This document shows positions 1 to 53,413 of a stretch of 53,413 bases of DNA, in pieces. Numbering within the stretch: the stretch's first letter is position 1; each line of letters opens with the position of its first letter. Made by a program: the position numbers and the translations under genes. The notes beneath the pieces were generated by a model, which was given only the letters and a program-made list of their open reading frames with translations, was not told where the DNA came from and searched no databases. Source of the DNA: an uncultured bacterium (GTDB taxonomy: Bacteria > Patescibacteriota > Minisyncoccia > Phycocordibacterales > Phycocordibacteraceae). The stretch lies in assembly GCA_947085985.1 (NCBI GenBank), contig CAMTYL010000003.1, positions 81,826 to 135,238 of the forward strand, given 5' to 3'.

Positions 1-172
1 CCACAGCAAAGATGGCTCCCAGCTGAATAGCGATGTGAAAGCTGGTGAGGAGGTCACTGTCCGGTATGCCAAGAAGGGTGCTGGCCAGGATGAGGTGACC
101 GGTAGAGGAAATAGGAAGAAACTCGGTAAGTCCCTCAATAATGCCAAGAAGTACCGCGTCAAGAAGTGTCAT
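1..172 (-). CDS. uppP: Undecaprenyl-diphosphate phosphatase, N-terminal part (runs off the window)
   Basis: Manual translation [29 protein letters not shown]...IQLGAIFAV carries the BacA/UppP signature [14 protein letters not shown]; not in the ORF track. Confidence 0.95.
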
Positions 173-373
173 GGGCACAGTCTACTACGGAGGAAGAGAG
201 TCTGGCAGGCATCTGGGCGGAAAAGGGCGGAAAACATGCGCCATGTGGAGGGGGTTTGGGTGGGGGAATGCGCGAGTGATTATGCGAGAAAACCTATATA
301 AAACAAGGGAAAACGGGCATTGACAGAGGGCCCCTGGCCACCCCCAGAAAGGGTGTGGTCTGCTTCACCGCTC

Positions 374-402
374 TTGACAAGACTTGTCAAGTCTGCTACT
401 AT
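374..402 (+). promoter_or_regulatory. sigma70-type promoter with a palindrome over the -35 box
   Basis: TTGACA-17nt-TACTAT; CTTGACAAGACTTGTCAAG inverted repeat overlaps the -35. Confidence 0.6.
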
Positions 403-441
403 GGGCTTATCAGCCGTATCCGTAAGGAGCGGCTTTAATTT

Positions 442-1056
442 ATGCCTGTAATTGCAGTAGCAGCCCTCATGGGCTTCATCTTTATGCCAGGGAGCACCTC
501 GGCGCCGACACCTGAAGTAACAACTGGTCCGGCTGCCAAGGTAGTGGTCTTGGAGGGCGAAGAGCCTTCCAAACGCCTGGCTACCTCTCGCGGGGTAGCC
601 TCTTCCCTCCAGGTTTCCATGACTGCGTACAACGCAGTTCCTGAGCAAACCGACGGCGATCCAATGATTACCGCTAGTGGTGCCCGCTCAAACTCTGAGG
701 TGGTTGCCGCTCGCTCACGTGACTTGGCTAGCGAGCTACCATTCGGTACCGTTATCAAGATTGAACGTAGTGCATCGGATACGCCGGGCTGTCGCTTCTC
801 CCAGGTTGAATCGCAGATTGGATACCGTGTTATTGCGGACACCATGCATCAGCGCTGGACCAAGAAGATTGACGTGCTCCTCGACCAGGAGAATACCGTT
901 CCGGTAAACGGACGCGAAGTAAACCCTGGAATTGCTCTTGGCGTGTGTCGCGACGTGACGATTACCGTGGTTGGTTCGGTCAATATCAAGAATATGCCTA
1001 CCACGCAAGCGGAGCTCGCTTCCATGTTCAGTGAAACAACACTCGCATTAAAATAA
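442..1056 (+). CDS. 3D-domain (MltA-like) cell-wall protein
   Basis: N-terminal hydrophobic segment; TAYNAVPEQTDGDPMITASG, LPFGT, ADTM and KIDV motifs. Confidence 0.8.
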   Translation: MPVIAVAALMGFIFMPGSTSAPTPEVTTGPAAKVVVLEGEEPSKRLATSRGVASSLQVSMTAYNAVPEQTDGDPMITASGARSNSEVVAARSRDLASELPFGTVIKIERSASDTPGCRFSQVESQIGYRVIADTMHQRWTKKIDVLLDQENTVPVNGREVNPGIALGVCRDVTITVVGSVNIKNMPTTQAELASMFSETTLALK

Positions 1057-1091
1057 TTCTCCAATCGTAAGAAGTTCCTACTTCATACGTC

Positions 1092-1126
1092 AAGAAAGAG
1101 CGGACTATTCTAGTCCGCTCTTTCTT
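1092..1126 (+). terminator. Intrinsic terminator
   Basis: AAGAAAGAGCGGACTA-TTC-TAGTCCGCTCTTTCTT perfect hairpin after the 3D gene. Confidence 0.85.
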
Positions 1127-1149
1127 ATTTGCTATACTCGCAGTACCGT

Positions 1150-2388
1150 ATGAGGCCATTTTTCTACACCACCGTCACGATTGCATCTCTTGTGTTTGGG
1201 GTGTTCGTGGTACCCGCAGGAGAGGCGCGCGCTGCGACACCCACGGTTGCTTCCAGCACGTTTGAGTATTCTGGGTGGCTACCCTATTGGCGCGTTGGGT
1301 CTTCCACACGCGACGTGATGCCGAATCTCTCCAAGCTCAGTGAAGTCAATCCGTTCGGCTATACCGTTAAGAAGGACGGCACACTACACGACGCTGCACA
1401 AATAGGCAAAAAGGAGTGGCAGACACTCTTTGCGGCTGCCAAGAAGCAAAACGTGCGCGTGGTACCCACGGTTATGTGGAGCGACACCGAAGCCATCGAC
1501 AACGTGCTCTCCAACAAGAAGCTTCGCAAAAAGCACGTGGCCGCCATTGTGAACATGGTTGAGACAAACGGTTTTGATGGGGTTGATATTGATTACGAGG
1601 GTAAGCGCGTAAGTAGTCGGAGTGGCTACTCAGCGTTTCTAAAAGAGCTCTCCGCAGCACTTGCAAAGAGTAGGGGAGACAAGTGGCTCATGTGCACCAT
1701 TGAGGCACGCACCCCGCCGCAAGATTTGTATAAAACAATCCCTGCTGACTTGGAATACGTGAACGACTTCAAGGTCATAAACACGTACTGCGACCGGGTG
1801 CGCCTTATGACCTACGATCAGCAACGTGCCGACCTGACGCTAAACAAGGCCGCAGGCAAGGAGCTCTACGCGCCCGTTGCGGACGTGGTGTGGGTGAGAA
1901 AGGTAGCAACGCTTGCGCTCAAGGATATAGACAAGGATAAGCTGGTACTCGGTGTTGCTACCTACGGCTACATCTATCAAGTCATGCCGCACACAGACGG
2001 CAGTGGGTATTCGTATACGCTGCTGGAGGCATTTAATCCAAAATATGGAACGGACACCGCGCGCGAGTACGGCATAACGCCAAAACGAAACACCGCAGGC
2101 GAGCTTTCGTTTACCTATATGCCAAAGATGCCAGCGCCCCTTCCCACAAACGCAGCGCTGTCTGCAAAAGCCCCAAAGGGAACCCATTCTTCTCTAAGGG
2201 CGGCGCTCGGCGCCACTGCGCTGGCTAAAGAAAAGGGGAAGCAGACACCGTTCTATATGCTCACGTGGAGCGACGCCACCGCGATTGAGTCAAAGGTAAA
2301 ACTTGCAAAGGAGCTTGGCGTGCGTGGCATTGCCGTGTTTAAGCTTGATGGCGGACAGGATCCTGCACTTTGGACCGTTTTGAAATAA
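1150..2388 (+). CDS. Glycoside hydrolase family 18 protein, secreted
   Basis: FDGVDIDYE catalytic DxxDxDxE motif, LMTYD, signal peptide. Confidence 0.85.
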   Translation: MRPFFYTTVTIASLVFGVFVVPAGEARAATPTVASSTFEYSGWLPYWRVGSSTRDVMPNLSKLSEVNPFGYTVKKDGTLHDAAQIGKKEWQTLFAAAKKQNVRVVPTVMWSDTEAIDNVLSNKKLRKKHVAAIVNMVETNGFDGVDIDYEGKRVSSRSGYSAFLKELSAALAKSRGDKWLMCTIEARTPPQDLYKTIPADLEYVNDFKVINTYCDRVRLMTYDQQRADLTLNKAAGKELYAPVADVVWVRKVATLALKDIDKDKLVLGVATYGYIYQVMPHTDGSGYSYTLLEAFNPKYGTDTAREYGITPKRNTAGELSFTYMPKMPAPLPTNAALSAKAPKGTHSSLRAALGATALAKEKGKQTPFYMLTWSDATAIESKVKLAKELGVRGIAVFKLDGGQDPALWTVLK

Positions 2389-2389
2389 C

Positions 2390-2419
2390 AAAATCGGCGC
2401 GCCTAGGCGCGCCGATTTT
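2390..2419. terminator. Bidirectional terminator
   Basis: AAAATCGGCGCGCCTAGGCGCGCCGATTTT palindrome between convergent genes. Confidence 0.85.
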
Positions 2420-3275
2420 AATCAAAGAGGTACACCAGATAGGTATCAATTTCTCGCTGTTCTAGCTCATAGAAGTAGTCTCCGTCCTGGTAGAGACGCG
2501 TGGCGAGCTTATCTCCTACATAGCGCCAGTGCCAGGGCTCGTACTGGTAGTAGGCGTTGCCCTTCGGGTACGAGAGAACAAATCCAAACTTGTGCGCATT
2601 CTTAGTCAGCCACGTGTACGCGGCAGTTTTATCAAACCCAACGAGCGCACCATTTGTTGACTTGGTAGTGAAGTCAACGGTAGTACCGAGCTGGTGCTCT
2701 GAATACCCCTGGTCGGCAGAGAACGCGTTCGCGCCGCTTCCATACATGACTTTGTATCCTGTTTTTAGGGCGCCCTGTGCACTGAACGAACGAAAGGCAG
2801 ACGTTGCGCGCAGGTCTATCTTTTCGTCGTGGGCTGCTTGCACCATAGCTTCAAGGGCGGGGAGCACCTTTGCATGCAAAAGAAGCTCCTTATCTTCTGG
2901 GTACACGTACCGACTGTCGATTGTGCTGAGCTCTTCTGGAGTGTAGTGCTCACTGAGGAAGTACACTTTGGAATATTTTGCCAACAGCTCTTTGTCAGTG
3001 CGCGCCAGCTTATCAAGTGTGCCCACCGTACTTTTGATGCTACTAATCTGGTTTGCGAACGCCCCGTTTCGCGCCTGCTCCTCTACCAGAGTTGTTTGGA
3101 GCACTTCTGCCTCAGCTTTAAGAGTGGTAAGCGCGCTGCTCGTAGAAGCTAGGTCGGTTGATGTGCGAAGAAACGAGTCCTCTAGACCTCGGTACGTATA
3201 CCACCCGTACACAAGGCCAGCGGAAAGAATCAGAACACAGGCCCCAAGGAGGATAACGGAAAATCTATACCACAT
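2418..3275 (-). CDS. M15B D-Ala-D-Ala carboxypeptidase (VanY-like), membrane anchored with coiled coil
   Basis: SAFRS, SEHQLGTTVD and YEPWHWRYVG motifs. Confidence 0.9.
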   Translation of the reverse strand: MWYRFSVILLGACVLILSAGLVYGWYTYRGLEDSFLRTSTDLASTSSALTTLKAEAEVLQTTLVEEQARNGAFANQISSIKSTVGTLDKLARTDKELLAKYSKVYFLSEHYTPEELSTIDSRYVYPEDKELLLHAKVLPALEAMVQAAHDEKIDLRATSAFRSFSAQGALKTGYKVMYGSGANAFSADQGYSEHQLGTTVDFTTKSTNGALVGFDKTAAYTWLTKNAHKFGFVLSYPKGNAYYQYEPWHWRYVGDKLATRLYQDGDYFYELEQREIDTYLVYLFD

Positions 3276-3359
3276 GCCAAGATGTTACCTTGATGTTATG
3301 TGCCACGCGAGTCTTCTTGTTTTCTCTAATACGTGTAGACTAGTAGGTACTAGCTACGT

Positions 3360-4343
3360 ATGCGTTTTAAAAAGGCCAATATCCACGTTGCTCTCATGTT
3401 CGTTGCCGGCCTTGCCGTTGGCGTCATAGCAACTGCCGTATGGATACAGTCCACGGGACAGGAGCGCGGCAGTGCGCGGCAGATTAGGGAGGGCGGCGGA
3501 CTCTATACGAACCGACTTCTAGAGTGCGATGTTGCCCAAGGATCAGTGGATTCGCCGAAGATCCGATTTGAGCGAGACCTAAAGGTCAAGGTAGATGAAA
3601 TACTTGCACGACCATCAATTACTGAACTGGCGGTTTACTACAGGGACCTGAACAACGGCCCTGCCTTTGGTATTAATCAGGACAAGGAGTTTTTTCCGGC
3701 TTCTCTTTTAAAGACGCCACTACTCATGGCATTCCTTAAGCATGCAGAGGCGCGACCCGGATTTCTGACTCAGAAAGTTACCTATTACCAAACTGGGGTG
3801 CCTAAACCAGCCCATCAAACAATACTTCCAGAAGTACCTCTGGTCTCTGGTCAAGAGTACTCCGTTGAACAGTTGCTTGAACATCTCATTAAATACTCAG
3901 ACAATGATGCGCTTGCGGTACTCTACCCGCTTTTGCCAGAGCAGGAGTACTCAGACCTTTTTGAGCGCCTCGGTGTTACTGGTGTGAATTTGAGTGATGT
4001 TACAATGACGCTAACCGTTGCTGAATACTCTACGTTCTTTAGGGTTTTGTATAATGCCTCGTTCCTAAGCCAGGCAATGTCCGAAAAGGCACTCGGCTTA
4101 CTTGCAGCAGCAACCTACAACGCCGGATTGCGTGGTGGCGTCCCACAGTCTGTCCCTATCGCGCACAAGTTTGGAGAGAGAGATCTCAGAGACGGATTCT
4201 ACCAGCTTCATGACTGTGGAATTGTTTACGAACAGCAAAAAGAGTACTTGCTCTGTGTAATGACACGAGGAAAGAATCAGAATGAGCTTGCGTCAGTAAT
4301 CAGGGAAATTTCTACGTATACCTACCAGAAGGTCTCTGAGTAG
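3360..4343 (+). CDS. Class A beta-lactamase-like serine hydrolase
   Basis: PASLLK (SxxK), SDN and AHKFG motifs; N-terminal TM. Confidence 0.85.
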   Translation: MRFKKANIHVALMFVAGLAVGVIATAVWIQSTGQERGSARQIREGGGLYTNRLLECDVAQGSVDSPKIRFERDLKVKVDEILARPSITELAVYYRDLNNGPAFGINQDKEFFPASLLKTPLLMAFLKHAEARPGFLTQKVTYYQTGVPKPAHQTILPEVPLVSGQEYSVEQLLEHLIKYSDNDALAVLYPLLPEQEYSDLFERLGVTGVNLSDVTMTLTVAEYSTFFRVLYNASFLSQAMSEKALGLLAAATYNAGLRGGVPQSVPIAHKFGERDLRDGFYQLHDCGIVYEQQKEYLLCVMTRGKNQNELASVIREISTYTYQKVSE

Positions 4344-4390
4344 TGACGTTGTGCGAAAAGTGACCGGATACGGTAGTATGACCTAACACT

Positions 4391-4789
4391 ATGAAAGGGA
4401 AATATGTTCCGGGAGACTTTACGCTCCGGGTCGGCAGGTCTTCTGCCGGCCTTGGTCTTTATGCTAGCGAAGCAATTCCAAAGGGTGCGTGCATTATTGA
4501 ATATGTGGGTCGCCGCGTAAGCGCGGAAGAGGAAGACACGAGTAAGAGTAAGTACTTATTTGAAATACGAAAGGGTTTCACCATTGACGGGAAGCCAAAG
4601 TGGAACAAGGCAGGCTACATCAACCATTCCTGCGTACCAAACGCAGAGACCGAGATATACAAGGATCGCATTTTTGTGATGGCCAGGAAGGCAATAAAGC
4701 CTGGCGAAGAAATTACCTACGACTACGGAAAAGAGTACTGGCTAGAGCACTGCCAGCCTTGCCGTTGCCCAAAGCACGCGAAAGTATAA
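4391..4789 (+). CDS. SET domain protein (putative lysine methyltransferase)
   Basis: GLGLYA, YINHSCVPN, EEITYDY and post-SET CxC motifs. Confidence 0.9.
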   Translation: MKGKYVPGDFTLRVGRSSAGLGLYASEAIPKGACIIEYVGRRVSAEEEDTSKSKYLFEIRKGFTIDGKPKWNKAGYINHSCVPNAETEIYKDRIFVMARKAIKPGEEITYDYGKEYWLEHCQPCRCPKHAKV

Positions 4790-4817
4790 GAAAGAGCGGG
4801 CGCCGGAGCGCCCGCCT

Positions 4818-5315
4818 TCATAGGGAAAATTTAGTGACAAAAAGCCTTACGCCGTTGTCGTCCGTAAAGGACACTCGCTGCGTTGACCCACCATCAGAAC
4901 TGTATCGCGGAAACACTGGCTCCGTAGCTACCCACTCGTATCGGAATACAGGGCCCACACTTATGACTCCTGGATACACTGACGACTCATGAATACTACC
5001 TCACCAAAGATTGACACGTCTTTAAGCTCAGCCGGGTTCACATCCACGATGCCTGGCTCCTCCGCCAAACATCGCAGTACGCAGTTAAGTGGCTTTTCGC
5101 CTGCCGTCATGGTCTCACTCAGTGTGTGGCTCTGGACTTTCTCAATCCTTCTTTGAGCCACTGGACCGTTTGCGTACTCTCTGGCTGTTTCAAGCCAATA
5201 AGCGTTCGCAGTCCTGATGTACAGCTTCACGCTTACTGCAGTGCGGTACACTCGTCCATTACTTACTACTAACCTGCAATCCTTCTCGCAGACTTCCTTG
5301 TACAAAAAGTGCAGG
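4818..5315 (-). pseudogene. Frameshifted, 5'-truncated NUDIX-like hypothetical gene
   Basis: Frame 1 ...LSETMTAGEKPLNCVLRCLAEEPGI... continues after a frameshift near 5000 as ...HESSVYPGVISVG...VTKFSL*; no credible start. Confidence 0.5.
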
Positions 5316-5339
5316 GGGGTAGCTATTGTAATAGGTATC

Positions 5340-5513
5340 ATGGTGCTGTTGGGAGTAGTAGCTCTGTTCGTGCTCTATGCACTTCCAGCTATGAACGCAG
5401 CGCCCGCTGCACAGGAGGGTACGGCAATTGATCTAAACGTCACCTTGCCCGAACCAGTAGCAGCAGAGCCAGAAGCGGCTGCTCCAGCAGCAGAACCTGC
5501 TCAAGCGGAGTAG
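5340..5513 (+). CDS. Small single-TM protein, probably 5'-truncated
   Basis: Hydrophobic stretch then Ala/Pro/Glu-rich tail, followed by a terminator; start uncertain. Confidence 0.5.
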   Translation: MVLLGVVALFVLYALPAMNAAPAAQEGTAIDLNVTLPEPVAAEPEAAAPAAEPAQAE

Positions 5514-5528
5514 TATTTTTCTGTCTAC

Positions 5529-5571
5529 AAACGCAAAACAGGCACCCTTCCGGGTGCCTGTTTTGCGTTTT
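5529..5571. terminator. Bidirectional terminator
   Basis: AAACGCAAAACAGGCACCC-TTCC-GGGTGCCTGTTTTGCGTTT. Confidence 0.9.
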
Positions 5572-5574
5572 ATC

Positions 5575-5682
5575 TTATTGGCCGCGTCCCTTGTTTGCGA
5601 GCTTAATCGCAAGGCGCTTCTTGGTCTTTGGCGGACTCTTGCGAGGCGTCTTTGGACTTACTCCGTGTTTGCTTGATCCCAT
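5575..5682 (-). CDS. 35-aa highly basic microprotein
   Basis: MGSSKHGVSPKTPRKSPPKTKKRLAIKLANKGRGQ; AT-rich leader; stop codon directly before the terminator; below the ORF-track cutoff. Confidence 0.65.
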   Translation of the reverse strand: MGSSKHGVSPKTPRKSPPKTKKRLAIKLANKGRGQ

Positions 5683-5831
5683 ATCGTAATAATTTTATGT
5701 GTTTCCTCTAGACTACCACCGTTTGGCTATTTTCGCACGAATCGGGCCCGTGGTTCCCGACACTGAATCCGCGGTGCTCTGTACGGACCTTACGGACCTG
5801 CGAGGTTCATAGAAGACAACGTGGTGTGTCG

Positions 5832-6341
5832 TTAAGGTTGGAACAATTCTTCGGGGAGAAAGCGAACAGTCTGGACGGTGGGGAATTGCTTCGCGGTTGC
5901 TTCTATTTGTGCCCAGAGAATAGCAACCCTGCAGGAGCCACCAGTCGTTTTGTTACTTGGGTCGTTAAAAGTAAGTGTCGCAACTCCGTCGGTGATAGTA
6001 GCGCCTACGAGCGAAAGGCCAGAGAGAGGGAATTCGGTTTCAATACCAGACGCTCGCTCGCTTTCTGAGATCTCTCCGTGTAAGAGAAGCTGTATGGAAT
6101 TTTTAAGTGGTGTATCGGTGCTTGGAATAACTCGCTCTACAGCAACTAGGCCGTTGCTGGTGCACTGCACTCCGCCCGGGCCTTGATCAAGAGCGGGGTT
6201 GTAGTAGTAGAGCTTGATGGGTGTACCCGTTTCTTCTGGCGTGGACGGCGCGTCTATTCGCTGCACGTAGAAGTAGAAGACTGCTACAGCAAGAACGAGT
6301 GCGCCTGCAGCCAATAGTAGGTATTTGTTCATGTTTTGCAT
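5832..6341 (-). CDS. GerMN domain protein
   Basis: N-terminal TM; GGSCRVAILWAQIEATAKQFPTVQTV typical of GerMN. Confidence 0.8.
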   Translation of the reverse strand: MQNMNKYLLLAAGALVLAVAVFYFYVQRIDAPSTPEETGTPIKLYYYNPALDQGPGGVQCTSNGLVAVERVIPSTDTPLKNSIQLLLHGEISESERASGIETEFPLSGLSLVGATITDGVATLTFNDPSNKTTGGSCRVAILWAQIEATAKQFPTVQTVRFLPEELFQP

Positions 6342-6489
6342 TTGTATGCAGTATAGCAATTTCCTGGCAACTCTGGAAAAAGACCGCTGGCACCTTTCTT
6401 GTGTTGCGTGTAAGTATGTACGCTTTCTTACGGCTACAGTAGTAATCTCGCGTGGAGGGTCGGTTTACTTATTAGCGGATTTTTTGAAT

Positions 6490-6840
6490 ATGGACAACGA
6501 AAAGCAAGTAGAAGAGTGTTTAGTAAGTGCAAATAAGCAGGTTGAGGATTCTGAGGTAAGGGCAGAAAAAATTGAGGAGAAAGTGGAAGGAGCGATTGAA
6601 GCCGTTTTGAATGGCCACAATGAAGCCACGATAGCTCATATTGAAGCGGCAACCGTTCACGCGGATGCCGCCGATACACACATACGCATAGCCAAGGAAA
6701 ACGCCAACAAGGGCGCTACTCGCACGCACGTAGAAGCCGCCGAAGTACACAAAGAAGCAGTGGAAGTTCACATTGAAGCCGCTGATGAGCACATGGAAGC
6801 TGCTCAGGAGTTGGCAAAGAAGTACCCGCCTTCTATGTAG
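6490..6840 (+). CDS. His-heptad helical protein (SmbP-like putative metal binder)
   Basis: Two runs of four His at exact 7-residue spacing in Ala/Glu-rich helices. Confidence 0.6.
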   Translation: MDNEKQVEECLVSANKQVEDSEVRAEKIEEKVEGAIEAVLNGHNEATIAHIEAATVHADAADTHIRIAKENANKGATRTHVEAAEVHKEAVEVHIEAADEHMEAAQELAKKYPPSM

Positions 6841-6883
6841 TAGCGAAGCAAACAGAAAAACCCCTTTCGGGGTTCTTCAATTT

Positions 6884-7124
6884 GCTCCGCGGGCAGGGAC
6901 GTGAGTACACTTATCGCCCGCGACTCTCTGTCTCGTCGTCACTCGCCAGAGGTCTGCACCACATGAGTACTTCCAATTTCTAATCGCTGCACTCAAGAAA
7001 TTTAGGTCGGGCACCACCTCGCTGGTTCTGCCTGCTAGCAGAACCTTGCTCCGGTGTTCGATCCCTGCCCGCGGAGGAAATAGTAAAGGCCCAATGCTTA
7101 CGCATCAGGCCTAACTATTTCGAG
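6884..7124. repeat. tRNA-Asn 3' trailer with inverted and direct copies of the tRNA 3' end
   Basis: 7056-7076 is the exact reverse complement of 7125-7145 (21 nt); 6884-6899 is identical to 7124-7139 (16 nt). Confidence 0.9.
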
Positions 7125-7162
7125 CTCCGCGGGCAGGGATCGAACCTGCGACCAAGCGATTA

Positions 7163-7716
7163 CACGTATCTTATCGTTTCCGAAAAGGGTGGACTATATC
7201 ATCGCCCGTTCCTGTGAACTGGGGCGGGAGGCGCTTCCGATCGCTTTCGCGACAGTACTCTCTTGCGAGATAGTCTCTGAACCTTCAATCCGATTGCTCG
7301 GAAAGCTTGGCTGCTGATTACCCTCGTCTTTCTCGTTAGGGCTTCCAGCAATTCACCTCCTTTTCATCTCCGAATTACTTCGGGGAGCTGCGTAATGTTG
7401 TCGTGCACTTCAGAGTGACAGTTTGCACATAGGAGAACACATTTCTCCAGTTCCACGAGCGTCTTTTTCCACGACCTTGTTATCCCTTTCATGGAGAGAC
7501 CGAAGTCCTTCTTAGTTGGGTCAAGATGATGGAAGACCATTGCCCGTTTACACCGATCATATCCACAAATGATGCATTTTCCGCCACCGTACTCTAAGGC
7601 CATTTCGCGAAGCTTCTTTCGTCGTTTCGCAACCGCCTTCTTTAAGTACTCAGCACGATCAGCATAGGTTCGTGTCTCTGGCATACTTTACTGAGTATAC
7701 TATTGACACACGTACC
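7163..7716 (-). mobile_element. Group I intron (554 nt) at anticodon position 35/36
   Basis: 5' exon ends in U and intron ends in G; P AATTGCTGGAA, Q AATCAGCAG, R TTCAGAGACTA, S GATATAGTCC; P3 GGAGGTG/CGCCTCC. Confidence 0.92.
7364..7684 (-). CDS. Intron-encoded HNH endonuclease
   Basis: CIICGY...FHHLDP...CVLLCANCHSEVH; lies inside the intron. Confidence 0.88.
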   Translation of the reverse strand: MPETRTYADRAEYLKKAVAKRRKKLREMALEYGGGKCIICGYDRCKRAMVFHHLDPTKKDFGLSMKGITRSWKKTLVELEKCVLLCANCHSEVHDNITQLPEVIRR

Positions 7717-7887
7717 ACAGTCGCTTGCTCTACCACTGAGCTACCGCGGAATGTCCCGCCCTCACCCGAGAGCATGAGCGGTACTTGGGTATTCTAGCGT
7801 ATTTTCTGGAGGAGGCAATTGTAGCCTGTTGACCAGGACCAACTAGAGGGGTAGGCTCCGGGTAGGAAATCATCGGGGAGACCGTGC

Positions 7888-8292
7888 GTGAACCATTCAG
7901 ACAGTCTGTACACCAAAGCCATGGAGCGGAAGCTCCTGGTGGAGGGGATTCTCGAGCGCCTTGCTCGTGAGGAAATATCCGAAAGAACTGCGCGAAAGCA
8001 GATTGCGATCTTCATCGGTCGTGGCATCTACGCCTGTCAGTCGCACCATATGGGGGAAGCTGAGGAGCTATTTGATGTGCAGCAGGTTTCCTTGGTGCTT
8101 GGGAGGGCGGAGGGATTTGTCGTTGCTATCCGCCGTTCGGGTGAATTCAAAGGAGAGACGGTACTCATCCCGTTTTTTGACGGCGGGATGGGATTCTTTG
8201 GAGTCGTCTCGCGGTCTGACTACCGGGGCCCACGGTTCATTCGTCCTCGCATGAGGAAAAGACGCATACAACAACTTCGTGCAGCGGCCTAA
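7888..8292 (+). CDS. Hypothetical protein (orphan cassette)
   Basis: GGGGAG SD, GTG start, hairpin near 8300-8335 downstream. Confidence 0.6.
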   Translation: MNHSDSLYTKAMERKLLVEGILERLAREEISERTARKQIAIFIGRGIYACQSHHMGEAEELFDVQQVSLVLGRAEGFVVAIRRSGEFKGETVLIPFFDGGMGFFGVVSRSDYRGPRFIRPRMRKRRIQQLRAAA

Positions 8293-8374
8293 TGCCGACA
8301 AGCGCTCCGGATCCAGTAGGCTCCGGAGCGCTTTCACTTTGCTATACTTACCGTATTCGCTAATTACATTTTCT

Positions 8375-8617
8375 ATGCTCACACTCTATGTCAAAACAGG
8401 ATGCCCGTATTGTGCTAAGGTGCTCGCCGTAGGTGAAGAGCTTGGCCTTGAGTTCAAAATAAAGAACGTAGAGGATCCTGCTATTGAGACTGAGCTCGTT
8501 ACGCGCGGAGGGAAGCGCCAGATGCCGTACTTGGTGGATGGCGACGCTGCCATTGAGATGTACGAGTCGGACGACATCATTGCGTACCTGCGCAGTACTG
8601 CTGCAAAGCCCGAGTAA
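8375..8617 (+). CDS. Glutaredoxin / GST-N domain protein
   Basis: CPYC, GGKRQMPYLVD and MYESDDII motifs. Confidence 0.9.
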   Translation: MLTLYVKTGCPYCAKVLAVGEELGLEFKIKNVEDPAIETELVTRGGKRQMPYLVDGDAAIEMYESDDIIAYLRSTAAKPE

Positions 8618-8841
8618 TGTACGTACGTGTCCACGCAAAGCCGGGAAGTAAAAAGGAGAGCGTGGTGCGCGGTAAGGAGGGGGAGTTGTTCATATCGGTA
8701 CGTGAGGAAGCAGAAAGAAATCAGGCCAACCTACGGCTTCGTGAATTGGTAGCATTGGAGTATGCGTTACCGCTACACAAGGTGCGCATACTCTCCGGGC
8801 ATCACTCACCAGTGAAACTATTTATTCTAGATACTGACTAA
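8617..8841 (+). CDS. DUF167 (YggU-like) protein
   Basis: VHAKPGSKKE...ERNQAN...ILSGHHSPVK. Confidence 0.8.
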   Translation: MYVRVHAKPGSKKESVVRGKEGELFISVREEAERNQANLRLRELVALEYALPLHKVRILSGHHSPVKLFILDTD

Positions 8842-8844
8842 TAT

Positions 8845-9204
8845 ATGCAGCTACAGTTTAAAGCAACTAACTACGAGATAACTGAGGAGGCGCGAGCATC
8901 CTTTGAAAAGAAACTTTCAGCCCTTGAGAAATTTGATAGAAACGACACGGCGCACGTGTATGTAGAACTTGGTCGCGAGACCGGAGCGCACGCCCATGGA
9001 AAGGTGTGGCGAGCAGAGATTAACTTTGATATGGAGGGTGCCCGCCTACGTGCTGACGCAACAGAGGAGTCACTGGAGGACGCGGTTGATAGTGCTATTG
9101 CAGAGTTATCGCAAGGACTCCGCACACACAAATCAAAACAGGAGACGCTCAGTAAGCGGGGAGGTCGTATGCTCAAATCAATGCTCCGTGGTTTCCGCGC
9201 ATAA
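8845..9204 (+). CDS. raiA: Ribosome hibernation factor HPF/RaiA
   Basis: KATNYEIT...VYVELG...RAEIN...EDAVDSAIAEL S30AE-type pattern. Confidence 0.85.
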   Translation: MQLQFKATNYEITEEARASFEKKLSALEKFDRNDTAHVYVELGRETGAHAHGKVWRAEINFDMEGARLRADATEESLEDAVDSAIAELSQGLRTHKSKQETLSKRGGRMLKSMLRGFRA

Positions 9205-9254
9205 TTGCGAAAGAGTATCCTACTAGGTAGGATGCGTCTGGAAGGAGAATCATC

Positions 9255-9449
9255 ATGCTAACGTTTGAAAGCTTGCTCGCAGCAAGCAGGGTCAGCGACG
9301 GCCCCCACCACCGTGCGGGCGGGCCGCTCACCAAACCCATTCCGAAAGTTCCAATTCGCAGGAGGAACCTGTTAGCAACTGCCGCACATGTCGTGGTTTC
9401 TGACGAAACAAACGAAGTCGCAGTTGTAGTGCTCGGCGCCAAAGCCTGA
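9255..9449 (+). CDS. Small hypothetical protein (orphan cassette)
   Basis: AAGGAG SD; hairpin GGCCTGCTCCAGTTGGAGCAGGCC downstream. Confidence 0.5.
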   Translation: MLTFESLLAASRVSDGPHHRAGGPLTKPIPKVPIRRRNLLATAAHVVVSDETNEVAVVVLGAKA

Positions 9450-9487
9450 CGAGAACGGCCTGCTCCAGTTGGAGCAGGCCGAGTCTG

Positions 9488-10327
9488 TTATTTCAAAAAG
9501 TCTTTGTAAGACATTTCTTTCTTTCCTTCGGGAATTACACGGTCGGGTGTAAACACGGTACCGTTAAAGCTTGCGGTCAGAATCTTCACGCGCACTCGCT
9601 TTCCGTGGCGGTCGGCAAAGAAGTAGGTGCCCGGAGACTCTGCAAGGGCACGATAGGTGTTCCAGTTCTCTCGCGCATCATCTTCTAGGTTAAGCTCGCC
9701 CTCAGATTTAAGAATCTTTCTAGAGTGCGTTGCAAGTGCGTGGTCCTGTGGGATAGGGACGGCTGTGCCGTTCTCAAATGATGGAAGGAGGGAGACTAGA
9801 AGTTCAGCACCAATGGCTACCAAGCGCGGGCGAAGTTCACGGGTCGTTTCGTTTTGCTCTATAGGTACTTCCACGCTTGCGAGAATGTCGCCTGCATCAA
9901 GTTGGTACACGAGCTGCTGAATAGCTACGCCGGTCACACTCTCGCCATTGCGTAGCGCGCTCTCCACCGGAGACGCTCCACGATACTTTGGTAGCAGGGA
10001 ATAGTGCACATTTATAAGTCCCTTCGGAAACGACTGAATAAGTGACTCTGGTAGTATCTTGCCGTACGCAACCACGATGCCGTAGTCACATCCATAGGAG
10101 GCAACCTCTGCGACTACTTCCTCGGTGATCTTTGTAGGAGTGATCACAGGAATACCGTTTGCCTGCGCTACTACTTTTGCTTCGCATGGAGTGAGTGCCA
10201 TTCCTCGTCCGCGTGGTGCGTCGGGGGAAGTTATCACTACACTTGGGCGATACCCATGTTCAAGCAAGTAGGCGAGTGTGTCGCTCGCTACATAGGGCGT
10301 TCCAAAATAAGCAAATGATTTAGTCAT
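9488..10327 (-). CDS. fmt: Methionyl-tRNA formyltransferase
   Basis: FGTP, VVAYGKIL, NVHYSLLPKYRGASP and LDAGDI motifs. Confidence 0.95.
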   Translation of the reverse strand: MTKSFAYFGTPYVASDTLAYLLEHGYRPSVVITSPDAPRGRGMALTPCEAKVVAQANGIPVITPTKITEEVVAEVASYGCDYGIVVAYGKILPESLIQSFPKGLINVHYSLLPKYRGASPVESALRNGESVTGVAIQQLVYQLDAGDILASVEVPIEQNETTRELRPRLVAIGAELLVSLLPSFENGTAVPIPQDHALATHSRKILKSEGELNLEDDARENWNTYRALAESPGTYFFADRHGKRVRVKILTASFNGTVFTPDRVIPEGKKEMSYKDFLK

Positions 10328-10874
10328 CGTGTTCTGCATTTCTGCGCGCACGGTGCTCAGCAACAGACACCAAATCAGTGGCGTGGTCTATAAAAAGCAT
10401 GCCGTTTAAGTGGTCAATCTCGTGCTGGTATGCCTGGGCCAAAATGCCGCCCCCGCCGCGCTCAAACCAAACGCCCTGTGCGTCTTGCGCCCTGACGGTA
10501 GCGCGGTTGTAGCGCATGGTCTTACCAAAGTGCGTTTGCACGGACAGACAGCCCTCGTCCACTTCAACGCGACGCTTGGACGTGCGGACGATAGACGGAT
10601 TAATAAACACGCCGACCTCGGGAGCAGGTTCTGGCTCTCCCTCCGGAGGTGGCGGGTTCATGCGGTCAAACCGTACGATAAATATGCGGTAGAGAAGACC
10701 AATCTGTGGCGCAGCAAGCGCAACGCCATTCAACTCCTTATCGAGCGCAACTTCCATGTCGTGGAGCATGCTAGAGAGTTCAGGCGTGCCAAAGAGCTCG
10801 TCTGGAACGGGCTTGGAAGTTTCTCGCAGTACAACGTCCTGCTCTGGGTTTGCGGTCTGTAGAATTGTTTTCAT
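10320..10874 (-). CDS. def: Peptide deformylase
   Basis: GVALAAPQIG, EGCLS and QHEIDHLNG motifs; start placed at MKTILQ. Confidence 0.95.
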   Translation of the reverse strand: MKTILQTANPEQDVVLRETSKPVPDELFGTPELSSMLHDMEVALDKELNGVALAAPQIGLLYRIFIVRFDRMNPPPPEGEPEPAPEVGVFINPSIVRTSKRRVEVDEGCLSVQTHFGKTMRYNRATVRAQDAQGVWFERGGGGILAQAYQHEIDHLNGMLFIDHATDLVSVAEHRARRNAEHDD

Positions 10875-10894
10875 ATCCTTGTGCGCACTATAGC

Positions 10895-11080
10895 AAAAAA
10901 ATATCGCACCGGCCCGAAGGACGATGCGAGGGGGTAGTGATGCGCCACCGACGTGCTCTGGATGACTCCCAGAGTCATGAGGTCCGGCACTGCCGGTGAC
11001 GCACCGTGCGGTGTTCCGCACCACTGTATTGCTCCAAAGGCCCATCTCGCCGTTCTGGCGGAGGCTGACACCAGTTAGGC
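10895..11080 (-). ncRNA. Unassigned structured RNA, about 185 nt
   Basis: TATAAT just upstream; several stems including a 14-bp GGTGCGTCACCGGC/GTCGGTGGCGCATC; ends in a TTCG hairpin followed by a T run. Confidence 0.6.
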
Positions 11081-11216
11081 TCAATTATACCTGGCCCCCT
11101 TTGCAGTACAGAGGAATCACTACTAGATCAGATAACCGTTGTCGAGGCGGCATCAAGGTATCCAGCAAAACTGATTCCAAGCAATATATACTACGCAATA
11201 GTAGTTCCGTCAAGTA

Positions 11217-11531
11217 TTAAAACGGCTGCTCGCTGTGCTCCTTCACGTGCTTTTTAGGATCTATTTCCCACCAGAACTTCTTACTAAAATTCTTTGCTTT
11301 GCCACAGACACTTTGTAGGTAGTAGAGGTCCTGTGTTGGAATACCTTCCAAGATTTTTCCAATGCGGCCCATGGTGAGCTTGGGCAAGTTGTCGTTGGCG
11401 CGCGAGTAATTCAAATGCTTTTGAAAGTAGCGCATCAGCTCGCCACGTTCCGTTTTGCGTGACTTCAGAAGGGTAGCGCGCGGCAGAATGTCGCCGATAC
11501 GCTTCATACCACCTGACAGTTCGTTATCCAT
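11217..11531 (-). CDS. Hypothetical protein coupled to murA
   Basis: ATG overlaps the murA end; basic 104-aa protein with DLYYLQSVC...FSKKFWW. Confidence 0.75.
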   Translation of the reverse strand: MDNELSGGMKRIGDILPRATLLKSRKTERGELMRYFQKHLNYSRANDNLPKLTMGRIGKILEGIPTQDLYYLQSVCGKAKNFSKKFWWEIDPKKHVKEHSEQPF

Positions 11532-12840
11532 TCGTAGCTTCAATTGTAGCGCCAATAGATTGCAATCGCAGTACCAAATCCTCGTACCCACGATTAATCA
11601 TATATATGTTGCGCAGCATTGATTTGCCCTCGGCGGCGAGCATGCCAATCAATAGAACGGTGGCAGGGCGAAGTGCTGCAGGGCACATAAGCTCGGCTCC
11701 GCGTAGGTGGCGGGGGCCAGTTATTTGCACACGGTGTGGATCAAAGAGGAGTACATCTGCTCCAAGCTTCTCGAGCTCAGTGTAGTAAATGGCACGGTGC
11801 TCAAACACCCAGTCGTGAATAAGGGTGGACCCTTCCGCTTGGGTTGCAATGACTGCAAAGAACGGCAAGTTATCAATATTAAGTCCGGGGTAGGGGCGCG
11901 GGTGAATTTTCTCGGGAAAGGCCACTAGGGTGGACGGCTCAATATGAATGTCTACCAGCTTGGTGATACCGTTTTTTGCAAGGCCTGCGTCCTCTAGACG
12001 AAACTGCAACCCCATCTTCTCAAGCACAAACAACTCCACCTCAAGAAACTGGATAGGAGCTCGGCGAATGGTGAGCGCGGAGTGGGTGCTCGCCGCTGTT
12101 GCTATAAAGAACATCGCATCAATCGGGTCCTCGGCAACCGCGTAGGTAATGTCCTGGTTAATGCTTGCGAGGCCAGTCACCGTCAGGGTGGTGGTACCAA
12201 TTCCTTCTATCTGTACGCCAAGCGCGCGCAAGTAACCGCACACTTCCTGCACCTGGTAATTTGCTGACGCGTAACGAAGCGTGGTGGTACCCGCCACACC
12301 ACTTGCTGCAAAGAGTGCGTTAATGGTGGCGGTGTCGCTTGATTCATAAAACACAATTTCAGCAGGGGACAGACCATCGTGCGAAATAGCGAAGCGGTCA
12401 GAGAGTGTTTCAATAGAGACCCCAAACTTTTCTAGTGCCCACAAGTGCGCGCGCACCGAACGCTCGCCCAAGGTGCAGCCACCTGATTGTGGAATATCAA
12501 AGGATTGAAGCTGGTGCAGGAGTGGACCGATGAACATGAGAATGCTGCGCGTACGCACGGCAGCAGCTTTATCAAGTGTTTCAAGTTGGAGCTGCTCGGG
12601 TGGAGTAATGGTGAGCGTCCTTCCTTCCCACTCACAGGAAATACCAATGGACCGAAGTACTTCTATGAGGCGATTCACTTCCTCAATCTTTGGCATGTCC
12701 TCTAAGGTAGTGACCCCGCGATTCAAGAGTGAACCCGCGAGAAGCGCCACCGCACCATTCTTGGAAGAATTGGTAGTGATGGTTCCACTCAAGGGTCGGC
12801 CACCTTCTACGACGAACGTACTTCGGTCACTTGTAGCCAT
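11524..12840 (-). CDS. murA: UDP-N-acetylglucosamine 1-carboxyvinyltransferase
   Basis: SSKNGAVALL, GGCTLGERS (catalytic Cys loop) and INRGYE motifs. Confidence 0.93.
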   Translation of the reverse strand: MATSDRSTFVVEGGRPLSGTITTNSSKNGAVALLAGSLLNRGVTTLEDMPKIEEVNRLIEVLRSIGISCEWEGRTLTITPPEQLQLETLDKAAAVRTRSILMFIGPLLHQLQSFDIPQSGGCTLGERSVRAHLWALEKFGVSIETLSDRFAISHDGLSPAEIVFYESSDTATINALFAASGVAGTTTLRYASANYQVQEVCGYLRALGVQIEGIGTTTLTVTGLASINQDITYAVAEDPIDAMFFIATAASTHSALTIRRAPIQFLEVELFVLEKMGLQFRLEDAGLAKNGITKLVDIHIEPSTLVAFPEKIHPRPYPGLNIDNLPFFAVIATQAEGSTLIHDWVFEHRAIYYTELEKLGADVLLFDPHRVQITGPRHLRGAELMCPAALRPATVLLIGMLAAEGKSMLRNIYMINRGYEDLVLRLQSIGATIEATNG

Positions 12841-12933
12841 GGCTCAATTCTATAGGAGGAAAGGGAACAGAGCTACCTGGGGAGATGCTTGTTTTGAGCT
12901 CTCGCTCGAAGCGGGGTATGATAGCCAGACGAT

Positions 12934-13947
12934 ATGGCAAAATTCTCTCCACGTCTTGGCATAGACCTCGGAACCACAAACGTGCTCGTGTTTCTGCCGG
13001 GGAAGGGTGTGGTTCTGAACGAGCCCTCCGTTGTTGCGGTTTCTACCGAGAACAACCGGGTGCTCGCCATTGGCGCAGAAGCAAAGGCAATGATTGGGCG
13101 CACGCCAGACTCCATCATTGCGTACCGACCGATGAAGGACGGAGTGATTGCGGACTACCGGGTGACGGAGGCCATGCTTCGCTACTTTATTCGCAAAGCA
13201 CTGGGTAAGTGGAATCTGTTTAAGCCCACGGTGCTGGTGTCGGTGCCTGCCGGAGTGACGAGCACCGAGAAGCGCGCGGTGGTTGAAGCTGCGGTGAAGG
13301 CGGGGGCAGCTGACGCGTACGTAGTAAAGGAGCCAATTCTTGCAGCCATTGGCGCAGGTATTCCTATCCACGAAGCAATGGGTCGCATGGTGGCAGACAT
13401 TGGTGGAGGCACCATTGATGTGGCGGTGATTTCACTCGGAGGCATTGTGGCGTCCACTTCTGTGAAAGTGGCAGGGAACAAGTTAGACCGTGCAATCGTG
13501 GACTATATGAAAAAGCAGTACAACCTGGCTATTGGCGACAAGACTGCTGAGGAGATAAAAATTCAGATTGGTTCTGCCGTACCAGTAACGGAGGAGCTTT
13601 CTATGAATGTGAAGGGACGTGATTTGGTGACCGGACTTCCACGCACCGTTGAACTTAAAACAAACGAAGTGGTGCAGGCCCTTAGCCGAGAGCTCCGCGA
13701 TATGATGAATGCGATTCGCAAAGTGCTCCAGGAGACGCCGCCGGAGCTTGCAAGCGACATCATTGATAACGGCATTATTTTGACCGGAGGGTCTAGTCAG
13801 TTGCGCCACCTGCCAGAGCTTGTGTTCCGACGTACGGGGGTAGAGGCAAAGCTCGCGCCCGACGCGTATTTCTGTGTTGCGCGCGGGACAGGGGTGGCGT
13901 TGAAGCATTTGGATACCTACAAGCAGAGCATCATCTCCAAGAAATAG
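12934..13947 (+). CDS. mreB: Rod shape-determining protein MreB (stand-alone paralog)
   Basis: GIDLGTTN, NEPSVVA, DIGGGT and LTGGSSQL motifs. Confidence 0.95.
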   Translation: MAKFSPRLGIDLGTTNVLVFLPGKGVVLNEPSVVAVSTENNRVLAIGAEAKAMIGRTPDSIIAYRPMKDGVIADYRVTEAMLRYFIRKALGKWNLFKPTVLVSVPAGVTSTEKRAVVEAAVKAGAADAYVVKEPILAAIGAGIPIHEAMGRMVADIGGGTIDVAVISLGGIVASTSVKVAGNKLDRAIVDYMKKQYNLAIGDKTAEEIKIQIGSAVPVTEELSMNVKGRDLVTGLPRTVELKTNEVVQALSRELRDMMNAIRKVLQETPPELASDIIDNGIILTGGSSQLRHLPELVFRRTGVEAKLAPDAYFCVARGTGVALKHLDTYKQSIISKK

Positions 13948-13950
13948 GTT

Positions 13951-14070
13951 CGCACCGTCAGAATCCGCACCTGCTTTGTTGTGAGATATCACTCACTCAT
14001 CACCGTACTGTCTAGTACGGCTCTTCGTTCGTTCCTCTCACGCCTCGCATCTGCATGATTCTGGCGGCGC
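13951..14070 (+). repeat. REP-like palindromic element, copy 1
   Basis: CTGCTTTGTTG...TCACCGTACT-GTCT-AGTACGGCTC...CGCCTCGCA; outer stem CGTCAGAATC/GATTCTGGCG. Confidence 0.8.
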
Positions 14071-14134
14071 TCAAGAAATGTTTGAAGAAGTAGAACGGGC
14101 CCCCGCGCAAAAGCGCGGGGGCCCGTGTCGTTCT

Positions 14135-14479
14135 TCAGGTGCCTTGGAGAGTCTCCCTCGGGGCGTCCTTGGTGACGGAGAGTCCGTACCCGGCCAGCTC
14201 TTCTGCCATGCAGAAGACGAACGCTTCGTCCTGATGCTGTCGATACAGCCAGTCAGACTCGTTCGGCAGGCGAGCAGTGCCCGCCGCTTTCGCCACACAC
14301 AGAGGCTTGGCCGCGAGGAATGCCCCAGTCACGGATTTCTCCGTCACGTCAGGACTTCTCTCACCAGTCACGAAAATGCCCGGCGGAGTGTACTCCTGGC
14401 TGGGTTGCTGGACGGTGTCTTCGGCGTGAGCTGCTCCTGCAGAAAGCAGGGCAGCCAGTACTAAAGGTACGATGCGCAT
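14135..14479 (-). CDS. Secreted hypothetical protein (orphan cassette)
   Basis: GGGAGG SD; signal peptide MRIVPLVLAALLSAGAAHA; GC hairpin at 14097-14125. Confidence 0.75.
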   Translation of the reverse strand: MRIVPLVLAALLSAGAAHAEDTVQQPSQEYTPPGIFVTGERSPDVTEKSVTGAFLAAKPLCVAKAAGTARLPNESDWLYRQHQDEAFVFCMAEELAGYGLSVTKDAPRETLQGT

Positions 14480-14555
14480 GTTGGTTTCCTCCCTTTGTGC
14501 GCGCGAACTGGGGCCTAGTATACAGCACCCCTGTGCGTGCACTACAATGAGCATC

Positions 14556-15239
14556 ATGGCTCATGCGCTCGTAGTAGAAGGACAGAGAGATAGTGCATTA
14601 CGTACACTGCGTGCTCACGCGGCAGAGTTGCTCGCTATAGTGGGCGAGCCGCACGCAGATTTTGTGGTATTTGAATACGGCTTGTTCTCGGTAGACGACG
14701 CGCGCGCAGTCGCTCAGTTTGCAAGCAGTGCGCCGGTAGTGGGAGACACCAAGATGGTAGTGATTATGGCGACACGCATTTTTCATGAGGCACAGAACGC
14801 GCTCCTGAAGTTATTTGAGGAACCTCCGAAAAGTGTGGTGATGGCTCTCGTTGTTCCTTCGGTAGGGCAGTTGCTTCCAACACTTCGTTCACGCGTCGTT
14901 GTCCTGAGTTCAGACAGTACCTCTACGTCTCCCGCACGGGCATTCATCGCGCTGACTCCCGAGGCTAGAGAGAAGTTCCTGGGTAAACTGCTTGATAGAA
15001 CAAAAGGAGACAAAGACGAGGATAAGCAGGCTGCGCGCGGCGAGCTGCTTGCGCTTGTTGAGGATTTGATTCGGGAGACGTATCAGGCAAAAGAGAACGC
15101 GAGTGAGAAAGATATGGACTCTCTGAACGCATTTCTGGAAGACCTATCCGCCTTTCTTCCCATACTGCATGAGCGCTCTGCGCCGCTCAAGCTGATTGTG
15201 GAGCATCTGCTCCTAGTGTTTCCACGGTCTCTCGCATAG
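14556..15239 (+). CDS. holB: DNA polymerase III delta' subunit-like (short)
   Basis: HADF, VDDAR, EAQNALLKLFEEPP and LLPTLRSR motifs. Confidence 0.85.
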   Translation: MAHALVVEGQRDSALRTLRAHAAELLAIVGEPHADFVVFEYGLFSVDDARAVAQFASSAPVVGDTKMVVIMATRIFHEAQNALLKLFEEPPKSVVMALVVPSVGQLLPTLRSRVVVLSSDSTSTSPARAFIALTPEAREKFLGKLLDRTKGDKDEDKQAARGELLALVEDLIRETYQAKENASEKDMDSLNAFLEDLSAFLPILHERSAPLKLIVEHLLLVFPRSLA

Positions 15240-15268
15240 GGCGTGTTTCTGGTAGACTATAGGTATCT

Positions 15269-15820
15269 ATGGCATACGACTTTTCTAAACTAGACGCAGC
15301 AATTAAGGAGACTGATGAGTGGCTCGCTCGCGAGTACACGGGTGTGCGTACTGGCCGTGCAACGCCTTCAATTCTTGACGTCATTAAGCCAGAGGCGTAT
15401 GGCACTCGCAGCCCCGTCTCACAGCTTGCAAACATAAGTGTTGAAGACGCTCGCTCCCTTCGCGTTATTCCCTGGGACAAGACACTGACCAAGGCAATTG
15501 AAAAAGCCATCACAGACGCCGACCTTGGTGTGGGTGTCTCTACCGACGAGATGGGACTGCGCGTGACGTTCCCTGAACTTACGGGAGAGCGCCGTGTGAT
15601 GCTTACCAAGCTCTCTCGCGAGAAGCTGGAGACGGCAAAGGTGACGCTTCGCGGACACCGCACCGATGCGCTTAAAGATTTGGACGCTGCTGAGAAAGAA
15701 GGTGGAATGGGTGCAGACGACCTGAAACGCCTAAAGGAAGAGGTGCAGAAGAAAATTGATAAGGGAGTGGAAGGGCTTGAAACGCAAGCAAAGCGCAAGG
15801 AAGTTGAAATCGCAGCATAA
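15269..15820 (+). CDS. frr: Ribosome recycling factor
   Basis: VRTGRATPSILD and FPELTGERR motifs. Confidence 0.97.
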   Translation: MAYDFSKLDAAIKETDEWLAREYTGVRTGRATPSILDVIKPEAYGTRSPVSQLANISVEDARSLRVIPWDKTLTKAIEKAITDADLGVGVSTDEMGLRVTFPELTGERRVMLTKLSREKLETAKVTLRGHRTDALKDLDAAEKEGGMGADDLKRLKEEVQKKIDKGVEGLETQAKRKEVEIAA

Positions 15821-16932
15821 TGACACTCCTCGTATTCATTCTCGTTCTAGTCGCACTCATTGTGGTGCATGAATTTGGGCACTTTGTGGTGGCCAAACTT
15901 TCTGGCATGCGCGTAGACGAATTTGGCATTGGGTATCCGCCGCGCGCGTGGGGATTTAAGCGAGGGGAGACTGAGTACACCCTGAACTGGTTGCCGTTTG
16001 GAGGGTTTGTAAAAATATTTGGGGAGGACTTGGAGGAAAAGCTTCCAGGAGCCGCGCCCACGGTAGGCGACCCACGTTCGTTTTCTAGTCGCCCGCGTAT
16101 TTTGCAGGCACTCGTATTGGTGGCCGGTATCACCATGAACCTGCTGCTCGCGTACGTGCTTATCACCGCGACACTCATGATGGGAACTCCGCGTGCGCTT
16201 GAAGAGAGCGAAATTGCCGGAGCCAAGGACGTATCGGTGGCAGTGGCGGGCGTGCTACCGGGCTCTCCAGCCGAGCTTGCAGGGCTTAAAGCAGGGGACT
16301 ACGTGAAGAGCGCTCAGGTTGGGGAGCAAGCCTGGAGCGGAACTGACACCGAAGGCTTTACCGCGCTTGTAGCTGGGGACACAACAGGAGAACCTATCGC
16401 TATTACCGTTGTTCGCGGTGAGGAGGAGAAGGTGTTAACGGCAACGCCAACGGGCGGCATCATCGCGGCTGACCCAGAGCGTAAGGCGCTTGGCGTGCAG
16501 CTTGGCGTTGTGGGTGTTGTCCCAGTCTCACTGCTTGAAGCGCCTGTTCAGGGAGCCATCTTTACCTGGGAGATAACAAAGGCGACCGCGGTTGCGCTCG
16601 TTGGATTCTTTGCGAGCGTGTTCACACTCTCTGCGGACCTCTCACAAGTATCGGGCCCTGTTGGGATTGCGGGAGCAGTGGGGCAAGCATCCTCCAACGG
16701 ACTTGCAGCACTTCTAAGTATCACTGCGCTTATTTCTATAAACTTGGCGCTCATAAACATTCTGCCCATTCCCGCGCTTGATGGAGGACGTCTTCTCTTT
16801 GTGGCTATTGAAGCACTGACGAGAAAACCTATAAAGCCGATAGTGGCAAATGCGGTGAACACGGTTGGCTTTGGGTTCCTTATCCTATTGATGGTGGTGG
16901 TGACCGCGAGTGACATTTTCAAGTTGTTTTGA
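15820..16932 (+). CDS. rseP: RIP metalloprotease RseP (M50, PDZ)
   Basis: HEFGH, LPFGGFVKI and NILPIPALDGGR motifs. Confidence 0.95.
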   Translation: MTLLVFILVLVALIVVHEFGHFVVAKLSGMRVDEFGIGYPPRAWGFKRGETEYTLNWLPFGGFVKIFGEDLEEKLPGAAPTVGDPRSFSSRPRILQALVLVAGITMNLLLAYVLITATLMMGTPRALEESEIAGAKDVSVAVAGVLPGSPAELAGLKAGDYVKSAQVGEQAWSGTDTEGFTALVAGDTTGEPIAITVVRGEEEKVLTATPTGGIIAADPERKALGVQLGVVGVVPVSLLEAPVQGAIFTWEITKATAVALVGFFASVFTLSADLSQVSGPVGIAGAVGQASSNGLAALLSITALISINLALINILPIPALDGGRLLFVAIEALTRKPIKPIVANAVNTVGFGFLILLMVVVTASDIFKLF

Positions 16933-17090
16933 ATGAGTGCCCAGAATCCCAATTCTCTACAAGGTTGAACCTTGCAGAGGCGATATTGTAATTTTCTCGT
17001 ATTTATTGCATAGTTGCGCCGGGTGGTCTTACTGTGAGGCTGCCATAACCATAGTCGATTCCCACAGAGGATAGACGATTGGAGGATACG

Positions 17091-17681
17091 ATGGCTTGTG
17101 TAAATAGTGCCGCTCTCAAAAGGCGTCGCGCGGAGCTACTGGAAATTGCTGATCATAGCGTTCTCGTGCGGTCCGAATTGCACATAGATCACTCGGGCTG
17201 TGAACGATTCCTGGGAGAGTTTCTTATTGCTCCCAAATTAAGGAGCGCTGAGCCCAGGTATCTGCTGAACGTCACGGTGAACACAGAGATGTACGGGCGG
17301 GTGAAAACTCGCGTTGGTAGTTTTCATTTTCATCCCCAACACAAGGTGAACGACGCCGCGAACGTCATAGTGGGCCTGTGGGCATCGCGCGATCTTGGGG
17401 ACGAGCGTTCCTCCAGTTTCCTGACACCCAGCGCATTCGTAAGTGTCTTGAAAAAAGGCGACGCGTTCGTCTTACTGCCGCCTGAGAGCATATTCCTACA
17501 GCTCCACTTGGCTGTTGTTACTGGCCACCTGGGCTCTTTGTTTCAGAGCTGGCGCGACGCCTGGAGGTCGCCATCCGCTGAACAGGAGAAGCTGCTAGAA
17601 GCCACCCACATACTGACCGACCGGCTTGGTGCATTTGTCTGTCAAAGCCGCAAACGCGTTCTCGCACAACTGATCCTGTGA
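17091..17681 (+). CDS. Hypothetical protein (orphan cassette)
   Basis: GGAGG SD; hairpin plus T run at about 17694-17730. Confidence 0.65.
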   Translation: MACVNSAALKRRRAELLEIADHSVLVRSELHIDHSGCERFLGEFLIAPKLRSAEPRYLLNVTVNTEMYGRVKTRVGSFHFHPQHKVNDAANVIVGLWASRDLGDERSSSFLTPSAFVSVLKKGDAFVLLPPESIFLQLHLAVVTGHLGSLFQSWRDAWRSPSAEQEKLLEATHILTDRLGAFVCQSRKRVLAQLIL

Positions 17682-17765
17682 ACAAACTGTCGAAGGTCGT
17701 CCCGGTTTCCGGGGCGGCCTTTCTCTTTTTGCCCTCTGGATAGAGGAGACGTATACTGTCCCCAT

Positions 17766-19010
17766 ATGCGGCAATCACAGCTCTTCACCAAGACCAGGCG
17801 CGAGGCTCCGTCAGACGAAGTTTCAAAGAACGCCCAGCTCCTTATTCGTGCAGGATATGTCCACAAGGAGATGGCGGGAGTCTATGATTATTTGCCCCTT
17901 GGTCACCGCACGCTCCAAAAGATTGTTCAAATCATCCGCGAAGAGATGAACGCCATTGGTGGACAAGAGTTGTCACTCACTGCGCTGCAGGACCCTGCAG
18001 TGTGGAACAAGACAGAGCGTTTTGACGACGACGTAATTGATGTGTGGTTTAAGACGGCACTTAAAAATGACAGCGTGCTCGGCCTTGCCCCTACGCACGA
18101 AGAGCCACTCACTAACGTGATGCGCGATCACATTTCGTCATACAAAGATTTACCTACCGCGGCGTATCAGTTTCAAACAAAGTTCCGCAACGAACTGCGT
18201 GCGAAGTCTGGCATTATGCGTGGTCGCGAATTCCTCATGAAGGACTTGTACTCCTTCTCTGCAAACAAGGAACAGCACGACGAGTTTTACGACAGGGCTG
18301 CACAGGCGTATAAAAACGTATTTGCGCGCCTTGGTATTGGAGACCAAACCTACTTCACCTACGCAAGTGGTGGCTCGTTCAGCAAGTACTCACATGAGTT
18401 TCAGACTATTTGTGACGCGGGTGAGGATACTATCTATATAGACAAAGCAACGGGGGTCGCCGTAAACGAGGAGGTATACAACGACCCTGAGGTGTTCGCT
18501 ACGAGCGGGCTTGTTAAGGAGGCACTCGTGGAGGCAAAAGCGGCAGAGGTAGGGAATATCTTCACCCTTGGAGAAAAGTTTTCTGCTGCACTTGGTCTTG
18601 CCTACACTGATAGCGACGGCTCGCAGAAGAACGTGTTTATGGGCAGTTATGGCATTGGGCCCGGACGCCTTATGGGTACGATCGTTGAACTACTCTCAGA
18701 CGAGAAGGGAATCGTGTGGCCTGAGTCGGTGGCTCCGTTTACCTATCACCTGGTCTCGCTCGGCGGGAATGATCAGGCTGTAAGCGAGTTTGCGGAGAAA
18801 CTCTACGCAGACATGACGCTTGCTGGAAAGGAAGTGCTCTTTGACGACAGGGATACGCGTGCGGGTGAGAAGTTTGCCGACGCTGACTTGATGGGTATGC
18901 CTTGGCGCATTGTTATCGGGAAGGACGCCGTTGCAACCGGTGAGATAGAGCTTATGAATCGTAGTACGGGCGAAGTAACTAAAGTATCGCGAGCAGCGCT
19001 TGTGGGCTAA
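17766..19010 (+). CDS. proS: Proline--tRNA ligase (short form without INS editing domain)
   Basis: LAPTHEE, FRNELRAKSGIMRGREFLMKDLYSF and MGSYGIG motifs. Confidence 0.96.
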   Translation: MRQSQLFTKTRREAPSDEVSKNAQLLIRAGYVHKEMAGVYDYLPLGHRTLQKIVQIIREEMNAIGGQELSLTALQDPAVWNKTERFDDDVIDVWFKTALKNDSVLGLAPTHEEPLTNVMRDHISSYKDLPTAAYQFQTKFRNELRAKSGIMRGREFLMKDLYSFSANKEQHDEFYDRAAQAYKNVFARLGIGDQTYFTYASGGSFSKYSHEFQTICDAGEDTIYIDKATGVAVNEEVYNDPEVFATSGLVKEALVEAKAAEVGNIFTLGEKFSAALGLAYTDSDGSQKNVFMGSYGIGPGRLMGTIVELLSDEKGIVWPESVAPFTYHLVSLGGNDQAVSEFAEKLYADMTLAGKEVLFDDRDTRAGEKFADADLMGMPWRIVIGKDAVATGEIELMNRSTGEVTKVSRAALVG

Positions 19011-19016
19011 ATCAGT

Positions 19017-20072
19017 ATGGCTAAAAAGTTTTCAAAGAATTCATTTTTCTCGAGCGACATTGGGATTGACTTGGGTACGGCTAACACGCTTGTGTACGTG
19101 CGTGGTCGTGGACTCGTGATTAACGAGCCGTCAGTAGTGACCGTCAACGACAAGACGGGACAGGTGGTAGCGGTGGGGAAGGACGCCAAAGCAATGATTG
19201 GGAAAACTCCCTCACACATTCGTGCGGTGCGCCCCCTTTCTCATGGCGTTATTTCAGACTTTGAAGTGACGGAGGAGTTGCTTGCCTATCTTATTCGTAA
19301 AGCGCAGGGCGGACGTTCTCGCATGCTTGGGCCTCGTGTCGTGATTGGAGTGCCTACGGGTGTGACGAACGTGGAGAGTCGTGCGGTGCGCGACGCTGCC
19401 ATGAATGCAGGAGCCCGCGAGGTATACATTTTGGAAGAGCCTATGGCGGGTGCTATTGGGTGTAAGTTGCCGGTGACAGAGGCCGTGGGCACTATGGTGC
19501 TTGATATTGGAGGCGGTACTACGGACATTGCAGTGATAGCGCTTGGTGGTTCGGTTGCGGGGAAGAGTTCTCAGGTAGCGGGCGATCGATTCAACGAGAA
19601 CATCACTGATTACGTGCGCAGCGAATTCCAGCTGGCTATTGGAGAAAAGACTGCTGAGGATACGAAGGTAGCTATTGGTGCAGTGTTGCCGCTTGGGGAG
19701 CCTCTCTCGCGTGCCGTGCGTGGTCGTGACTTGGCCACCGGTCTCCCTCGCGAAATCACCCTTACCGACTCGCATGTGCGCGACGCACTGGCGCCATCTC
19801 TGGACGCGCTTATGGAGGCTATGAAGGAGGTAATTGAGTCAACGCCACCGGAGCTCCTTTCCGACGTTTTGGAACGAGGCGTCACGGTGTTTGGCGGGGG
19901 TGCGTTGCTGCGTGGCCTGCCCGAGCTACTTTCTAAAATGCTTGGTGTGCCGGTGCACGTAGCGAGCGACCCGCTCACTGCAGTAGTGCGCGGTACTGGT
20001 ATTGTGACGGAGGATCCGCGCCCGTGGGTAGATACATTCATGCATGAAGAGGTCATCATTCCTAAGGGCTAA
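19017..20072 (+). CDS. mreB: Rod shape-determining protein MreB (operonic)
   Basis: GIDLGTAN, DIGGGTTD and GGGALL motifs; precedes mreC. Confidence 0.95.
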   Translation: MAKKFSKNSFFSSDIGIDLGTANTLVYVRGRGLVINEPSVVTVNDKTGQVVAVGKDAKAMIGKTPSHIRAVRPLSHGVISDFEVTEELLAYLIRKAQGGRSRMLGPRVVIGVPTGVTNVESRAVRDAAMNAGAREVYILEEPMAGAIGCKLPVTEAVGTMVLDIGGGTTDIAVIALGGSVAGKSSQVAGDRFNENITDYVRSEFQLAIGEKTAEDTKVAIGAVLPLGEPLSRAVRGRDLATGLPREITLTDSHVRDALAPSLDALMEAMKEVIESTPPELLSDVLERGVTVFGGGALLRGLPELLSKMLGVPVHVASDPLTAVVRGTGIVTEDPRPWVDTFMHEEVIIPKG

Positions 20073-20856
20073 AGGTTTTGGACGGGGTGTCCGTCTGTTT
20101 AATCCCGCAAGTCTGCGAGGAGGCGCAATCGTGCTAGGTATTGTGGTCATTATCACCGTTGCTCGTGTCGTGTTTCCAAATGCATTTGTTTCTGCATTTA
20201 CTCCGCTGTGGAAATCGGGAGACGCTGCTGCGGCGAGTGTGGGCGCTGTAGGTACATTTTTTACTGACAAACAGATGCTCGCGCAGAAAGTAGAGTCGCT
20301 GCAACAAGAGACGGGTGCGCTCATGAACGAAAACAGCGCACTCAAAGCTCGCTTAGAAGACCTCACTCGGCTCGTTGGCACACGAACTGAGCCCGCGCCC
20401 GGCGTACTTGCCGGCGTACTTGCGCGGCCACCCGTCTCTCCTTATGACGTGTTGGTAGTGGATCGCGGTACCCGACACGGAGTGAACAGTGGAGCTTTTG
20501 TGTACGGCGCAGGTGGAGTGCCGCTTGGTACCATTGCAGCGGCAACGGAGAATTCTTCACGCGTTCTCCTTTACTCTTCTCCAGGAAAAGAAACGGCCGG
20601 ATGGATAGGAGAAGCAAAGATTGCTGTGAGTATTAAAGGACAAGGAAGCGGCGCCTTCTACGCAGAGGTACCCCGCGAGACCGGCGTAGTCGTCGGTGAC
20701 CAGGTCTACGTTGCTGGGCCGGGCGCGCTCCCCGTAGGTGCGGTTATTAGTATTGATGCTAATCCAGCAGCCACGGAGGTTCGTGTCCGTATTCGCCCCG
20801 TTGTAAACCCGTTTAGCATCACTTGGGTAACGGTTTCCAGTCACGCTGGTTTATGA
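20044..20856 (+). CDS. mreC: Rod shape-determining protein MreC
   Basis: TM, coiled coil, PYDVLVVDRG; synteny. Confidence 0.85.
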   Translation: MKRSSFLRAKGFGRGVRLFNPASLRGGAIVLGIVVIITVARVVFPNAFVSAFTPLWKSGDAAAASVGAVGTFFTDKQMLAQKVESLQQETGALMNENSALKARLEDLTRLVGTRTEPAPGVLAGVLARPPVSPYDVLVVDRGTRHGVNSGAFVYGAGGVPLGTIAAATENSSRVLLYSSPGKETAGWIGEAKIAVSIKGQGSGAFYAEVPRETGVVVGDQVYVAGPGALPVGAVISIDANPAATEVRVRIRPVVNPFSITWVTVSSHAGL

Positions 20857-21107
20857 TGCGCGCTGTACTCATAGTCTTCACGGCTATTTCGCTTGTCTGG
20901 CTTCCGTGGCAGTGGACCGTCGGGTTCATGATAGTTGTGAGTACTATGGTCCCTCTCGCTGGAATTGTGTTTGGAGTCCTGATTGATTTGGTATACGCGC
21001 CCGTGGGCATTGCCAGTTTGCCGCTTGGTGTTCTGTGGGGCGCGGTAGCATCACTCATTGGCTACCTGGTTTCGCGATTTCTCCGAGCGCGTATTATAAA
21101 CGCATGA
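20853..21107 (+). CDS. Small membrane protein, MreD-like by position
   Basis: Hydrophobic 84 aa with GVLIDL; between mreC and pbp2 with ATGA overlaps. Confidence 0.6.
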   Translation: MMRAVLIVFTAISLVWLPWQWTVGFMIVVSTMVPLAGIVFGVLIDLVYAPVGIASLPLGVLWGAVASLIGYLVSRFLRARIINA

Positions 21108-22783
21108 GACTCTTTCGTAGACGACGAGGACACCGAACGGCTCGAGAGATTGCGCCAGAGGACATTTTGCTAGACGCGGAGAATTTGCCTGATTTTGATC
21201 ACGCGCGCCTTGAGGGAAGATTGGAAAAGCCGGTGCCGACCAGCACGTATCGGGGGGCACAGATTATTGTGGTGTGTATGTTGCTCGTCCTCGTGGGTAA
21301 AGCGGCGCATTTAGAGCTCGTGAAGGGTGCGGAGTACGCTGCCCAAAGTGAGCGCAATCGTCTACGACCAGAGGTAATTTTTGCGTCTCGCGGAGCTATT
21401 GTTGATAGAAACGGCATCGCGCTTGTTTCCAATCACGTTGGAGATGACAAGCGGATACAGCGCCAGTATGCGTCCCCAGGGTTCGGTCACTTGCTCGGGT
21501 ACGTGTCCTACCCGAAGAAAGATTCTTCGGGAAATTATTATGATACCGAGATAAAAGGACTAAGTGGTGTGGAAGCAGCGTTGAACGATGAACTCGCTGG
21601 AGTAAATGGCAGGCTGTTAGTTGAAGAGGATGCACGAGGGAGAGTGCAGTCGCAGGGCACTATTTCGCCAGCCACCGACGGCGCTACCGTGACGCTCTCG
21701 GTTGATGAGCGCGCGCAGCGAGCACTGCACAGGGCCGTCGGTGGCCTGGCTGAAAGAATTCCGTACATGGGTGGAGCGGGAATTTTGATGGACGCACACA
21801 CAGGTGAAGTACTTGCTCTCGTTTCCTATCCAGAATTTGACCCGAACATTCTTTCGTCGGGCACTCCTGCGAGCGTTATTGCTTCCTACCAAACGGACAG
21901 CAGGAAAGTGTTTCTAGATAGAGCAGTGGCAGGGCTCTACACACCTGGGTCCATCATAAAGCCGATGGAGGCTGCAGGAGCGCTGAGTGATGGCTTAATT
22001 ACGCCAGAGACTACTGTTTATTCAAAGGGCTACATTAGTATTCCAAATCCGTATAATCCATCAAAGCCATCTATCTTCAACGACTGGAAGGCACATGGAA
22101 GCACTGACACGCGAGCTGCAATTGCTGTGTCTTCTGATGCATTCTTTTACTCAATAGGAGGAGGGTACGAGCACATAAAGGGGCTTGGCATTGAGCGACT
22201 GAAGTATTGGTATGACAGCTTCGGGTTTACGTCACCCACAGGCATTGAGTTGTTCGGAGAAAAGACGGGATTTGTGCCGACACCAAAATGGAAGGAGGAT
22301 ACCTTCAACGAGCCGTGGCGACTCGGCGACACCTACAACACTGCCATCGGGCAGTACGCAATGCAAGTGACACCGCTTGAGGCTGCGCGCGCGGTTGCGG
22401 CAGTTGCAAATGGTGGGAAGCTAGTGCGCCCCACTATTATTAAGGGAAAGCTACCCGAGGGGCAGTCCATAGCTATCTCTCAGCATGCGCTGCAGGTAGC
22501 ACGAGAAGGAATGCGACAGGCGGTGACACACGGAACAGCAAAAGGTCTAAATGATCTCTCGTATGTATCGCTTGCCGCAAAGACAGGAACAGCGCAGCTT
22601 GGGTTCAACAATGAGTGGCATAACTCGTGGCTGGTTGGATTCTTTCCCTACGAAAAACCGAAGTATGTATTTGTAGTACTGATGGAGCGCGGACCGGCCA
22701 GTAACAGTCTTGGCGGGGTGTTCGTTATGCACCAATTCTTGCAAGAATTGCGTACAACTGCTCCCGAATACTTTCAGGAGTAG
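21104..22783 (+). CDS. mrdA: Penicillin-binding protein 2 (class B)
   Basis: RGAIVDRNG, PGSIIK (SxxK), SSD and KTGTAQ motifs. Confidence 0.9.
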   Translation: MRLFRRRRGHRTAREIAPEDILLDAENLPDFDHARLEGRLEKPVPTSTYRGAQIIVVCMLLVLVGKAAHLELVKGAEYAAQSERNRLRPEVIFASRGAIVDRNGIALVSNHVGDDKRIQRQYASPGFGHLLGYVSYPKKDSSGNYYDTEIKGLSGVEAALNDELAGVNGRLLVEEDARGRVQSQGTISPATDGATVTLSVDERAQRALHRAVGGLAERIPYMGGAGILMDAHTGEVLALVSYPEFDPNILSSGTPASVIASYQTDSRKVFLDRAVAGLYTPGSIIKPMEAAGALSDGLITPETTVYSKGYISIPNPYNPSKPSIFNDWKAHGSTDTRAAIAVSSDAFFYSIGGGYEHIKGLGIERLKYWYDSFGFTSPTGIELFGEKTGFVPTPKWKEDTFNEPWRLGDTYNTAIGQYAMQVTPLEAARAVAAVANGGKLVRPTIIKGKLPEGQSIAISQHALQVAREGMRQAVTHGTAKGLNDLSYVSLAAKTGTAQLGFNNEWHNSWLVGFFPYEKPKYVFVVLMERGPASNSLGGVFVMHQFLQELRTTAPEYFQE

Positions 22784-22898
22784 GCTTGTAGCACTCCCGA
22801 CTGCGTTGTTGCAGAGCCTCTGCGATTCGTTCACCGTACTATGAGTACGACTCACTCACCGCTTCCTCCGCGCCTAGCAGACAGAGCACTACAAGCCT
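22782..22898 (+). repeat. REP-like palindromic element, copy 2
   Basis: CTGCGTTGTTG...TCACCGTACT-ATG-AGTACGACTC...CGCCTAGCA; outer stem AGGCTTGTAG/CTACAAGCCT. Confidence 0.8.
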
Positions 22899-22983
22899 CC
22901 TCGGTTAGGAAGTGATCGCATCATTGACGCCCAGAAAGGGGCACGTACAATACGAGTAATTAGTCCGTTTAGCACAACTTCAG

Positions 22984-23454
22984 ATGACCGAACAGGAAAC
23001 CATGGTGAGTCAGGAAAAGTTCGACGAGATGATCGCCGAACTTGAAACGTTAAAGACCGTGCGTCGTACCGAGATTGCAAAGAATCTTGAGTACGCACGT
23101 TCCCTTGGCGACCTTTCGGAAAACGCTGAGTATCAGGAAGCACGCGAATTGCAGGCAGCTACCGAGGAGCGCATTCGTCGCTTGGAGGAGTTGGTGAAGC
23201 GCGCACATATTGTGACTGACGGAAAGAAGAAGGATGTCGTTGGTTTTGGCTCCAAAGTTGCGATAAAGCGCGAAGGAAGCAGCGAGGCGCACGAGTACAC
23301 CATCGTTGGGTCTGAAGAAGCAGACATGCGCGAGCGCAAGCTTTCACACGTCTCACCACTTGGTGCAGCACTCATGAATCGCAAAAAGGGAGAAGTGTTT
23401 ACGTTTGAGACGCCGGGAGGGAAGCAGACCTATACCGTAGAAAAGGTCTCCTAG
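22984..23454 (+). CDS. greA: Transcription elongation factor GreA
   Basis: GDLSENAEY and SPLGAALM motifs. Confidence 0.97.
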   Translation: MTEQETMVSQEKFDEMIAELETLKTVRRTEIAKNLEYARSLGDLSENAEYQEARELQAATEERIRRLEELVKRAHIVTDGKKKDVVGFGSKVAIKREGSSEAHEYTIVGSEEADMRERKLSHVSPLGAALMNRKKGEVFTFETPGGKQTYTVEKVS

Positions 23455-23462
23455 TCTGAATT

Positions 23463-23571
23463 CTAGAATTATCCCATCTGCGTTGTTGCGGGTCCCGCAC
23501 ACCTCGCTCACCGTACTACTAGTACGGCTCGCGAACTGTGCCTCCCACGCCTAGCATCTGGGCAATTCTAA
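23463..23571 (+). repeat. REP-like palindromic element, copy 3
   Basis: CTGCGTTGTTG...TCACCGTACT-ACT-AGTACGGCTC...CGCCTAGCA; outer stem TAGAATTATCCCA/TGGGCAATTCTA. Confidence 0.8.
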
Positions 23572-23689
23572 GACCTCTCTGTGTGTGTAGCGCCTTGTAT
23601 TTGAGCGTTTCTTTCGCTCCTTATACGGTTGTATAGAAAAGGGCGGGTCCGTAGGACCCGCCCTTTGGCGTTGCGTCACGTGGGTGAAC

Positions 23690-24232
23690 TCAGGACCCGA
23701 TGATGCCGTGCCGTTCTTCGAGCGCCAGAATGTAGTCGGGCGACGGTCGGTTCATGGCCGGGAACTCGGGTTCCTTCACACCGCTGCCAGTCTGGTGACT
23801 CAGCACGGTGAGCTTTTTACGCGCTCCGCGGACGGCCTTGCCAAGCACCAGGGCGAATCTGCGCCTAGTCACATCGTCCAGGTTTTCGGGCTTGATGGGC
23901 CAGAGCGCAATGCAGATGCGCGCCTTAGGGGCCCAAGTGATTGGCGCCATTTGTAGCTGCGTGAACAGCGTTTCCGAGGAACCCACCGTCAGGAAGGTTG
24001 AGCGTCGCGGGACGGTGCTGTGGTAGCCCGGGATGCACATCCGCGACTCGTCGTAGATGAACAGTGGAATAGCGTCGGCGTCGTAGCTTACGTCACCCGT
24101 GAAGTGGGTGATGATGTCCAAACGACGTCCCTTGATGGTGAGCTGTCCGAGGACGTCGCGAGCGAACTGCATGAGCGGTTCGTTCCCGCGGGTAATCAGG
24201 GTGAGTTTTTCGTAACGAGTCTTCTGTTGCAC
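23690..24232 (-). CDS. Hypothetical protein (orphan, downstream of a putative attenuator)
   Basis: GAGGGAG SD, GTG start, terminator at 23637-23666. Confidence 0.75.
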   Translation of the reverse strand: MQQKTRYEKLTLITRGNEPLMQFARDVLGQLTIKGRRLDIITHFTGDVSYDADAIPLFIYDESRMCIPGYHSTVPRRSTFLTVGSSETLFTQLQMAPITWAPKARICIALWPIKPENLDDVTRRRFALVLGKAVRGARKKLTVLSHQTGSGVKEPEFPAMNRPSPDYILALEERHGIIGS

Positions 24233-24281
24233 GTTTTTCTCCCTCTCGTGCGTTGTGAAGGTACAAAGTGTTCTAGCGAAC

Positions 24282-24394
24282 GAATCGGGGCTCCTGGCCG
24301 TTTCTGGTCAGGAGCCCCGATTCAAATTTCTTTCTGTGTACTTAGGAGGAAGAAATCTCAAGCGGAATCCTGACCGGTCGCAGTAGACCGACCA
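24282..24394 (-). promoter_or_regulatory. Putative ribosome-mediated transcription attenuator
   Basis: 1:2 CTGGTCGGT/ACCGGTCAG; 2:3 GGTCAGGA/TCCTGACC; 3:4 GAATCGGGGCTCCTG...CAGGAGCCCCGATTC. Confidence 0.65.
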
Positions 24395-24437
24395 GAACGA
24401 GTACGCGCACGACGAGAATCTGTACCGCTTGAGTCAT
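24342..24437 (-). CDS. Val/Leu/Ile-rich leader peptide (31 aa)
   Basis: MTQAVQILVVRVLVLVGLLRPVRIPLEISSS; TTGACA-17-TATTCT promoter ends 8 nt upstream of the ATG. Confidence 0.65.
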   Translation of the reverse strand: MTQAVQILVVRVLVLVGLLRPVRIPLEISSS

Positions 24438-24500
24438 GTGTTCTAAGAATAAGAGCTTCACGAGGCATTGTCAATAAACCCAGCAAATATCTATATGAAT

Positions 24501-24566
24501 GTGGGGATAACATGCACGAAGTGGGGCAGTGTGGCATATACTACCTAAGTAGTGGGATGAAGTGGG
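24501..24566 (+). promoter_or_regulatory. MraZ operator boxes and dcw promoter
   Basis: GTGG(G) at 24501, 24521, 24531, 24552 and 24562 (about 10-nt phasing) around TATACT at 24537. Confidence 0.75.
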
Positions 24567-24608
24567 AAACTAGATTTTCCGCCATCCGCCTGCGCCCTAC
24601 CTTCACAC

Positions 24609-25043
24609 ATGTTTATTGGCGAATACCGACACACCTTTGATGCAAAGAACCGCATCTCCCTCCCGGCGAAATTCCGGAAGGAACTTGGTACCTCGGTGGT
24701 GGTGACGCGCGGCTTGGATCATTGTTTGTTTATTTACCCAAAGGCAGCCTGGAAGAAGCAGGCTGCAGCGTTTGCGTCGCAATCAACGGGAAGCGCTGCA
24801 GGCCGCGGTCTTGCTCGCCTTATGCTTTCTGGTGCGTCTGAGACAGAGGTGGACAGCAGCGGGCGCATTTTAGTACCAGATTATCTAAAGAGTTTCGCAG
24901 GACTTTCTGACAAGAGCGTTGTGGCAGGCGTATCCGACCGTGTTGAAGTGTGGGACGAGAGCGTGTGGGAAGAGTACACCAAGAGCATTGAGCGCGATGC
25001 TGAGGCGTTTGCAGAAAAGCTGGGCGACCGTGGCGCGCTATAA
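24609..25043 (+). CDS. mraZ: Transcriptional regulator MraZ
   Basis: MFIGEYRHTFDAKNRISLPAKFR and DSSGRILVP motifs. Confidence 0.97.
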   Translation: MFIGEYRHTFDAKNRISLPAKFRKELGTSVVVTRGLDHCLFIYPKAAWKKQAAAFASQSTGSAAGRGLARLMLSGASETEVDSSGRILVPDYLKSFAGLSDKSVVAGVSDRVEVWDESVWEEYTKSIERDAEAFAEKLGDRGAL

Positions 25044-25047
25044 CACC

Positions 25048-26016
25048 ATGACTACTGCTGCTGCCATTCGTCACGACACCGTCCTACTTCAAGAATCAGT
25101 AGACGCACTCGCCATTGCTCCTACCGATACCATCGTAGACGCAACACTTGGGGGTGCTGGGCACTTTGGCCTATTGCTGCAAAAGCTTGGAAAGGGAGGT
25201 GTGTTGGTAGGAATAGATGCTGACAAAGATGCCATCGCTCGCGCACAAACGGTTGTGGACGCAGTAGCAGAAGGGAGTCGCCCAACTGTGCACCTGGTAG
25301 AGGACAACTTTGGAAATTTCGCGAGCATCATGGCGCAGACGGGCGTCGCGAGCCCTGACAAGGTGCTCTTTGACCTCGGATGGAGCGGGTATCAGCTTGT
25401 GGCGGGGCGCGGCTTTTCCTTCAAGACGGATGAACCTCTCCTTATGACCTATGGCGACCCAGAAACGGCAGAGACGACCGCCTCTGATTTGGTTAACCAC
25501 CTTTCAGAAACGTCACTGGCCGACATGATCTATGCACTTGGTGAGGAGCGCTTTGCCCGCGGCATAGCTCGCAGCATTGTTGCTATGCGAGAAAACGCCC
25601 CTATCACGACAACCTTTGCGCTCGTAGAAGCGATTGAGAAGGGAGTCCCAGGCTGGTATCGCCATCGTCGCCTGCACCCAGCAACTAAAACTTTCCAGGC
25701 CCTACGTATTGGGGTAAACGACGAGCTCGGCGTGCTTCGAAGTGGGCTGTCTGCTGCGCTTGCGTCCCTTTCTGTAGGCGGTCGCGTGGCGGTCATTACC
25801 TTCCACAGCATTGAAGACCGAATCGTGAAGGGCATGTTCCGCGACGCGGCATACGCAGGCGTGGGCACGCTCGTGTCAAAGAAACCGATTGTTCCAAGTG
25901 CAGCTGAGCTTTCCAAGAATCCTCGTGCACGCAGTGCCAAGCTTCGCGTGTTTGAGCGAGGAAATCTTGCAAGCAACGCGTTTACTACCAGCAACCTAAC
26001 ATCTGTATATGCCTGA
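25048..26016 (+). CDS. rsmH: 16S rRNA m4C1402 methyltransferase
   Basis: DATLGGAGH, FDLGWS, HPATKTFQALRI and NPRARSAKLR motifs. Confidence 0.96.
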   Translation: MTTAAAIRHDTVLLQESVDALAIAPTDTIVDATLGGAGHFGLLLQKLGKGGVLVGIDADKDAIARAQTVVDAVAEGSRPTVHLVEDNFGNFASIMAQTGVASPDKVLFDLGWSGYQLVAGRGFSFKTDEPLLMTYGDPETAETTASDLVNHLSETSLADMIYALGEERFARGIARSIVAMRENAPITTTFALVEAIEKGVPGWYRHRRLHPATKTFQALRIGVNDELGVLRSGLSAALASLSVGGRVAVITFHSIEDRIVKGMFRDAAYAGVGTLVSKKPIVPSAAELSKNPRARSAKLRVFERGNLASNAFTTSNLTSVYA

Positions 26017-26287
26017 TCGAACTATCTCATTCCTAAGTTTCGTTGCTGGTGGCTGCGTCTTCGTGTACATCGGTCTCGTAATCGTGACGGTCACGTTTGC
26101 CGCAATTCAGACCGACTTGGCTCTCGCTGTTCGCGACACCGAAACGGAAATTGGTATGATTGAGACGCAATACTATGTGCAGGTGGGAGCACTCGCGGCG
26201 GTAGACCCCGCCAGCCTTGATTTACGTAAGCCATCCGTTGTCACGTACGCGACACTCGCACAGGCGCCAAGCCTCTCTCTTCGTTAG
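26009..26287 (+). CDS. FtsL-like bitopic protein
   Basis: TM plus short coil between rsmH and a PBP gene. Confidence 0.55.
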   Translation: MPDRTISFLSFVAGGCVFVYIGLVIVTVTFAAIQTDLALAVRDTETEIGMIETQYYVQVGALAAVDPASLDLRKPSVVTYATLAQAPSLSLR

Positions 26288-26295
26288 TACTGCGT

Positions 26296-28026
26296 ATGCG
26301 AAGGGAGATACGAGGGAAGCTCCGCATCATATCACTCGGGTTGTTTGTGGTCGCGTCATTTCTTATGGTGCGCCTCTATTTTGTACAGGTGGTGAATGGA
26401 GCAGAGTACAGTCTGCGCGCAGAGCGTCAGTACATTTCTTCAAGTCAGCAGTTGTATGATCGAGGCTCAATTTTCTTCACACGTAAAGACGGCACGCTTC
26501 TCTCCGCAGCGGGACTTGGTACTGGCTTCACCATTGCCATAAATCCAACGCTCATTGAGAATCCAGACCAGACGTACGAAAAGCTTAGTGCATTCCTCAC
26601 CGTAGACAAGGACGCATTCATCGCTCAGGCAAGTAAAGAGGGGGACCCGTACGAAGTGGTAAAGCGTAGGGTAGATGAGCAATTGGGTCGCTCCATTGAG
26701 GCGGCCAAAATTACCGGGGTGCAGGTGGAGCGAGAGCGTTGGCGCACCTATCCGGCCGGCAGTGGTGCCGCACAAAGCATCGGGTTCGTAGCGTATGGCG
26801 CAGAGGATGATGGAAAAGTGCGAGGTCGCACTGGACTCGAGCGATACTACGAAGAAGTCCTCAACAGGAAGGAGAATGGACTTTTTGGAAACTTCTTCGC
26901 TGAACTGTTTGCAAACCTAGACAGTGTGGTGGTAGACGCGTCGGTGGCCAGAGAGGCAGACATCGTCACGTCTATTGATCCGGTGGTGCAGGAAAAGGTG
27001 AGTCAAGTCGTACGCGACATTAATACGCGCTACGGCAGTATTGAAACCGGAGTGATTATTATGGACCCGAAAACAGGGGAGATAGTGGCACTGGACACAT
27101 ACCCAACGTTTGACGCTGGTGATTTTAGAAATGGGAACCCAGATCATTTCGGCAATCCACTGGTAGAGCACCGGTATGAGTTCGGCTCTATTGTGAAGGC
27201 GCTCACTATAGCAGCGGGTCTTGATTCAGGGGTGGTGACACCAGACACCACCTACAACGACACAGGCTGCTTCACCGTGAACACCAAGCCAATTTGTAAT
27301 CACGACTTGAAGGCACGCGGCGTCGTGCCCATGCAGGAAGTACTTTCGCAGTCGCTCAACGTTGGCGCGTCCTATGTTGCGCTAAAGGTTGGTCACGATA
27401 AATTCCGGACATATTTTAGAAATCTGGGCATGGGGGAGGAGACAGGCATTGACCTCCCGAGCGAAATTGCAGGAGACATTCATAATATTGAGACAAGTCC
27501 TCGTGACGTGGAATACGCAACTGCGTCTTTTGGTCAGGGTATTGCACAGACGCCCGTACAGATGATTAAGGCACTCGGCGCGCTCGCAAACGAAGGACAG
27601 GTGGTCACCCCGCACTTGGTGGTTGCTAAGCGATTTGATACGGGTGTGCGCAAGGAGCTTGCATGGGGAGACCCTGAGCGCGTGTTTAGTAAGGACGCAA
27701 CCGAGAAGACCACGCGCATGCTGGTGAAGGTGGTGGATACAAAACTTGCTGAGGGTAAACTTAAAATCCCCGAGATGAGTGTGGCTGCTAAGACGGGTAC
27801 GGCCCAGATTGCAGCCGCTGGAGGTAAGTACTCCAAGAGCCTGTATTTCCACTCGTTCTTTGGGTACTTCCCAGCATACGAACCGAGGTATATCATTCTC
27901 CTCTACACCAGGCAGCCGCAGGGGGTCCAGTATGCCTCGGAAACCTTGACGCATCCGTTCATGGACTTGACCCACTTCCTGATTAACTACTACGCCATAC
28001 CGCCCGATAGAGCCCCCGTCTCGTAA
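26296..28026 (+). CDS. ftsI: Penicillin-binding protein FtsI/PBP3
   Basis: RGSIF, FGSIVK, SLN and KTGTAQ motifs; dcw position. Confidence 0.88.
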   Translation: MRREIRGKLRIISLGLFVVASFLMVRLYFVQVVNGAEYSLRAERQYISSSQQLYDRGSIFFTRKDGTLLSAAGLGTGFTIAINPTLIENPDQTYEKLSAFLTVDKDAFIAQASKEGDPYEVVKRRVDEQLGRSIEAAKITGVQVERERWRTYPAGSGAAQSIGFVAYGAEDDGKVRGRTGLERYYEEVLNRKENGLFGNFFAELFANLDSVVVDASVAREADIVTSIDPVVQEKVSQVVRDINTRYGSIETGVIIMDPKTGEIVALDTYPTFDAGDFRNGNPDHFGNPLVEHRYEFGSIVKALTIAAGLDSGVVTPDTTYNDTGCFTVNTKPICNHDLKARGVVPMQEVLSQSLNVGASYVALKVGHDKFRTYFRNLGMGEETGIDLPSEIAGDIHNIETSPRDVEYATASFGQGIAQTPVQMIKALGALANEGQVVTPHLVVAKRFDTGVRKELAWGDPERVFSKDATEKTTRMLVKVVDTKLAEGKLKIPEMSVAAKTGTAQIAAAGGKYSKSLYFHSFFGYFPAYEPRYIILLYTRQPQGVQYASETLTHPFMDLTHFLINYYAIPPDRAPVS

Positions 28027-28039
28027 CCATTCCCCGCGT

Positions 28040-29308
28040 ATGAAAACATTCTTCAAACTCCTCGTCGCCTCTTTCCTCGCAGTACTTGCACGCCTGATTA
28101 TCGCCAAGTACAAGCCGATTGTGGTGATGATTACGGGGAGTGTGGGGAAGACGTCTACCAAGGACGCAGTAGCCGCTGCACTTTCGGAGCGCTACTATTT
28201 GCGCGCAAGTGAGAAAAGTTACAACAGTGAGTTTGGCGTTCCGCTCACTATCATTGGTGCAAAGAATCCGTGGGAAAACCCCAGTGCGTGGCTTCGTGTG
28301 ATTCAAGAAGCGCTTGCACTCATTTTGCTTCCCAGTCACTATCCGCAATTGCTGGTGCTTGAAGTGGGAGCAGACAGTCCCGGTGACTTGGCGCGCATTT
28401 TGGCAATGTGCACCCCAGACGCCGTGGTGGTCACAATGCTGCCCGAGATTCCAGTACATGTGGAAGCGTATGCGAGTCCCCAAGCCGTGCGAGACGAAGA
28501 GTTCCAGCCAGCGTACGCATTGCCTGCTGGCTGTCCGCTTATCATTTCAGCGGACGACGTGCATGCGCGCAAAATGGCTGCGCGCCTCTCGGCAAATGTT
28601 GTCACGGTAGGATACGCAGAGGACGCCAACCTGCGCATCACTGACCCTGTGTTTACGCCAAAGGGAATGAAGGCAACGGTGCACACCTGCGGTAAAACGT
28701 ACGAGATAGTAGCAAAACAGGCACTTGGGCGCACCCAGCTCTACGCTCCCTGTATGGCCCTTTCACTTTCTGGCATGCTCCACATGACCACCGACGAGGC
28801 ACTCAAGGGTCTTGAAAGCTACGTGCCTCCGGCAGGACGTGCTCGTGTTCTTTCTGGGTTGCATGGGTCCGTACTCATTGACGACTCCTATAACGCGTCT
28901 CCGGCGGCGGTAGAGGAGGCCCTCCAGGGCATGTCGCTGGTTCCGGGTGCGAGGCGCATTGTGGCCATTGGCGACATGCTAGAGCTCGGTCGCTACTCCA
29001 TGGCAGAGCACGAGAGGATTGGTCGCTCGGTAGCAAAGCATGCGGACATGGTGGTTGCGGTGGGGGAGCGCTCGGTGGCACTACGCGAAGCAGCAATACA
29101 GGCAGGCATACAAGAAAAGGACGCACTCGGATTTGCAAACAGTAGGGAAGCCGCCACGGCTCTTAAGGAATTAATACGTGAGGGCGATGTGGTGCTCGTG
29201 AAGGGCTCGCAGAGTATCCGTATGGAGCGAGTGGTAGAGGCGCTTCTCGCGGACCCTGCAGACGCGAGACTTTTGGTACGACAGGATAGGGAGTGGAAGA
29301 GGAGGTAG
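28040..29308 (+). CDS. murF: UDP-MurNAc-tripeptide--D-Ala-D-Ala ligase
   Basis: ITGSVGKTSTK, IDDSYNASP, GDMLELG and VLVKGS motifs. Confidence 0.92.
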   Translation: MKTFFKLLVASFLAVLARLIIAKYKPIVVMITGSVGKTSTKDAVAAALSERYYLRASEKSYNSEFGVPLTIIGAKNPWENPSAWLRVIQEALALILLPSHYPQLLVLEVGADSPGDLARILAMCTPDAVVVTMLPEIPVHVEAYASPQAVRDEEFQPAYALPAGCPLIISADDVHARKMAARLSANVVTVGYAEDANLRITDPVFTPKGMKATVHTCGKTYEIVAKQALGRTQLYAPCMALSLSGMLHMTTDEALKGLESYVPPAGRARVLSGLHGSVLIDDSYNASPAAVEEALQGMSLVPGARRIVAIGDMLELGRYSMAEHERIGRSVAKHADMVVAVGERSVALREAAIQAGIQEKDALGFANSREAATALKELIREGDVVLVKGSQSIRMERVVEALLADPADARLLVRQDREWKRR

Positions 29309-29369
29309 GACTACAAACGCAAAGACACAGAAGTTCGCTTTCGGGCTGGCCGATTTCAATGCAAATTCA

Positions 29370-29549
29370 GACATCACGGGGAACCGGCGATTACGCCTCT
29401 CGGTCCTTACAGGACCTGTACACCTTGCGGATGATTTGTCGCAAAACTTCAAATCATGCTCGCAAGGTCTTCGATTCCCCGACGCAGCTTTCCCAAAGCC
29501 GCTTGAGGTCACAACGCAGAAAGCCCCTTGCGGGGCGTTTCTGGCGTTG
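29370..29549. repeat. tRNA-Glu 3' trailer with inverted and direct copies of the tRNA 3' end
   Basis: Inverted TTCGATTCCCCG (29470-29481) plus TGAGGTCACAACGC (29504-29517); direct GACATCACGGGGAACCG (29370-29386), 15/17 match to 29551-29567. Confidence 0.85.
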
Positions 29550-29621
29550 TGACCTCACGGGGAATCGAACCCCGATTTGATCCGTGAGAGGGATCTGTCC
29601 TAACCGTTAGACGATGAGGCC
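29550..29621 (-). tRNA. tRNA-Glu(CTC)
   Basis: GGCCTCATCGTCTAACGGTTAGGACAGATCCCTCTCACGGATCAAATCGGGGTTCGATTCCCCGTGAGGTCA cloverleaf. Confidence 0.95.
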
Positions 29622-29758
29622 GTGCATGTTTTATACCGTATAACCGCAAACTGCGCCAGAGGGATTGTGGGGGAATGTTGACTATATGTACAAAGTAGGT
29701 TATACTATATAGTACGTGCTTCGCTTCAATTCAGAGACAATCACAAAGGGGGTACTAG

Positions 29759-30100
29759 ATGGCTGTAAAGATTGAGGGCCGTCAGGCCCAAACGGAACTA
29801 GACCTTCGGGTCGCTGTCCGTATGTTTCATCCGGGCGAGTTGTTCCTCGTCCGATTCGCGGTTGTTGCGGGTGTTCCGCACCTGGAGCAACTTGGCGACT
29901 TGGCGGAGGAGGGACAGCTTAAGATTCTTGAATGCCCCGGAAAGCCAGAACCAGTCCTCGGCGTCCTGGATTCTGGCACCTGGCGCGAGCCTCGTGCTCG
30001 CACTCGCCTGATCCAGATCGGCGCCACCTTCAACTGGGAGACATTCACCAAGCTCTTCCTGGACAAAAAGCTTATAGAGGCGATTACTCCATACGAGTAG
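29759..30100 (+). CDS. Hypothetical protein (orphan cassette)
   Basis: TTGACT-17-TATACT at 29678-29706; AAGGGGG SD; hairpins downstream. Confidence 0.75.
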   Translation: MAVKIEGRQAQTELDLRVAVRMFHPGELFLVRFAVVAGVPHLEQLGDLAEEGQLKILECPGKPEPVLGVLDSGTWREPRARTRLIQIGATFNWETFTKLFLDKKLIEAITPYE

Positions 30101-30207
30101 GTGGAGAATCGCCCAAACATCTGGGCCCTGTCGCGAAAGCGGCGGGGCCTTCACACTTTTCATAATGAAACGCGCCCCAACCATTTCTGGTCGGGGCGCC
30201 GTCTTGT

Positions 30208-30510
30208 TCAGGTGGGCAGCCTGCTGGCGTCAACGGAGATGCGCGCGTCTAGAAAGCCGTTGCCGTCAGTGTCGCACAGGAGCTCTAGCTCGGTGACTTT
30301 GCACCAGGGCGGGATAGGCTGGCCGTCACGAAGAGCAACGATGCAGGCGGCGAAGCCGTTTATTGCGCGCCCCTGAGCCTGGAACATGCTCGCTGAGAAA
30401 AGACTTTGGCGGCGCGGGAGTTCGTCCTCGGCTGCGGGAATCACAACGGCGAAGAACCCTCCCTCAAAACTGAACATGGTGCCGTAGGGTACGGCGGTGT
30501 CGTTGGACAT
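30208..30510 (-). CDS. Hypothetical protein (orphan cassette)
   Basis: AAGGAG SD; hairpin at about 30172-30200. Confidence 0.65.
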   Translation of the reverse strand: MSNDTAVPYGTMFSFEGGFFAVVIPAAEDELPRRQSLFSASMFQAQGRAINGFAACIVALRDGQPIPPWCKVTELELLCDTDGNGFLDARISVDASRLPT

Positions 30511-30551
30511 GGCGGTACTCCTTCTGACCGGTCCGAGCGCAGTCTAGCGTA

Positions 30552-31355
30552 TTAGAATTGTTTCAGCCAGAGGCCACCTAGTAGCTCAGGTCTGTAGACG
30601 CCAATACGAGTGCGATGTATGGAGGCAGCTACTGCGCAGGTACCGAGTGCCTCTCCAATACGCTCTGCAAGGGTGCGCATGTAGGTGCCCGTGCCGCAGG
30701 TGACAGTAATTCTTATGATGCAGTATTCGCGAGGCTCTGTGGCAGCAAACAGTTCGCTCCAGCTACTGCGTATCGCGTCTTGGCGGAAGTCCTGGCCCAA
30801 CCCTTTGCTCGGCTGCTCGTCGCGCGGCACGACACTGAGTGCTTTCTCTATATACGCTTGAATAGTTTCCGAGTCTTCGCTACGTATGCCGCGAAGAACA
30901 ATACGGTGAATGGTTTCTGGATGCGTGGGGGCAGTTACATTTGTTCCTGTAAGTGCGTGCATGAAGAGAGGCACCCCATTCACGGTCTTTGATGAAAAGA
31001 GAGGGTACGCATGTGAGCGCGTACCAAGCTGCTGGGCCAGCACACGTAGTACTTCTTTCTTGCTAGGCGGCGCAGACTGTCCGCACGAGCGCGGCATGCC
31101 AAGCAGGTCGCCTGTATCAGTGGCAAGATCAAGGAGCACACTCACCTCGTACTCTTTATCCAGTCCCGTGTATGCGTCCTTTCGCTTGCACTCCTCACCA
31201 AGGAGAACGAGGAGCTTGCCCGAGGCGAGCGGGTCCAACCGGCCGGCGTAGGTTGCAGGCACGTTCGCGTACTTTGGGTGCGCTTGTTTCCACAGCGTAA
31301 GTGCTTCAAGTGGTGTCTGGCCAATCTTCTTATCAACTACGATAAAGCGCTTCAT
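30552..31355 (-). CDS. truB: tRNA pseudouridine-55 synthase-like
   Basis: YAGRLDPLASGKLL, KEYEV, TDTGD and CGTGTYMRTL motifs. Confidence 0.85.
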   Translation of the reverse strand: MKRFIVVDKKIGQTPLEALTLWKQAHPKYANVPATYAGRLDPLASGKLLVLLGEECKRKDAYTGLDKEYEVSVLLDLATDTGDLLGMPRSCGQSAPPSKKEVLRVLAQQLGTRSHAYPLFSSKTVNGVPLFMHALTGTNVTAPTHPETIHRIVLRGIRSEDSETIQAYIEKALSVVPRDEQPSKGLGQDFRQDAIRSSWSELFAATEPREYCIIRITVTCGTGTYMRTLAERIGEALGTCAVAASIHRTRIGVYRPELLGGLWLKQF

Positions 31356-31431
31356 GGAGTGAGTGTAGCAAATAAAAATCTAGGGCCGACACGCGCTGCG
31401 TGCCGGCCCCGACTAAAGGCTGTGTGGCAGT

Positions 31432-31599
31432 CTAGCTGCCGTCGAGCTCGAGCGCGCGACCAAAGTGCTCGTCGCGCATGGCGTCGTACTGGTTGGCATC
31501 CTGCCAGTGGCCGTTTTGGCGACAGGCGTGCGCCTTGTCCTCCGCATCAGCGGCGGCAGCAAGGCTCGCTTCGAGCTCGTTATAGTTCTGCTCAGCCAA
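31432..31599 (-). CDS. 55-aa hypothetical microprotein (orphan cassette)
   Basis: GGGAG SD, TTG start, MAEQNYNELEASLAAAADAEDKAHACRQNGHWQ...; hairpin at 31381-31410; not in the ORF track. Confidence 0.6.
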   Translation of the reverse strand: MAEQNYNELEASLAAAADAEDKAHACRQNGHWQDANQYDAMRDEHFGRALELDGS

Positions 31600-31743
31600 G
31601 ATTCTCTCTCCCGTTCGTTTCCTGTCGCGCCCAAATAGCGCGACAAGTGCAAATCTAGCACAGTCCTGTAAAGAGGGCCAGTATGTAAATAGGAAAACCG
31701 CCGTGCGGAACGCGTTCTGCGTCCGAGGCGGTCTTGGTTTTCC

Positions 31744-32079
31744 TTAGGCTGCTCTTTGCGACCTAATGAGACGACAGTGTCGCTCGTCAACAACGCGCAG
31801 AACGAAACCACATTCGTTCTCGAGCGTTTCCTGGAGGTCGTACATCTCGAACCCGACTTCCACCTGGTTCCGGTTGTCTGCCATGCAGACAAACATGGTT
31901 CCTAGATAGTCGTCTTGCCGTTCGAAGGACTTCCCGCAGATGAGCGTGTCCGTCAGTAGTCGCTCAATTCCGGGGCGGACAGCGAGCCGTTGTAGCCCGT
32001 CGTCAGACGGGACAATGGCAATCGCAAACCCTTGTCGGTGCTGAGAATAGACGAGGTGCCCATGGTAGAAGGTGGTCAC
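31744..32079 (-). CDS. Hypothetical protein (orphan cassette)
   Basis: AGGAG SD before GTG; terminator at about 31691-31745. Confidence 0.65.
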   Translation of the reverse strand: MTTFYHGHLVYSQHRQGFAIAIVPSDDGLQRLAVRPGIERLLTDTLICGKSFERQDDYLGTMFVCMADNRNQVEVGFEMYDLQETLENECGFVLRVVDERHCRLIRSQRAA

Positions 32080-32173
32080 GGAATTACTCCTAGCTGTTTG
32101 AGTTGTACCCACTATCACTTAGAAAGGCCTAGCGCCCTTCTGACGCCAGTAGAACACAAAACAAAAATATTGG

Positions 32174-32632
32174 CTATGTAGCGACGCGCTCGTCAATGAC
32201 CGCCTTCACGTCGGGGCCGTCAGCGCGTCCTGCAAACTCCTTCATTAGCATGCCCATGAACTTACCTGCGCCCGCCTTATCAATGGGCCCCAGCTCAGCA
32301 ATTTTTGCGTCCACAATTGTTGCAATCTCCTCGCGTGACATGAGGGTAGGGAGGTAGGCGGCAATAACCGCGAGCTCGGCTATCTCGGGCTCTGCAAGCT
32401 CGGGCCTGCCTGCAGTAGTGAACTGTTCAATGGAGTCCTTGCGCTGATTTGCAGCTCGCTTCAATACCGCTAGTGCTTCTTCGTCGGTCAAGAATTCGTC
32501 TGGCTTTCGCTTCTTAGCAACCACCTCGTTGGTCATCATGGTGACGAGAGAGCGGACGGTGCGCAGTCGCACTTCGTCCTTTGCGCGCATTGCTTCAACT
32601 ATTGAAGCTTTGATGGATTGATGAATAGTCAT
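32174..32632 (-). CDS. GatB/YqeY domain protein
   Basis: EAMRAKDEVRL...QRKDSIEQF...EIAELAVIAAYLP. Confidence 0.92.
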   Translation of the reverse strand: MTIHQSIKASIVEAMRAKDEVRLRTVRSLVTMMTNEVVAKKRKPDEFLTDEEALAVLKRAANQRKDSIEQFTTAGRPELAEPEIAELAVIAAYLPTLMSREEIATIVDAKIAELGPIDKAGAGKFMGMLMKEFAGRADGPDVKAVIDERVAT

Positions 32633-32679
32633 ATGGGAAAAGAGTAGCATATCCCTTGCTATACTGTCCGTACGAATCT

Positions 32680-35331
32680 ATGAACGGCTTTTCTTGGCAC
32701 AGCACACATGTGGGCGAGGTTGGGCGCATGCTTTTGGTGGATTCCACTACGGGACTTTCTGAAGAGGAAGCGCTTATCCGCCACCAAAAGGGAGCTAACG
32801 CGCTCCCAAAGCCAAAGCCCACCCCTTGGTGGATGCTCGTGTTTCGCCAGCTCAAAAGCCCTATTGCATTTGTGCTCCTAGCAGCAGCCGCTACCACGGT
32901 GGCTATTTCTCATTTCACTGATGCGCTGGTGATTGCCGCAGCGTTGTTTGTGAACGTGATCATCGGAGTATTTCAGGAAGGGCGCGCCTCGCGCTCCTTT
33001 AGTGCACTTGCAAAAGGCGAGGCGGTGCGCGCAGTAGTACTTCGTAATGGTAAGCGTCAGGAAGTTGAATCTGAGACGGTTGTAACGGGAGACATCATCG
33101 TACTTAGTCCCGGCGTGAAGATTCCAGCGGACGCTCGCGTACTTGAGGCCAGCGGGCTTGAAGTGCAGGAAGCTGCTCTTACCGGAGAGTGGGTCCCCAC
33201 AGAGAAGACGGTGGAGCCAGTTGCGGAGCACGCACCCCTTGCCGAGCGTACGTGCATGCTCTATGCCGGCACGCTTGTCACCAGCGGCTCTGGTACTGCC
33301 ATAGTGGTGGCTATTGGTAGTGGCACTGAGTTTGGCGCTATCGCAGACGAGTTGGCGCAGTCCCGCCACACCGAGACTCCGCTTCAGCGCGATATGAAGC
33401 AGGTATCGCGCATTCTTCTTTTGGTGATTGCCGCAGTCATCTTGATTATCGTAGGTCTTGCAATTATGCGCGGACTGCCGTTCTCCGATGTGCTGCTTAT
33501 GGCTATCGCGCTTGCGGTGGCATCAATTCCCGAAGGACTGCCGGCTGCAATCACGGTAGTGCTCGCACTTGGCATGGAGCGCATTCTAAAGAATGGCGGA
33601 CTAGTGCGAAGTCTTCTTGGGGCTGAGACGTTAGGAGCAACCAGCGTTATTTTGACGGACAAAACGGGCACGCTCACTGAGGGAAAAATGGAGGCGGTAG
33701 GATTCATTACGCTAGGCAAGACCACCGAGACCATTGAGGGGGACACAGCACGCCGTATGCTTCGCGCCGCCATTTTAGTATCAGACGGATTCACCGAAGA
33801 GGTAGACGCACCCTCCACGGGTTCCGACAGTATCGTGGTTCGTGGGCGCCCCATGGACCAGGCCATCATTCGCGCTGGGCTTGAGGCAGGGCTTGCAGAA
33901 ATGCATATGCGAAAAGAGGCACCACGCGTAAGTCAGCTTGCGTTCTCCTCGGTTCGCCGCTACGCGGGAGTAATCGTGCAGGAGGGGAAGAAGGCGAACA
34001 CGTATATAAGTGGCGCGCCCGAGGTATTCCTAGAACACGCAAAGTTTCCAAAGAATGAGCGCGAGTTTTACGAAGACGCGCTCGGGCGCGCAGCTATGGA
34101 AGGGAAGCGCGTGCTCGCGGTAGGTCGAGTACCAAGCACCAAAACAGCGTTCCCTCACGAATACGAGCTACCAAAGTTTATTCACGGAGTAGAGTTGTAT
34201 GGCTTCATCGTCTTCTCGGATGTTATTCGCAAGGACGCCGCGGAATCTATCGCTCACATTCAAAGCGCGGGCGCTCGCGTCATCATGCTCACGGGAGACA
34301 ACCCAGAGACGGCCAGGTGGTTTGCAAAGGAGGTAGGTATTGCACAGGAGGGAACGCGTGCGGTCACCGGAACAGAAATAGCGAATTTAAGCGATAGCGA
34401 CCTGTTGCTTTTGCTTCGCACCGAGCAAGTGTTTGCGCGCGTGTCGCCCTCTGACAAGTTACGCATTGCCCGTGTCCTGACTAATGCTGGTGAAGTGGTT
34501 GCCATGACGGGTGACGGCGTGAACGATGCGCCAGCACTTGAGGCCGCAGCCATTGGTGTTGCACTCGGTAGCGGAACCGATGTGGCAAAAGAAGCGGCTG
34601 ATATTGTTCTTTTGACCGACAGTTTTTCCGTGATTACGCGCGCGATAGAAGAGGGAAGGCGTCTGCGCGACAACGTAAAAAAGCTACTTGCGTACATGCT
34701 CGCCACAAACTTCAGCGAGCTCATGGTCATTAGTATTTCTCTTGGTGCTGGCTTGGCGCTTCCTATTCTTCCTACGCAGATTATGTGGGCAAACCTTATT
34801 CAGGGTGGGCTTATGAATGTCGCGCTCGCGTTTGAACCACTCTACCCGTCTGCTATGAAGCGCTCACCAAAGCACCCTGACGTCGCAAAAATTGTGTCAA
34901 AGGACTTGCTGAAGCTTATTGGATTGGTAGGACTTCTTAGTGGCGGACTTCTGCTCTTGCTTCAGGCAGTACTCCTGGCAAATCAAGTGCCCGAGGCAGA
35001 ACTGCGCACCGTCATGTTTGTGGCGCTTTCAATCGGCTCGGTGGCAGGCGCGTATTCTTTGAAGAGCTTTGGTACGCCACTGTGGAAACTCTCGCCTATG
35101 GGCAATCCGGTTCTGCTCATCTCACTTGGGGTGAGCGCGCTCATGCTCATGGTGGCGCTCTTTGTGCCGCCTGTTGCGGCAGTGATAAAGACGGTGCCAC
35201 TTTCATTTGCCGATTTGTCTCTGCTACTTCTGTTTGGAGTCGGAAATATTGCCGTTATTGAGTTTGCGAAGGAGGTGATCTTTATTGGCCCTGAGCGCCG
35301 CCGTGCGCGAGGCAAGGCCCGCAAGGCATAA
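32680..35331 (+). CDS. Cation-transporting P-type ATPase (type II, Ca2+-like)
   Basis: LTGE, IPEGLP, DKTGTLT, TGDN and MTGDGVND motifs. Confidence 0.93.
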   Translation: MNGFSWHSTHVGEVGRMLLVDSTTGLSEEEALIRHQKGANALPKPKPTPWWMLVFRQLKSPIAFVLLAAAATTVAISHFTDALVIAAALFVNVIIGVFQEGRASRSFSALAKGEAVRAVVLRNGKRQEVESETVVTGDIIVLSPGVKIPADARVLEASGLEVQEAALTGEWVPTEKTVEPVAEHAPLAERTCMLYAGTLVTSGSGTAIVVAIGSGTEFGAIADELAQSRHTETPLQRDMKQVSRILLLVIAAVILIIVGLAIMRGLPFSDVLLMAIALAVASIPEGLPAAITVVLALGMERILKNGGLVRSLLGAETLGATSVILTDKTGTLTEGKMEAVGFITLGKTTETIEGDTARRMLRAAILVSDGFTEEVDAPSTGSDSIVVRGRPMDQAIIRAGLEAGLAEMHMRKEAPRVSQLAFSSVRRYAGVIVQEGKKANTYISGAPEVFLEHAKFPKNEREFYEDALGRAAMEGKRVLAVGRVPSTKTAFPHEYELPKFIHGVELYGFIVFSDVIRKDAAESIAHIQSAGARVIMLTGDNPETARWFAKEVGIAQEGTRAVTGTEIANLSDSDLLLLLRTEQVFARVSPSDKLRIARVLTNAGEVVAMTGDGVNDAPALEAAAIGVALGSGTDVAKEAADIVLLTDSFSVITRAIEEGRRLRDNVKKLLAYMLATNFSELMVISISLGAGLALPILPTQIMWANLIQGGLMNVALAFEPLYPSAMKRSPKHPDVAKIVSKDLLKLIGLVGLLSGGLLLLLQAVLLANQVPEAELRTVMFVALSIGSVAGAYSLKSFGTPLWKLSPMGNPVLLISLGVSALMLMVALFVPPVAAVIKTVPLSFADLSLLLLFGVGNIAVIEFAKEVIFIGPERRRARGKARKA

Positions 35332-35338
35332 TCAGACC

Positions 35339-36391
35339 ATGGACCCGCTTGTCATTGGCCTTATCGTACTGGCACTCTTTTTCCTGCAGGGGGTGGGGCT
35401 GTACCTGTTGCTTCGCCGCAAGGAGCAGTCTAGGGAGGAAGACAAGACAGCGCCCCTTATGTTGCAGCGCTTGGAAAGTCTTGAGCGCTCGCTAGACTCG
35501 CGCATGGCGGAGAGCTCTCGCCAGATGCATGACACCATGCGCAGTCAGCTTGGAGAATCGTCTCGCCTCATTAAGGAAATTACCGAGGAGATAACCAGCG
35601 TGAAGGAAATTGGACGCGAGACAGGGAAGTTTGCGGAGCAGCTGAAGAACCTGCAGGACATTCTTAAAAATCCAAAGCAACGCGGAATCTTGGGTGAGTA
35701 CTACCTTGAGACGGTGCTAAAAAATGTGCTGCCACCCGGCATGTTCCAAATGCAGTACCCATTCCCAAACGGCGAGATTGTAGACGCGGTGGTGTTTATT
35801 GATAAGAAAATTGTGCCCATTGATTCCAAGTTCTCGCTTGATAACTACAATCGGTATATTCACGCAGAGGGTGCTGAGCGCATCGCGCTTGAGAAGGCAT
35901 TTGTAAACGACCTGAAACTTCGTATTCAGGAGACCGCAAAGTACATTCGTCCCGAGGAAGGAACTATGGACTTCGCGTTCATGTTTATTCCATCAGAAGG
36001 TATTTACTACGATCTGCTCACCAACCAGGTGGGAGCAGGGGAGGACGAAAACCTGATTCAGCGCGCAAGCGGAAAGTACAAAGTTATCATCGTCTCTCCT
36101 ACGTCGTTCCTAGCATACCTTCAGACGGTCATGCAGGGGCTCAAGGCGCTTCAAATAGAGCAAAAGGCACTGGATATCCAAAAGCGCGTAGGAGAGCTAG
36201 GCAAGCACGTGGGAGCCTACGAGGAGTACTACAAAAAGCTGGGGAATGCGCTTGGCACGGCTGTGTCCCACTACAATTCCGGCTATAAGGAGCTTGGAAA
36301 GATAGACAAGGACGTCTACCGCATCACCGAAGAGAAGGTGGGAATTGACTCGCTCCTTTTGGAGAAGCCAGGAGCAGGCATTGATGATTAG
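35339..36391 (+). CDS. rmuC: DNA recombination protein RmuC
   Basis: NPKQRGILGE, PIDSKF, KYI, DFAFMFIPSE and VSPTS motifs. Confidence 0.92.
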   Translation: MDPLVIGLIVLALFFLQGVGLYLLLRRKEQSREEDKTAPLMLQRLESLERSLDSRMAESSRQMHDTMRSQLGESSRLIKEITEEITSVKEIGRETGKFAEQLKNLQDILKNPKQRGILGEYYLETVLKNVLPPGMFQMQYPFPNGEIVDAVVFIDKKIVPIDSKFSLDNYNRYIHAEGAERIALEKAFVNDLKLRIQETAKYIRPEEGTMDFAFMFIPSEGIYYDLLTNQVGAGEDENLIQRASGKYKVIIVSPTSFLAYLQTVMQGLKALQIEQKALDIQKRVGELGKHVGAYEEYYKKLGNALGTAVSHYNSGYKELGKIDKDVYRITEEKVGIDSLLLEKPGAGIDD

Positions 36392-36484
36392 TTCTCGTGT
36401 CCTTTGGCACGTCTAGATGTGTCAGCTACTATAGAGAAAGGTGCTCATTAGGGTGCTACAACACTAGCCCGAGAGGAACACAAG

Positions 36485-36793
36485 ATGTTTGTTATAAGCA
36501 TCGCGCTCGCCGCCCTCCTCCTTGTGGGAATGGCGCTTGTGGCAGATGGGCTCTATAGCCTTCGCAGTGACGGCCTGCGCACCCGCCCGCTAGTCGGACT
36601 TGTCCTTGGTGCGGCATTCATTATGTTCTCGCTGGGGTGGCTTCTGTCGGCACCGCCCGTCAGGGCTATGGCGACTGAGCCGGCGAGCGTGTCCCCGAGC
36701 GTAGCGCCTGGATACAAGCCCAACTACGACACCCCAGCGCGCAAGCGCTATAAAAAGAAGGAAGGGTTAGAGGTCGGTCGTTATGAGACCTAG
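36485..36793 (+). CDS. Two-TM hypothetical protein (orphan cassette)
   Basis: GAGAGG SD; two hydrophobic segments; hairpin downstream. Confidence 0.7.
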   Translation: MFVISIALAALLLVGMALVADGLYSLRSDGLRTRPLVGLVLGAAFIMFSLGWLLSAPPVRAMATEPASVSPSVAPGYKPNYDTPARKRYKKKEGLEVGRYET

Positions 36794-36879
36794 CCACCAC
36801 CAGGCCGCTCCCCACTGGGGGCGGCCTTTCGCGTAGTTGCTTGCTTTTTTTCCACAAACCGATAGAATACGCAGTATCT

Positions 36880-37209
36880 ATGAATTACGCCGTTATTAAG
36901 ACAGGAGGCAAGCAGTACGTGGTGACCCCAGGCGCTCTCGTTACTATTGAGAAGCTAGGTCGTGGAGCCGCTACACAGGAGGTGAAGAAGGGTGATACCG
37001 TCACCTTCTCTGAGGTGCTTTTGACTGACGACGGCAAGAAGACCACTGTTGGAACTCCTACACTAGAAGGTAAGACCGTCACCGCTACCGTGTACTCAGT
37101 TGGTCGCGCGAAGAAGATTGACGTGGTGAAGTACAAGGCGAAGAGTAACTACCTAAAGCGCCGCGGACATCGACAGCCGGAGATTAAAGTTAAGATCGAT
37201 ACGGTCTAA
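36880..37209 (+). CDS. rplU: 50S ribosomal protein L21
   Basis: YAVIKTGGKQY and RGHRQP motifs. Confidence 0.97.
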   Translation: MNYAVIKTGGKQYVVTPGALVTIEKLGRGAATQEVKKGDTVTFSEVLLTDDGKKTTVGTPTLEGKTVTATVYSVGRAKKIDVVKYKAKSNYLKRRGHRQPEIKVKIDTV

Positions 37210-37302
37210 TACGACAAGCAAAACCCGCCTCACGGCGGGTTTTGACTTTATGACGTACACGACTATGCTTGGAGATAGGCACTGGTCTTGAGAGGAAATA
37301 TC

Positions 37303-37434
37303 ATGCGCGAGAAGGAAACTCCTGCGTTGGTGCTGATCGGCAAGTATGCTGGCATCATGCTCCTGTTCGCAGGCCCCGTCTTTGTAGGATGGGTTGAATT
37401 CCAGGTCTACAGACTCTGGAAACACTTGAAATGA
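37303..37434 (+). CDS. 43-aa single-TM microprotein (orphan cassette)
   Basis: TTGACT-16-TATGCT, GAGAGG SD, MREKETPALVLIGKYAGIMLLFAGPVFVGWVEFQVYRLWKHLK; hairpin GCGGTCGGCT/AGCCGACCGC. Confidence 0.65.
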   Translation: MREKETPALVLIGKYAGIMLLFAGPVFVGWVEFQVYRLWKHLK

Positions 37435-37463
37435 GCGGTCGGCTACAGCCGACCGCGTTTCTG

Positions 37464-38069
37464 TTATGTCTCCTTGCGGTTGTGAAGTGCGCTGGTGAGT
37501 GTGGGGCCGTCCGCGTACTCAAGCTCGCTGCCAGTGGCAAGTCCGCGACCAAGTTCTGAAATCTTAATAGGTCCACGAAGAGGGGAGAGAAGGTCACGCA
37601 CGCGGTCAGCTGTGTGCTCGCCCTCGCTTGTAGCGGAAAGCGCCAGCACAATCTCGGACAAGCCGTTCTTGCTGCGCGCCTCTACGACGCGTATCAAGTC
37701 GCGCTCTCGTATCTGACCCTTTCCAGAGAGGGTAATCACTCCACCCAGCACAAAGTAGCGGCCACGGTATGCGTTCGCGCGCTCCACCGCAAGTAAGTCT
37801 TGGTCCTTCTCAAGCACCATGAGCATGGAGTCGTCGCGCGAGCGGTCGTTGCAGTAGGCACACAGGCCATCTGTTTCGGTTGGCGCAAAGCGCATGCACA
37901 TGGTGCACTGATGAATGTCGTCACTTAGATGCATGACGAGGTCTGAGAGACGCGAGCGGTCAAAAGGACTGGTCTGCAGAAGATGGTACACAAAGCGCCT
38001 GGCCTGACGGGGTCCTATACCAGGAAAGCGTTCAAAGGCGCGGGCGAGGTCTTCAATGCGGTCAGACAT
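37464..38069 (-). CDS. recR: Recombination protein RecR
   Basis: FPGIGPRQARR, C4 zinc finger, YFVLGG and ELEYAD motifs. Confidence 0.96.
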   Translation of the reverse strand: MSDRIEDLARAFERFPGIGPRQARRFVYHLLQTSPFDRSRLSDLVMHLSDDIHQCTMCMRFAPTETDGLCAYCNDRSRDDSMLMVLEKDQDLLAVERANAYRGRYFVLGGVITLSGKGQIRERDLIRVVEARSKNGLSEIVLALSATSEGEHTADRVRDLLSPLRGPIKISELGRGLATGSELEYADGPTLTSALHNRKET

Positions 38070-38092
38070 AGAACTACGTGGTACGACTCTCT

Positions 38093-38228
38093 GGGGTACG
38101 AGTCGTTTTGCCCAGCGGCAAAACGCTCTCACTCTCGCTGCAGCAAATTCCTTCGCAGCCCCTCTTCAGCTCAGGAATTACCATGCTGCTGCAGCTGCGA
38201 GAGCCCCCATAGTTTCGTACCGACTCCG
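38093..38228. repeat. Long imperfect palindromic intergenic element
   Basis: Outer GGTACGA/TCGTACC; side hairpin CGTTTTGCC/GGCAAAACG; CTCGCT-GCAGC...GCTGC inner stem. Confidence 0.6.
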
Positions 38229-38253
38229 TTGTCTGTAAATACATACCAAAGAA

Positions 38254-39618
38254 TTAGAACTCTGAACCCAGGTCGCCATAGCCTGACTTCTCCATAGACA
38301 TAAAGCTCGTGCGCTTGTCGTCAAAGTACAGCTCAACTTTTCCGGTAGGACCATTACGGTGCTTTTCAATCATAATTTCTGCAATGTTCTTTCGGTCACT
38401 TTCCTGATTGGTACGGTCCTCACGGTGAATGAACATAACCACGTCCGCGTCCTGCTCAATGGAACCAGAGTCGCGAAGGTCCGAGAGCCTCGGCTTGCCC
38501 CCGCGCTGTTCCACCGCACGAGAGAGCTGTGAAAGAGCGAGCACCGGCACTTCAAGCTCACGAGCGAGCGACTTGAGTGAGCGAGAGATTTCTGTCACCT
38601 GTTGCACCATGGAGTCCGATGCCTTAGTGGTGGTAGGTGCCATCAGCTGGAGGTAGTCCACGATGATAAGACCGATGCCTTGCTCGCGCTTCAAGCGGCG
38701 AGCTACCGCGCGCATGGAGAGAATATTGTTACCTGGCTTGTCGTCAATATAGATAGGAGCCTTGGACAGACTCTCAAGTGCGTCGCGAATACGGCTGAAG
38801 TCCTGCTCGTCGTTCACCGCACCGGTGCGAATCTTCCAGGAATTAACATAGCTCTCTGCGGAAAGCATACGGTCAATAATTTGCTCCGAGCTCATTTCAA
38901 GCGAGAAGATGCCCACGGGGGTGTTGTGACGAATGGCCGTGTTACGGGCAATATCAAGCGCAAAGGACGTCTTACCCACAGATGGGCGAGCGGCAAGAAT
39001 AATAAGGTCGGAAGGGTGAAGACCCGAGAGGAGATTATCAAGCTCAGGGAATCCCGTTGGGGTACCGCGCACCACGTCCTGGTTCTTGGACATGTGTTCA
39101 ATGCGGTCCCACGTAGCGTCCAGCTTGTCCTTAATAGCTACAAACTTGTGACTGGTGGAAGAGTTTGAAATGGCGAACACCGACTTCTCCGCAGTATCAA
39201 GTACTTCAATTGGGTCGCGCGCCTCGTCGTAGGCAGACTCCGTGATGTCGTAGGTGACATCAATGAGTGAGCGCATGAGGTGCTTGCGAGACACCAGGTC
39301 CGCGTAGTGACTAAAGTTTCCCGGAGAGGGCGCTTGGCCGGCAAGCTCAGCAATGTAGGCGCGGCCACCTACGCGTTCAAGCAGACTCTTTGCTTGCAAG
39401 CGTTCGCCGAGCGAGAGCATATCAATAGGCTCACCACGCTCAGTAAGCTCACGCATCGCCTCATAGATGAGGCGGTGCTTTTCTGCGTAGAAGGAGTCCG
39501 GCTTTACCAAGTCGGAGATATCATGAATCGCGTCCGGCTTTAAAAGAAGTGCGCCAAGGAGTGCACGCTCCGCGTCTAGGCTTTGTGGGGGGATGCGATT
39601 TACCGGAGTATTACTCAT
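38254..39618 (-). CDS. dnaB: Replicative DNA helicase
   Basis: AARPSVGKT, FSLEMS, VDYLQL and SDLRDSGSIEQDAD motifs. Confidence 0.98.
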   Translation of the reverse strand: MSNTPVNRIPPQSLDAERALLGALLLKPDAIHDISDLVKPDSFYAEKHRLIYEAMRELTERGEPIDMLSLGERLQAKSLLERVGGRAYIAELAGQAPSPGNFSHYADLVSRKHLMRSLIDVTYDITESAYDEARDPIEVLDTAEKSVFAISNSSTSHKFVAIKDKLDATWDRIEHMSKNQDVVRGTPTGFPELDNLLSGLHPSDLIILAARPSVGKTSFALDIARNTAIRHNTPVGIFSLEMSSEQIIDRMLSAESYVNSWKIRTGAVNDEQDFSRIRDALESLSKAPIYIDDKPGNNILSMRAVARRLKREQGIGLIIVDYLQLMAPTTTKASDSMVQQVTEISRSLKSLARELEVPVLALSQLSRAVEQRGGKPRLSDLRDSGSIEQDADVVMFIHREDRTNQESDRKNIAEIMIEKHRNGPTGKVELYFDDKRTSFMSMEKSGYGDLGSEF

Positions 39619-39630
39619 ACTCCTAGTCTA

Positions 39631-41106
39631 TCAACCTCGCACCCGGGTGACCACCGTCCCAGAAGGTGAGTCTTCCACATGATATCCCCTGTTTTGGATG
39701 TGGATACGAAGCTCGTCCGAGCGGGCAAAATCCTGAGCAAGCCTTGCGGTATCACGCTCTGTCACCAAAGCCTGTATATCCTCTGGAAGAGGTAGGAGTG
39801 CGGGAAGTGCGGGCGGGGTACATAGGCGTAGCCCAAAAAGCTCGTCGGCAATGCACACCGTGTCCCACACCTGAGCAGGAGGAATCTCATCGTCTTTCAG
39901 TGCTTCCCACAAGAGCGCGAGCGCTTGGGGAGTGCCTACGTCGTCGCGGGTGAGTGCGATTATTCGTCTGCTTGTCTCGCTCGCCGCTCGCCGTTCGCCC
40001 GAAAGTGCGCGCGCATCGCGACACAATCGCCAGAGCCTGCGAAGCGCCTCGTCACTTGCTGCAAGCGCGTCCCATGTAAAGGATAGGCTTGTGCGGTAGT
40101 GCGCCTGTAAAAAGAGATACCGAAGTGCAAGAGGGTGGTACCCGCGGTCTGCTATGTCAGAGAGGTACACATCGTTGCCCAGTGACTTTGATACCTTGGT
40201 GCCGTCAACGGTGAGGAACGCCTGATGTAGCCAGTAGCGAGCAAGGGGAGTGCCGTAGGCAGCTTGTGATTGGGCAATCTCGTTGGTGTGATGCACAGGG
40301 ATGTGGTCAATGCCACCCGTATGAATATCTACCGGCTGTCCAAGAAGCGCGCGCGCCATAGCGGAGCACTCCACATGCCACCCTGGAAAGCCTACACCCC
40401 AGGGACTCTGCCACTGCTGAAGTCGAGAGCCGCTGCCAGTACTAAAGCGCCACAGTGCAAAGTCCGCAGGCGCATGCTTCTCCTTGTTGAGGGTGATGCG
40501 TCGCCCTAAGTCTGCTACTGCTGTTTCTTTGGTGTGGGGCGGATGGTGCGCGTCAAATGCTCCATACTCAGCAAACTTACCAGTATCAAAGTACACACCG
40601 TCACTTGTTTTGTAGGCATAGCCCTTCTTCTCTAGTAGTTGGGTGAGTGCGATTTGCTCCTGGATGTACTCCGTGGCTTTTGGAAAGCGAATATCGTCAA
40701 CATCAACGCCAAGGAGTACGAGGTCCGTCAAAAATAGGTTGGTGTATTTGGATGCAATGTCCTCTGCAGACAGCCCTTCTCGGGTAGCGCCTACCTGCAT
40801 CTTGTCCTCTCCCTCGTCTGCGTCCGCGACAAGATGCCCGACATCGGTGATGTTTATAACCCGCCGCACACGATAGTTTGCCTGGGTGAGGATGCGGGAA
40901 ATAGTGTCTGCAAATACGTACGCGCGCAGGTTTCCAATCTGCGCTTTTGAATAGACGGTTGGACCGCAGGAATAGAGCGTGGCCACACCAGCCTTGTATG
41001 GGGTAAATATTTCCTTTTTACCGGTTAGGGTGTTGGTGAGTAGGACGGGCGCGTTACTTGTCGTTACTGAGTCTTTGCGCCGCCACAATGCAGGAAACCA
41101 TTTCAT
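39631..41106 (-). CDS. cysS: Cysteine--tRNA ligase
   Basis: CGPTVY, NITDVGH, GFPGWHVECSAM, HHTNE and KVSKS motifs. Confidence 0.96.
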   Translation of the reverse strand: MKWFPALWRRKDSVTTSNAPVLLTNTLTGKKEIFTPYKAGVATLYSCGPTVYSKAQIGNLRAYVFADTISRILTQANYRVRRVINITDVGHLVADADEGEDKMQVGATREGLSAEDIASKYTNLFLTDLVLLGVDVDDIRFPKATEYIQEQIALTQLLEKKGYAYKTSDGVYFDTGKFAEYGAFDAHHPPHTKETAVADLGRRITLNKEKHAPADFALWRFSTGSGSRLQQWQSPWGVGFPGWHVECSAMARALLGQPVDIHTGGIDHIPVHHTNEIAQSQAAYGTPLARYWLHQAFLTVDGTKVSKSLGNDVYLSDIADRGYHPLALRYLFLQAHYRTSLSFTWDALAASDEALRRLWRLCRDARALSGERRAASETSRRIIALTRDDVGTPQALALLWEALKDDEIPPAQVWDTVCIADELFGLRLCTPPALPALLPLPEDIQALVTERDTARLAQDFARSDELRIHIQNRGYHVEDSPSGTVVTRVRG

Positions 41107-41125
41107 GCGCTAACTATACCAAGAC

Positions 41126-42043
41126 TTACAGCCATTTCTTAATTCTAAAGAAGGTGAAGAAACTAAGTGCCAACGCAATCATAATGCCAATTATTATCCA
41201 GAAGTCATGCGGGAGGCCCACAAGGGGAAGCATGTCGGTGTTCATACCAAAAATACTTGAAACCAAGGTGAGCGGGAACGTGACAAAGGCCATAATGGTG
41301 AGTGTCTTCATCACTTCGTTTTGCCCCGAGGAGAGGAGGGAGTCGTTGGTAATGCGAAGCTCGCTCGCCACCGCTCGGTAGGACGCGACAATTGCTGCGG
41401 CGTGGGCTCGCTCAGCTTCTATGCGGGACGCACGCTCTCCAAACGTCTTTCCAAAAAAAGCAGCAGTCTGTAGCTCGCCAAGGAACTGCGCAAGGGTCTC
41501 TCTGTGTCGCGCCAAAACAGTATCAAACCGGAGAAGTATACGACTGACTTCGGAAATCTTTCTGACCGTTACGCGCTCCTTTCCTGCGAATATATCGTCC
41601 TCAATCCTCTCGAGCATGCGTAACAGCTGTTCAGCTTCGCCACTTATGGCGGTGTATAGTCGCCGTAAAATTTGCTCTAGAAGTACCTGCGTAGAGAACG
41701 TGGTGCTGTGAGTGGCCAAAAGCTCCTCAGCCTCAAATACTCTATGGAGACTATGGAGAGACTGAACAACCTCATATCGCACCGTAACGAGGAAATTCTT
41801 ACCAACGATGAAGTCCACCTCCTGCGCGCGTGCCACCTCACTACGTTCAATCGTGGGAAAATGGAGCACCATGAACTCGTACTCAGGGAAGGTAATACTG
41901 ATGGGGTAGGGAGTTGGCGTGATTATCTCCTCTTCAATGCGGGAGTTAATATCAAACTCACTCATGACGTTACTTAGCTCCTCGTGGGTAGGAGATTCAA
42001 GGTCAATCCAGGTAACCTTGCCGCGGGTGTGTCGGGTCATCAT
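41126..42043 (-). CDS. corA: CorA family divalent cation transporter
   Basis: WIDL, NEVMKTLT and FGMN motifs; two C-terminal TMs. Confidence 0.92.
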   Translation of the reverse strand: MMTRHTRGKVTWIDLESPTHEELSNVMSEFDINSRIEEEIITPTPYPISITFPEYEFMVLHFPTIERSEVARAQEVDFIVGKNFLVTVRYEVVQSLHSLHRVFEAEELLATHSTTFSTQVLLEQILRRLYTAISGEAEQLLRMLERIEDDIFAGKERVTVRKISEVSRILLRFDTVLARHRETLAQFLGELQTAAFFGKTFGERASRIEAERAHAAAIVASYRAVASELRITNDSLLSSGQNEVMKTLTIMAFVTFPLTLVSSIFGMNTDMLPLVGLPHDFWIIIGIMIALALSFFTFFRIKKWL

Positions 42044-42134
42044 GCTTCACACAGTATAGCCTGCACCGCGTGTGTAGGACGGGCATTACTCACAGTATAG
42101 AAAAGTATCTCTCGGTGGTAGTATGGGTATATCT

Positions 42135-43436
42135 ATGGAGCGCGATCCACACTTGGTAGACGAGGAACAGCTTACCGACGAAGCCACAGCGTCGTCTCGG
42201 TCGCGTACGCGCGTGCCGCACATTGTGCGTACAGCGGCAGTGCTTGCGCTCGTACTCGTGGTTGGGTTTGCAGGCGGGCTAAAAGTTGGAGCAACGGGGG
42301 GTGCGTATTCACTTTCAAACATTCCGCTCATTGGAGACTCGCTCGACGCGACTCCAGACCCAACCGCGGACTTCAATGCATTTTGGAAGGCCTGGAACGC
42401 GCTTGACGCTCGGTTTGTACAAACGCATGGCTCTACCACAGCGCCAACGACTAAGGAGAAACTGTGGGGAGCGATTGCTGGTATGGCAGAGTCGTTTGGC
42501 GACCCGTACACCGTATTCATGCCGCCACAGGAAGCACAGGCATTCCAGGAGACCATCTCAGGTGAGTTTGGTGGCGTGGGTATGGAAATGGGCATCAAAG
42601 ACAAAGCACTCACTATCATTGCGCCGCTTAAGGGGACACCAGCAGAGCGCGCGGGGCTTAGAGCGGGCGACGTGATTATTGGCATTAACGGCACATCCAC
42701 TGACGGCATCACCATTGATGGCGCGGTAAAGCAGATTCGTGGAAAGAAGGGAACGTCAGTGGAGCTCAAGGTCATGCGGGATGGGGCAGTGCTTGATATT
42801 ACGGTAGTGCGCGACACCATTGCGGTACCTACTATTGAGCACAAGTATGACGCTGCAACTGGCGTGTTTACCATCTCTATCTACGAGTTCACCGCCACAT
42901 CAAGTGGACTGTTTGATAAGGCGCTTGCAGCGTATAGAACTTCCGGCTCACGTCTGCTGCTTATTGACGTACGTGGCAACCCAGGCGGCTACCTATCCTC
43001 GGCGGTATCCATGGCAAGTCACTTCTTGCCAGACGGCACACTTATCGTCACTGAAGATTTCAATGGTAAAGAGACAAACACCGAGCATCGCAGTCGGGGT
43101 ACGGGCGGCATACCTGCGGGATCCAAGGTGGTGGTGCTTATAGATAAAGGCTCGGCGTCAGCCTCTGAGATTCTTGCGGGTGCGCTGAAGGATGGAAAAG
43201 TGGCAACGCTTGTGGGTACCCGCTCATTTGGAAAGGGCTCGGTGCAAGAGTTGATTGATATTGATGGGGGAGCGCTCAAGGTGACCATTGCGCGCTGGCT
43301 CACCCCAAGCGGCAAGTCCATCTCTGATGGGGGACTGGCTCCAGATATTGAAGTAGAGCGCACAGCGGACGACTTCAAGGCAGGGAAGGACCCGCAGATG
43401 GCACGTGCTATAGAGTTTCTTACAAAAGGGAAGTAG
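42135..43436 (+). CDS. ctpA: S41 carboxyl-terminal processing protease
   Basis: DPYT, PDZ, DVRGNPGG, SASASEI and SFGKGSVQ motifs. Confidence 0.93.
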   Translation: MERDPHLVDEEQLTDEATASSRSRTRVPHIVRTAAVLALVLVVGFAGGLKVGATGGAYSLSNIPLIGDSLDATPDPTADFNAFWKAWNALDARFVQTHGSTTAPTTKEKLWGAIAGMAESFGDPYTVFMPPQEAQAFQETISGEFGGVGMEMGIKDKALTIIAPLKGTPAERAGLRAGDVIIGINGTSTDGITIDGAVKQIRGKKGTSVELKVMRDGAVLDITVVRDTIAVPTIEHKYDAATGVFTISIYEFTATSSGLFDKALAAYRTSGSRLLLIDVRGNPGGYLSSAVSMASHFLPDGTLIVTEDFNGKETNTEHRSRGTGGIPAGSKVVVLIDKGSASASEILAGALKDGKVATLVGTRSFGKGSVQELIDIDGGALKVTIARWLTPSGKSISDGGLAPDIEVERTADDFKAGKDPQMARAIEFLTKGK

Positions 43437-43442
43437 TCGCTC

Positions 43443-43595
43443 GTGTGCGAAATGATGCGCAGCCCGTCCTACAGGGCGTCGCACTGCATTGTCGCCTCGC
43501 TACGAAAAATAGAAGAGCGCTGCGCTAAATCTATTTTTCTACTCGGCTTCGTGCAGTGCAGACTGCTTTCGGTTTAGCGCATTATTTCTGCACAC
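43443..43595. repeat. Long imperfect palindromic intergenic element
   Basis: GTGTGCGAAATGATGCGC/GCGCATTATTTCTGCACAC outer stem; GCACTGCA/TGCAGTGC middle stem; GAAAAATAGA/TCTATTTTTC inner stem. Confidence 0.75.
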
Positions 43596-43693
43596 TCGCT
43601 CCTTAAGTGAAAGGGAGTCCTTATAGGTAATAGAAAAAGGGCGGACATCTCGGTGGATGTCCGCCCTTTCGCGACGGGGTGTCGCTTGCGCCG

Positions 43694-44098
43694 CTACTTG
43701 ACGGCGGTCGCCGGGTTGTAGGCGGTGACCGGCGGCTCGTCCGGGATGAACTCGCAGGTGTTGCCCAGGACGTAGCGGTCCCGGGTGCAGGCGGTCGACA
43801 CCGTCACGGGCTGGCCACTGTATGCGTTGTAGAGTCGGTTCATGGTGATCCGATACTCCTCCATCGCACTGTCCCCCGCGGTCTTCACCTGGAGACGACC
43901 TTCGCAGGGCGACTGCCCGTTGCAGAGGCCAGCGACGAACGCCTCGGTGCGTTCACTGGCGAGGTCAGCCTGGATCGTGTACGGATCCGGCGAATCTCCG
44001 AGACCGGCGAAGGTGATTCCGCCGATGACGAAGCCCGCCACGAGGGCGGCACCTCCGATGATCAGCAACGGGCTGGGGTTACGCTTTTGGTCGCTCAT
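43694..44098 (-). CDS. Membrane-anchored Cys-containing hypothetical protein (orphan cassette)
   Basis: TTGACA-18-TACAGT, GGGAG SD, terminator at 43634-43669. Confidence 0.75.
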   Translation of the reverse strand: MSDQKRNPSPLLIIGGAALVAGFVIGGITFAGLGDSPDPYTIQADLASERTEAFVAGLCNGQSPCEGRLQVKTAGDSAMEEYRITMNRLYNAYSGQPVTVSTACTRDRYVLGNTCEFIPDEPPVTAYNPATAVK

Positions 44099-44206
44099 GT
44101 TTATCTCCCATAGAGCATTGCACTTCATGCATACTGTATCACACATAGTGTCACTTTGTCAAGTATGCGTTGCGCAATACGTATATAAACGCTAGGATAG
44201 GGCTAT

Positions 44207-44632
44207 ATGAAAGTCGTACTACTAAAAGACGTGAAGAACACGGGCCGGGCAGGGGCGGTTATTGAGTGCTCGGACGGTCACGCACAGAACATGCTTATTC
44301 CTCGCGGTCTTGCGGTGGTTGCTACCCCAGCAAACATTAAGATTGCCGAGAGTCGTGCAAAGCAGTATCAGGACCGCAAGGAGCTTGATGTAAGGCTTAT
44401 TGAAAGCCGTTTGAACGCACTTGCTGAAGGGCGCATCGTGATTGTAAAGAAGGCAAACGAGCAGGGTCACCTGTACGACGGGGTAGACGCTGCTGAGATT
44501 GCGGCTGCTACCGACCTTCCAGTAGAGGCTATCAAGCTTGAGAAGCCTATTAAGGATTTGGGAGAGTTTGCAGTGCCGGTTGCAATGGGACCAAACTTCG
44601 GCAGCATCATTATTTTCATTGAGGCTGAGTAG
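44207..44632 (+). CDS. rplI: 50S ribosomal protein L9
   Basis: MKVVLLKDVKNTG...DGHAQNMLIP...GHLYDGV...PIKDLG. Confidence 0.95.
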   Translation: MKVVLLKDVKNTGRAGAVIECSDGHAQNMLIPRGLAVVATPANIKIAESRAKQYQDRKELDVRLIESRLNALAEGRIVIVKKANEQGHLYDGVDAAEIAAATDLPVEAIKLEKPIKDLGEFAVPVAMGPNFGSIIIFIEAE

Positions 44633-44845
44633 TAGTTGGGCATATAGAAATGATGAAAGGCGACCCAGTGGGTCGCCTTTTAGTTTTGCTTGTGTGCACA
44701 GGACCGAAGTCCTGCGTGACGTGCAGAGCTAATCCTCTACGCTCAACCCTTACGGGGAGCCCTCAATCCGATTGAGGTGTGGGCGCTACATATGCAGGTC
44801 TGAAGCGGGTGGTAGTAGAAGTGCCAGAAGGTCGGTCCGTTGGAC

Positions 44846-45583
44846 CTACTTCTTGAGGCCCTTCAGGAAAGCCGGAATTTCCGGCTCGGTCTTGGGGGCC
44901 GGCGTGGTCGGGGGCTCGATGTCCGCGTCGCCCAGGGGCGGCGTGGGGACTTCGGGCTGGGCCGCCTTCTTGGAGCGTTCAAGGTCCAACTCGAACTTGG
45001 TCTTCCGCTGAGCGACTTGCGCCTTGCGCAGCTTGCTGGACAGCCAGAGCGCAAAGAGCACGGCTGCAGCAGTCGCGATGGCCAGCAGCACAACCACACT
45101 CGTGGCCGAACCCTCCTTGTCCTTGCCGGTGTCGAGCTCACCCTTGTAGGCCGCGGCGCGGTCCTTCCAGGCGGTACCGTCCGACACGAAGCCGGAGGTG
45201 CGGTCGCGTGCGTTGATCGTCTCGTAGGCCAGGCCTTCGAGACGCTTCACTTCGCGCTTCAGGGCGCCGTTTGCGGCCTCGAGGTCCGCGACCTTGGTGT
45301 CCGCGACCGCAGGGGCAGCAGACAGGGTCTTGCAGTAGTTCCAGAGCGAGCCGCCCTCGGGCAGAACGATCTGGGACTTCCCGAAGGGTTTGTTGGCGGG
45401 AAGGTTGCGAGCTTGCGCCTCCTTCTGCTCCAGGGTGCCCTTGAATGGCTCTTCGGCGAAGCGCTGGTCCACGCAGGCGCGGACTTCGGCGGGGGGCTTG
45501 GCGAAGGCGTTGGGGACATTGCCCCCGAACGCCAGCATCACGACGAGCGCGATGAGCGCCCAGACTTTCGTCATGAAGGTCAT
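44846..45583 (-). CDS. Secreted/membrane-anchored coiled-coil hypothetical protein (orphan cassette)
   Basis: TTGACT-17-TATACT, AAGGA SD, signal peptide plus internal TM, visibly GC-rich codons. Confidence 0.8.
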   Translation of the reverse strand: MTFMTKVWALIALVVMLAFGGNVPNAFAKPPAEVRACVDQRFAEEPFKGTLEQKEAQARNLPANKPFGKSQIVLPEGGSLWNYCKTLSAAPAVADTKVADLEAANGALKREVKRLEGLAYETINARDRTSGFVSDGTAWKDRAAAYKGELDTGKDKEGSATSVVVLLAIATAAAVLFALWLSSKLRKAQVAQRKTKFELDLERSKKAAQPEVPTPPLGDADIEPPTTPAPKTEPEIPAFLKGLKK

Positions 45584-45722
45584 GACATTGTTCCTTCTTC
45601 TACGGTGATGTGCTTAAGGTCCTGTCGGCGGGATGCCGGTGACCTAACATATACAGTATAGCACCACAACACAGAAAAGTCAAGAGCCCCAAACGGGGCT
45701 CTTGATGCACAAAACGTAGGAG

Positions 45723-46004
45723 TTAGGCGGCTGCGAGGACGTCTACAACCTTCTTGCGGACAACCTTTCCGTCAAAGTTAGTCTTGCGGCGGCTACGATA
45801 GATAACCTTGCCAGTAATCATAGAGTAGAGGGTGTGGTCGTGGCCAACCTTTACGTTGGTTCCCGCCTCAATCTTGGTGCCGCGCTGGCGCACGATAACC
45901 ATGCCTGGGCGAGCAGCCTGGCCGTCGCCAAGCTTGATACCAAGGTATTTAGGATTTGAGTCTCGGCCGTTTTTAGACGAACCTCCTGCTTTTGTATGTG
46001 CCAT
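45723..46004 (-). CDS. rpmA: 50S ribosomal protein L27
   Basis: [22 protein letters not shown] and VRQRGT motifs. Confidence 0.98.
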
Positions 46005-46016
46005 AATTTAGGTGTT

Positions 46017-46439
46017 ATGAATATAGCAGATATAGGGGAGTGGAGCAAGGCCAAACTGGCTCTCCTGCCACCCCACACAGCCGTAGTGCTGACGCTGGTA
46101 CTTTCTTCCACTGCCTCCTTTGGCTTGGGAGTCCTGGCAGGGCGCGATATGGCCGCTCCTGGAGCCCTGGTACCGGTGCGAGCAGGGCAGGGAGGCCTGG
46201 AAGTGTTAGACAGCTCCGGAATGAAGGTGGCGCCTAGTGCGCTTCCTGCGGCTGCCATAGCGCCCATTCTGGGTATTCCAGGCCAGGGATTTGTGGCTTC
46301 CAAAAGTGGTACCAAGTACTACCTGCCCACCTGTAGTGGGGTAGGCAGGATAAAGGAGGAAAACAGGGTGTGGTATGCAACGAAAGCTGACGCCGAAGCG
46401 GCGGGGCTAACGCCTGCAGCAAATTGTCCCGGAATATAG
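46017..46439 (+). CDS. Membrane protein with C-terminal Ada-metal-binding-like domain
   Basis: FVASKSGTKYYLPTC...RIKEENRVWY...AEAAGLTPAANC. Confidence 0.7.
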   Translation: MNIADIGEWSKAKLALLPPHTAVVLTLVLSSTASFGLGVLAGRDMAAPGALVPVRAGQGGLEVLDSSGMKVAPSALPAAAIAPILGIPGQGFVASKSGTKYYLPTCSGVGRIKEENRVWYATKADAEAAGLTPAANCPGI

Positions 46440-46456
46440 TGCGGTAGAATAGGGAC

Positions 46457-47059
46457 ATGATTGTTTTAGACGTAGAAGGCAGCGGACTCATCGCAACCAA
46501 GAACTCCATACTCTCCATTGGTGCCGTTGATCTAGACGAGCCGACTAACCAGTTCTACGACGAGTGTCGTGTGTGGGATGGAGCCGTAATTGAGGACCAG
46601 GCGCTCGCCATAAATGGGTTTACGCGCGAGGAAATCACTGACCCAAGCAGAAAGAGTGAAGCTGAACTTATTGCGGGGTTTGTGGCATGGGCCACGGACC
46701 GTCCTACGTACAGAGTGCTGGCCGCACAGAACCCATCCTACGACTTGGAGTTTGTGCAGGCTGCATGCACTCGTGCGGGCATTGAGTGCCCATTTGGGAA
46801 GCGCACCATAGATGTGCACACACTCGTGTGGGCGCACATGACGATGCATGGCGTAGAACTCCCCGTAGATACGCACCGCTCAATCATCAATCTAGATTTT
46901 GCGCTCCGGTACTGTGGCATACCGGAAGAGCCGCGCCCGCACAACGCGCTCACCGGAGCGTTCTGTCACGCCGAGGTGATTTCACGCATTGCACGCAACA
47001 AGAAACTGCTGCCAGAATTTAGCGCAGACGACATTCCGTGGTTATCCGCAGTTGAGTAG
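46457..47059 (+). CDS. DEDDh 3'-5' exonuclease
   Basis: VLDVEGSG, AQNPSYD and PHNALTGA motifs. Confidence 0.85.
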   Translation: MIVLDVEGSGLIATKNSILSIGAVDLDEPTNQFYDECRVWDGAVIEDQALAINGFTREEITDPSRKSEAELIAGFVAWATDRPTYRVLAAQNPSYDLEFVQAACTRAGIECPFGKRTIDVHTLVWAHMTMHGVELPVDTHRSIINLDFALRYCGIPEEPRPHNALTGAFCHAEVISRIARNKKLLPEFSADDIPWLSAVE

Positions 47060-47095
47060 ACGGTGTAAGACACGCTATACTAATACAAACGCACC

Positions 47096-47887
47096 ATGTC
47101 AGACCCAGTAAATGTACTTTCCACGGCCGACGCAACCACCACTGGTGCGTCAGGGATGACGGATAAGGAGTTGCACCAGCACACCGGTGCAAAACTTGCT
47201 CGTGTTATTGAAGAGGGTAGGGAGTCCATGCCTGAAAATCCAGCACCACTCGTCTGCAAGCCGCAAAAGCTTGAGAGCTGGAGGGTGTTTAAAATCATGG
47301 CCGAGTTCGTGGACGGCTTTGAGGCCATTCGCCGCTACGGACTTGCTATTACGTTCTTTGGTACCGCGCGCGATACGCTTCCTTCAAACGTGTATAGTGA
47401 CGCTAACGAGCTATCTGGTCGTTTGGCAAAGGCAGGGTATGCGGTAATTACTGGCGGTAGCAGCGGGCTTATGGAGGCTGCAAACAGAGGGGCATACGAA
47501 GCTGGCGGTGCTTCGGTTGGACTCAATATAAAGCTGCCAATGGAACAGGCAGGTAATAAGTACGTCACGGACTCCACCACCTTTGACCACTTTTTTGTAC
47601 GCAAGGTTATGCTCACCTTTGCCTCCGAGGTATACATCTACTTCCCAGGAGGATTTGGCACCATTGATGAGTTCAGTGAGATTCTTACCTTGATTCAAAC
47701 CAAGAAGATTAAGCGTGTACCCCTTGTGCTCTATAGCAAGGAGTACTGGACCCCAATTGTGAATCTGTTCCGTGACCATTTACTTATGAAGTATCACGCG
47801 ATTGACCCTGAAGATATGGAGCTCTTCCATATCGTTGATTCCGTAGACGAAGCGTACGACTACATCACCAAGAACGTTACGTGCTAG
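47096..47887 (+). CDS. LOG family (TIGR00730-like) protein
   Basis: ITGGSSGLMEAANRGA, FFVRKVM and FPGGFGTIDE motifs. Confidence 0.92.
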   Translation: MSDPVNVLSTADATTTGASGMTDKELHQHTGAKLARVIEEGRESMPENPAPLVCKPQKLESWRVFKIMAEFVDGFEAIRRYGLAITFFGTARDTLPSNVYSDANELSGRLAKAGYAVITGGSSGLMEAANRGAYEAGGASVGLNIKLPMEQAGNKYVTDSTTFDHFFVRKVMLTFASEVYIYFPGGFGTIDEFSEILTLIQTKKIKRVPLVLYSKEYWTPIVNLFRDHLLMKYHAIDPEDMELFHIVDSVDEAYDYITKNVTC

Positions 47888-47924
47888 TAGCGCCCTAGAA
47901 AGGGAACTGGTTTATACTTCTCGT

Positions 47925-48158
47925 ATGGAAACCATTACCGAGGACGGATTCGGGCTCATTCTGGAGCGGTACGCGTCGCAGCCACTCACCGACGAGGAGA
48001 CGGTTATGTATCGCGACAAGGGCTGGGAGCTCTCTAGTGACCCCTGGCATACCGGTGGTGAAAAAATGGAAACAGGAAGTGGTGCGCAGGCAGTGCTTCG
48101 CTACATATTTAAAAAGACTCAGGAACCCGAACCGATACCAGAGGATACGACTTTGTAA
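47925..48158 (+). CDS. Small hypothetical protein
   Basis: TATACT 6 nt before ATG; ends at the repeat hairpin. Confidence 0.6.
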   Translation: METITEDGFGLILERYASQPLTDEETVMYRDKGWELSSDPWHTGGEKMETGSGAQAVLRYIFKKTQEPEPIPEDTTL

Positions 48159-48218
48159 AAAAGAAAACCGCTCCTTCGCCGAAACGAAGGGGTTTAGGTT
48201 TCGTCTCGCCGGGGGCGG
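48156..48218 (-). repeat. ~62-bp terminator-like repeat, copy 1
   Basis: TAAAAAAGAAAACCGCTCCTTCGCCGAAACGAAGG...TCGTCTCGCCGGGGGCGG. Confidence 0.85.
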
Positions 48219-48230
48219 CGGCTGCAATTC

Positions 48231-48575
48231 TTATCGATTCAGATACTCCACCAGGCTTATCGAGCTGAAAGCCAGGAGGAAACCGGCTATGACGAGAAAG
48301 CCGTTCTTCAGCCATCCGGTCTTGAGATAGTAGGCGTAGTAGAGGGACACGAGGCAGATGCTGCTAGACCAGGGAAAAATCGCGTAGAATTCCTGGTCGC
48401 TCCAGTGGACTAGAAACAGCATCAGTACGCTGAACAGCACCACTACGCCCCCGAACCAGTAGAGAAACTCCTTGATGATTCTGAGAAGCTGCACTGAGTT
48501 GGGCGGGCGCCTTTCGGCACTCGGAGTATCTCGGGTGTCCTCGCGGAAGACGTGAGGCAATTGTCGTGACGACAT
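48231..48575 (-). CDS. Three-TM hypothetical protein (orphan cassette)
   Basis: AAGGAAGG SD; TTGACT-16-TATCCT. Confidence 0.75.
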   Translation of the reverse strand: MSSRQLPHVFREDTRDTPSAERRPPNSVQLLRIIKEFLYWFGGVVVLFSVLMLFLVHWSDQEFYAIFPWSSSICLVSLYYAYYLKTGWLKNGFLVIAGFLLAFSSISLVEYLNR

Positions 48576-48729
48576 AGCTGGAAGGGTCCTTCCTTAGCGG
48601 TGAAGTAATCGATGGTCCTGTAATAGGATACCTATTTAACACAAAAAGTCAAGTAAGAAAAGAGAAGTAAATGTGAAAGTGCCCGCTCCGAGAAGTTGGG
48701 AGCGGGCACAGTTCTGGTCGCGCTCGGGC

Positions 48730-48876
48730 CTAGTTGGACACTGGAGGCGCGTTCGGTGGGGCAGCGATGCGGCTCACGTTGTAGCTGATGGTGCCGACAA
48801 CATACGTGGCTAGAAATAACGCCATGATGATTGCCGGCCACCACCCGAACCCTATAGTACGCTTCTTGTCGGACAT
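48730..48876 (-). CDS. 48-aa single-TM protein (orphan cassette)
   Basis: AAGGAAGG SD; MSDKKRTIGFGWWPAIIMALF...; hairpin at 48679-48709. Confidence 0.65.
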   Translation of the reverse strand: MSDKKRTIGFGWWPAIIMALFLATYVVGTISYNVSRIAAPPNAPPVSN

Positions 48877-48966
48877 GTCCGTATCCTTCCTTGAGCGAAC
48901 CGAGATGTTCACCTACACGATTTATACTCCGCTGACTAATCCCGTCAAGCAGTAAGGTAAGAAGTC

Positions 48967-49027
48967 TAAAAAAGAAAACCGCCCCTTCGTTGAAACGAAG
49001 GTTTGGTTCTCGTTTCGCCGGGGGCGG
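48967..49027 (-). repeat. ~62-bp terminator-like repeat, copy 2
   Basis: TAAAAAAGAAAACCGCCCCTTCGTTGAAACGAAGG...TCGTTTCGCCGGGGGCGG. Confidence 0.85.
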
Positions 49028-49064
49028 TGGGAGAGTGATTCGCTCTCGGGTGGATTGATCAGTG

Positions 49065-49298
49065 TCAGGCCTGGATAAGGAACAGGTCTCGCAGGTGCGT
49101 TCTCTCCTGGTCACTCATAGCCAGATAGTGCTCCTGGCACCCGACACACCGTCGTGTCGGGGGTGCGGCTTCAAAGACTCTCATTGTTCCTGACACGTCT
49201 CCGGGAGAGCCGCAGCTGGGACGGGTCGACTCCGTCATCAGGCACAGCATGACGTCTGGAATCTGGAGAAAGCTCAACTCTGATTGCCTGCTATCCAT
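49065..49298 (-). CDS. Small Cys-containing protein, weak TraR/DksA zinc-finger resemblance
   Basis: AAAGG SD; SCG...AAPPTRRCVGCQ. Confidence 0.5.
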   Translation of the reverse strand: MDSRQSELSFLQIPDVMLCLMTESTRPSCGSPGDVSGTMRVFEAAPPTRRCVGCQEHYLAMSDQERTHLRDLFLIQA

Positions 49299-49427
49299 GG
49301 GCTGGACCTTTCTATTTTAAATGTGCTCAAGACAGACTGTATCACAGGAGATTAGGGAGAGGGAATGCGAAGAAGCGCCCACCCGTGGTTAGGGAGGGCG
49401 CTCTTCCGGAGGATTCCGGGGATCCCG

Positions 49428-49697
49428 CTAGTCGACGTTGTCGATGTCGCGGGCGTACTGGTAGAGCGTGTTGTCCTCGACGGTGCCAAGGCCGGCGAAG
49501 TTGAAGCGGTTCTGGTGACCCCATTCGGCCAGGGTCAGAACCATCTCGACTTCGGCCTTGTCGGTCGGAGCCAGCTGCACACCGGGGTGGCTGCGGACCA
49601 GGTTGCGCAGAACGCGCAGCCCTTGCATATTCTTGGCGAAAGCGATGCGGACGAACCCGCTACGCTTTGTGGCATTGATGAACTTTTCACCGCCCAT
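49428..49697 (-). CDS. Hypothetical protein (orphan cassette)
   Basis: GGAGG SD; TTGACT-16-TACTAT; hairpin at about 49369-49407. Confidence 0.7.
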   Translation of the reverse strand: MGGEKFINATKRSGFVRIAFAKNMQGLRVLRNLVRSHPGVQLAPTDKAEVEMVLTLAEWGHQNRFNFAGLGTVEDNTLYQYARDIDNVD

Positions 49698-49823
49698 GGC
49701 TCTTTGCCCTCCTACTTGGACGTTGCAACAGCCTATATAGTACATGCTTTGTTTAAAAAGTCAAGTAATGGGGAAGTGGTCAATTATGCGGTTTAGGACT
49801 TCCCTAGTGCTAATTTTGAAGAA

Positions 49824-50192
49824 TCGGGGAAGTGGTTCATTTTCGTCTTATTAAACTTTCTTCAGGGGAGTTGAGCGCCGCACACGGTTGCAGAAATTTT
49901 TGATAGACACCTAGAGAGGGAAGAGGAGGGTGGTAACCACGGGTAGGGTCGGCCCAAATTGAATCTGACCCCGAGGGAGCTCGTTGCTTAATGTGCGCAC
50001 AATATATCTTTTACGCACTAATTCTACACAGTATATAGGCGCTGTGGCGCCTTGGGTTGGTTTGGGTCTAGTAGTTCCCTTGTACTATCCTTGTATGCCA
50101 GTGGAGGTGCGTATGGTTGGGTAAGGGCATCTGTTCCCTCTAGATTGTCTGACAACATTCTCTTAATAGAACTCTTAAGACCACTTCCCCGA
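49824..50192. repeat. 13-bp inverted repeat bounding ~370 bp of non-coding DNA (MITE-like)
   Basis: TCGGGGAAGTGGT (49824-49836) / ACCACTTCCCCGA (50180-50192); extra copy at 49770-49781. Confidence 0.5.
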
Positions 50193-50362
50193 CACAAAAG
50201 ATTTGGACTCCAGGCGGAGTCCAAAGTGGGTAGTACCTATTCCTTGTAATGGACTTAGGTGTTGGGAACGACAGTGAGCATGTGCTCAAGGTCTGTTGAC
50301 CGAGCGCTCAGAGTCTAATCCTGGGTGGCGTCTTCACGACACCACCAGAGTTAGAGTCTAAA

Positions 50363-50491
50363 CTACCAGTCGTCTGGGGCGGCGTTCTCGTTGCCGTCCT
50401 TCTTCCAGTCACATTCCTCCCGGTTGGTGGGCTCCTTCAGGTCGATTCCGATGGTGCGGTCGAACTGAACGTGGTTCATGCACGTACGCAT
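50363..50491 (-). CDS. 42-aa acidic microprotein (orphan cassette)
   Basis: GGAGGGG SD; MRTCMNHVQFDRTIGIDLKEPTNREECDWKKDGNENAAPDDW; hairpin at 50314-50355. Confidence 0.55.
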   Translation of the reverse strand: MRTCMNHVQFDRTIGIDLKEPTNREECDWKKDGNENAAPDDW

Positions 50492-50554
50492 GGTTACCCC
50501 TCCGGTTAACGTGCGACAAAGTCTCGCACATACGTAGCATAGACCCGTGTGGGT

Positions 50555-50812
50555 CTAGTTGTCCACTCCTTCTAGGTGACGAGTGAAGTGTTGCTTGATG
50601 GTCGCGTCAAGCGCACGACTGAAATCTATGGCGTGCTTTGGCGACAGCACCACCTCGCTTATCAATTGCCCCATAGGGGTGCCTGGGCGCATGTACGCAA
50701 ACTGGATAACTACCGAGTCGTCCGATACGGTCACTTGAGTAGCATTGGTAAAGGCGGGACGAGCGTCGGGACTAATGGCGATTTCGATTTGTTTTGTGGG
50801 TTCAGTGTTCAT
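50555..50812 (-). CDS. DUF3467-like protein
   Basis: FTNATQV...VVIQF...VVLSPKHA. Confidence 0.75.
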   Translation of the reverse strand: MNTEPTKQIEIAISPDARPAFTNATQVTVSDDSVVIQFAYMRPGTPMGQLISEVVLSPKHAIDFSRALDATIKQHFTRHLEGVDN

Positions 50813-50826
50813 AAAGACGAAGCCGA

Positions 50827-51024
50827 TTAAGAGACGGTATTCTTAACATTCTCGGCAAAACCGGTAATCCACGCGACGACGATATCCCAGCCGTTTGAAA
50901 TGAGACTCCAGAGGAACGAGAAGTTATCCTGGCCGTACGGGCTCTCTACAATGGAGCGAATTGAAATGCCCAGATAGGAAAGCACGAGCACACCTATGGC
51001 TATCAGAATGATGAATCTAATCAT
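50827..51024 (-). CDS. Small membrane protein
   Basis: MIRFIILIAIGVLVLSYLGISIRSIVESP...; leaderless-type start. Confidence 0.75.
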   Translation of the reverse strand: MIRFIILIAIGVLVLSYLGISIRSIVESPYGQDNFSFLWSLISNGWDIVVAWITGFAENVKNTVS

Positions 51025-51044
51025 ACAAAAAGTATACTATGGCC

Positions 51045-51225
51045 ATGGCCGCTAAAAAGACGAGTCCGACAGCGCAGGTGAACAAAAGGGGGAGTGTACT
51101 TCCCCACCCAGCGCTCGCTCATCTCAAAAAAAGCTGACCCGCGTTTATACTCGGCGGCACTTCCCCATCACGGAGCGATTCTAGAGAGCATGGCGCACCG
51201 AAGAAAGTATCAAGCCCTCTTCCCT
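51045..51225 (+). pseudogene. AlkA-like DNA-3-methyladenine glycosylase 5' fragment
   Basis: ALAHLKK|ADPRLYSAAL...ALF with a frameshift in the A7 run; homology appears to stop afterwards. Confidence 0.4.
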
Positions 51226-51276
51226 GCACCGGTACTATGCGTGCCGTGTGTTATGGAGGGTGCGAGATTCACGCAC

Positions 51277-51750
51277 TTAGCACGAGTAGTCGAGAGCGTT
51301 AGTGAGCAGGTTTGTGGCAGAAGTAACCCCGCTACCACGACTATCTACACAAAAAAACTGAGCACTGTTGCCCTTTAGTGGTACTTGAGCTGCCCACCCA
51401 GTGGGTCCATCATTACAAACGGCGGTGTTGGATGAGCCGCCTGCGGCGTGGTCAATTGAAAACCCTGGAAGACCGGTGATGTTGGCTGCAGCAAGCACCT
51501 GAGCATAGATACTTTTTACTCCTCCGGGCGTCACTACATCTGTGCACACGGTATCGTAGGACTTGTTGTTTGACTGATAAAAGAGTTCCGCTTGTGTACG
51601 CGCACCCGTAAGATTTGATTTGATAGCTACATCAAACCCATTAGTTCTGGCTGTGCCAAGTGCTGAAAGCACCACTGATGAGAGAACGCCGATGATAGCA
51701 ACGACGATCAGAAGTTCAATAAGAGTAAATCCGCGTGGTGATTGAAACAT
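51277..51750 (-). CDS. Type IV pilin-like protein
   Basis: RGFTLIELLIVVAIIGVLSSVV prepilin motif; C-terminal FCVDS. Confidence 0.92.
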   Translation of the reverse strand: MFQSPRGFTLIELLIVVAIIGVLSSVVLSALGTARTNGFDVAIKSNLTGARTQAELFYQSNNKSYDTVCTDVVTPGGVKSIYAQVLAAANITGLPGFSIDHAAGGSSNTAVCNDGPTGWAAQVPLKGNSAQFFCVDSRGSGVTSATNLLTNALDYSC

Positions 51751-51848
51751 GTGCGTGTGCGACTATTCTCAATCCTACCATGCCAAATACTGCTAACTGG
51801 TGCGTTGCTACGCTAGTACTGGTAGGAGTTAGTGGTTGTTATAAGAAG

Positions 51849-53198
51849 CTATAGATATGACAGTGGGTTGAGATACGCGTCCTTTGGCGCAACGGGCATA
51901 GCAGCGTTCGCGCACGGTGTGGTAGCTCCGCGGTACTGCTTCAGGGTCATGATTTGAACACCTGAGGCTGCAAACACACTGAAGTGAAGGTGGGGTCCCG
52001 TTGCGTAGCCGGTCATGCCAGAGTTTCCAATCACCTCTCCGGTAGTGACTGCTTGGCCCGCCGACACCCCAATGGAAGACAGGTGAGAATACAACGTTGC
52101 CAGACCATTTGCGTGCTTTACCACCACCCACTTTCCGTAGGAATAACAGCCGGGTATGGCGTCCGTGTTTCCGGTGGCCATGACCGTTCCCGAAAGAGCG
52201 CTGGTGACCGGGGTGCCGGTTGGGACCCCAATATCAATGGCGTTATGACCCGAGCCGTTATAAATCTGCGCGTTGGCTGTTGCAAAGGCGGTATTGCCGA
52301 AGTATTGCGTGATGCAAAAATTGTTTCCAAGAGCACCAGCCTTCCCAGGACACGTAGCCATAAATGACGGCTTAAACGGCCACGCTAGAACTCCCTTCCC
52401 GACACTTGGAATACCGGCGGAACCAACAGATTTAAGACTGTTCTCAAGACCACTCAATGCTGCCTCAAAGACCTTTTGCTCAGCACGCTTCTTTGCAATT
52501 AAACTCTGATACGTGCTCTCTTGACTCTTGGTTTGCTTCAAAAGCTTGTCCTTCTCAGCTTTTGCAAGATCCAGGGATTTCTTTTGCTGCTTCAAATCCT
52601 CGTTCAAGTCCGACAACTTTGCCTTGGTAGCAGCAACAGATGTGTGCTGAACCGTGAGCTCTACTTTTGCTGCACCTAGACTTTTAGTGTGCTCTTGTAT
52701 GGCGCGAGAAACGTCTGCATTCGTATCGGCCATAATCCAGGCGTCAGTAAGCGAGTCGGTAGCAAGGAGCTGTTCTATGAGGCTTGAATCCGTTGCAGCC
52801 TGCAGATTGCGGAAAGAACGCGCTAGTACTTCGCGACCAAGCCGTATCACATCCTCCTTGTCTGCTATCTCGTAGGCAAGCTCGTTCAACTTTAGATTGC
52901 TGGCGCTGATTCGGTTCTGTGTTGCGCTAATCTGAGACGATGTCTGTTGACGCGTGACGTCAATGGACTTGATTGCAGTCTGTAGTGTCTGGCCCTGTGC
53001 ACCAAGAACGTTTAGCTGCTTTTGGTATGCGGCTATTTCGCGCTCAATAGCCTTAATTTTCTCGTTGTGCGCTTCCATCTGAACCTTAATATCGTCTACT
53101 GTTTCTGCAAGCGCTAGTTGCGCAGGAATCTGCGCAAGGCCTATCAACAGAAGTCCGAGAACAAAGATGATTGATACAGAACGAACAGTAGCGTGCAT
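51849..53198 (-). CDS. Coiled-coil M23 peptidase (EnvC-like architecture)
   Basis: Signal peptide, long coiled coil, HNAID, YSHL and TGPHLHF motifs. Confidence 0.9.
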   Translation of the reverse strand: MHATVRSVSIIFVLGLLLIGLAQIPAQLALAETVDDIKVQMEAHNEKIKAIEREIAAYQKQLNVLGAQGQTLQTAIKSIDVTRQQTSSQISATQNRISASNLKLNELAYEIADKEDVIRLGREVLARSFRNLQAATDSSLIEQLLATDSLTDAWIMADTNADVSRAIQEHTKSLGAAKVELTVQHTSVAATKAKLSDLNEDLKQQKKSLDLAKAEKDKLLKQTKSQESTYQSLIAKKRAEQKVFEAALSGLENSLKSVGSAGIPSVGKGVLAWPFKPSFMATCPGKAGALGNNFCITQYFGNTAFATANAQIYNGSGHNAIDIGVPTGTPVTSALSGTVMATGNTDAIPGCYSYGKWVVVKHANGLATLYSHLSSIGVSAGQAVTTGEVIGNSGMTGYATGPHLHFSVFAASGVQIMTLKQYRGATTPCANAAMPVAPKDAYLNPLSYL

Positions 53199-53201
53199 TG
53201 T

Positions 53202-53413
53202 TTAGAGTATAGCAAGTGCGTGCTCAACTCGAGAAATTGCTTCCTCGGTACCAAGGACTGCTACAAGAGTAAACGGATCAGGAGACCGTTCCTTACCGGA
53301 AAGCGCATAGCGAAGTGGCCAGAGCATGGCCCCCCGTCCTCCCTTCCCCTTTGCCTCTTCTAGGTCCGCAATGGGCATAAGAAGCTCTTTTACTGCCTCT
53401 GCGGTGGACTGGT
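53202..53413 (-). CDS. gltX: Glutamate--tRNA ligase, C-terminal part
   Basis: Manual translation ...GRGAMLWPLRYALSGKERSPDPFTLVAVLGTEEAISRV... matches the anticodon-binding domain. Confidence 0.85.
   Translation of the reverse strand, partial: QSTAEAVKELLMPIADLEEAKGKGGRGAMLWPLRYALSGKERSPDPFTLVAVLGTEEAISRVEHALAIL

Follow-up and report, generated by a model that had tools for sequence, protein, structure and literature searches.

Structured elements in the window

The window, that is the whole stretch of 53,413 nucleotides analysed here, belongs to a 753-kb genome of the Patescibacteria (G000). Seven of its sites had been proposed to represent a single class of element, composed of a CTCGCT motif, a variable hairpin and a GCTC tail on one strand. 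Hairpins were found at all seven sites, and their outer stems differ from site to site as described in this original prediction. However, the seven sites fall into at least four families of folded repeats between genes and do not form one element. Sites 13996, 22826 and 23503 belong to a family of rod hairpins (family 1, detected with model R1), and sites 7018 and 29424 lie in cloverleaf-like elements behind tRNA genes (family 2). Sites 38134 and 43496 are two separate low-copy hairpins. The features are as follows.

6886..7075, minus strand: family 2 element of type A, behind tRNA-Thr, holding site 7018
7123..7752, minus strand: tRNA-Thr(UGU), split by a group I intron at about 7163-7716 (exons read)
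7364-7684: HNH open reading frame of the group I intron, inside the tRNA-Thr(UGU) intron
13943..14078, minus strand: family 1 copy A (R1, 91.5 bits), between the stop codon of gene 12934-13947 and the gene's own terminator at 14095-14126
22773..22908, minus strand: family 1 copy B (R1, 103.1 bits), its outer stem overlapping the stop codon of gene 21035-22783
23450..23585, minus strand: family 1 copy C (R1, 117.7 bits), after gene 22984-23454
29374..29512, minus strand: family 2 element of type B, behind tRNA-Glu, with site 29424 in arm 1
29549..29621, minus strand: tRNA-Glu(CUC) (ARAGORN; Rfam tRNA, 59.3 bits)
38125..38204, minus strand: long imperfect hairpin at site 38134, between two minus-strand genes
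43462..43605, minus strand: structured element at site 43496, with one paralogue (G000:C3:368095-368238)

The intron of tRNA-Thr(UGU) matches Rfam Intron_gpI with 71 bits at 7170-7421, and intron-less orthologues of this tRNA gene (76 nt) are found in the related genomes G127 and G051.

A common repeat was confirmed for the three rod-hairpin sites, whereas the remaining four gave no R1 match at E≤10. The motif itself fails two of the refutation tests set in the original prediction, being neither more frequent next to hairpins nor strand-biased. CTCGCT occurs 342 times on the plus strand of the genome versus 328 times as AGCGAG, and its density between genes (0.43 per kb) is that of the genome as a whole (0.45 per kb). 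It is followed by a hairpin in 24 of 670 cases on both strands (3.6%), compared to a mean of 3.4% (sd 0.9) for 60 letter permutations. Even inside family 1 the hexamer is not conserved; it falls in a variable stem and is missing from most copies. A single class defined by this motif is therefore very improbable and already largely refuted. The stricter combination of CTCGCT, hairpin and (G/A)CTC tail had five matches in the genome and at most three in any permutation; three of the five are homologous tRNA-trailer elements. Also in line with one class, the motif as read on the folding strand, GAGC...AGCGAG, frames a tandem G·A junction below a variable hairpin; this holds for copy C of family 1 and for types A and C of family 2. 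What stands of the proposed class is that the sites hold strand-specific structured units which are present or absent as wholes.

Rod-hairpin repeats behind genes

Family 1 comprises 31 copies at E≤5.7e-6, spread over two contigs, of which copy C has the highest R1 score. Each forms a long rod hairpin of ~110-135 nt. The conserved parts are two internal loops and an apical stem (CCGTAC/GTACGG) which on the folding strand is closed by tandem G·A mismatches. All other stems vary and covary, the outermost being the most variable part, and mean column identity among the first 13 copies aligned was 57%. Across 44 sequences (G000 and relatives), paired cells made up 90.4% versus 70.7% after shuffling, and 23 of 28 pairs had changed on both sides. 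None of 500 shuffles matched the observed pairing, and slid controls reached 25-41%. In 30 of the 31 copies one strand is the more stable, the mean difference being 9.9 kcal/mol; the better-folding strand has 97 G·U pairs and the other 49. In both main families the better-folding strand within the window is the minus strand, opposite to the one on which the motif had been read. Rfam gave no match at E≤10 for four family 1 loci.

Nineteen of the 31 copies are located at most 25 nt past a same-sense stop codon, and in 11 copies measured the outer stem starts between -11 and +10 nt from the stop. The stem noted at 22782 does reach into the stop codon, starting 5 nt before its end. Many outer stems carry a run of A on one side and a run of T on the other. 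The terminator consensus scan reported no family 1 element; behind the genes preceding copies B and C it found no other terminator-like site either. A promoter-like site is present downstream of copy B (22924-22951), and no conserved promoter was evident in the aligned flanks of the family, which vary.

Orientation had been described as constant irrespective of the strand of neighbouring genes. This is an effect of the window, because its three rod copies all follow plus-strand genes, both tRNA genes lie on the minus strand, and family 1 changes strand genome-wide at the GC-skew switches. The flip at the putative ori and ter that had been suggested as a check was thus observed. Leaving aside the ambiguous 135-150 kb zone of contig C4, 25 of 28 copies have the folding strand opposite to the G-rich leading strand and hence on the leading-strand template.

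At all three family 1 loci of the window, orthologous sites in the closest relatives are filled or empty as whole units. At copy A, G080 has the element, whereas the site is empty in G057, G127, G064 and five others; at copy B, G057 has it and G127 does not; at copy C it is present in G080 and missing from G057 and G127. The empty sites contain neither stem arm, which indicates that the variable outer stems are part of the inserted unit. Empty sites with both arms already in place, which would have refuted the original prediction, were thus not what was seen. This argues against the proposal that flanking DNA is duplicated or inverted on insertion, as far as the rod family is concerned. Between orthologous filled copies (G000 versus G080 and G057) the stems differ but pairing is kept. 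The family is patchy, with 1-10 copies each in 10 of 24 other species of the genus.

Some observations count against mobility. G000 has no pair of near-identical copies and hence shows no indication of recent transposition. Contigs of related strains contain no joints that skip an element. A direct repeat (12/14) surrounds the stop codon at copy A and weaker ones occur at copies B and C, but no clear target-site duplication was found at these three.

Cloverleaf-like elements behind tRNA genes

Family 2 elements share a general order. The tRNA gene is followed by a terminator-type hairpin and an inverted copy of the last ~20 nt of the tRNA; next comes the core, whose two or three hairpins have conserved loops, and then the same ~20 nt again as a direct copy. 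At both tRNA genes of the window the outer stems duplicate the tRNA 3' end, as had been proposed, and the idea that flanking DNA is duplicated or inverted on insertion fits this family. The inverted and direct copies are predicted to pair and to close a cloverleaf-like fold; in the predicted folds of 16 elements, this closing stem encloses three or four hairpins.

On the minus strand, the type A element consists of a 20-nt inverted copy of the tRNA-Thr 3' end (7056-7075), a core of three hairpins which includes site 7018 and a nested module of ~52 nt, and a 14-nt direct copy (6886-6899). Paralogues are present behind tRNA-Lys and tRNA-His. In the type B element the inverted copy of the tRNA-Glu end is in two pieces with a hairpin between them, followed on the minus strand by core arm 1, a hairpin resembling an anticodon arm, a third, small hairpin and the direct copy. 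Opposite U71 this inverted copy carries A, whereas the 5' strand of the real tRNA-Glu has G there; the copy was thus made from the 3' strand of the tRNA.

Both copies were found behind 16 of 38 tRNA genes, and at least one behind 18. The direct copies measure 8-21 nt and the inserts only about 60-230 nt. A mobile element would need a mechanism that gives 18 different tRNAs a matching inverted copy, which counts against this reading. The elements follow the orientation of the tRNA rather than one strand, and in 15 of 16 the tRNA-sense strand gives the more stable fold. Pairs changed on both sides amount to 20 of 28 in type C and 10 of 24 in type B. The cores are conserved in sequence, and tandem units occur at tRNA-Gly(UCC).

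The whole 239-nt block 29309-29547 at tRNA-Glu, terminator included, is absent from G127, whereas G064 has a 22-nt spacer only and G057 two cores in tandem. A search of 40 relatives located the type B core motif in 12 (reversed-pattern control, 0); among these, 7 of 16 other families of the order are represented. Among 35 type B cores fetched, 22 follow a tRNA on the same strand, 12 of them with both copies. In many tRNAs and several families of the order, the copy junctions are at the same place, the T loop. Likewise kept across families is the type B hairpin loop CUGUAAG, which resembles an anticodon loop. Rfam yielded chance-level matches only for the two trailers tested. A tRNA-linked family with a stem made from copies of the tRNA's own end looks undescribed so far.

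Candidate enzymes

The original prediction invoked HUH enzymes and genes flanked by the motif. Two Y1 HUH genes are indeed present in G000 (PF01797, 39.2 and 24.0 bits, both above cut-off). With the REP-associated tyrosine transposase model NF047646 they score 51.9 and 43.2 bits, below the 80-bit cut-off. Neither is flanked by a repeat copy: within about 1.2-1.5 kb on each side the best R1 score was 8.6 bits (E 0.64). In G023 and G010, family 1 copies and Y1 genes which appear to be neighbours are about 550 nt apart with other DNA between them. Y1 matches occur in 9 of 10 family 1-positive and 10 of 14 negative genomes of the genus, and thus do not track the repeat. Both the missing flanking copies and this lack of correlation weigh against a mobile element; as the Y1 genes are many diverged paralogues, a specific pairing between repeat and Y1 protein may still exist. 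No TnpB-type gene was found (PF07282, best 12 bits). One tyrosine recombinase gene, the only PF00589 match in the genome, is located near the GC-skew minimum of C4.

Comparison with known systems

Similar to REP/REPIN sequences and their RAYTs, family 1 consists of short, many-copy extragenic palindromes that form long hairpins at gene ends and persist for long, in a genome with Y1 HUH genes. It differs in that the copies are far more diverged and covary throughout, that each is one asymmetric rod instead of two inverted REPs, and that the Y1 genes score below the RAYT cut-off and are unflanked. We know of no REP counterpart to the tRNA-derived stem of family 2. The defining feature of REPs is, according to PMC3733652, a GTAG or CGTC tag at the palindrome end. 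No such invariant tag was seen in the family 1 alignment; most copies end in the motif GCAGATG and few have GTAG.

MITEs, including the hairpin-rich PATEs derived from IS200/IS605, are likewise small, non-coding, structured, nested, and present or absent at orthologous sites. MITEs have conserved termini with short target duplications on either side. Here, conserved terminal inverted repeats are lacking, the outermost stems are least conserved, the ends of family 2 are copies of the target, and no TnpB-type gene was found. IS200/IS605 elements favour the lagging-strand template, unlike the better-folding strand of family 1 with its location on the leading-strand template, which speaks against mobility of that kind. 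As in integrative elements at tRNA 3' ends, the family 2 insert is bounded by a direct repeat of that end and leaves the tRNA intact. Family 2 departs from these in its small inserts without integrase, in the 18 different tRNAs hit in one genome and in the additional inverted copy of the target. Integron attC sites lie in arrays of cassettes beside an integron integrase, whereas family 1 copies are scattered over two contigs and the genome has a single PF00589 match.

Family 1 shares with intrinsic (bidirectional) terminators its position directly behind genes and the A and T runs flanking many outer stems, and plain terminators in this genome likewise take the form of long palindromes, with A and T arms. 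Unlike terminators, it has conserved internal loops and a conserved apical stem over 110-135 nt; moreover, the gene before copy A has an ordinary terminator of its own beyond the element, and the scan does not call the family.

Origin of the two families

Our leading, still tentative interpretation is that both families are non-autonomous structured repeats of the REP/REPIN/MITE kind, polymorphic by insertion and deletion. They may be kept by selection for the fold of one strand (the minus strand here), and would occupy the sole space tolerated in a compact genome, directly behind genes. An additional role of family 1 in ending transcription is probable. For family 2, integration at the 3' ends of tRNA genes is most likely, with the target copies gained in the process. 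Candidate agents for these repeats are a Y1 HUH protein or replication template switching. It is rather unlikely that the tRNA-linked family represents a novel type of small integrating element, one that copies its target by hairpin-primed or template-switch synthesis. Such a two- or three-hairpin core would enter the T loop or 3' end of any tRNA gene and leave the tRNA end, a hairpin, the inverted copy, the core and the direct copy, so that the apparent terminal repeats would be built from the target and not brought along. Repeated hits could account for the tandem units at tRNA-Gly(UCC) and in G057, and the rod family may be a cousin that targets gene ends. If true, the target-copying system is old and spread over one order of Patescibacteria.

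Two further explanations dispense with a mobile element. It is conceivable, though on balance unlikely, that the repeats are functional non-coding RNAs, with family 2 as a tRNA-like RNA on the tRNA strand and family 1 as a bidirectional terminator or insulator hairpin or an antisense RNA. The G·U pairs and tandem G·A motifs on the favoured strand and the conserved core loops suit such RNAs as well as they suit mobile elements, which to that extent counts against the latter. The anticodon-like loop of type B, the pairing-preserving changes between orthologues, and the absence of another terminator-like site at copies B and C together with the promoter-like site after B also agree with RNA function. 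The predicted family 2 fold is closed by a helix equivalent to the acceptor and T stems; since it imitates those of the neighbouring tRNA, such an RNA could be a substrate of RNase P, RNase Z or the CCA enzyme. Yet tRNA models gave no match to the trailers at E≤10, and ARAGORN and Rfam called the true tRNAs only. In addition, at tRNA-Glu, Ser-GGA and Arg-UCU the closing stem shows uncompensated decay of its acceptor part, which is unexpected if mimicry were the function, and a terminator-type hairpin precedes family 2. In 19 of 31 copies, the folding strand of family 1 runs antisense to the gene upstream. The patchy distribution, the empty sites and the lack of a conserved promoter or an Rfam family also argue against an RNA.

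Alternatively, and with no transposase involved, both families might be by-products of template switching at hairpins during replication (quasi-palindrome correction or ODIRA), which we regard as improbable. A nascent strand would fold back at a palindrome, copy itself and return, giving longer palindromes and a direct-inverted-direct order, with cores copied from other loci. According to PMC11790251, ODIRA proceeds by template switching at short inverted repeats and produces a triplication with an inverted copy, the order seen in family 2 with junctions at hairpins. At Lys-CUU, Arg-GCG, Leu-GAG and Lys-UUU, the tRNA 3' end, terminator and inverted copy together make up near-perfect palindromes whose arms measure 25-27 bp, and the replication-dependent orientation of family 1 fits as well. 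A plain triplication, however, predicts the same spacer and terminator after both direct copies, and these differ at His, Gly-UCC and Arg-GCG. Tyr, Ser-UGA, Thr-GGU and other tRNAs devoid of a core have terminators but no inverted copy. A conserved foreign core at one junction, and T-loop junctions constant over many tRNAs and several families of the order, are equally at odds with ODIRA.

Low-copy hairpins

The hairpin at 38125..38204 has no paralogue in the genome (BLAST, one 21-nt partial match) and folds with -39.5 kcal/mol on the minus strand versus -32.0 kcal/mol on the plus strand. A look-alike in G023 adjoins a stretch resembling RNase P RNA. Between the element at 43462..43605 and its paralogue, the differences within stems are paired changes.

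The seven hairpins and their presumed core

Seven hairpins had been grouped into one element class by a CTCGCT...GCTC core, and all of them lie at the positions assigned to them in the original prediction. Their reassignment in the window is as follows.

13943..14078, minus strand, family 1 (rod-hairpin repeat), copy A, site 13996
22773..22908, minus strand, family 1, copy B, site 22826
23450..23585, minus strand, family 1, copy C, site 23503
6886..7075, family 2 (tRNA-trailer element) behind minus-strand tRNA-Thr(UGU), site 7018
29374..29512, family 2 behind minus-strand tRNA-Glu(CUC), site 29424
38125-38204, unique long hairpin between two minus-strand genes, site 38134
43462-43605, separate structured element, site 43496

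As a shared core the motif did not hold, its density being equal between genes and elsewhere and without strand bias. A hairpin followed 24 of 670 CTCGCT occurrences (3.6%), compared to a mean of 3.4% for 60 letter permutations. The strict composite motif was found five times versus at most three times for any permutation, and three of these five are homologous elements behind tRNA genes. The motif is the antisense of GAGC...AGCGAG, which frames the G.A junction below the arm 1 variable hairpin in core types A and C of family 2. Nor did the sites form a single class: a covariance model of family 1 matched 13996, 22826 and 23503 only, and the other four gave no match at E ≤ 10.

Structure of family 1

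The family 1 set was built by pattern search, an alignment of 13 copies and then the covariance model, which detected 31 copies in the genome under study (G000; 753 kb in nine contigs, 95.8% complete) at E ≤ 5.7e-6. The element is a rod of approximately 110-135 nt. On the better-folding strand its apex is a CCGTAC/GTACGG stem closed by a G.U pair and two G.A mismatches, below which follow a variable stem, a conserved asymmetric loop, a short covarying G+C stem and a second G.A junction. Each locus has its own outer stem, frequently with an A run and a T run; the reach of this stem was determined by anchored extension, which worked in 20 of the 31 copies (no outer stem was found in two of them), the motif anchors failing in 11.

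Across 44 sequences from G000 and its relatives covariation was strong, with pairing in 90.4% of cells versus 70.7% after shuffling and double-sided changes in 23 of 28 pairs. The observed covariation values were reached by none of 500 shuffles (slid controls, 25-41%). One strand was more stable in 30 of the 31 copies, by a mean of 9.9 kcal/mol, and carried 97 G.U pairs versus 49. In the window this is the minus strand, and not the plus strand on which the motif had been read. Four family 1 loci had no Rfam match at E ≤ 10, and a search of three other loci was likewise empty; at gathering level, Rfam recognised only the tRNA and a group I intron.

Position, orientation and occupancy of family 1

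When the weaker-folding strand is read, 19 of the 31 copies lie at most 25 nt past the stop codon of a gene of the same sense, and seven more adjoin the called start of a gene on the folding strand. Outer stems start from -11 to +10 nt relative to the stop codon in the 11 measurable copies, which confirms the reach of a stem into the stop codon noted at 22782.

GC skew is positive on contig C3 until about 140 kb and negative thereafter, and on contig C4 it switches from negative to positive at about 130-150 kb, with dnaA at 162.5 kb. These switches and the position of dnaA put the window, which spans C3:81826-135238, on a single replichore, near a putative terminus; the sign change on C3 (about 135-140 kb) falls just past its right end. 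In 25 of 28 copies, excluding the ambiguous zone at C4 135-150 kb, the folding strand is the one opposite the G-rich leading strand. The orientation of family 1 therefore changes at the skew switches, which answers positively the check proposed for origin and terminus. Where gene and replication direction are in conflict, seven copies follow replication and one to three transcription, a soft count made on crude ORF calls.

Comparison of filled and empty orthologous sites, likewise proposed beforehand, was carried out for the three window copies.

Occupancy of orthologous family 1 sites in G000 and relatives (other G codes)
Copy A: filled in G000 and G080; empty in G057, G127, G064 and five others
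Copy B: filled in G000 and G057; empty in G127 (12 nt from stop codon to next promoter-like box)
Copy C: filled in G000 and G080; empty in G057 and G127

At the empty copy A sites a short spacer separates the stop codon from an ordinary terminator. The closest relative is G057, with 86% identity in the gene flanking copy A. None of the empty sites contains either outer-stem arm: the entire hairpin, including its variable outer stem, is gained or lost as one unit. The outer stems are therefore not copies of the locus, except for a few bases of stop-codon overlap. A direct repeat matching at 12 of 14 positions flanks copy A, and weaker ones flank B and C.

Of 24 other species of the genus, 10 carry family 1 (1-10 copies each); outside the genus, single weak matches were obtained in 3 of 16 other families. 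Contigs from four DNA runs, mapped to window positions 12500-30500, contained no joint that skips an element, and contigs of related strains span copy B without gap.

At C4:137488-138044 two opposed copies, the upstream one with a perfect 17-bp outer stem, bracket a gene, which we take from its sequence to encode ribosomal protein S15. This arrangement adjoins the only tyrosine recombinase gene and is close to the GC-skew minimum.

Family 2 elements behind tRNA genes

The build of family 2 was read from 260 nt behind each of 38 tRNA genes. The tRNA is followed by a terminator-type hairpin, an inverted copy of the tRNA end, a conserved core (type A, B or C) and a direct copy of about 20 nt. The inverted copy comprises the last ~20 nt of the tRNA, from T loop to discriminator, plus CCA where encoded, and the direct copy repeats this stretch. 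Exact copies of 8-20 nt were found in both senses behind 16 of the 38 tRNAs and in at least one sense behind 18, with a chance expectation, by our own estimate, of about 0.07 per tRNA and sense. At four tRNAs, terminator, tRNA end and inverted copy together make near-perfect palindromes whose arms measure 25-27 bp.

The inverted copy complements the tRNA 3' strand exactly. Opposite U71, the copy at tRNA-Glu carries an A instead of the G of the true 5' strand; it was accordingly made by copying the 3' end and not by duplicating the tRNA. The idea of an element that inverts or duplicates its flanks fits the anatomy of family 2; for family 1, with empty sites devoid of both arms, it does not.

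In the predicted fold the two copies form a closing stem around two to three core hairpins; in 15 of 16 elements the tRNA strand folds more stably, with a mean advantage of 9.3 kcal/mol. Double-sided changes were seen in 20 of 28 pairs of types A and C (eight sequences) and in 10 of 24 pairs of type B (five sequences), in which one hairpin has an anticodon-like loop. At tRNA-Glu, Ser-GGA and Arg-UCU the acceptor portion of the closing stem has decayed with no compensating changes, which reads more like a footprint of the origin of the element than a selected mimic. Rfam gave only chance-level matches for the two window trailers. In 12 elements of G000 (e.g., window 29482-29503) a small extra hairpin divides the inverted copy at the border of acceptor and T stem; it has the form AGC, a 6-8-bp stem with a loop such as CTGGGA or TCTGCA, then GCG.

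At the tRNA-Glu locus, G127 lacks the whole 239-nt block, the stop codon of the convergent gene lying 2 nt from the tRNA end; G064 has just a 22-nt spacer, and G057 two cores in tandem. The type B core motif was detected in 12 of 40 relatives, made up of 5 of 24 within the genus and 7 of 16 other families of the order; copy numbers reached 15, and a reversed-pattern control gave no match. Of the 35 type B cores examined, 22 lie within 330 nt downstream of a tRNA on the same strand, and 12 of these 22 are preceded by an inverted and followed by a direct copy that both correspond to the tRNA at the locus. Outside G000 the types A and C loop motif is uncommon: it was present in 5 of the 400 other genomes sampled from the phylum.

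Candidate mobility genes

G000 encodes two Y1 HUH (RAYT-like) proteins with HUH and tyrosine motifs, which score above the Pfam and below the NCBIfam RAYT cut-off.

C3:297941-298711, Y1 HUH gene
C4:225696-226418, Y1 HUH gene

Flanking of RAYT or TnpA genes by the repeat, which had been suggested as a check, was not observed: neither gene has a family 1 copy beside it. Such genes are present in 19 of 24 species of the genus and do not separate family-1-positive from family-1-negative genomes. A PDB sequence search with one Y1 protein gave no match. The best score for the TnpB-type domain PF07282 in G000 was 12 bits, under the cut-off, and hence no TnpB-type gene was called. Within the genus, as seen in G001, G023 and G006, the Y1 HUH genes are multi-copy and strongly diverged; one 0.6-Mb genome has up to 10 matches, whose identity to the query is 29-58%. 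An apparent neighbourhood of Y1 gene and family 1 in G023 and G010 was rejected, as other DNA lies between them; in G023 this is a stretch that is RNase P RNA-like by its GGAAAGUCC motif.

One tyrosine recombinase is encoded in G000, as well as two reverse transcriptases of about 330 aa outside the window (C3:382443-383444 and C3:411497-412492), whose N-termini are reminiscent of DGR enzymes. A family-2-like element without detected tRNA is located at C3:410260-410420, about 1.1 kb from the second gene. Since this is the sole link, reverse transcriptase was rejected as driver.

Nature and origin of the elements

The best-supported reading takes the elements as several families of structured, non-autonomous repeats of the REP/REPIN/MITE kind. 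Such repeats would come and go as units and sit directly behind genes, and selection would maintain the fold of one strand. Family 1 may in addition double as transcription end, because no terminator-like site other than the element was found behind the genes of copies B and C, and a promoter-like site follows B. A functional RNA is a serious rival, given the conserved loops, the G.U and G.A content and the conservation across the order. For family 2, replication template switching of the ODIRA type was also considered. According to PMC11790251 it yields a direct-inverted-direct order, which is the order seen here; the spacers behind the two direct copies differ, however, and plain triplication is thereby excluded.

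Patescibacteria genomes are tiny, gene-dense and regarded as repeat-poor. In the present one, about 50 structured repeats occupy many of the gaps behind genes and tRNAs, and at the level of abstracts we found no description of such elements in this group. If family 2 builds its ends from the target, it would represent a mode of integration so far undescribed in bacterial mobile DNA and a natural case of target-templated insertion. If the elements are RNAs instead, half of the tRNA genes of G000 would be accompanied by an RNA of unknown kind that mimics tRNA. Under either reading the present models can serve to annotate the elements. The elements also break assemblies, contigs of G057 terminating within them.

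Other structured elements, nesting and the tRNA-Thr intron

The element at 43462-43605, behind a probable minus-strand membrane-protein gene (43694-44146), has one paralogue at C3:368095-368238, the stems of the two differing by paired changes. It is a third structured repeat, with two copies and conserved single-stranded stretches. In G023 (L195, G023:C3:106300-109000) a look-alike of the 38125-38204 hairpin lies downstream of a Y1 HUH gene, flanked on one side by the RNase P RNA-like stretch and on the other by a copy of family 1.

A module of about 52 nt consists of a hairpin with arms AAATTTCT/AGAAATT and a conserved tail.

Window 6935-6990, ~52-nt module
C4:74583-74716, ~52-nt module
L196 (G010:C16), ~52-nt module

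Family 2 elements contain it behind four tRNAs (Thr, Lys-CUU, Ser-GGA and Leu-UAG), and both G000 and G010 have a family 1 copy in which it is nested; the small modules insert into each other. Finally, a group I intron (window 7163-7716, minus strand) with an HNH endonuclease ORF (7364-7684) interrupts the anticodon loop of tRNA-Thr(UGU). Orthologues of this tRNA lack the intron in G127, G051 and apparently G057; the G064 orthologue has it, at 84% identity.

Follow-up and report, generated by a model that had tools for sequence, protein, structure and literature searches.

A candidate ribosome-occupancy switch on a probably leaderless mRNA next to mraZ in Saccharibacteria

The DNA analyzed here, a stretch of 53,413 nucleotides from a Saccharibacteria genome (the window), carries on its minus strand a module consisting, in this order, of a promoter, a 31-codon open reading frame (ORF), a set of mutually exclusive RNA helices, a Shine-Dalgarno (SD) sequence, and a 180-aa ORF. 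These elements do not occur together by chance, and the leader with its competing helices has the topology of an attenuator. We see about an even chance that the module is an RNA switch of the leader-peptide attenuator kind, which would respond to ribosome occupancy on a probably leaderless mRNA and sense general translation rather than a single amino acid. The basis for this reading is the ORF, the promoter geometry, three alternative helices, their covariation, and their near-equal energies.

Relatives of the module were found by DNA, covariance-model, and profile searches. A protein query alone gave no match in 60 relatives because the family is too divergent, and a scan of metagenome contigs returned a single short partial match (L004, 43 residues), which was left out. 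About one-quarter of the species in the source's Saccharibacteria genus carry the module, and no copy was detected in the 150 searched genomes representing 131 other genera. One genome (n = 1) contained two tandem copies of the element. The mraZ gene is divergent from the module in all 34 loci examined, and an architecture of four pairing segments is kept across 34 genomes. A same-strand gene with its own SD begins 74 to 138 nt past the stop codon of the small ORF in 31 of the 34 loci; L037 and L044 contain runs of N, with called stop-to-gene gaps of 264 and 276 nt, and in L046 the downstream start was mis-called.

The 5′ part of the module comprises two features:
24474-24446, minus strand: sigma-70-type promoter with TTGACA (24474-24469), a 17-nt spacer, and TATTCT (24451-24446), from a consensus scan
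24437-24342, minus strand: small ORF of 31 codons plus TAA, MTQAVQILVVRVLVLVGLLRPVRIPLEISSS, from the ATG at 24437 to the TAA at 24344-24342, from an ORF scan, with homologues in 34/34 loci

The promoter is the TTGACA-17-TATTCT pair already proposed in a first-pass annotation of this DNA, and it was the only promoter-like site within 23400-24700 (chance expectation, 0.8). The ATG of the small ORF lies 8 nt past the −10 box in the window, and in 32 of the 34 homologous loci a −35/−10 pair ends 6 to 11 nt ahead of an ATG or GTG, the boxes being conserved and the spacer sequence variable. There is no SD upstream of the window's small ORF, and an SD-like motif precedes the small ORF in just 3 of 34 loci. 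Because the small ORF starts 6 to 11 nt from the −10 box, the mRNA is probably leaderless and starts at the small ORF. The homologous ORFs have 27 to 34 codons, and across the 34 loci frame 0 is open in 34, frame 1 in 8, and frame 2 in none.

The following segments and helices were assigned within the leader:
24386-24397, minus strand: segment 1, TTCTGGTCGGTC, within codons 14 to 18, partner of segment 2 (folding)
24351-24379, minus strand: segment 2, of which GACCGGTCAGGA (24379-24368) pairs with segment 1 (folding, covariation)
24306-24331, minus strand: segment 3, the A-rich stretch after the stop codon plus the 5′ arm AGAAATTTGAATCGGGGCTCCTGACC, pairing with segment 2 or 4
24397-24386 with 24379-24368, minus strand: helix 1:2, TTCTGGTCGGTC with GACCGGTCAGGA (folding)
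24375-24368 with 24313-24306, minus strand: core of helix 2:3, GGTCAGGA with TCCTGACC (folding)
24433-24425 with 24365-24357, minus strand: clade-specific closing helix, CTCAAGCGG (codons 2 to 4) with CCGCTTGAG (minimum-energy fold)

The 221-nt leader folds at −84.7 kcal/mol, compared to −59.2 ± 4.2 kcal/mol for 200 shuffled sequences (z = −6.0), none of which was as stable. The sequence GGTCAGGATTCCGCTTGAGATTTCT (24375-24351), which encodes P-V-R-I-P-L-E-I-S, is the 5′ strand of a long alternative "antiterminator" hairpin; helix 2:3 extends in the window to 26 pairs with −28.1 kcal/mol, and the stop codon is located in the loop of this hairpin. Helix 1:2 was found in 30 of 34 loci, with at least 6 of 8 segment 2 nucleotides pairing with upstream ORF sequence in nascent-RNA folds. 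In an alignment that had been fitted to the rival structure, the extended 2:3 helix comprised 22 pairs, of which 8 were changed on both sides, and 93.1% of the cells were paired. None of 500 shuffles matched this paired share and covariation score, 2 of 500 matched the count of doubly changed pairs, and slid controls reached at most 64% of cells paired. The compensatory haplotypes in helix 2:3 were AGGA:TCCT, AGGG:CCCT, AAGG:CCTT, GAGG:CCTC, and GGGG:CCCC; in this count 2 of 33 rows were mis-anchored and scored as unpaired, and in one scan of segment 2/3 pairing 4 rows were mis-anchored.

Downstream of the stop codon, segments 3 and 4 form a second strong structure, which is followed by a small one:
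24282-24323, minus strand: big 3:4 hairpin, candidate terminator or RNA 3′-end structure (covariation, folding)
24270-24281, minus strand: small second hairpin GTTC-GCTA-GAAC, directly past 3:4 (read from alignments and folds)

The arms of the 3:4 hairpin (24323-24306 with 24299-24282) form 15 pairs, an A.C mismatch, and 2 further pairs around the loop AGAAAC. Twelve of the 15 pairs were changed on both sides, with 91% of the cells paired; 0 of 500 shuffles reached the observed values, and slid controls gave at most 60% of cells paired versus 93% for the whole stored structure. Thus, the mutually exclusive 1:2, 2:3, and 3:4 stems that the first-pass annotation had described are indeed present. 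The small second hairpin appears to covary in relatives (CGTTC/GAACG, TCCGT/ACGGA, and TTGCC/GGCAA, as read from the alignments). The median energies over 30 loci were −31.7 kcal/mol for 2:3, −29.6 kcal/mol for 3:4, and −10.8 kcal/mol for 1:2. Equilibrium folds of the full leaders were dominated by 3:4 in 22 of 31 cases and by 2:3 in 8 of 31, with 2 of the 31 rows mis-anchored and L046 left out. In the window itself the 3:4 state is 15 kcal/mol better than the 2:3 state at equilibrium, even with segment 1 masked, which counts against a switch. L037 and L044, with their runs of N, were omitted from two alignments (A5 and A7) and from the energy computations, L043 and L050, which had anchor problems, from the SD-accessibility and helix-energy sets, and L046 from the SD-accessibility set.

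The tail of the 3:4 hairpin also counts against a switch. In the window it reads GTTCGCTAGAAC, which is weakly U-rich and not a U tract, and across the family the 3:4 stem has a median ΔG of −27 kcal/mol and the tail a median of 3.5 T per 10 nt, values slightly lowered by 6 of 32 rows in which the hairpin top alone was caught. In 5 of 32 loci, 3:4 is followed by a run of at least four T. The first-pass annotation had already cautioned that the U tract is weak, and this caveat holds. Further strong hairpins in the window likewise have interrupted T tails. A simple terminator scan rated the 3:4 hairpin as terminator-like on the plus strand only; this call, like the absence of an SD before the small ORF, had been overlooked in the first-pass annotation. 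As another possible output we considered sequestration of the SD of the downstream gene. The predicted accessibility of this SD changes from 0.03 to 0.39 in the window. Among 29 loci the SD was more open in the 2:3 state in 5, more open in the 3:4 state in 7, and similar in 17 (Wilcoxon P = 0.31). As accessibility does not track the switch state, a translational output is not supported family-wide, and SD sequestration was rejected in this role.

The gene behind the element and the end of the transcription unit are located as follows:
24245-23690, minus strand: SD GAGGGAG (24245-24239) and 180-aa ORF from the GTG at 24232 to the stop at 23690 (ORF scan)
23637-23663, minus strand: canonical intrinsic terminator past the 180-aa ORF, GGGCGGGTCC-TAC-GGACCCGCCC-TTTT (read from sequence)

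The SD and the 180-aa ORF were thus found as previously annotated, but the designation of the gene as an orphan did not hold. Its product belongs to a divergent protein family that sits behind the element in 30 of the 34 loci, and the family profile matched 239 cluster representatives at E ≤ 0.001 in a library of 1.84 billion proteins; the family is fast-evolving. Pfam, NCBIfam, and PADLOC searches with the 180-aa protein, 32 relatives, and long forms returned no family. The best match of the family profile to PDB sequences had an E value of 0.017 and was unrelated, and the ESM Atlas contained no usable match to the 180-aa protein. Structure prediction gave a generic alpha/beta fold that is flavodoxin/receiver-like and has a long C-terminal helix. 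A structure search, which the first-pass annotation had suggested for this ORF, was of little help: Foldseek returned nothing from the PDB at E ≤ 0.001, and a wide VIA-align search gave only generic receiver/flavodoxin-like matches (Z ≤ 7.4), the best being the ComE receiver domain with Z = 7.4 and a root mean square deviation of 3.9 Å over 106 residues, which is under the tool's advised trust level. The end of strand 3 reads F-S/T in most family members, in place of a phospho-acceptor Asp (alignment read by eye).

Many members of the downstream family possess a Lys/Arg-rich C-terminal tail, and this feature, together with the strong nucleotide-level conservation and covariation of the leader and the fact that element and gene travel together, might suggest that a protein binds the structured leader RNA, for example the downstream protein, which would then regulate its own gene, with the ORF being incidental or a helper. 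We consider this decidedly improbable. The window's own protein has no basic tail, the ORF is open in all 34 loci with a fixed spacing between the −10 box and its start codon, and the element is retained where the downstream gene has been replaced, by a gene for a 337-aa protein in L040 and by a DUF1328 gene in L044. A permissive Rfam search of 23400-24700 gave no family, the best match scoring 23 bits versus a gathering score of 90.

The properties of the peptide itself are in part at odds with the ribosome-occupancy switch. Its N-terminal half is hydrophobic in all 34 peptides and in every lineage, although the sequence varies, and besides this hydrophobicity a C-terminal motif, V-G/R-V-S/P-L-E-x-S, is conserved in the peptide alignment. 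These features would fit a functional small membrane peptide encoded by the first gene of a two-gene operon, whose hairpins set mRNA stability, processing, or product ratio without any sensing. In G003 (L055), moreover, a diverged lone small ORF, MSTFLRLLYTVMLTRLQPVTVSIETASR, has outlasted both the hairpin and the downstream gene, and its Ser codon is changed synonymously, a possible sign that the peptide is functional in itself. With the weak tail after 3:4 also in its favor, we regard this explanation as possible, though not as the favored one. It is opposed by the location of the conserved C-terminal motif codons, which lie entirely within paired RNA, and by the variable residue of the motif (I, V, or L), which shifts with its pairing partner (columns 35/77: A-U in 10, G-C in 12, C-G in 2, and U-A in 1). 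Furthermore, the window and L003 share the first 9 and the last 11 codons without even a synonymous change and differ at 10 codons within codons 10 to 20; the invariant end codons indicate a constraint at the RNA level. A static stabilizer would also leave two mutually exclusive helices of equal energy unexplained.

A peptide of about 30 aa that is hydrophobic, encoded by a heavily structured mRNA, could also be a type I toxin-like product with an mRNA kept inactive by its folding, and a membrane toxin had been named in the first-pass annotation as a possibility that would refute the attenuator. In some clades a helix at the 5′ end encloses the ORF: in the minimum-energy fold, most of the window's ORF lies inside the closing helix (24357-24433), which also occurs in folds of relatives with peptides starting M-T/S-Q-A and is missing from many others. 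We nevertheless consider a toxin very improbable indeed, the least credible of the explanations weighed here. A consensus scan of the plus strand of 23400-24700 detected no promoter-like site, all 34 loci have an SD-preceded gene in the same orientation behind the element, the module is present as a single copy per genome at a fixed housekeeping position beside mraZ (34/34 loci), and in the window's clade a charged Arg interrupts the hydrophobic stretch.

The first-pass annotation had interpreted the leader as a branched-chain amino acid attenuator. The four-segment architecture of this proposal stood, being covarying and kept in 34 genomes; specific sensing of Ile, Leu, or Val did not, since the run of these residues is not conserved. 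In the window, the reported composition of the peptide MTQAVQILVVRVLVLVGLLRPVRIPLEISSS was reproduced, with 16 of 31 residues being Ile, Leu, or Val (7 V, 6 L, and 3 I). Codons 10 to 17 encode VRVLVLVG, and the peptide resembles the Escherichia coli ivbL peptide MTTSMLNAKLLPTAPSAAVVVVRVVVVVGNAP (taken from the K-12 record). In agreement with the general lack of branched-chain amino acid biosynthesis in bacteria of the Candidate Phyla Radiation (CPR), noted at the time, the source genome (95.8% complete) had no match to the pathway families KARI_C, ILVD_EDD, Iso_dh, and Aminotran_4 and therefore must import these amino acids. Together with the real attenuator topology, these observations speak for an attenuator of the ilvBN kind with specificity for Val, Leu, or Ile, in which a shortage of these amino acids or of their charged tRNAs would induce the downstream gene. 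However, inspection of the homologues, where the ORF itself is kept in 34/34 loci, revealed the window as the extreme of the family: its share of Ile, Leu, and Val is the highest of 34 peptides (0.52; median, 0.36; minimum, 0.18), and its longest run of these residues is 5, mostly 2 elsewhere. Only the small clade of the window has the run; at the equivalent positions relatives carry Phe, Tyr, Trp, Thr, or Ala, e.g., MNYLNRWILGILVYFGLLTPVGVSLEVSK and MMHRADWRYSAYGLFRKVGGSLDVSLQK, and those without the run keep the same downstream gene family. This gene shows no link to amino acid metabolism in Pfam, NCBIfam, or PADLOC, and ivbL combines an SD with a clean U tract, neither of which is found in the leader studied here. 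Judged by these comparisons, the orthologous leaders appear to share no conserved run of amino acid codons, and the leader does not appear to control amino acid biosynthesis, transport, or charging. We therefore hold the ilvBN-like reading to be improbable.

For the ribosome-occupancy switch we propose the following mechanism. Transcription would start at or a few bases from the AUG of the ~30-codon ORF. The last ~25 nt of the ORF (segment 2) could pair with segment 3, which consists of the A-rich stretch after the stop codon and the 5′ arm of 3:4, giving a hairpin of ~25 bp whose formation would exclude 3:4. A ribosome keeping up with RNA polymerase to the end of the ORF would cover segment 2, so that 3:4 could form and most transcripts would end or be fixed upstream of the downstream gene. 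If translation of the ORF were absent, late, or stalled within the hydrophobic first two-thirds, 2:3 would form first and the downstream gene of ~150 to 180 aa would be expressed. That the small ORF is translated, that 3:4 acts as a terminator, and in which sense the switch would respond are points that we infer. As the first 19 codons in the window lineage are mostly Val, Leu, and Ile codons, a shortage of the corresponding charged tRNAs would be one possible way to stall the ribosome; considered together, the members of the family suggest that translation in general is being read out. A more far-reaching version, which we think unlikely, is a CPR-specific translation-status sensor: a leaderless upstream ORF switch, with a control region common to it and to mraZ, the regulator gene of the division cluster, would switch on a hypervariable receiver-like protein once ribosome activity or the supply of amino acids from the host declines. 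In this version, a lineage-specific and rapidly evolving response would be coupled to how well an epibiont is nourished.

Gene regulation has hardly been characterized in Saccharibacteria and the rest of the CPR, and in the literature searched we found no description of a leader-peptide attenuator in this group. If the sensor version is correct, the module would be the first one described in the CPR, and it would represent a type whose antiterminator is as strong as its terminator and carries the stop codon in the hairpin loop. A ribosome-dependent switch that is conserved and covaries would demonstrate that these reduced genomes keep translation-coupled RNA regulation, and that it is used on a leaderless message and for a gene unrelated to amino acid synthesis. 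The analysis also defines two unannotated families, the ~30-aa peptide and the fast-evolving alpha/beta protein (239 cluster representatives), whose fixed place beside the cell division cluster offers a compact experimental test case. It further calls for caution, as the eye-catching "control codon" run marks one end of the range within a family that is hydrophobic in general, and is not a conserved sensor.

The module shares with the trp, leu, ilvGMEDA, and ilvBN/ivbL attenuators a short leader ORF over segment 1 and mutually exclusive helices 1:2, 2:3, and 3:4, and the antiterminator strand would likewise be covered once a ribosome has reached the ORF's end; the window's VRVLVLVG, in addition, resembles VVVVRVVVVVG of ivbL. 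Unlike in these classical amino acid attenuators, the mRNA is probably leaderless and has no SD, no run of a single amino acid is conserved across the orthologous leaders, the antiterminator of ~25 bp is as stable as 3:4 and loops out the stop codon, and the downstream gene is not biosynthetic in a genome that lacks the pathway; the U tract is weak, in contrast to the clean one of ivbL. In mycobacteria, leaderless short ORFs act as attenuators, according to Canestrari et al. (10.1101/834739). As in the polycysteine short-ORF attenuators presented there, the mRNA here probably opens with a leaderless short ORF as its first cistron, and ribosome position would set operon expression; the module differs from them in having no such tract and a predicted SD accessibility that is untied to the switch. 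The bmrB-bmrCD type of Bacillus subtilis (Reilman et al. 2014, PMC4191407), a ribosome-mediated attenuator responding to translation stress, has drug efflux or resistance targets and an SD-led leader, whereas the target here is an uncharacterized protein and the leader ORF probably leaderless. The bmrB leader is described there as having no amino acid run, and the logic proposed for our module resembles it in combining such a leader ORF with alternative stem-loops and a requirement for leader translation.

The element, encoded on the minus strand, is flanked by greA (22984-23454, plus strand) and mraZ (24609-25043, plus strand), both assigned by Pfam, and consists of the following features:

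24474-24469, minus strand: -35 box TTGACA, followed by a 17-nt spacer
24451-24446, minus strand: -10 box TATTCT, 8 nt upstream of the ATG
24437 (ATG) to 24344-24342 (TAA), minus strand: small ORF of 31 codons encoding MTQAVQILVVRVLVLVGLLRPVRIPLEISSS
between small-ORF stop and 42-nt hairpin, minus strand: A-rich stretch
24323-24282, minus strand: big hairpin 3:4 (42 nt)
24281-24270, minus strand: second, small hairpin
24245-24239, minus strand: Shine-Dalgarno (SD) sequence GAGGGAG
24232 (GTG) to 23690, minus strand: 180-aa ORF
23663-23637, minus strand: canonical terminator behind the 180-aa ORF

What the first-pass annotation had described proved accurate: its promoter, two ORFs, SD, and pairing stems were all found, and the leader folded far below its shuffled versions (-84.7 versus -59.2 ± 4.2 kcal/mol; z, -6.0). 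It had overlooked that the big hairpin is terminator-like only on the opposite strand in a consensus scan, and that no SD precedes the small ORF, whose start is only 8 nt past the -10 box, for which reason the mRNA is probably leaderless. The stretch that separates the leader promoter from mraZ holds four GTGGG(G) boxes (24501, 24521, 24552, and 24562; 24501-24566, plus strand), which overlap the probable promoter of mraZ and recur in the relatives' loci. Since MraZ recognizes repeats of GTGGG-like boxes in the promoter of its own gene, it might also control the divergent leader promoter, which lies 27 nt from the boxes.

Queried by itself, the 180-aa protein retrieved five relatives from a large protein collection and none from 60 related genomes. 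Of 258 other genomes in the family, 16 matched the leader DNA. Within the genus, covariance model R1, built on the 111-nt core of the element, detected it in 39 of the 150 other genomes searched, and the peptide profile (E ≤ 0.01) matched in 61 of 221; R1 detected the element in none of 150 genomes from 131 other genera of the order. Our comparison covered 34 loci, one per genome and including that of the window. The divergent neighbor was mraZ in all 34, and greA was within reach in 22. A -35/-10 pair ending 6 to 11 nt upstream of the start codon was found at 32 loci, with a variable spacer sequence, and an SD-like motif upstream of the small ORF at only 3. The small ORF comprises 27 to 34 codons; its frame is open at all 34 loci, the other two frames at 8 and 0, and a same-strand gene with an SD lies downstream of its stop codon. 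The window's genome holds one copy each of the peptide gene and the protein gene. In five genomes without a covariance-model match the module was absent beside mraZ. One of these, G003 (locus L055), has a lone, diverged 28-codon ORF, MSTFLRLLYTVMLTRLQPVTVSIETASR, divergent from mraZ and resembling the family peptide, with neither the big hairpin nor a downstream family gene; it is possibly a remnant, or a sign that the peptide matters by itself. Locus L046 of genome G162 carries two tandem elements (752-855 and 1501-1615, minus strand) about 750 nt apart; in the second, the small ORF (MVHQAIIVRSHLVLLRKVGVLLDVSF) is diverged and shorter, and no family gene is clearly recognizable downstream.

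Segments 1 and 2 lie within the small ORF, segment 3 is composed of the A-rich stretch and the 5′ arm of the big hairpin, and segment 4 is its 3′ arm. The annotation had proposed a scheme of mutually exclusive 1:2, 2:3, and 3:4 stems. This scheme proved correct, with helix 2:3 much longer than had been seen. In a model-guided alignment of 33 elements, 12 of the 15 pairs of 3:4 had changed on both sides and 91% of cells were paired; none of 500 shuffles reached these values and slid controls collapsed. These comparative counts show the big hairpin to be genuine. At its 3′ end, over ~25 nt (family consensus, GGTCGGGGTTTCGCTTGAGGTTTCT), the small ORF is almost fully complementary to segment 3. 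The alternative helix 2:3 comprises 22 pairs, with 93.1% of cells paired and 8 pairs changed on both sides, as counted on the same alignment, in which the rival structure had guided the fit and the window's clade sits one base out of place. Its share paired and covariation score were reached by 0 of 500 shuffles, and slid controls gave at most 64%. Compensation is seen as AGGA:TCCT in the window's clade and AAGG:CCTT, GAGG:CCTC, or GGGG:CCCC elsewhere, and the variable codon (AUU, GUU, CUU) of the peptide's L-E-x-S motif covaries with its pairing partner (A-U, 10; G-C, 12; C-G, 2). Nascent-RNA folds showed segment 2 paired with an upstream part of the ORF (1:2) at 30 of 34 loci. Computed in isolation, the helices had median energies over 30 loci of -31.7 (2:3), -29.6 (3:4), and -10.8 kcal/mol (1:2), with window values of -28.1, -35.1, and -14.7 kcal/mol, respectively. 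At equilibrium, whole leaders were dominated by 3:4 in 22 and by 2:3 in 8 of 31 cases. Two mutually exclusive structures, equally strong and both covarying, indicate a switch; that the leader is instead bound by a protein appears very improbable.

The annotation had further read the leader as a branched-chain attenuator. Its premise, a lack of branched-chain amino acid synthesis, holds for this organism: KARI_C, ILVD_EDD, Iso_dh, and Aminotran_4, each matching in 13 to 14 of 14 control genomes, had no match in the window's genome (753 kb, 9 contigs, 95.8% complete). An amino-acid-specific attenuator is recognized by conserved control codons. In the homologs, reading frame and helices were conserved, whereas codons for Ile, Leu, and Val (ILV) were not. 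With 16 such residues, the window peptide ranks first among the 34 in ILV share (0.52; median, 0.36; minimum, 0.18), and its longest ILV run of 5 is equalled by no other, most relatives having 2. At the codons over which a stalled ribosome would mask segment 1, Phe, Tyr, Trp, Thr, or Ala occur in the relatives. Branched-chain specificity is thus not supported, and with unconserved control codons and no cognate downstream operon this reading is improbable, despite a likeness to Escherichia coli ivbL that is real for the window's one species.

Conserved in the peptide are the general hydrophobicity of the first two thirds and a C-terminal V-G/R-V-S/P-L-E-x-S, which lies wholly within paired RNA. 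A comparison of the window with the related locus L003 showed no base change in the first 9 or the last 11 codons, whereas within codons 10 to 20 there are 10 codons that differ, 5 by synonymous changes. This pattern indicates that both ORF ends are constrained at the RNA level and the peptide's middle only loosely. We consider a functional small peptide accompanied by static hairpins unlikely, and a type I toxin very unlikely.

We give about an even chance to a general ribosome-occupancy switch. In this model, for which we infer translation, transcript start, and transcript end from the sequence, a ribosome at the stop codon or within the ten codons before it would cover the 5′ strand of 2:3, and 3:4 would form. 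If the ORF were untranslated, or the ribosome lagged or stalled within its first two thirds, 2:3 could form once segment 3 was made and would then block 3:4; its stability is three times that of 1:2. The output would most likely lie at the 3:4 hairpin itself, by termination or 3′-end formation. Predicted SD accessibility does not track the switch across the family: it shifted one way at 5 loci, the opposite way at 7, and was unchanged at 17 of 29 (P = 0.31), with a rise from 0.03 to 0.39 in the window alone. The weak point of termination is the tail after 3:4, which has a median of 3.5 T per 10 nt and a run of at least 4 T at 5 of 32 loci; interrupted T tails also follow other strong hairpins of the window. 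A terminator-like hairpin at 30172-30199 (minus strand), GCGCCCCGACCAGAAATGGTTGGGGCGC, then GTTTCATTAT, resembles at its top that of 3:4, CCCCGACC-AGAAA-GG. Between the hairpins and the SD, ~20 to 30 nt past the second hairpin, loci L029 to L054 keep a motif (T)GATCTTTCA(C) (window version, ACCTTCAC, at about 24262-24255), for which several minimum-energy folds allow pairing to GAAAGA within the A-rich stretch, closing a three-way junction.

The 180-aa protein, previously called an orphan, belongs to a fast-evolving family, in which an iterative profile search united 30 of the 34 downstream proteins. The other four loci have a 64-aa ORF, a 70-aa ORF, a 337-aa protein without family, and a DUF1328 membrane protein behind the element. 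Outside its own clade, identity to the window's protein is 11 to 20%, compared with 64 to 100% for MraZ and 82 to 100% for GreA of the same loci, which points to very fast evolution. When a profile of the 26 members outside the clade was run against 34 sequences, the window's protein scored 17.1 bits (E = 7.6e-6), a modest link backed by synteny. Searched with a 33-member profile, a set of 1.84 billion proteins yielded 239 cluster representatives at E ≤ 0.001, of which 85 passed E ≤ 1e-10; a few of the representatives are 384 to 510 aa long with the domain N-terminal. In the long forms P0067, P0084, P0105, P0141 (384 to 455 aa), and P0136 (510 aa), C-terminal regions of ~280 to 400 aa follow, which had no match in Pfam, NCBIfam, or PADLOC; four of the five share the C-terminal end ...YWR...RQPWG(Y). 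Family proteins likewise matched nothing in these three databases. An AlphaFold model (pLDDT, 85.2; pTM, 0.76) predicts an alpha/beta domain of five strands, a long helix at 120-147, and a short C-terminal helix that is conserved. Foldseek gave no match at E ≤ 0.001, and a wide search returned receiver and flavodoxin-like domains at Z ≤ 7.4, below the tool's advised trust level. A C-terminal motif, MNRPSPDYILALEER(D/H)GIIGS (residues 160-180; 23693-23755, minus strand; predicted helix at 165-175), is nearly identical in four of the six closest homologs and missing in the other two, while the rest diverges to 42% identity; the window's genome has no second copy.

Comparative evidence supports the architecture of the element, which would work like a leader-peptide attenuator. 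It falls outside the amino-acid-specific class, since conserved control codons and a cognate downstream operon, the two defining features, are both lacking. In this one species the peptide resembles E. coli ivbL, MTTSMLNAKLLPTAPSAAVVVVRVVVVVGNAP. The latter, in contrast, precedes acetohydroxy-acid synthase and is equipped with both an SD and a clean U tract. In full-text literature searches, no listed paper dealt with such an element in Saccharibacteria. As nearest precedents we regard the short leaderless polycysteine ORFs known from mycobacteria (10.1101/834739) and leaders without amino acid runs that answer translation stress, such as bmrB (PMC4191407).

Follow-up and report, generated by a model that had tools for sequence, protein, structure and literature searches.

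Hairpin-rich trailers behind tRNA genes as possible copies of a gene-less integrative cassette family matched to tRNA 3' ends

Behind the gene for tRNA-Glu(CTC), the window analysed here (the whole stretch of 53,413 nucleotides) contains about 180 bases of gene-less but strongly structured DNA, all parts of which lie on the minus strand, and this raises the question of what kind of element has settled next to the tRNA. A sequence-only reading of the locus had described a hairpin behind the tRNA, an inverted copy of the tRNA 3' end interrupted by a 22-nt hairpin insert and a degenerate direct copy, and had offered tRNA maturation control, decoy attachment sites or an insertion footprint as possible roles. 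Each of these parts was recovered at, or within 1-3 nt of, the place where it had been seen (Table 1). The explanation that we tentatively prefer, with somewhat less than even confidence, is that the trailer represents a copy of a non-autonomous family of gene-less, hairpin-rich integrative cassettes, in which a folded single strand mimics the tRNA target. The family is widespread and appears to be undescribed: a full-text search of the literature, judged on titles and abstracts, yielded no description of such cassettes there, and Rfam contains no family for them, since a scan of the window returned only the tRNA and group I intron models, an E-value scan of positions 29250-29700 only sub-threshold matches at chance level, and a scan of six related loci only rRNA and tRNA.

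Table 1. Features of the trailers behind tRNA-Glu and tRNA-Asn (positions in the window).
Feature	Position	Strand	Basis
Glu locus: tRNA-Glu(CTC) gene, without encoded CCA	29550-29621	-	ARAGORN; Rfam RF00005, 59.3 bits
hp1: 38-nt hairpin, 16-bp stem, two bulged C, GCAA loop	29512-29549	-	fold
acc': TGACCTCA, 8/8 reverse complement of acceptor 3' strand and discriminator	29504-29511	-	
hpA: 22-nt hairpin insert, 8-bp stem with one G-T, GGG loop	29482-29503	-	
T': CGGGGAATCGAA, 12/12 reverse complement of T loop and T-stem 3' strand	29470-29481	-	
P2: long class-1 core hairpin, CCTTGCG...CGCAAGG with inner stem	29423-29467	-	
P3: hairpin with conserved loop (C)TGTAA(G)	29402-29416	-	
P4: terminal hairpin GGCG-TAAT-CGCC, then GG; common to class 1 and class 2	29386-29397	-	
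DR (direct copy): TTCCCCGTGATGTC, 13/14 identical to tRNA nt 59-72; G to T in acceptor part	29370-29383	-	
Asn locus: cassette behind intron-split tRNA-Asn(GTT)	6884-7124	-	
Asn hp1	7077-7124	-	
Asn antisense copy, unsplit, 20/20	7057-7076	-	
Asn class-2 core with nested 55-nt module	6901-7056	-	
Asn direct copy, 16 nt	6884-6899	-	
Terminator after Asn cassette	6850-6883		

The segment copied in the Glu cassette consists of the last 20 nt of the tRNA, i.e., the T loop, the 3' strands of the T stem and the acceptor stem, and the discriminator. The first hairpin directly adjoins the tRNA end and forms the centre of a long palindrome, its stem being prolonged to 26 bp by the acceptor-derived part of the antisense copy. 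This part is the reverse complement of the acceptor 3' strand (GACCTCA) and not a copy of the 5' strand (GGCCTCA). The hpA insert splits the antisense copy precisely at the acceptor/T-stem junction, and its stem covaries between copies. The T-arm part ends in a near-universal TCGAA, and P2 begins 2 nt past it. A single-stranded DNA fold of the trailer together with the preceding 20 nt of the tRNA reaches -70.3 kcal/mol, compared with -30.1 +/- 3.8 for shuffled sequences (z = -10.5; 0 of 200 shuffles as good). The RNA fold amounts to -65.9 kcal/mol for the sense and -55.0 for the antisense strand. A promoter and terminator scan of positions 29200-29800 gave no terminator-like site, hp1 missing the T-run criterion, and a sole promoter-like site at 29678-29706 on the plus strand. 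The assembly itself is supported by contigs, as distinct from reads, of four public runs from two studies, possibly the source samples: there are no differences over positions 28900-29577, and one contig spans the whole stretch, although the contigs end inside the tRNA gene in three of the four runs.

The sequence-only reading had assigned the same trailer to tRNA-Asn. A roughly similar layout is indeed present there, behind a tRNA-Asn(GTT) gene which is interrupted by a group I intron (Rfam RF00028, 71 bits; both exons were identified) and which ARAGORN does not call because the intron splits it. The trailers are nevertheless not the same, since the Glu cassette combines a class-1 core with a split antisense copy, whereas the Asn cassette contains a class-2 core and an unsplit copy lacking the 22-nt insert. 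The 55-nt module nested in the Asn core also occurs in some other cassettes, and elsewhere in the genome as well.

That the arrangement would prove a general feature instead of a coincidence of two loci is borne out by the genome to which the window belongs (95.8% complete) and by its relatives. The layout follows 17 of the 37 tRNA genes called by ARAGORN and the intron-split tRNA-Asn, or about half of the tRNA genes; it invariably lies on the downstream side and has the orientation of the tRNA. The remaining 20 of the 37 lack it, although the sequence-only reading had counted such a lack against itself; the feature is therefore common, but not universal. The first 100 nt behind the tRNA contain local matches to its 3' end in 17 of 37 cases, while 400 nt of upstream sequence contain one inverted and one direct 9-nt match and a comparable layout at 1 of 37. 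The match is specific for the respective tRNA: with one mismatch allowed, direct copies of the 13 variable positions were recorded in 8 of 37 cognate pairs, but in only 1 of 1332 non-cognate pairs. All strong core matches of this genome lie behind tRNAs. The units measure 80-240 nt (more exactly 81-236 nt), are non-coding and intact, and repeat the same order of parts; hpA is present in 14 of the 18 cassettes, and in most of them a direct copy, degenerate in several, extends from nt 59 up to the discriminator. A gene is carried by the unit at tRNA-Gly(TCC), where an ORF of 484 aa (P0001) without a match to any Pfam or NCBIfam family lies between T' and the right-hand hairpins. As a side observation, the motif GCGAAGC, which forms a specially stable DNA mini-hairpin, is enriched in the sense direction at hairpin tips (six sense and no antisense occurrences in 4 kb of cassettes, compared with 0.16 per kb and strand genome-wide); we regard this as a lead only.

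The strand on which the fold is maintained can be read from the substitutions. An alignment of 51 distinct class-1 elements shows compensatory changes on both sides in 36 of 36 pairs, including all 9 + 4 + 2 pairs of P2, and 95.9% of its cells are paired, compared with 66.5% in shuffles and 34-47% in slid controls, the alignment being fitted to the model. Read on the tRNA-sense strand, the non-canonical pairs of the class-1 core comprise 59 G-U and 16 A-C. Folding of the tRNA-sense strand is under selection. The antisense copy in turn follows the individual tRNA: in 47 elements taken from numerous genomes and pre-selected for at most three mismatches per segment, 864 of 940 positions pair with the own tRNA of the element. 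An example is provided by G005, whose T arm reads AGAG/CTCT and whose antisense copy, CAGAGAATCGAA, tracks this change.

A selected fold of this strand would also be expected if the active form of the cassette were RNA, working either in cis or as a small RNA, after read-through from the tRNA promoter into the structured trailer. The antisense segment would then pair with the 3' half of the tRNA or with the distal sense copy, either controlling 3' maturation or termination or forming a tRNA-like minihelix of acceptor and T stem, in which hpA replaces the tRNA body and which might be processed by RNase P, RNase Z or CCA-adding enzymes. The G-U bias and the covarying pairs agree with this, as does the position of hpA, at precisely the point at which the 5' strand departs from the coaxial acceptor/T helix in a genuine tRNA; the G-U bias and the GNRA-type loops would fit RNA and single-stranded DNA equally. 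In addition, the Ala copy retains a G opposite U70, and the only terminator-like hairpin at Gly-TCC and Pro of the genome of the window comes after the cassette, as does a GC-rich hairpin with a T run, identified by eye, behind the direct copy at Arg-TCG of G005, so that these units would be co-transcribed with their tRNA. At 13 of 18 loci of the genome, however, the first hairpin is terminator-like and precedes the antisense copy. Congeners differ in whether the same tRNA has the element, which is dispensable among close relatives. The distal copy has decayed or been truncated at Val, Lys-CTT and Arg-TCT of G013, while the antisense copy remains matched to the tRNA, and the mismatches are not biased toward G-U, either between antisense copy and tRNA (16 G-U, 14 A-C) or between antisense and direct copy (24 and 23). 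Together with the lack of an Rfam match, these points speak against the tRNA maturation control suggested at the outset, and we consider an RNA function of the cassettes rather unlikely.

Among the relatives, a covariance model detected the Glu-type (class-1) core in 33 of the 61 genomes of the order; of the other congeners, 16 of 36 have it. Related cores serve at least 18 different tRNA species. As judged from these scans, the class-1 core seems to be confined to the order, since none of 150 other genomes of the phylum matched the model, which was applied there with stricter filters and scored few candidates. Two loci with class-1 modules inside tRNA-like sequence (L094 and L078) gave no intron-bearing tRNA with ARAGORN in its intron mode. 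The tRNA-Glu site beside murF is filled in the genome of the window and in G017, G025 and G005 and empty in G023 and G024, in which a murF-like gene end follows the tRNA; the tRNA-Glu(CTC) loci of G022 and G018, compared without regard to synteny, have no cassette either. Units in tandem were seen in G017, where class 1 is followed by class 2, in G031 and at tRNA-Trp of the genome of the window. From its sequence, the G017 array slightly favours insertion right behind the tRNA end, with the distal copy borne by the element. With filled and empty sites, tandem units and one unit with cargo, the insertion footprint has turned out to be the nearest of the three roles initially offered.

Such footprints might alternatively be the scars of integrase-borne islands or prophages, the direct copy being an old attR and the rest leftover island ends. 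The direct repeat spans the T loop to the tRNA end, reportedly the classic identity block of tRNA-integrating elements, a block of 5.6 kb separates tRNA-Glu from a Glu-matched cassette in G007, and serine recombinase genes are present in the genome of the window. Deletion scars, on the other hand, would not have in common a covarying hairpin architecture that is conserved in 33 genomes and at 18 or more tRNA species, nor recur as intact units of 80-240 nt with the same order of parts, and they leave both the antisense copy and its split at a fixed position unexplained. We therefore assign a very low probability to this origin.

Integration by the cassettes themselves, the reading we prefer, would proceed from units in which the tRNA 3' end is followed by a variable, often terminator-like first hairpin, an antisense copy of the 20 terminal tRNA nt, usually split by hpA at the acceptor/T-stem junction, a modular core of class 1 or 2, and a second sense copy spanning T-loop nt 59 to the discriminator. 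The working form would be a single strand, most probably tRNA-sense DNA, which folds so that the tRNA-end copy and the antisense copy pair to a long hairpin resembling the 3' end of a tRNA gene in its duplex state. An enzyme acting in trans, a recombinase or a transposase, may then swap strands between this mimic and its target, close to the T loop or the 3' end of the tRNA gene. The sense copy would preserve the tRNA and thus make the insertion harmless, and the displaced tRNA-end copy would decay later.

Nearly identical cores behind different tRNAs agree with such movement: the Ser-GGA and Ser-GCT elements of G025 share 94% core identity and the Glu and Trp elements of G017 89.5%; for the orthologous Arg-TCG elements of G014 and G005 the value is 94.7%. 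The Glu and Trp elements of G017 have P2-P4 in common, but not hp1 and hpA. The left and right modules of a cassette have different histories, and the similarity of cores between loci may for this reason stem from gene conversion instead of transposition. Moreover, a plain site-specific model does not explain how both the antisense and the sense copy come to match a new tRNA.

Matching copies would arise directly if the cassettes were by-products of replication errors, with a nascent strand snapping back at a palindromic terminator, copying the tRNA end backwards and switching back at the self-complementary TTCGAA. The resulting duplication-inversion-duplication would later accumulate hairpin modules and have no function. 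The antisense copy is in fact contiguous with the hp1 stem and halts at TCGAA, the direct copy begins in the T loop, and the duplication takes in the terminator at Leu-TAG of the genome of the window and at Glu of G031; the unbiased copy mismatches and the nested 55-nt module with its further occurrences in the genome also conform to this. Left unexplained are the fixed place of hpA, the two conserved core classes, the covariation, the strand-biased G-U pairs and the 89-94% identical cores behind different tRNAs, and an origin without function appears hardly probable to us. A retro-origin involving a tRNA primer-binding site was rejected because the antisense copy matches the genome past the discriminator and not an added CCA.

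A more speculative variant, which we think quite unlikely, takes the antisense segment, whose 8 and 12 nt flank hpA as a scaffold, for a programmable guide. The folded cassette strand, DNA or RNA, would pair with the 3' end of a tRNA gene, and the target would serve as the template for the matched copies in the course of insertion, possibly via snap-back synthesis at the tRNA-adjacent hairpin and a strand switch at the universal self-complementary TTCGAA. If this were true, one core family could colonise any tRNA gene without an element-encoded enzyme, as a target-templated, guide-bearing mobile element of a kind that has not been described.

No enzyme could be connected with the cassettes, which contain no integrase, transposase or reverse transcriptase genes. 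RAYT-like HUH genes occur in 25 of 33 genomes with class-1 matches and in 16 of 28 without, genes with the reverse transcriptase domain RVT_1 in 12 of 33 and 13 of 28, respectively. Neither tracks the class-1 matches by co-occurrence, and two genomes with many class-1 matches, G053 (23) and G049 (18), have no RVT_1 genes at all; a reverse transcriptase may nevertheless have acted in the past or in trans. The two RAYT-like genes in the genome of the window score 51.9 and 43.2 bits, below the NCBIfam cut-off of 80 bits, and their flanks share only chance-level matches of 10-15 nt with the cassettes and no cassette sequence. The same genome encodes a single tyrosine recombinase, which is of the Xer type (contig C4, 136.5 kb) and beside none of the listed cassettes, and three serine recombinases, two of them on small contigs of low GC content; an IS110 DEDD recombinase (PF01548) was not found in it. 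Excision or circle junctions were not seen in the contigs (not reads) of the four public runs.

If the cassettes are mobile, the ultra-small and largely uncultured bacteria of this phylum would harbour a novel strategy for the colonisation of tRNA genes, by tiny gene-less units which are matched to their target via an antisense and a sense copy and are able to carry genes, as indicated by the one 484-aa ORF. They would account for "tRNA scars" and variable gene slots beside tRNA clusters, serve as markers for recent gene flow and point to a new kind of recombination activity, one recognising the end of a tRNA gene in the form of a folded mimic. Should they act as RNA instead, a cis element that has so far escaped notice would be attached to about half of the tRNA genes of the organism. 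Whichever holds, these common and strongly structured cassettes are unannotated, confuse assembly and go unreported in ARAGORN and Rfam scans across them.

A view on known systems shows partial likeness to several of them. Islands, CIMEs and tycheposons that integrate into tRNA genes share the tRNA 3' direct repeat from the T loop on, the tandem accretion at the tRNA and the polymorphism among relatives, but the cassettes differ by their tiny size, the missing integrase, the antisense target copy and a related core at 18 or more tRNA species. Casposons give rise to duplications of 14-15 bp at tRNA gene 3' ends, and at the tyrT locus of E. coli the last 19 nt of the tRNA are repeated downstream of the gene. 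Repeat length and target of the casposons are similar, while terminal inverted repeats of their type are not apparent here, and neither casposons nor tyrT repeats possess the antisense copy or the conserved hairpin core. REP, BIME and REPIN-RAYT systems and the PATEs derived from IS200/IS605 are likewise non-autonomous one-strand hairpins, and HUH (Y1) transposase homologues are encoded in the genome. REPs are not matched to neighbouring genes, however, whereas the cassettes are matched to tRNAs, show no GTAG-type head and neither co-occur with nor flank RAYT-like genes. IS200/IS605 elements choose their target by DNA-DNA pairing with an internal guide, which is 4-5 nt long in the known cases and would be 20 nt here.

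Integrons stack cassettes head-to-tail at one fixed chromosomal site, as units with or without a promoterless gene, and their attC sites are set by the fold of one strand and not by sequence, in the form of an imperfect hairpin with extrahelical elements. The cassettes described here resemble them in the imperfect one-strand hairpin with an extrahelical element, the conservation of structure over sequence, the tandem units and the cargo unit. Unlike in integrons, there is no adjoining IntI gene, most units hold structured non-coding DNA instead of a gene, and the hairpin arms are copies of the target tRNA end and not R and L boxes. The R''/R' boxes of attC have the core consensus RYYYAAC/GTTRRRY, and this GTTRRRY core is absent here, the hairpin base consisting of the T loop and its complement (GTTCGAT/A, GTTCGAA) with C in place of a purine as the fourth base. 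In the CTX-phage type of IMEX, a folded single-stranded attP mimics dif and uses the XerCD of the host, so that no integrase of its own is needed and tandem integration is possible. The cassettes differ from it in being elements of 80-240 nt without phage genes and in having the 3' ends of many tRNA genes as target instead of dif; they are alike in forming tandem units and in carrying sense and antisense copies of the target, which would pair into a single-strand mimic of the duplex target.

The trailer behind tRNA-Glu(CTC) is recovered almost to the base as the sequence-only reading had described it, with all parts on the minus strand. Running outward from the tRNA, it consists of a hairpin (hp1), an antisense copy of the acceptor end (acc'), a second hairpin (hpA), an antisense copy of the T part (T'), a core of the hairpins P2 to P4 and a direct copy of the tRNA 3' end (see the table). 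The last 20 nt of the tRNA together with the trailer fold as single-stranded DNA at -70.3 kcal/mol, versus -30.1 +/- 3.8 kcal/mol for shuffled sequences (z = -10.5). The earlier doubt about the assembly is not borne out, because contigs from four public runs (two studies, possibly including the source samples) cover the trailer with 0 differences. Lower-depth contigs of two public runs, X4 and X5, match the last 30 nt of the tRNA (window 29548-29577) before running into another terminator, and probably represent DNA of a co-occurring relative.

Features of the tRNA-Glu and tRNA-Asn loci (window coordinates) and of further loci in the source genome G000 (contigs C3 and C4; L057 and L058 are fetched loci)
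Feature	Position	Strand	Remark
tRNA-Glu(CTC)	29550-29621	-	ARAGORN; Rfam tRNA 59.3 bits
hp1	29512-29549	-	hairpin immediately adjoining tRNA-Glu
acc', TGACCTCA	29504-29511	-	exact reverse complement of acceptor 3' strand and discriminator
hpA	29482-29503	-	hairpin of 22 nt
T', CGGGGAATCGAA	29470-29481	-	exact reverse complement of T loop and T-stem 3' strand
P2 hairpin	29423-29467	-
P3 hairpin	29402-29416	-
P4 hairpin	29386-29397	-
Direct copy, TTCCCCGTGATGTC	29370-29383	-	13/14 identical to tRNA nt 59-72
tRNA-Asn(GTT) gene with intron	7125-7752	-	split after anticodon position 35 (anticodon loop)
P0001, 484-aa cargo ORF	G000:C4:122858-124309 (L057:2359-3810)	-	second unit behind tRNA-Gly(TCC)
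Degenerate Gln-like unit	G000:C3:410255-410520 (L058)
RT gene	G000:C3:411497-412492 (L058)		~1 kb from the Gln-like unit
RAYT-like HUH (Y1) transposase homologue	G000:C3:297941-298708		256 aa
RAYT-like HUH (Y1) transposase homologue	G000:C4:225696-226418		240 aa
~55-nt module	G000:C3:363256-363313		outside cassettes
~55-nt module	G000:C3:324012-324071		outside cassettes
~55-nt module	G000:C4:74661-74717		outside cassettes
~55-nt module	G000:C4:132392-132457		outside cassettes

The tRNA-Asn(GTT) locus invoked for comparison likewise exists, with a trailer behind a gene interrupted by a group I intron of ~590 nt (Rfam RF00028 at 7170-7421, 71 bits), whose 5' part contains an ORF for an HNH-like endonuclease; ARAGORN makes no call for this split gene. 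The trailer contains an unsplit antisense copy (20/20, 7057-7076) and a direct copy of 16 nt (6884-6899). The proposal that the layout is general holds for the whole 753-kb genome, where 17 of 37 tRNAs called by ARAGORN have, at most 100 nt downstream, a match in antisense to the 3' end of the same gene, which together with the separately added tRNA-Asn gives 18 such units (cassettes), while the layout is missing at the other 20. A direct match of at least 10 nt follows further out in 14 of the 17 cases and is absent at Lys-CTT, Leu-TAG and Arg-TCT; upstream of the 37 tRNAs, only a single inverted and a single direct match occur, both of 9 nt. In 14 of the 18 cassettes, a hairpin of 22-25 nt interrupts the antisense copy, always between the acceptor and T parts. 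By a lenient test, in which offsets of the ARAGORN ends add mismatches, direct copies (13 variable nt, at most one mismatch) are found for 8/37 cognate versus 1/1332 non-cognate pairs, and split antisense copies for 8/37 versus 8/1332. The cassettes are a real, general and strongly structured feature.

The units are 81-236 nt long, and 17 of the 18 fall into two classes of hairpin core. Class 1 cores stand behind the tRNAs for Glu, Val, Lys-TTT, Trp, Ser-GGA and Leu-TAA; class 2 cores behind those for Ala, Lys-CTT, Gly-TCC, Gly-GCC, Arg-GCG, Arg-TCT, Leu-GAG, His, Cys, Leu-TAG and Asn, and in a second Trp unit. The unclassed tRNA-Pro unit is the smallest, consisting of nothing but a split antisense copy, a short linker, a terminal hairpin and the direct copy, and matches neither class profile. 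As judged by a simple stem-plus-T-run rule, hp1 is terminator-like at 13/18 loci, that of tRNA-Glu failing the T-run rule, and 6/18 loci have a terminator-like hairpin beyond the direct copy. The Lys-CTT, Asn, Ser-GGA and Leu-TAG cassettes contain a nested hairpin module of ~55 nt (…TTCTTGAGCGAAGCGATTAGAA…GTACTCC…GGGGTG), which occurs at no fewer than 8 sites of the genome, in tRNA cassettes as well as in other structured non-coding stretches.

Among 51 distinct class-1 elements, both sides have changed at 36/36 pairs, and 95.9% of cells are paired in an alignment fitted to the model, which favors this figure, versus 66.5% after column shuffling and 34-47% with slid partners. The tRNA-sense strand shows 59 G-U pairs versus 16 A-C mismatches and folds better as RNA than the antisense strand (-65.9 versus -55.0 kcal/mol); therefore, one strand folds and is under selection. 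Since the G-U bias of the core fits RNA and DNA equally, a function of the cassette as an RNA keeps its weight as an explanation, albeit an unlikely one: a terminator-like hairpin precedes the cassette in most loci, the distal copy decays, and pairing of the matched segments lacks a G-U bias. In 47 elements pre-selected for at most three mismatches per antisense segment, pairing of the antisense copy extends to 864/940 positions with the tRNA (G-U 16, A-C 14) and to 490/616 with the direct copy (G-U 24, A-C 23). Unlike the core, the matched segments resemble copies undergoing neutral decay or renewed copying, and do not resemble helices that tolerate wobble pairs. Of the two copies, the distal direct one is the more decayed, being truncated at Val, Lys-CTT and the Arg-TCT locus of the relative G013. 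Where the acceptor stem contains a G-U pair, acc' mostly complements the 3' strand, as in Glu and both Trp units; it retains G opposite U in Ala and in Glu of the relative G025. An origin of the antisense copy as a primer-binding site is excluded, because it follows the genomic sequence past the discriminator, with no added CCA.

A BLAST search of the Glu locus against 60 relatives finds tRNA-Glu almost everywhere and the trailer in some. Cassettes stand behind tRNA-Glu(CTC) in the source genome, in G017 as a tandem pair (a class 1 followed by a class 2 unit), in G025, where a murF-like gene end follows, and truncated in G005, where the antisense copy is altered in step with the altered tRNA. 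The relatives G023 and G024 have tRNA-Glu(CTC), with or without a terminator, followed by a murF-like gene end and no cassette; tRNA-Glu(CTC) loci of G022 and G018, possibly not syntenic with these, also lack it. A covariance model derived from 18 elements of class 1 matches 33/61 genomes (16/36 other congeners and 16/24 from other families of the order, these being non-independent samples), reaching 23 copies in a single genome, and under stricter filters 0/150 other genomes across the phylum. An ARAGORN tRNA lies at most 260 nt upstream of 23/34 core matches in 30 fetched loci, the others being mostly at contig ends, behind masked sequence or in outer array units.

Based on the core plus hpA, Ser-GGA and Ser-GCT elements of G025 are 94% identical, Glu and Trp elements of G017 89.5%, and Arg-TCG, Arg-TCT, Arg-GCG and Tyr elements from four genomes ~89%, compared with 94.7% for the orthologous Arg-TCG elements of G014 and G005. 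Given such identity behind different tRNAs, cores have recently moved or been converted between loci, the matched segments remaining specific; gene conversion in place of transposition is a live alternative for these cores. The histories of hp1 and hpA are separate from that of the core, the Glu and Trp units of G017 sharing P2-P4 and not hp1 or hpA, and the units are thus mosaics. The G017 array contains a terminator homologous to that of G005 after the direct copy of its first unit, and acc' of its second unit matches the present tRNA end, which, by a single substitution, slightly favors an insertion point immediately at the end of the tRNA and a distal copy that the unit carries.

Profile searches of the source genome place every strong core match behind a tRNA and yield two weak extra ones. 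The first, 1.6 kb past the Gly-TCC cassette, corresponds to the right-hand half of a unit and has a degenerate tRNA-Gly end; between it and that cassette lie a second hp1/antisense/hpA/T' block and the ORF P0001, which has no match in Pfam or NCBIfam. This second unit is a cassette whose core a gene has replaced. The other match is a degenerate class-2 unit with no tRNA gene upstream, whose direct copy resembles the tRNA-Gln(CTG) 3' end; the nearby RT gene encodes 331 aa (RVT_1, E 9e-25). Another class-1 cassette lies ~650 nt from an RT gene in G005. Near a second class-1 match, loci L094 (1480-1700, G054) and L078 (G045) harbor class-1 hairpin modules within tRNA-like sequence on the minus strand, in one case after 5S rRNA as a tRNA-Gly-like 5' end, extra hairpins, class-1 P2/P3, a T arm and an acceptor end; no tRNA is called at these sites by ARAGORN or Rfam. 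Three cassette loci without a tRNA directly upstream (L072, L085 and L091, from G007, G057 and G030) share a motif not recognised by Rfam, GGAGCGTACGA…CCACCACGCGC-N4-GCGCGTGCGA, ~100-200 nt upstream, followed by a promoter-like AGGTT…TA-A-T stretch.

The cassettes have a defined anatomy, fold strand-specifically, are polymorphic, accrete and carry cargo. Our preferred reading, which we hold tentatively and with slightly less than even confidence, is that of a non-autonomous integrative cassette acting via a folded single strand, which would imitate the duplex 3' end of its tRNA gene; we infer the strand exchange, the enzyme and the origin of the matched copies. No partner emerged among RAYT-like HUH, RT, IS110 and tyrosine recombinase candidates. 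RAYT-like HUH genes, with as many as 10 copies in some congeners, occur in 25/33 genomes with class-1 matches versus 16/28 without, and their flanks in the source genome have no sequence in common with the cassettes. RT genes occur in 12/33 versus 13/28 genomes, and a search of the source genome found no IS110 recombinase and one tyrosine recombinase, of the Xer type.

Rfam contains no family for the element, and a full-text search, judged from listings and abstracts, found no published description. Compared by the known defining features of attC sites, CTX attP, islands and CIMEs, REPIN/RAYT, IS200/IS605 and casposons, no family agrees in full with the cassettes in the features tested. Casposons, which duplicate ~15 bp at tRNA ends, resemble them in this duplication, and REPIN/RAYT and IS200/IS605 systems in their single-strand hairpins and DNA guide. 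Islands that integrate at tRNA genes, and CIMEs, share the repeat of the tRNA 3' part. Most similar of all are integron attC cassettes and the folded attP of CTX type, with a one-strand fold, target mimicry and tandem units.
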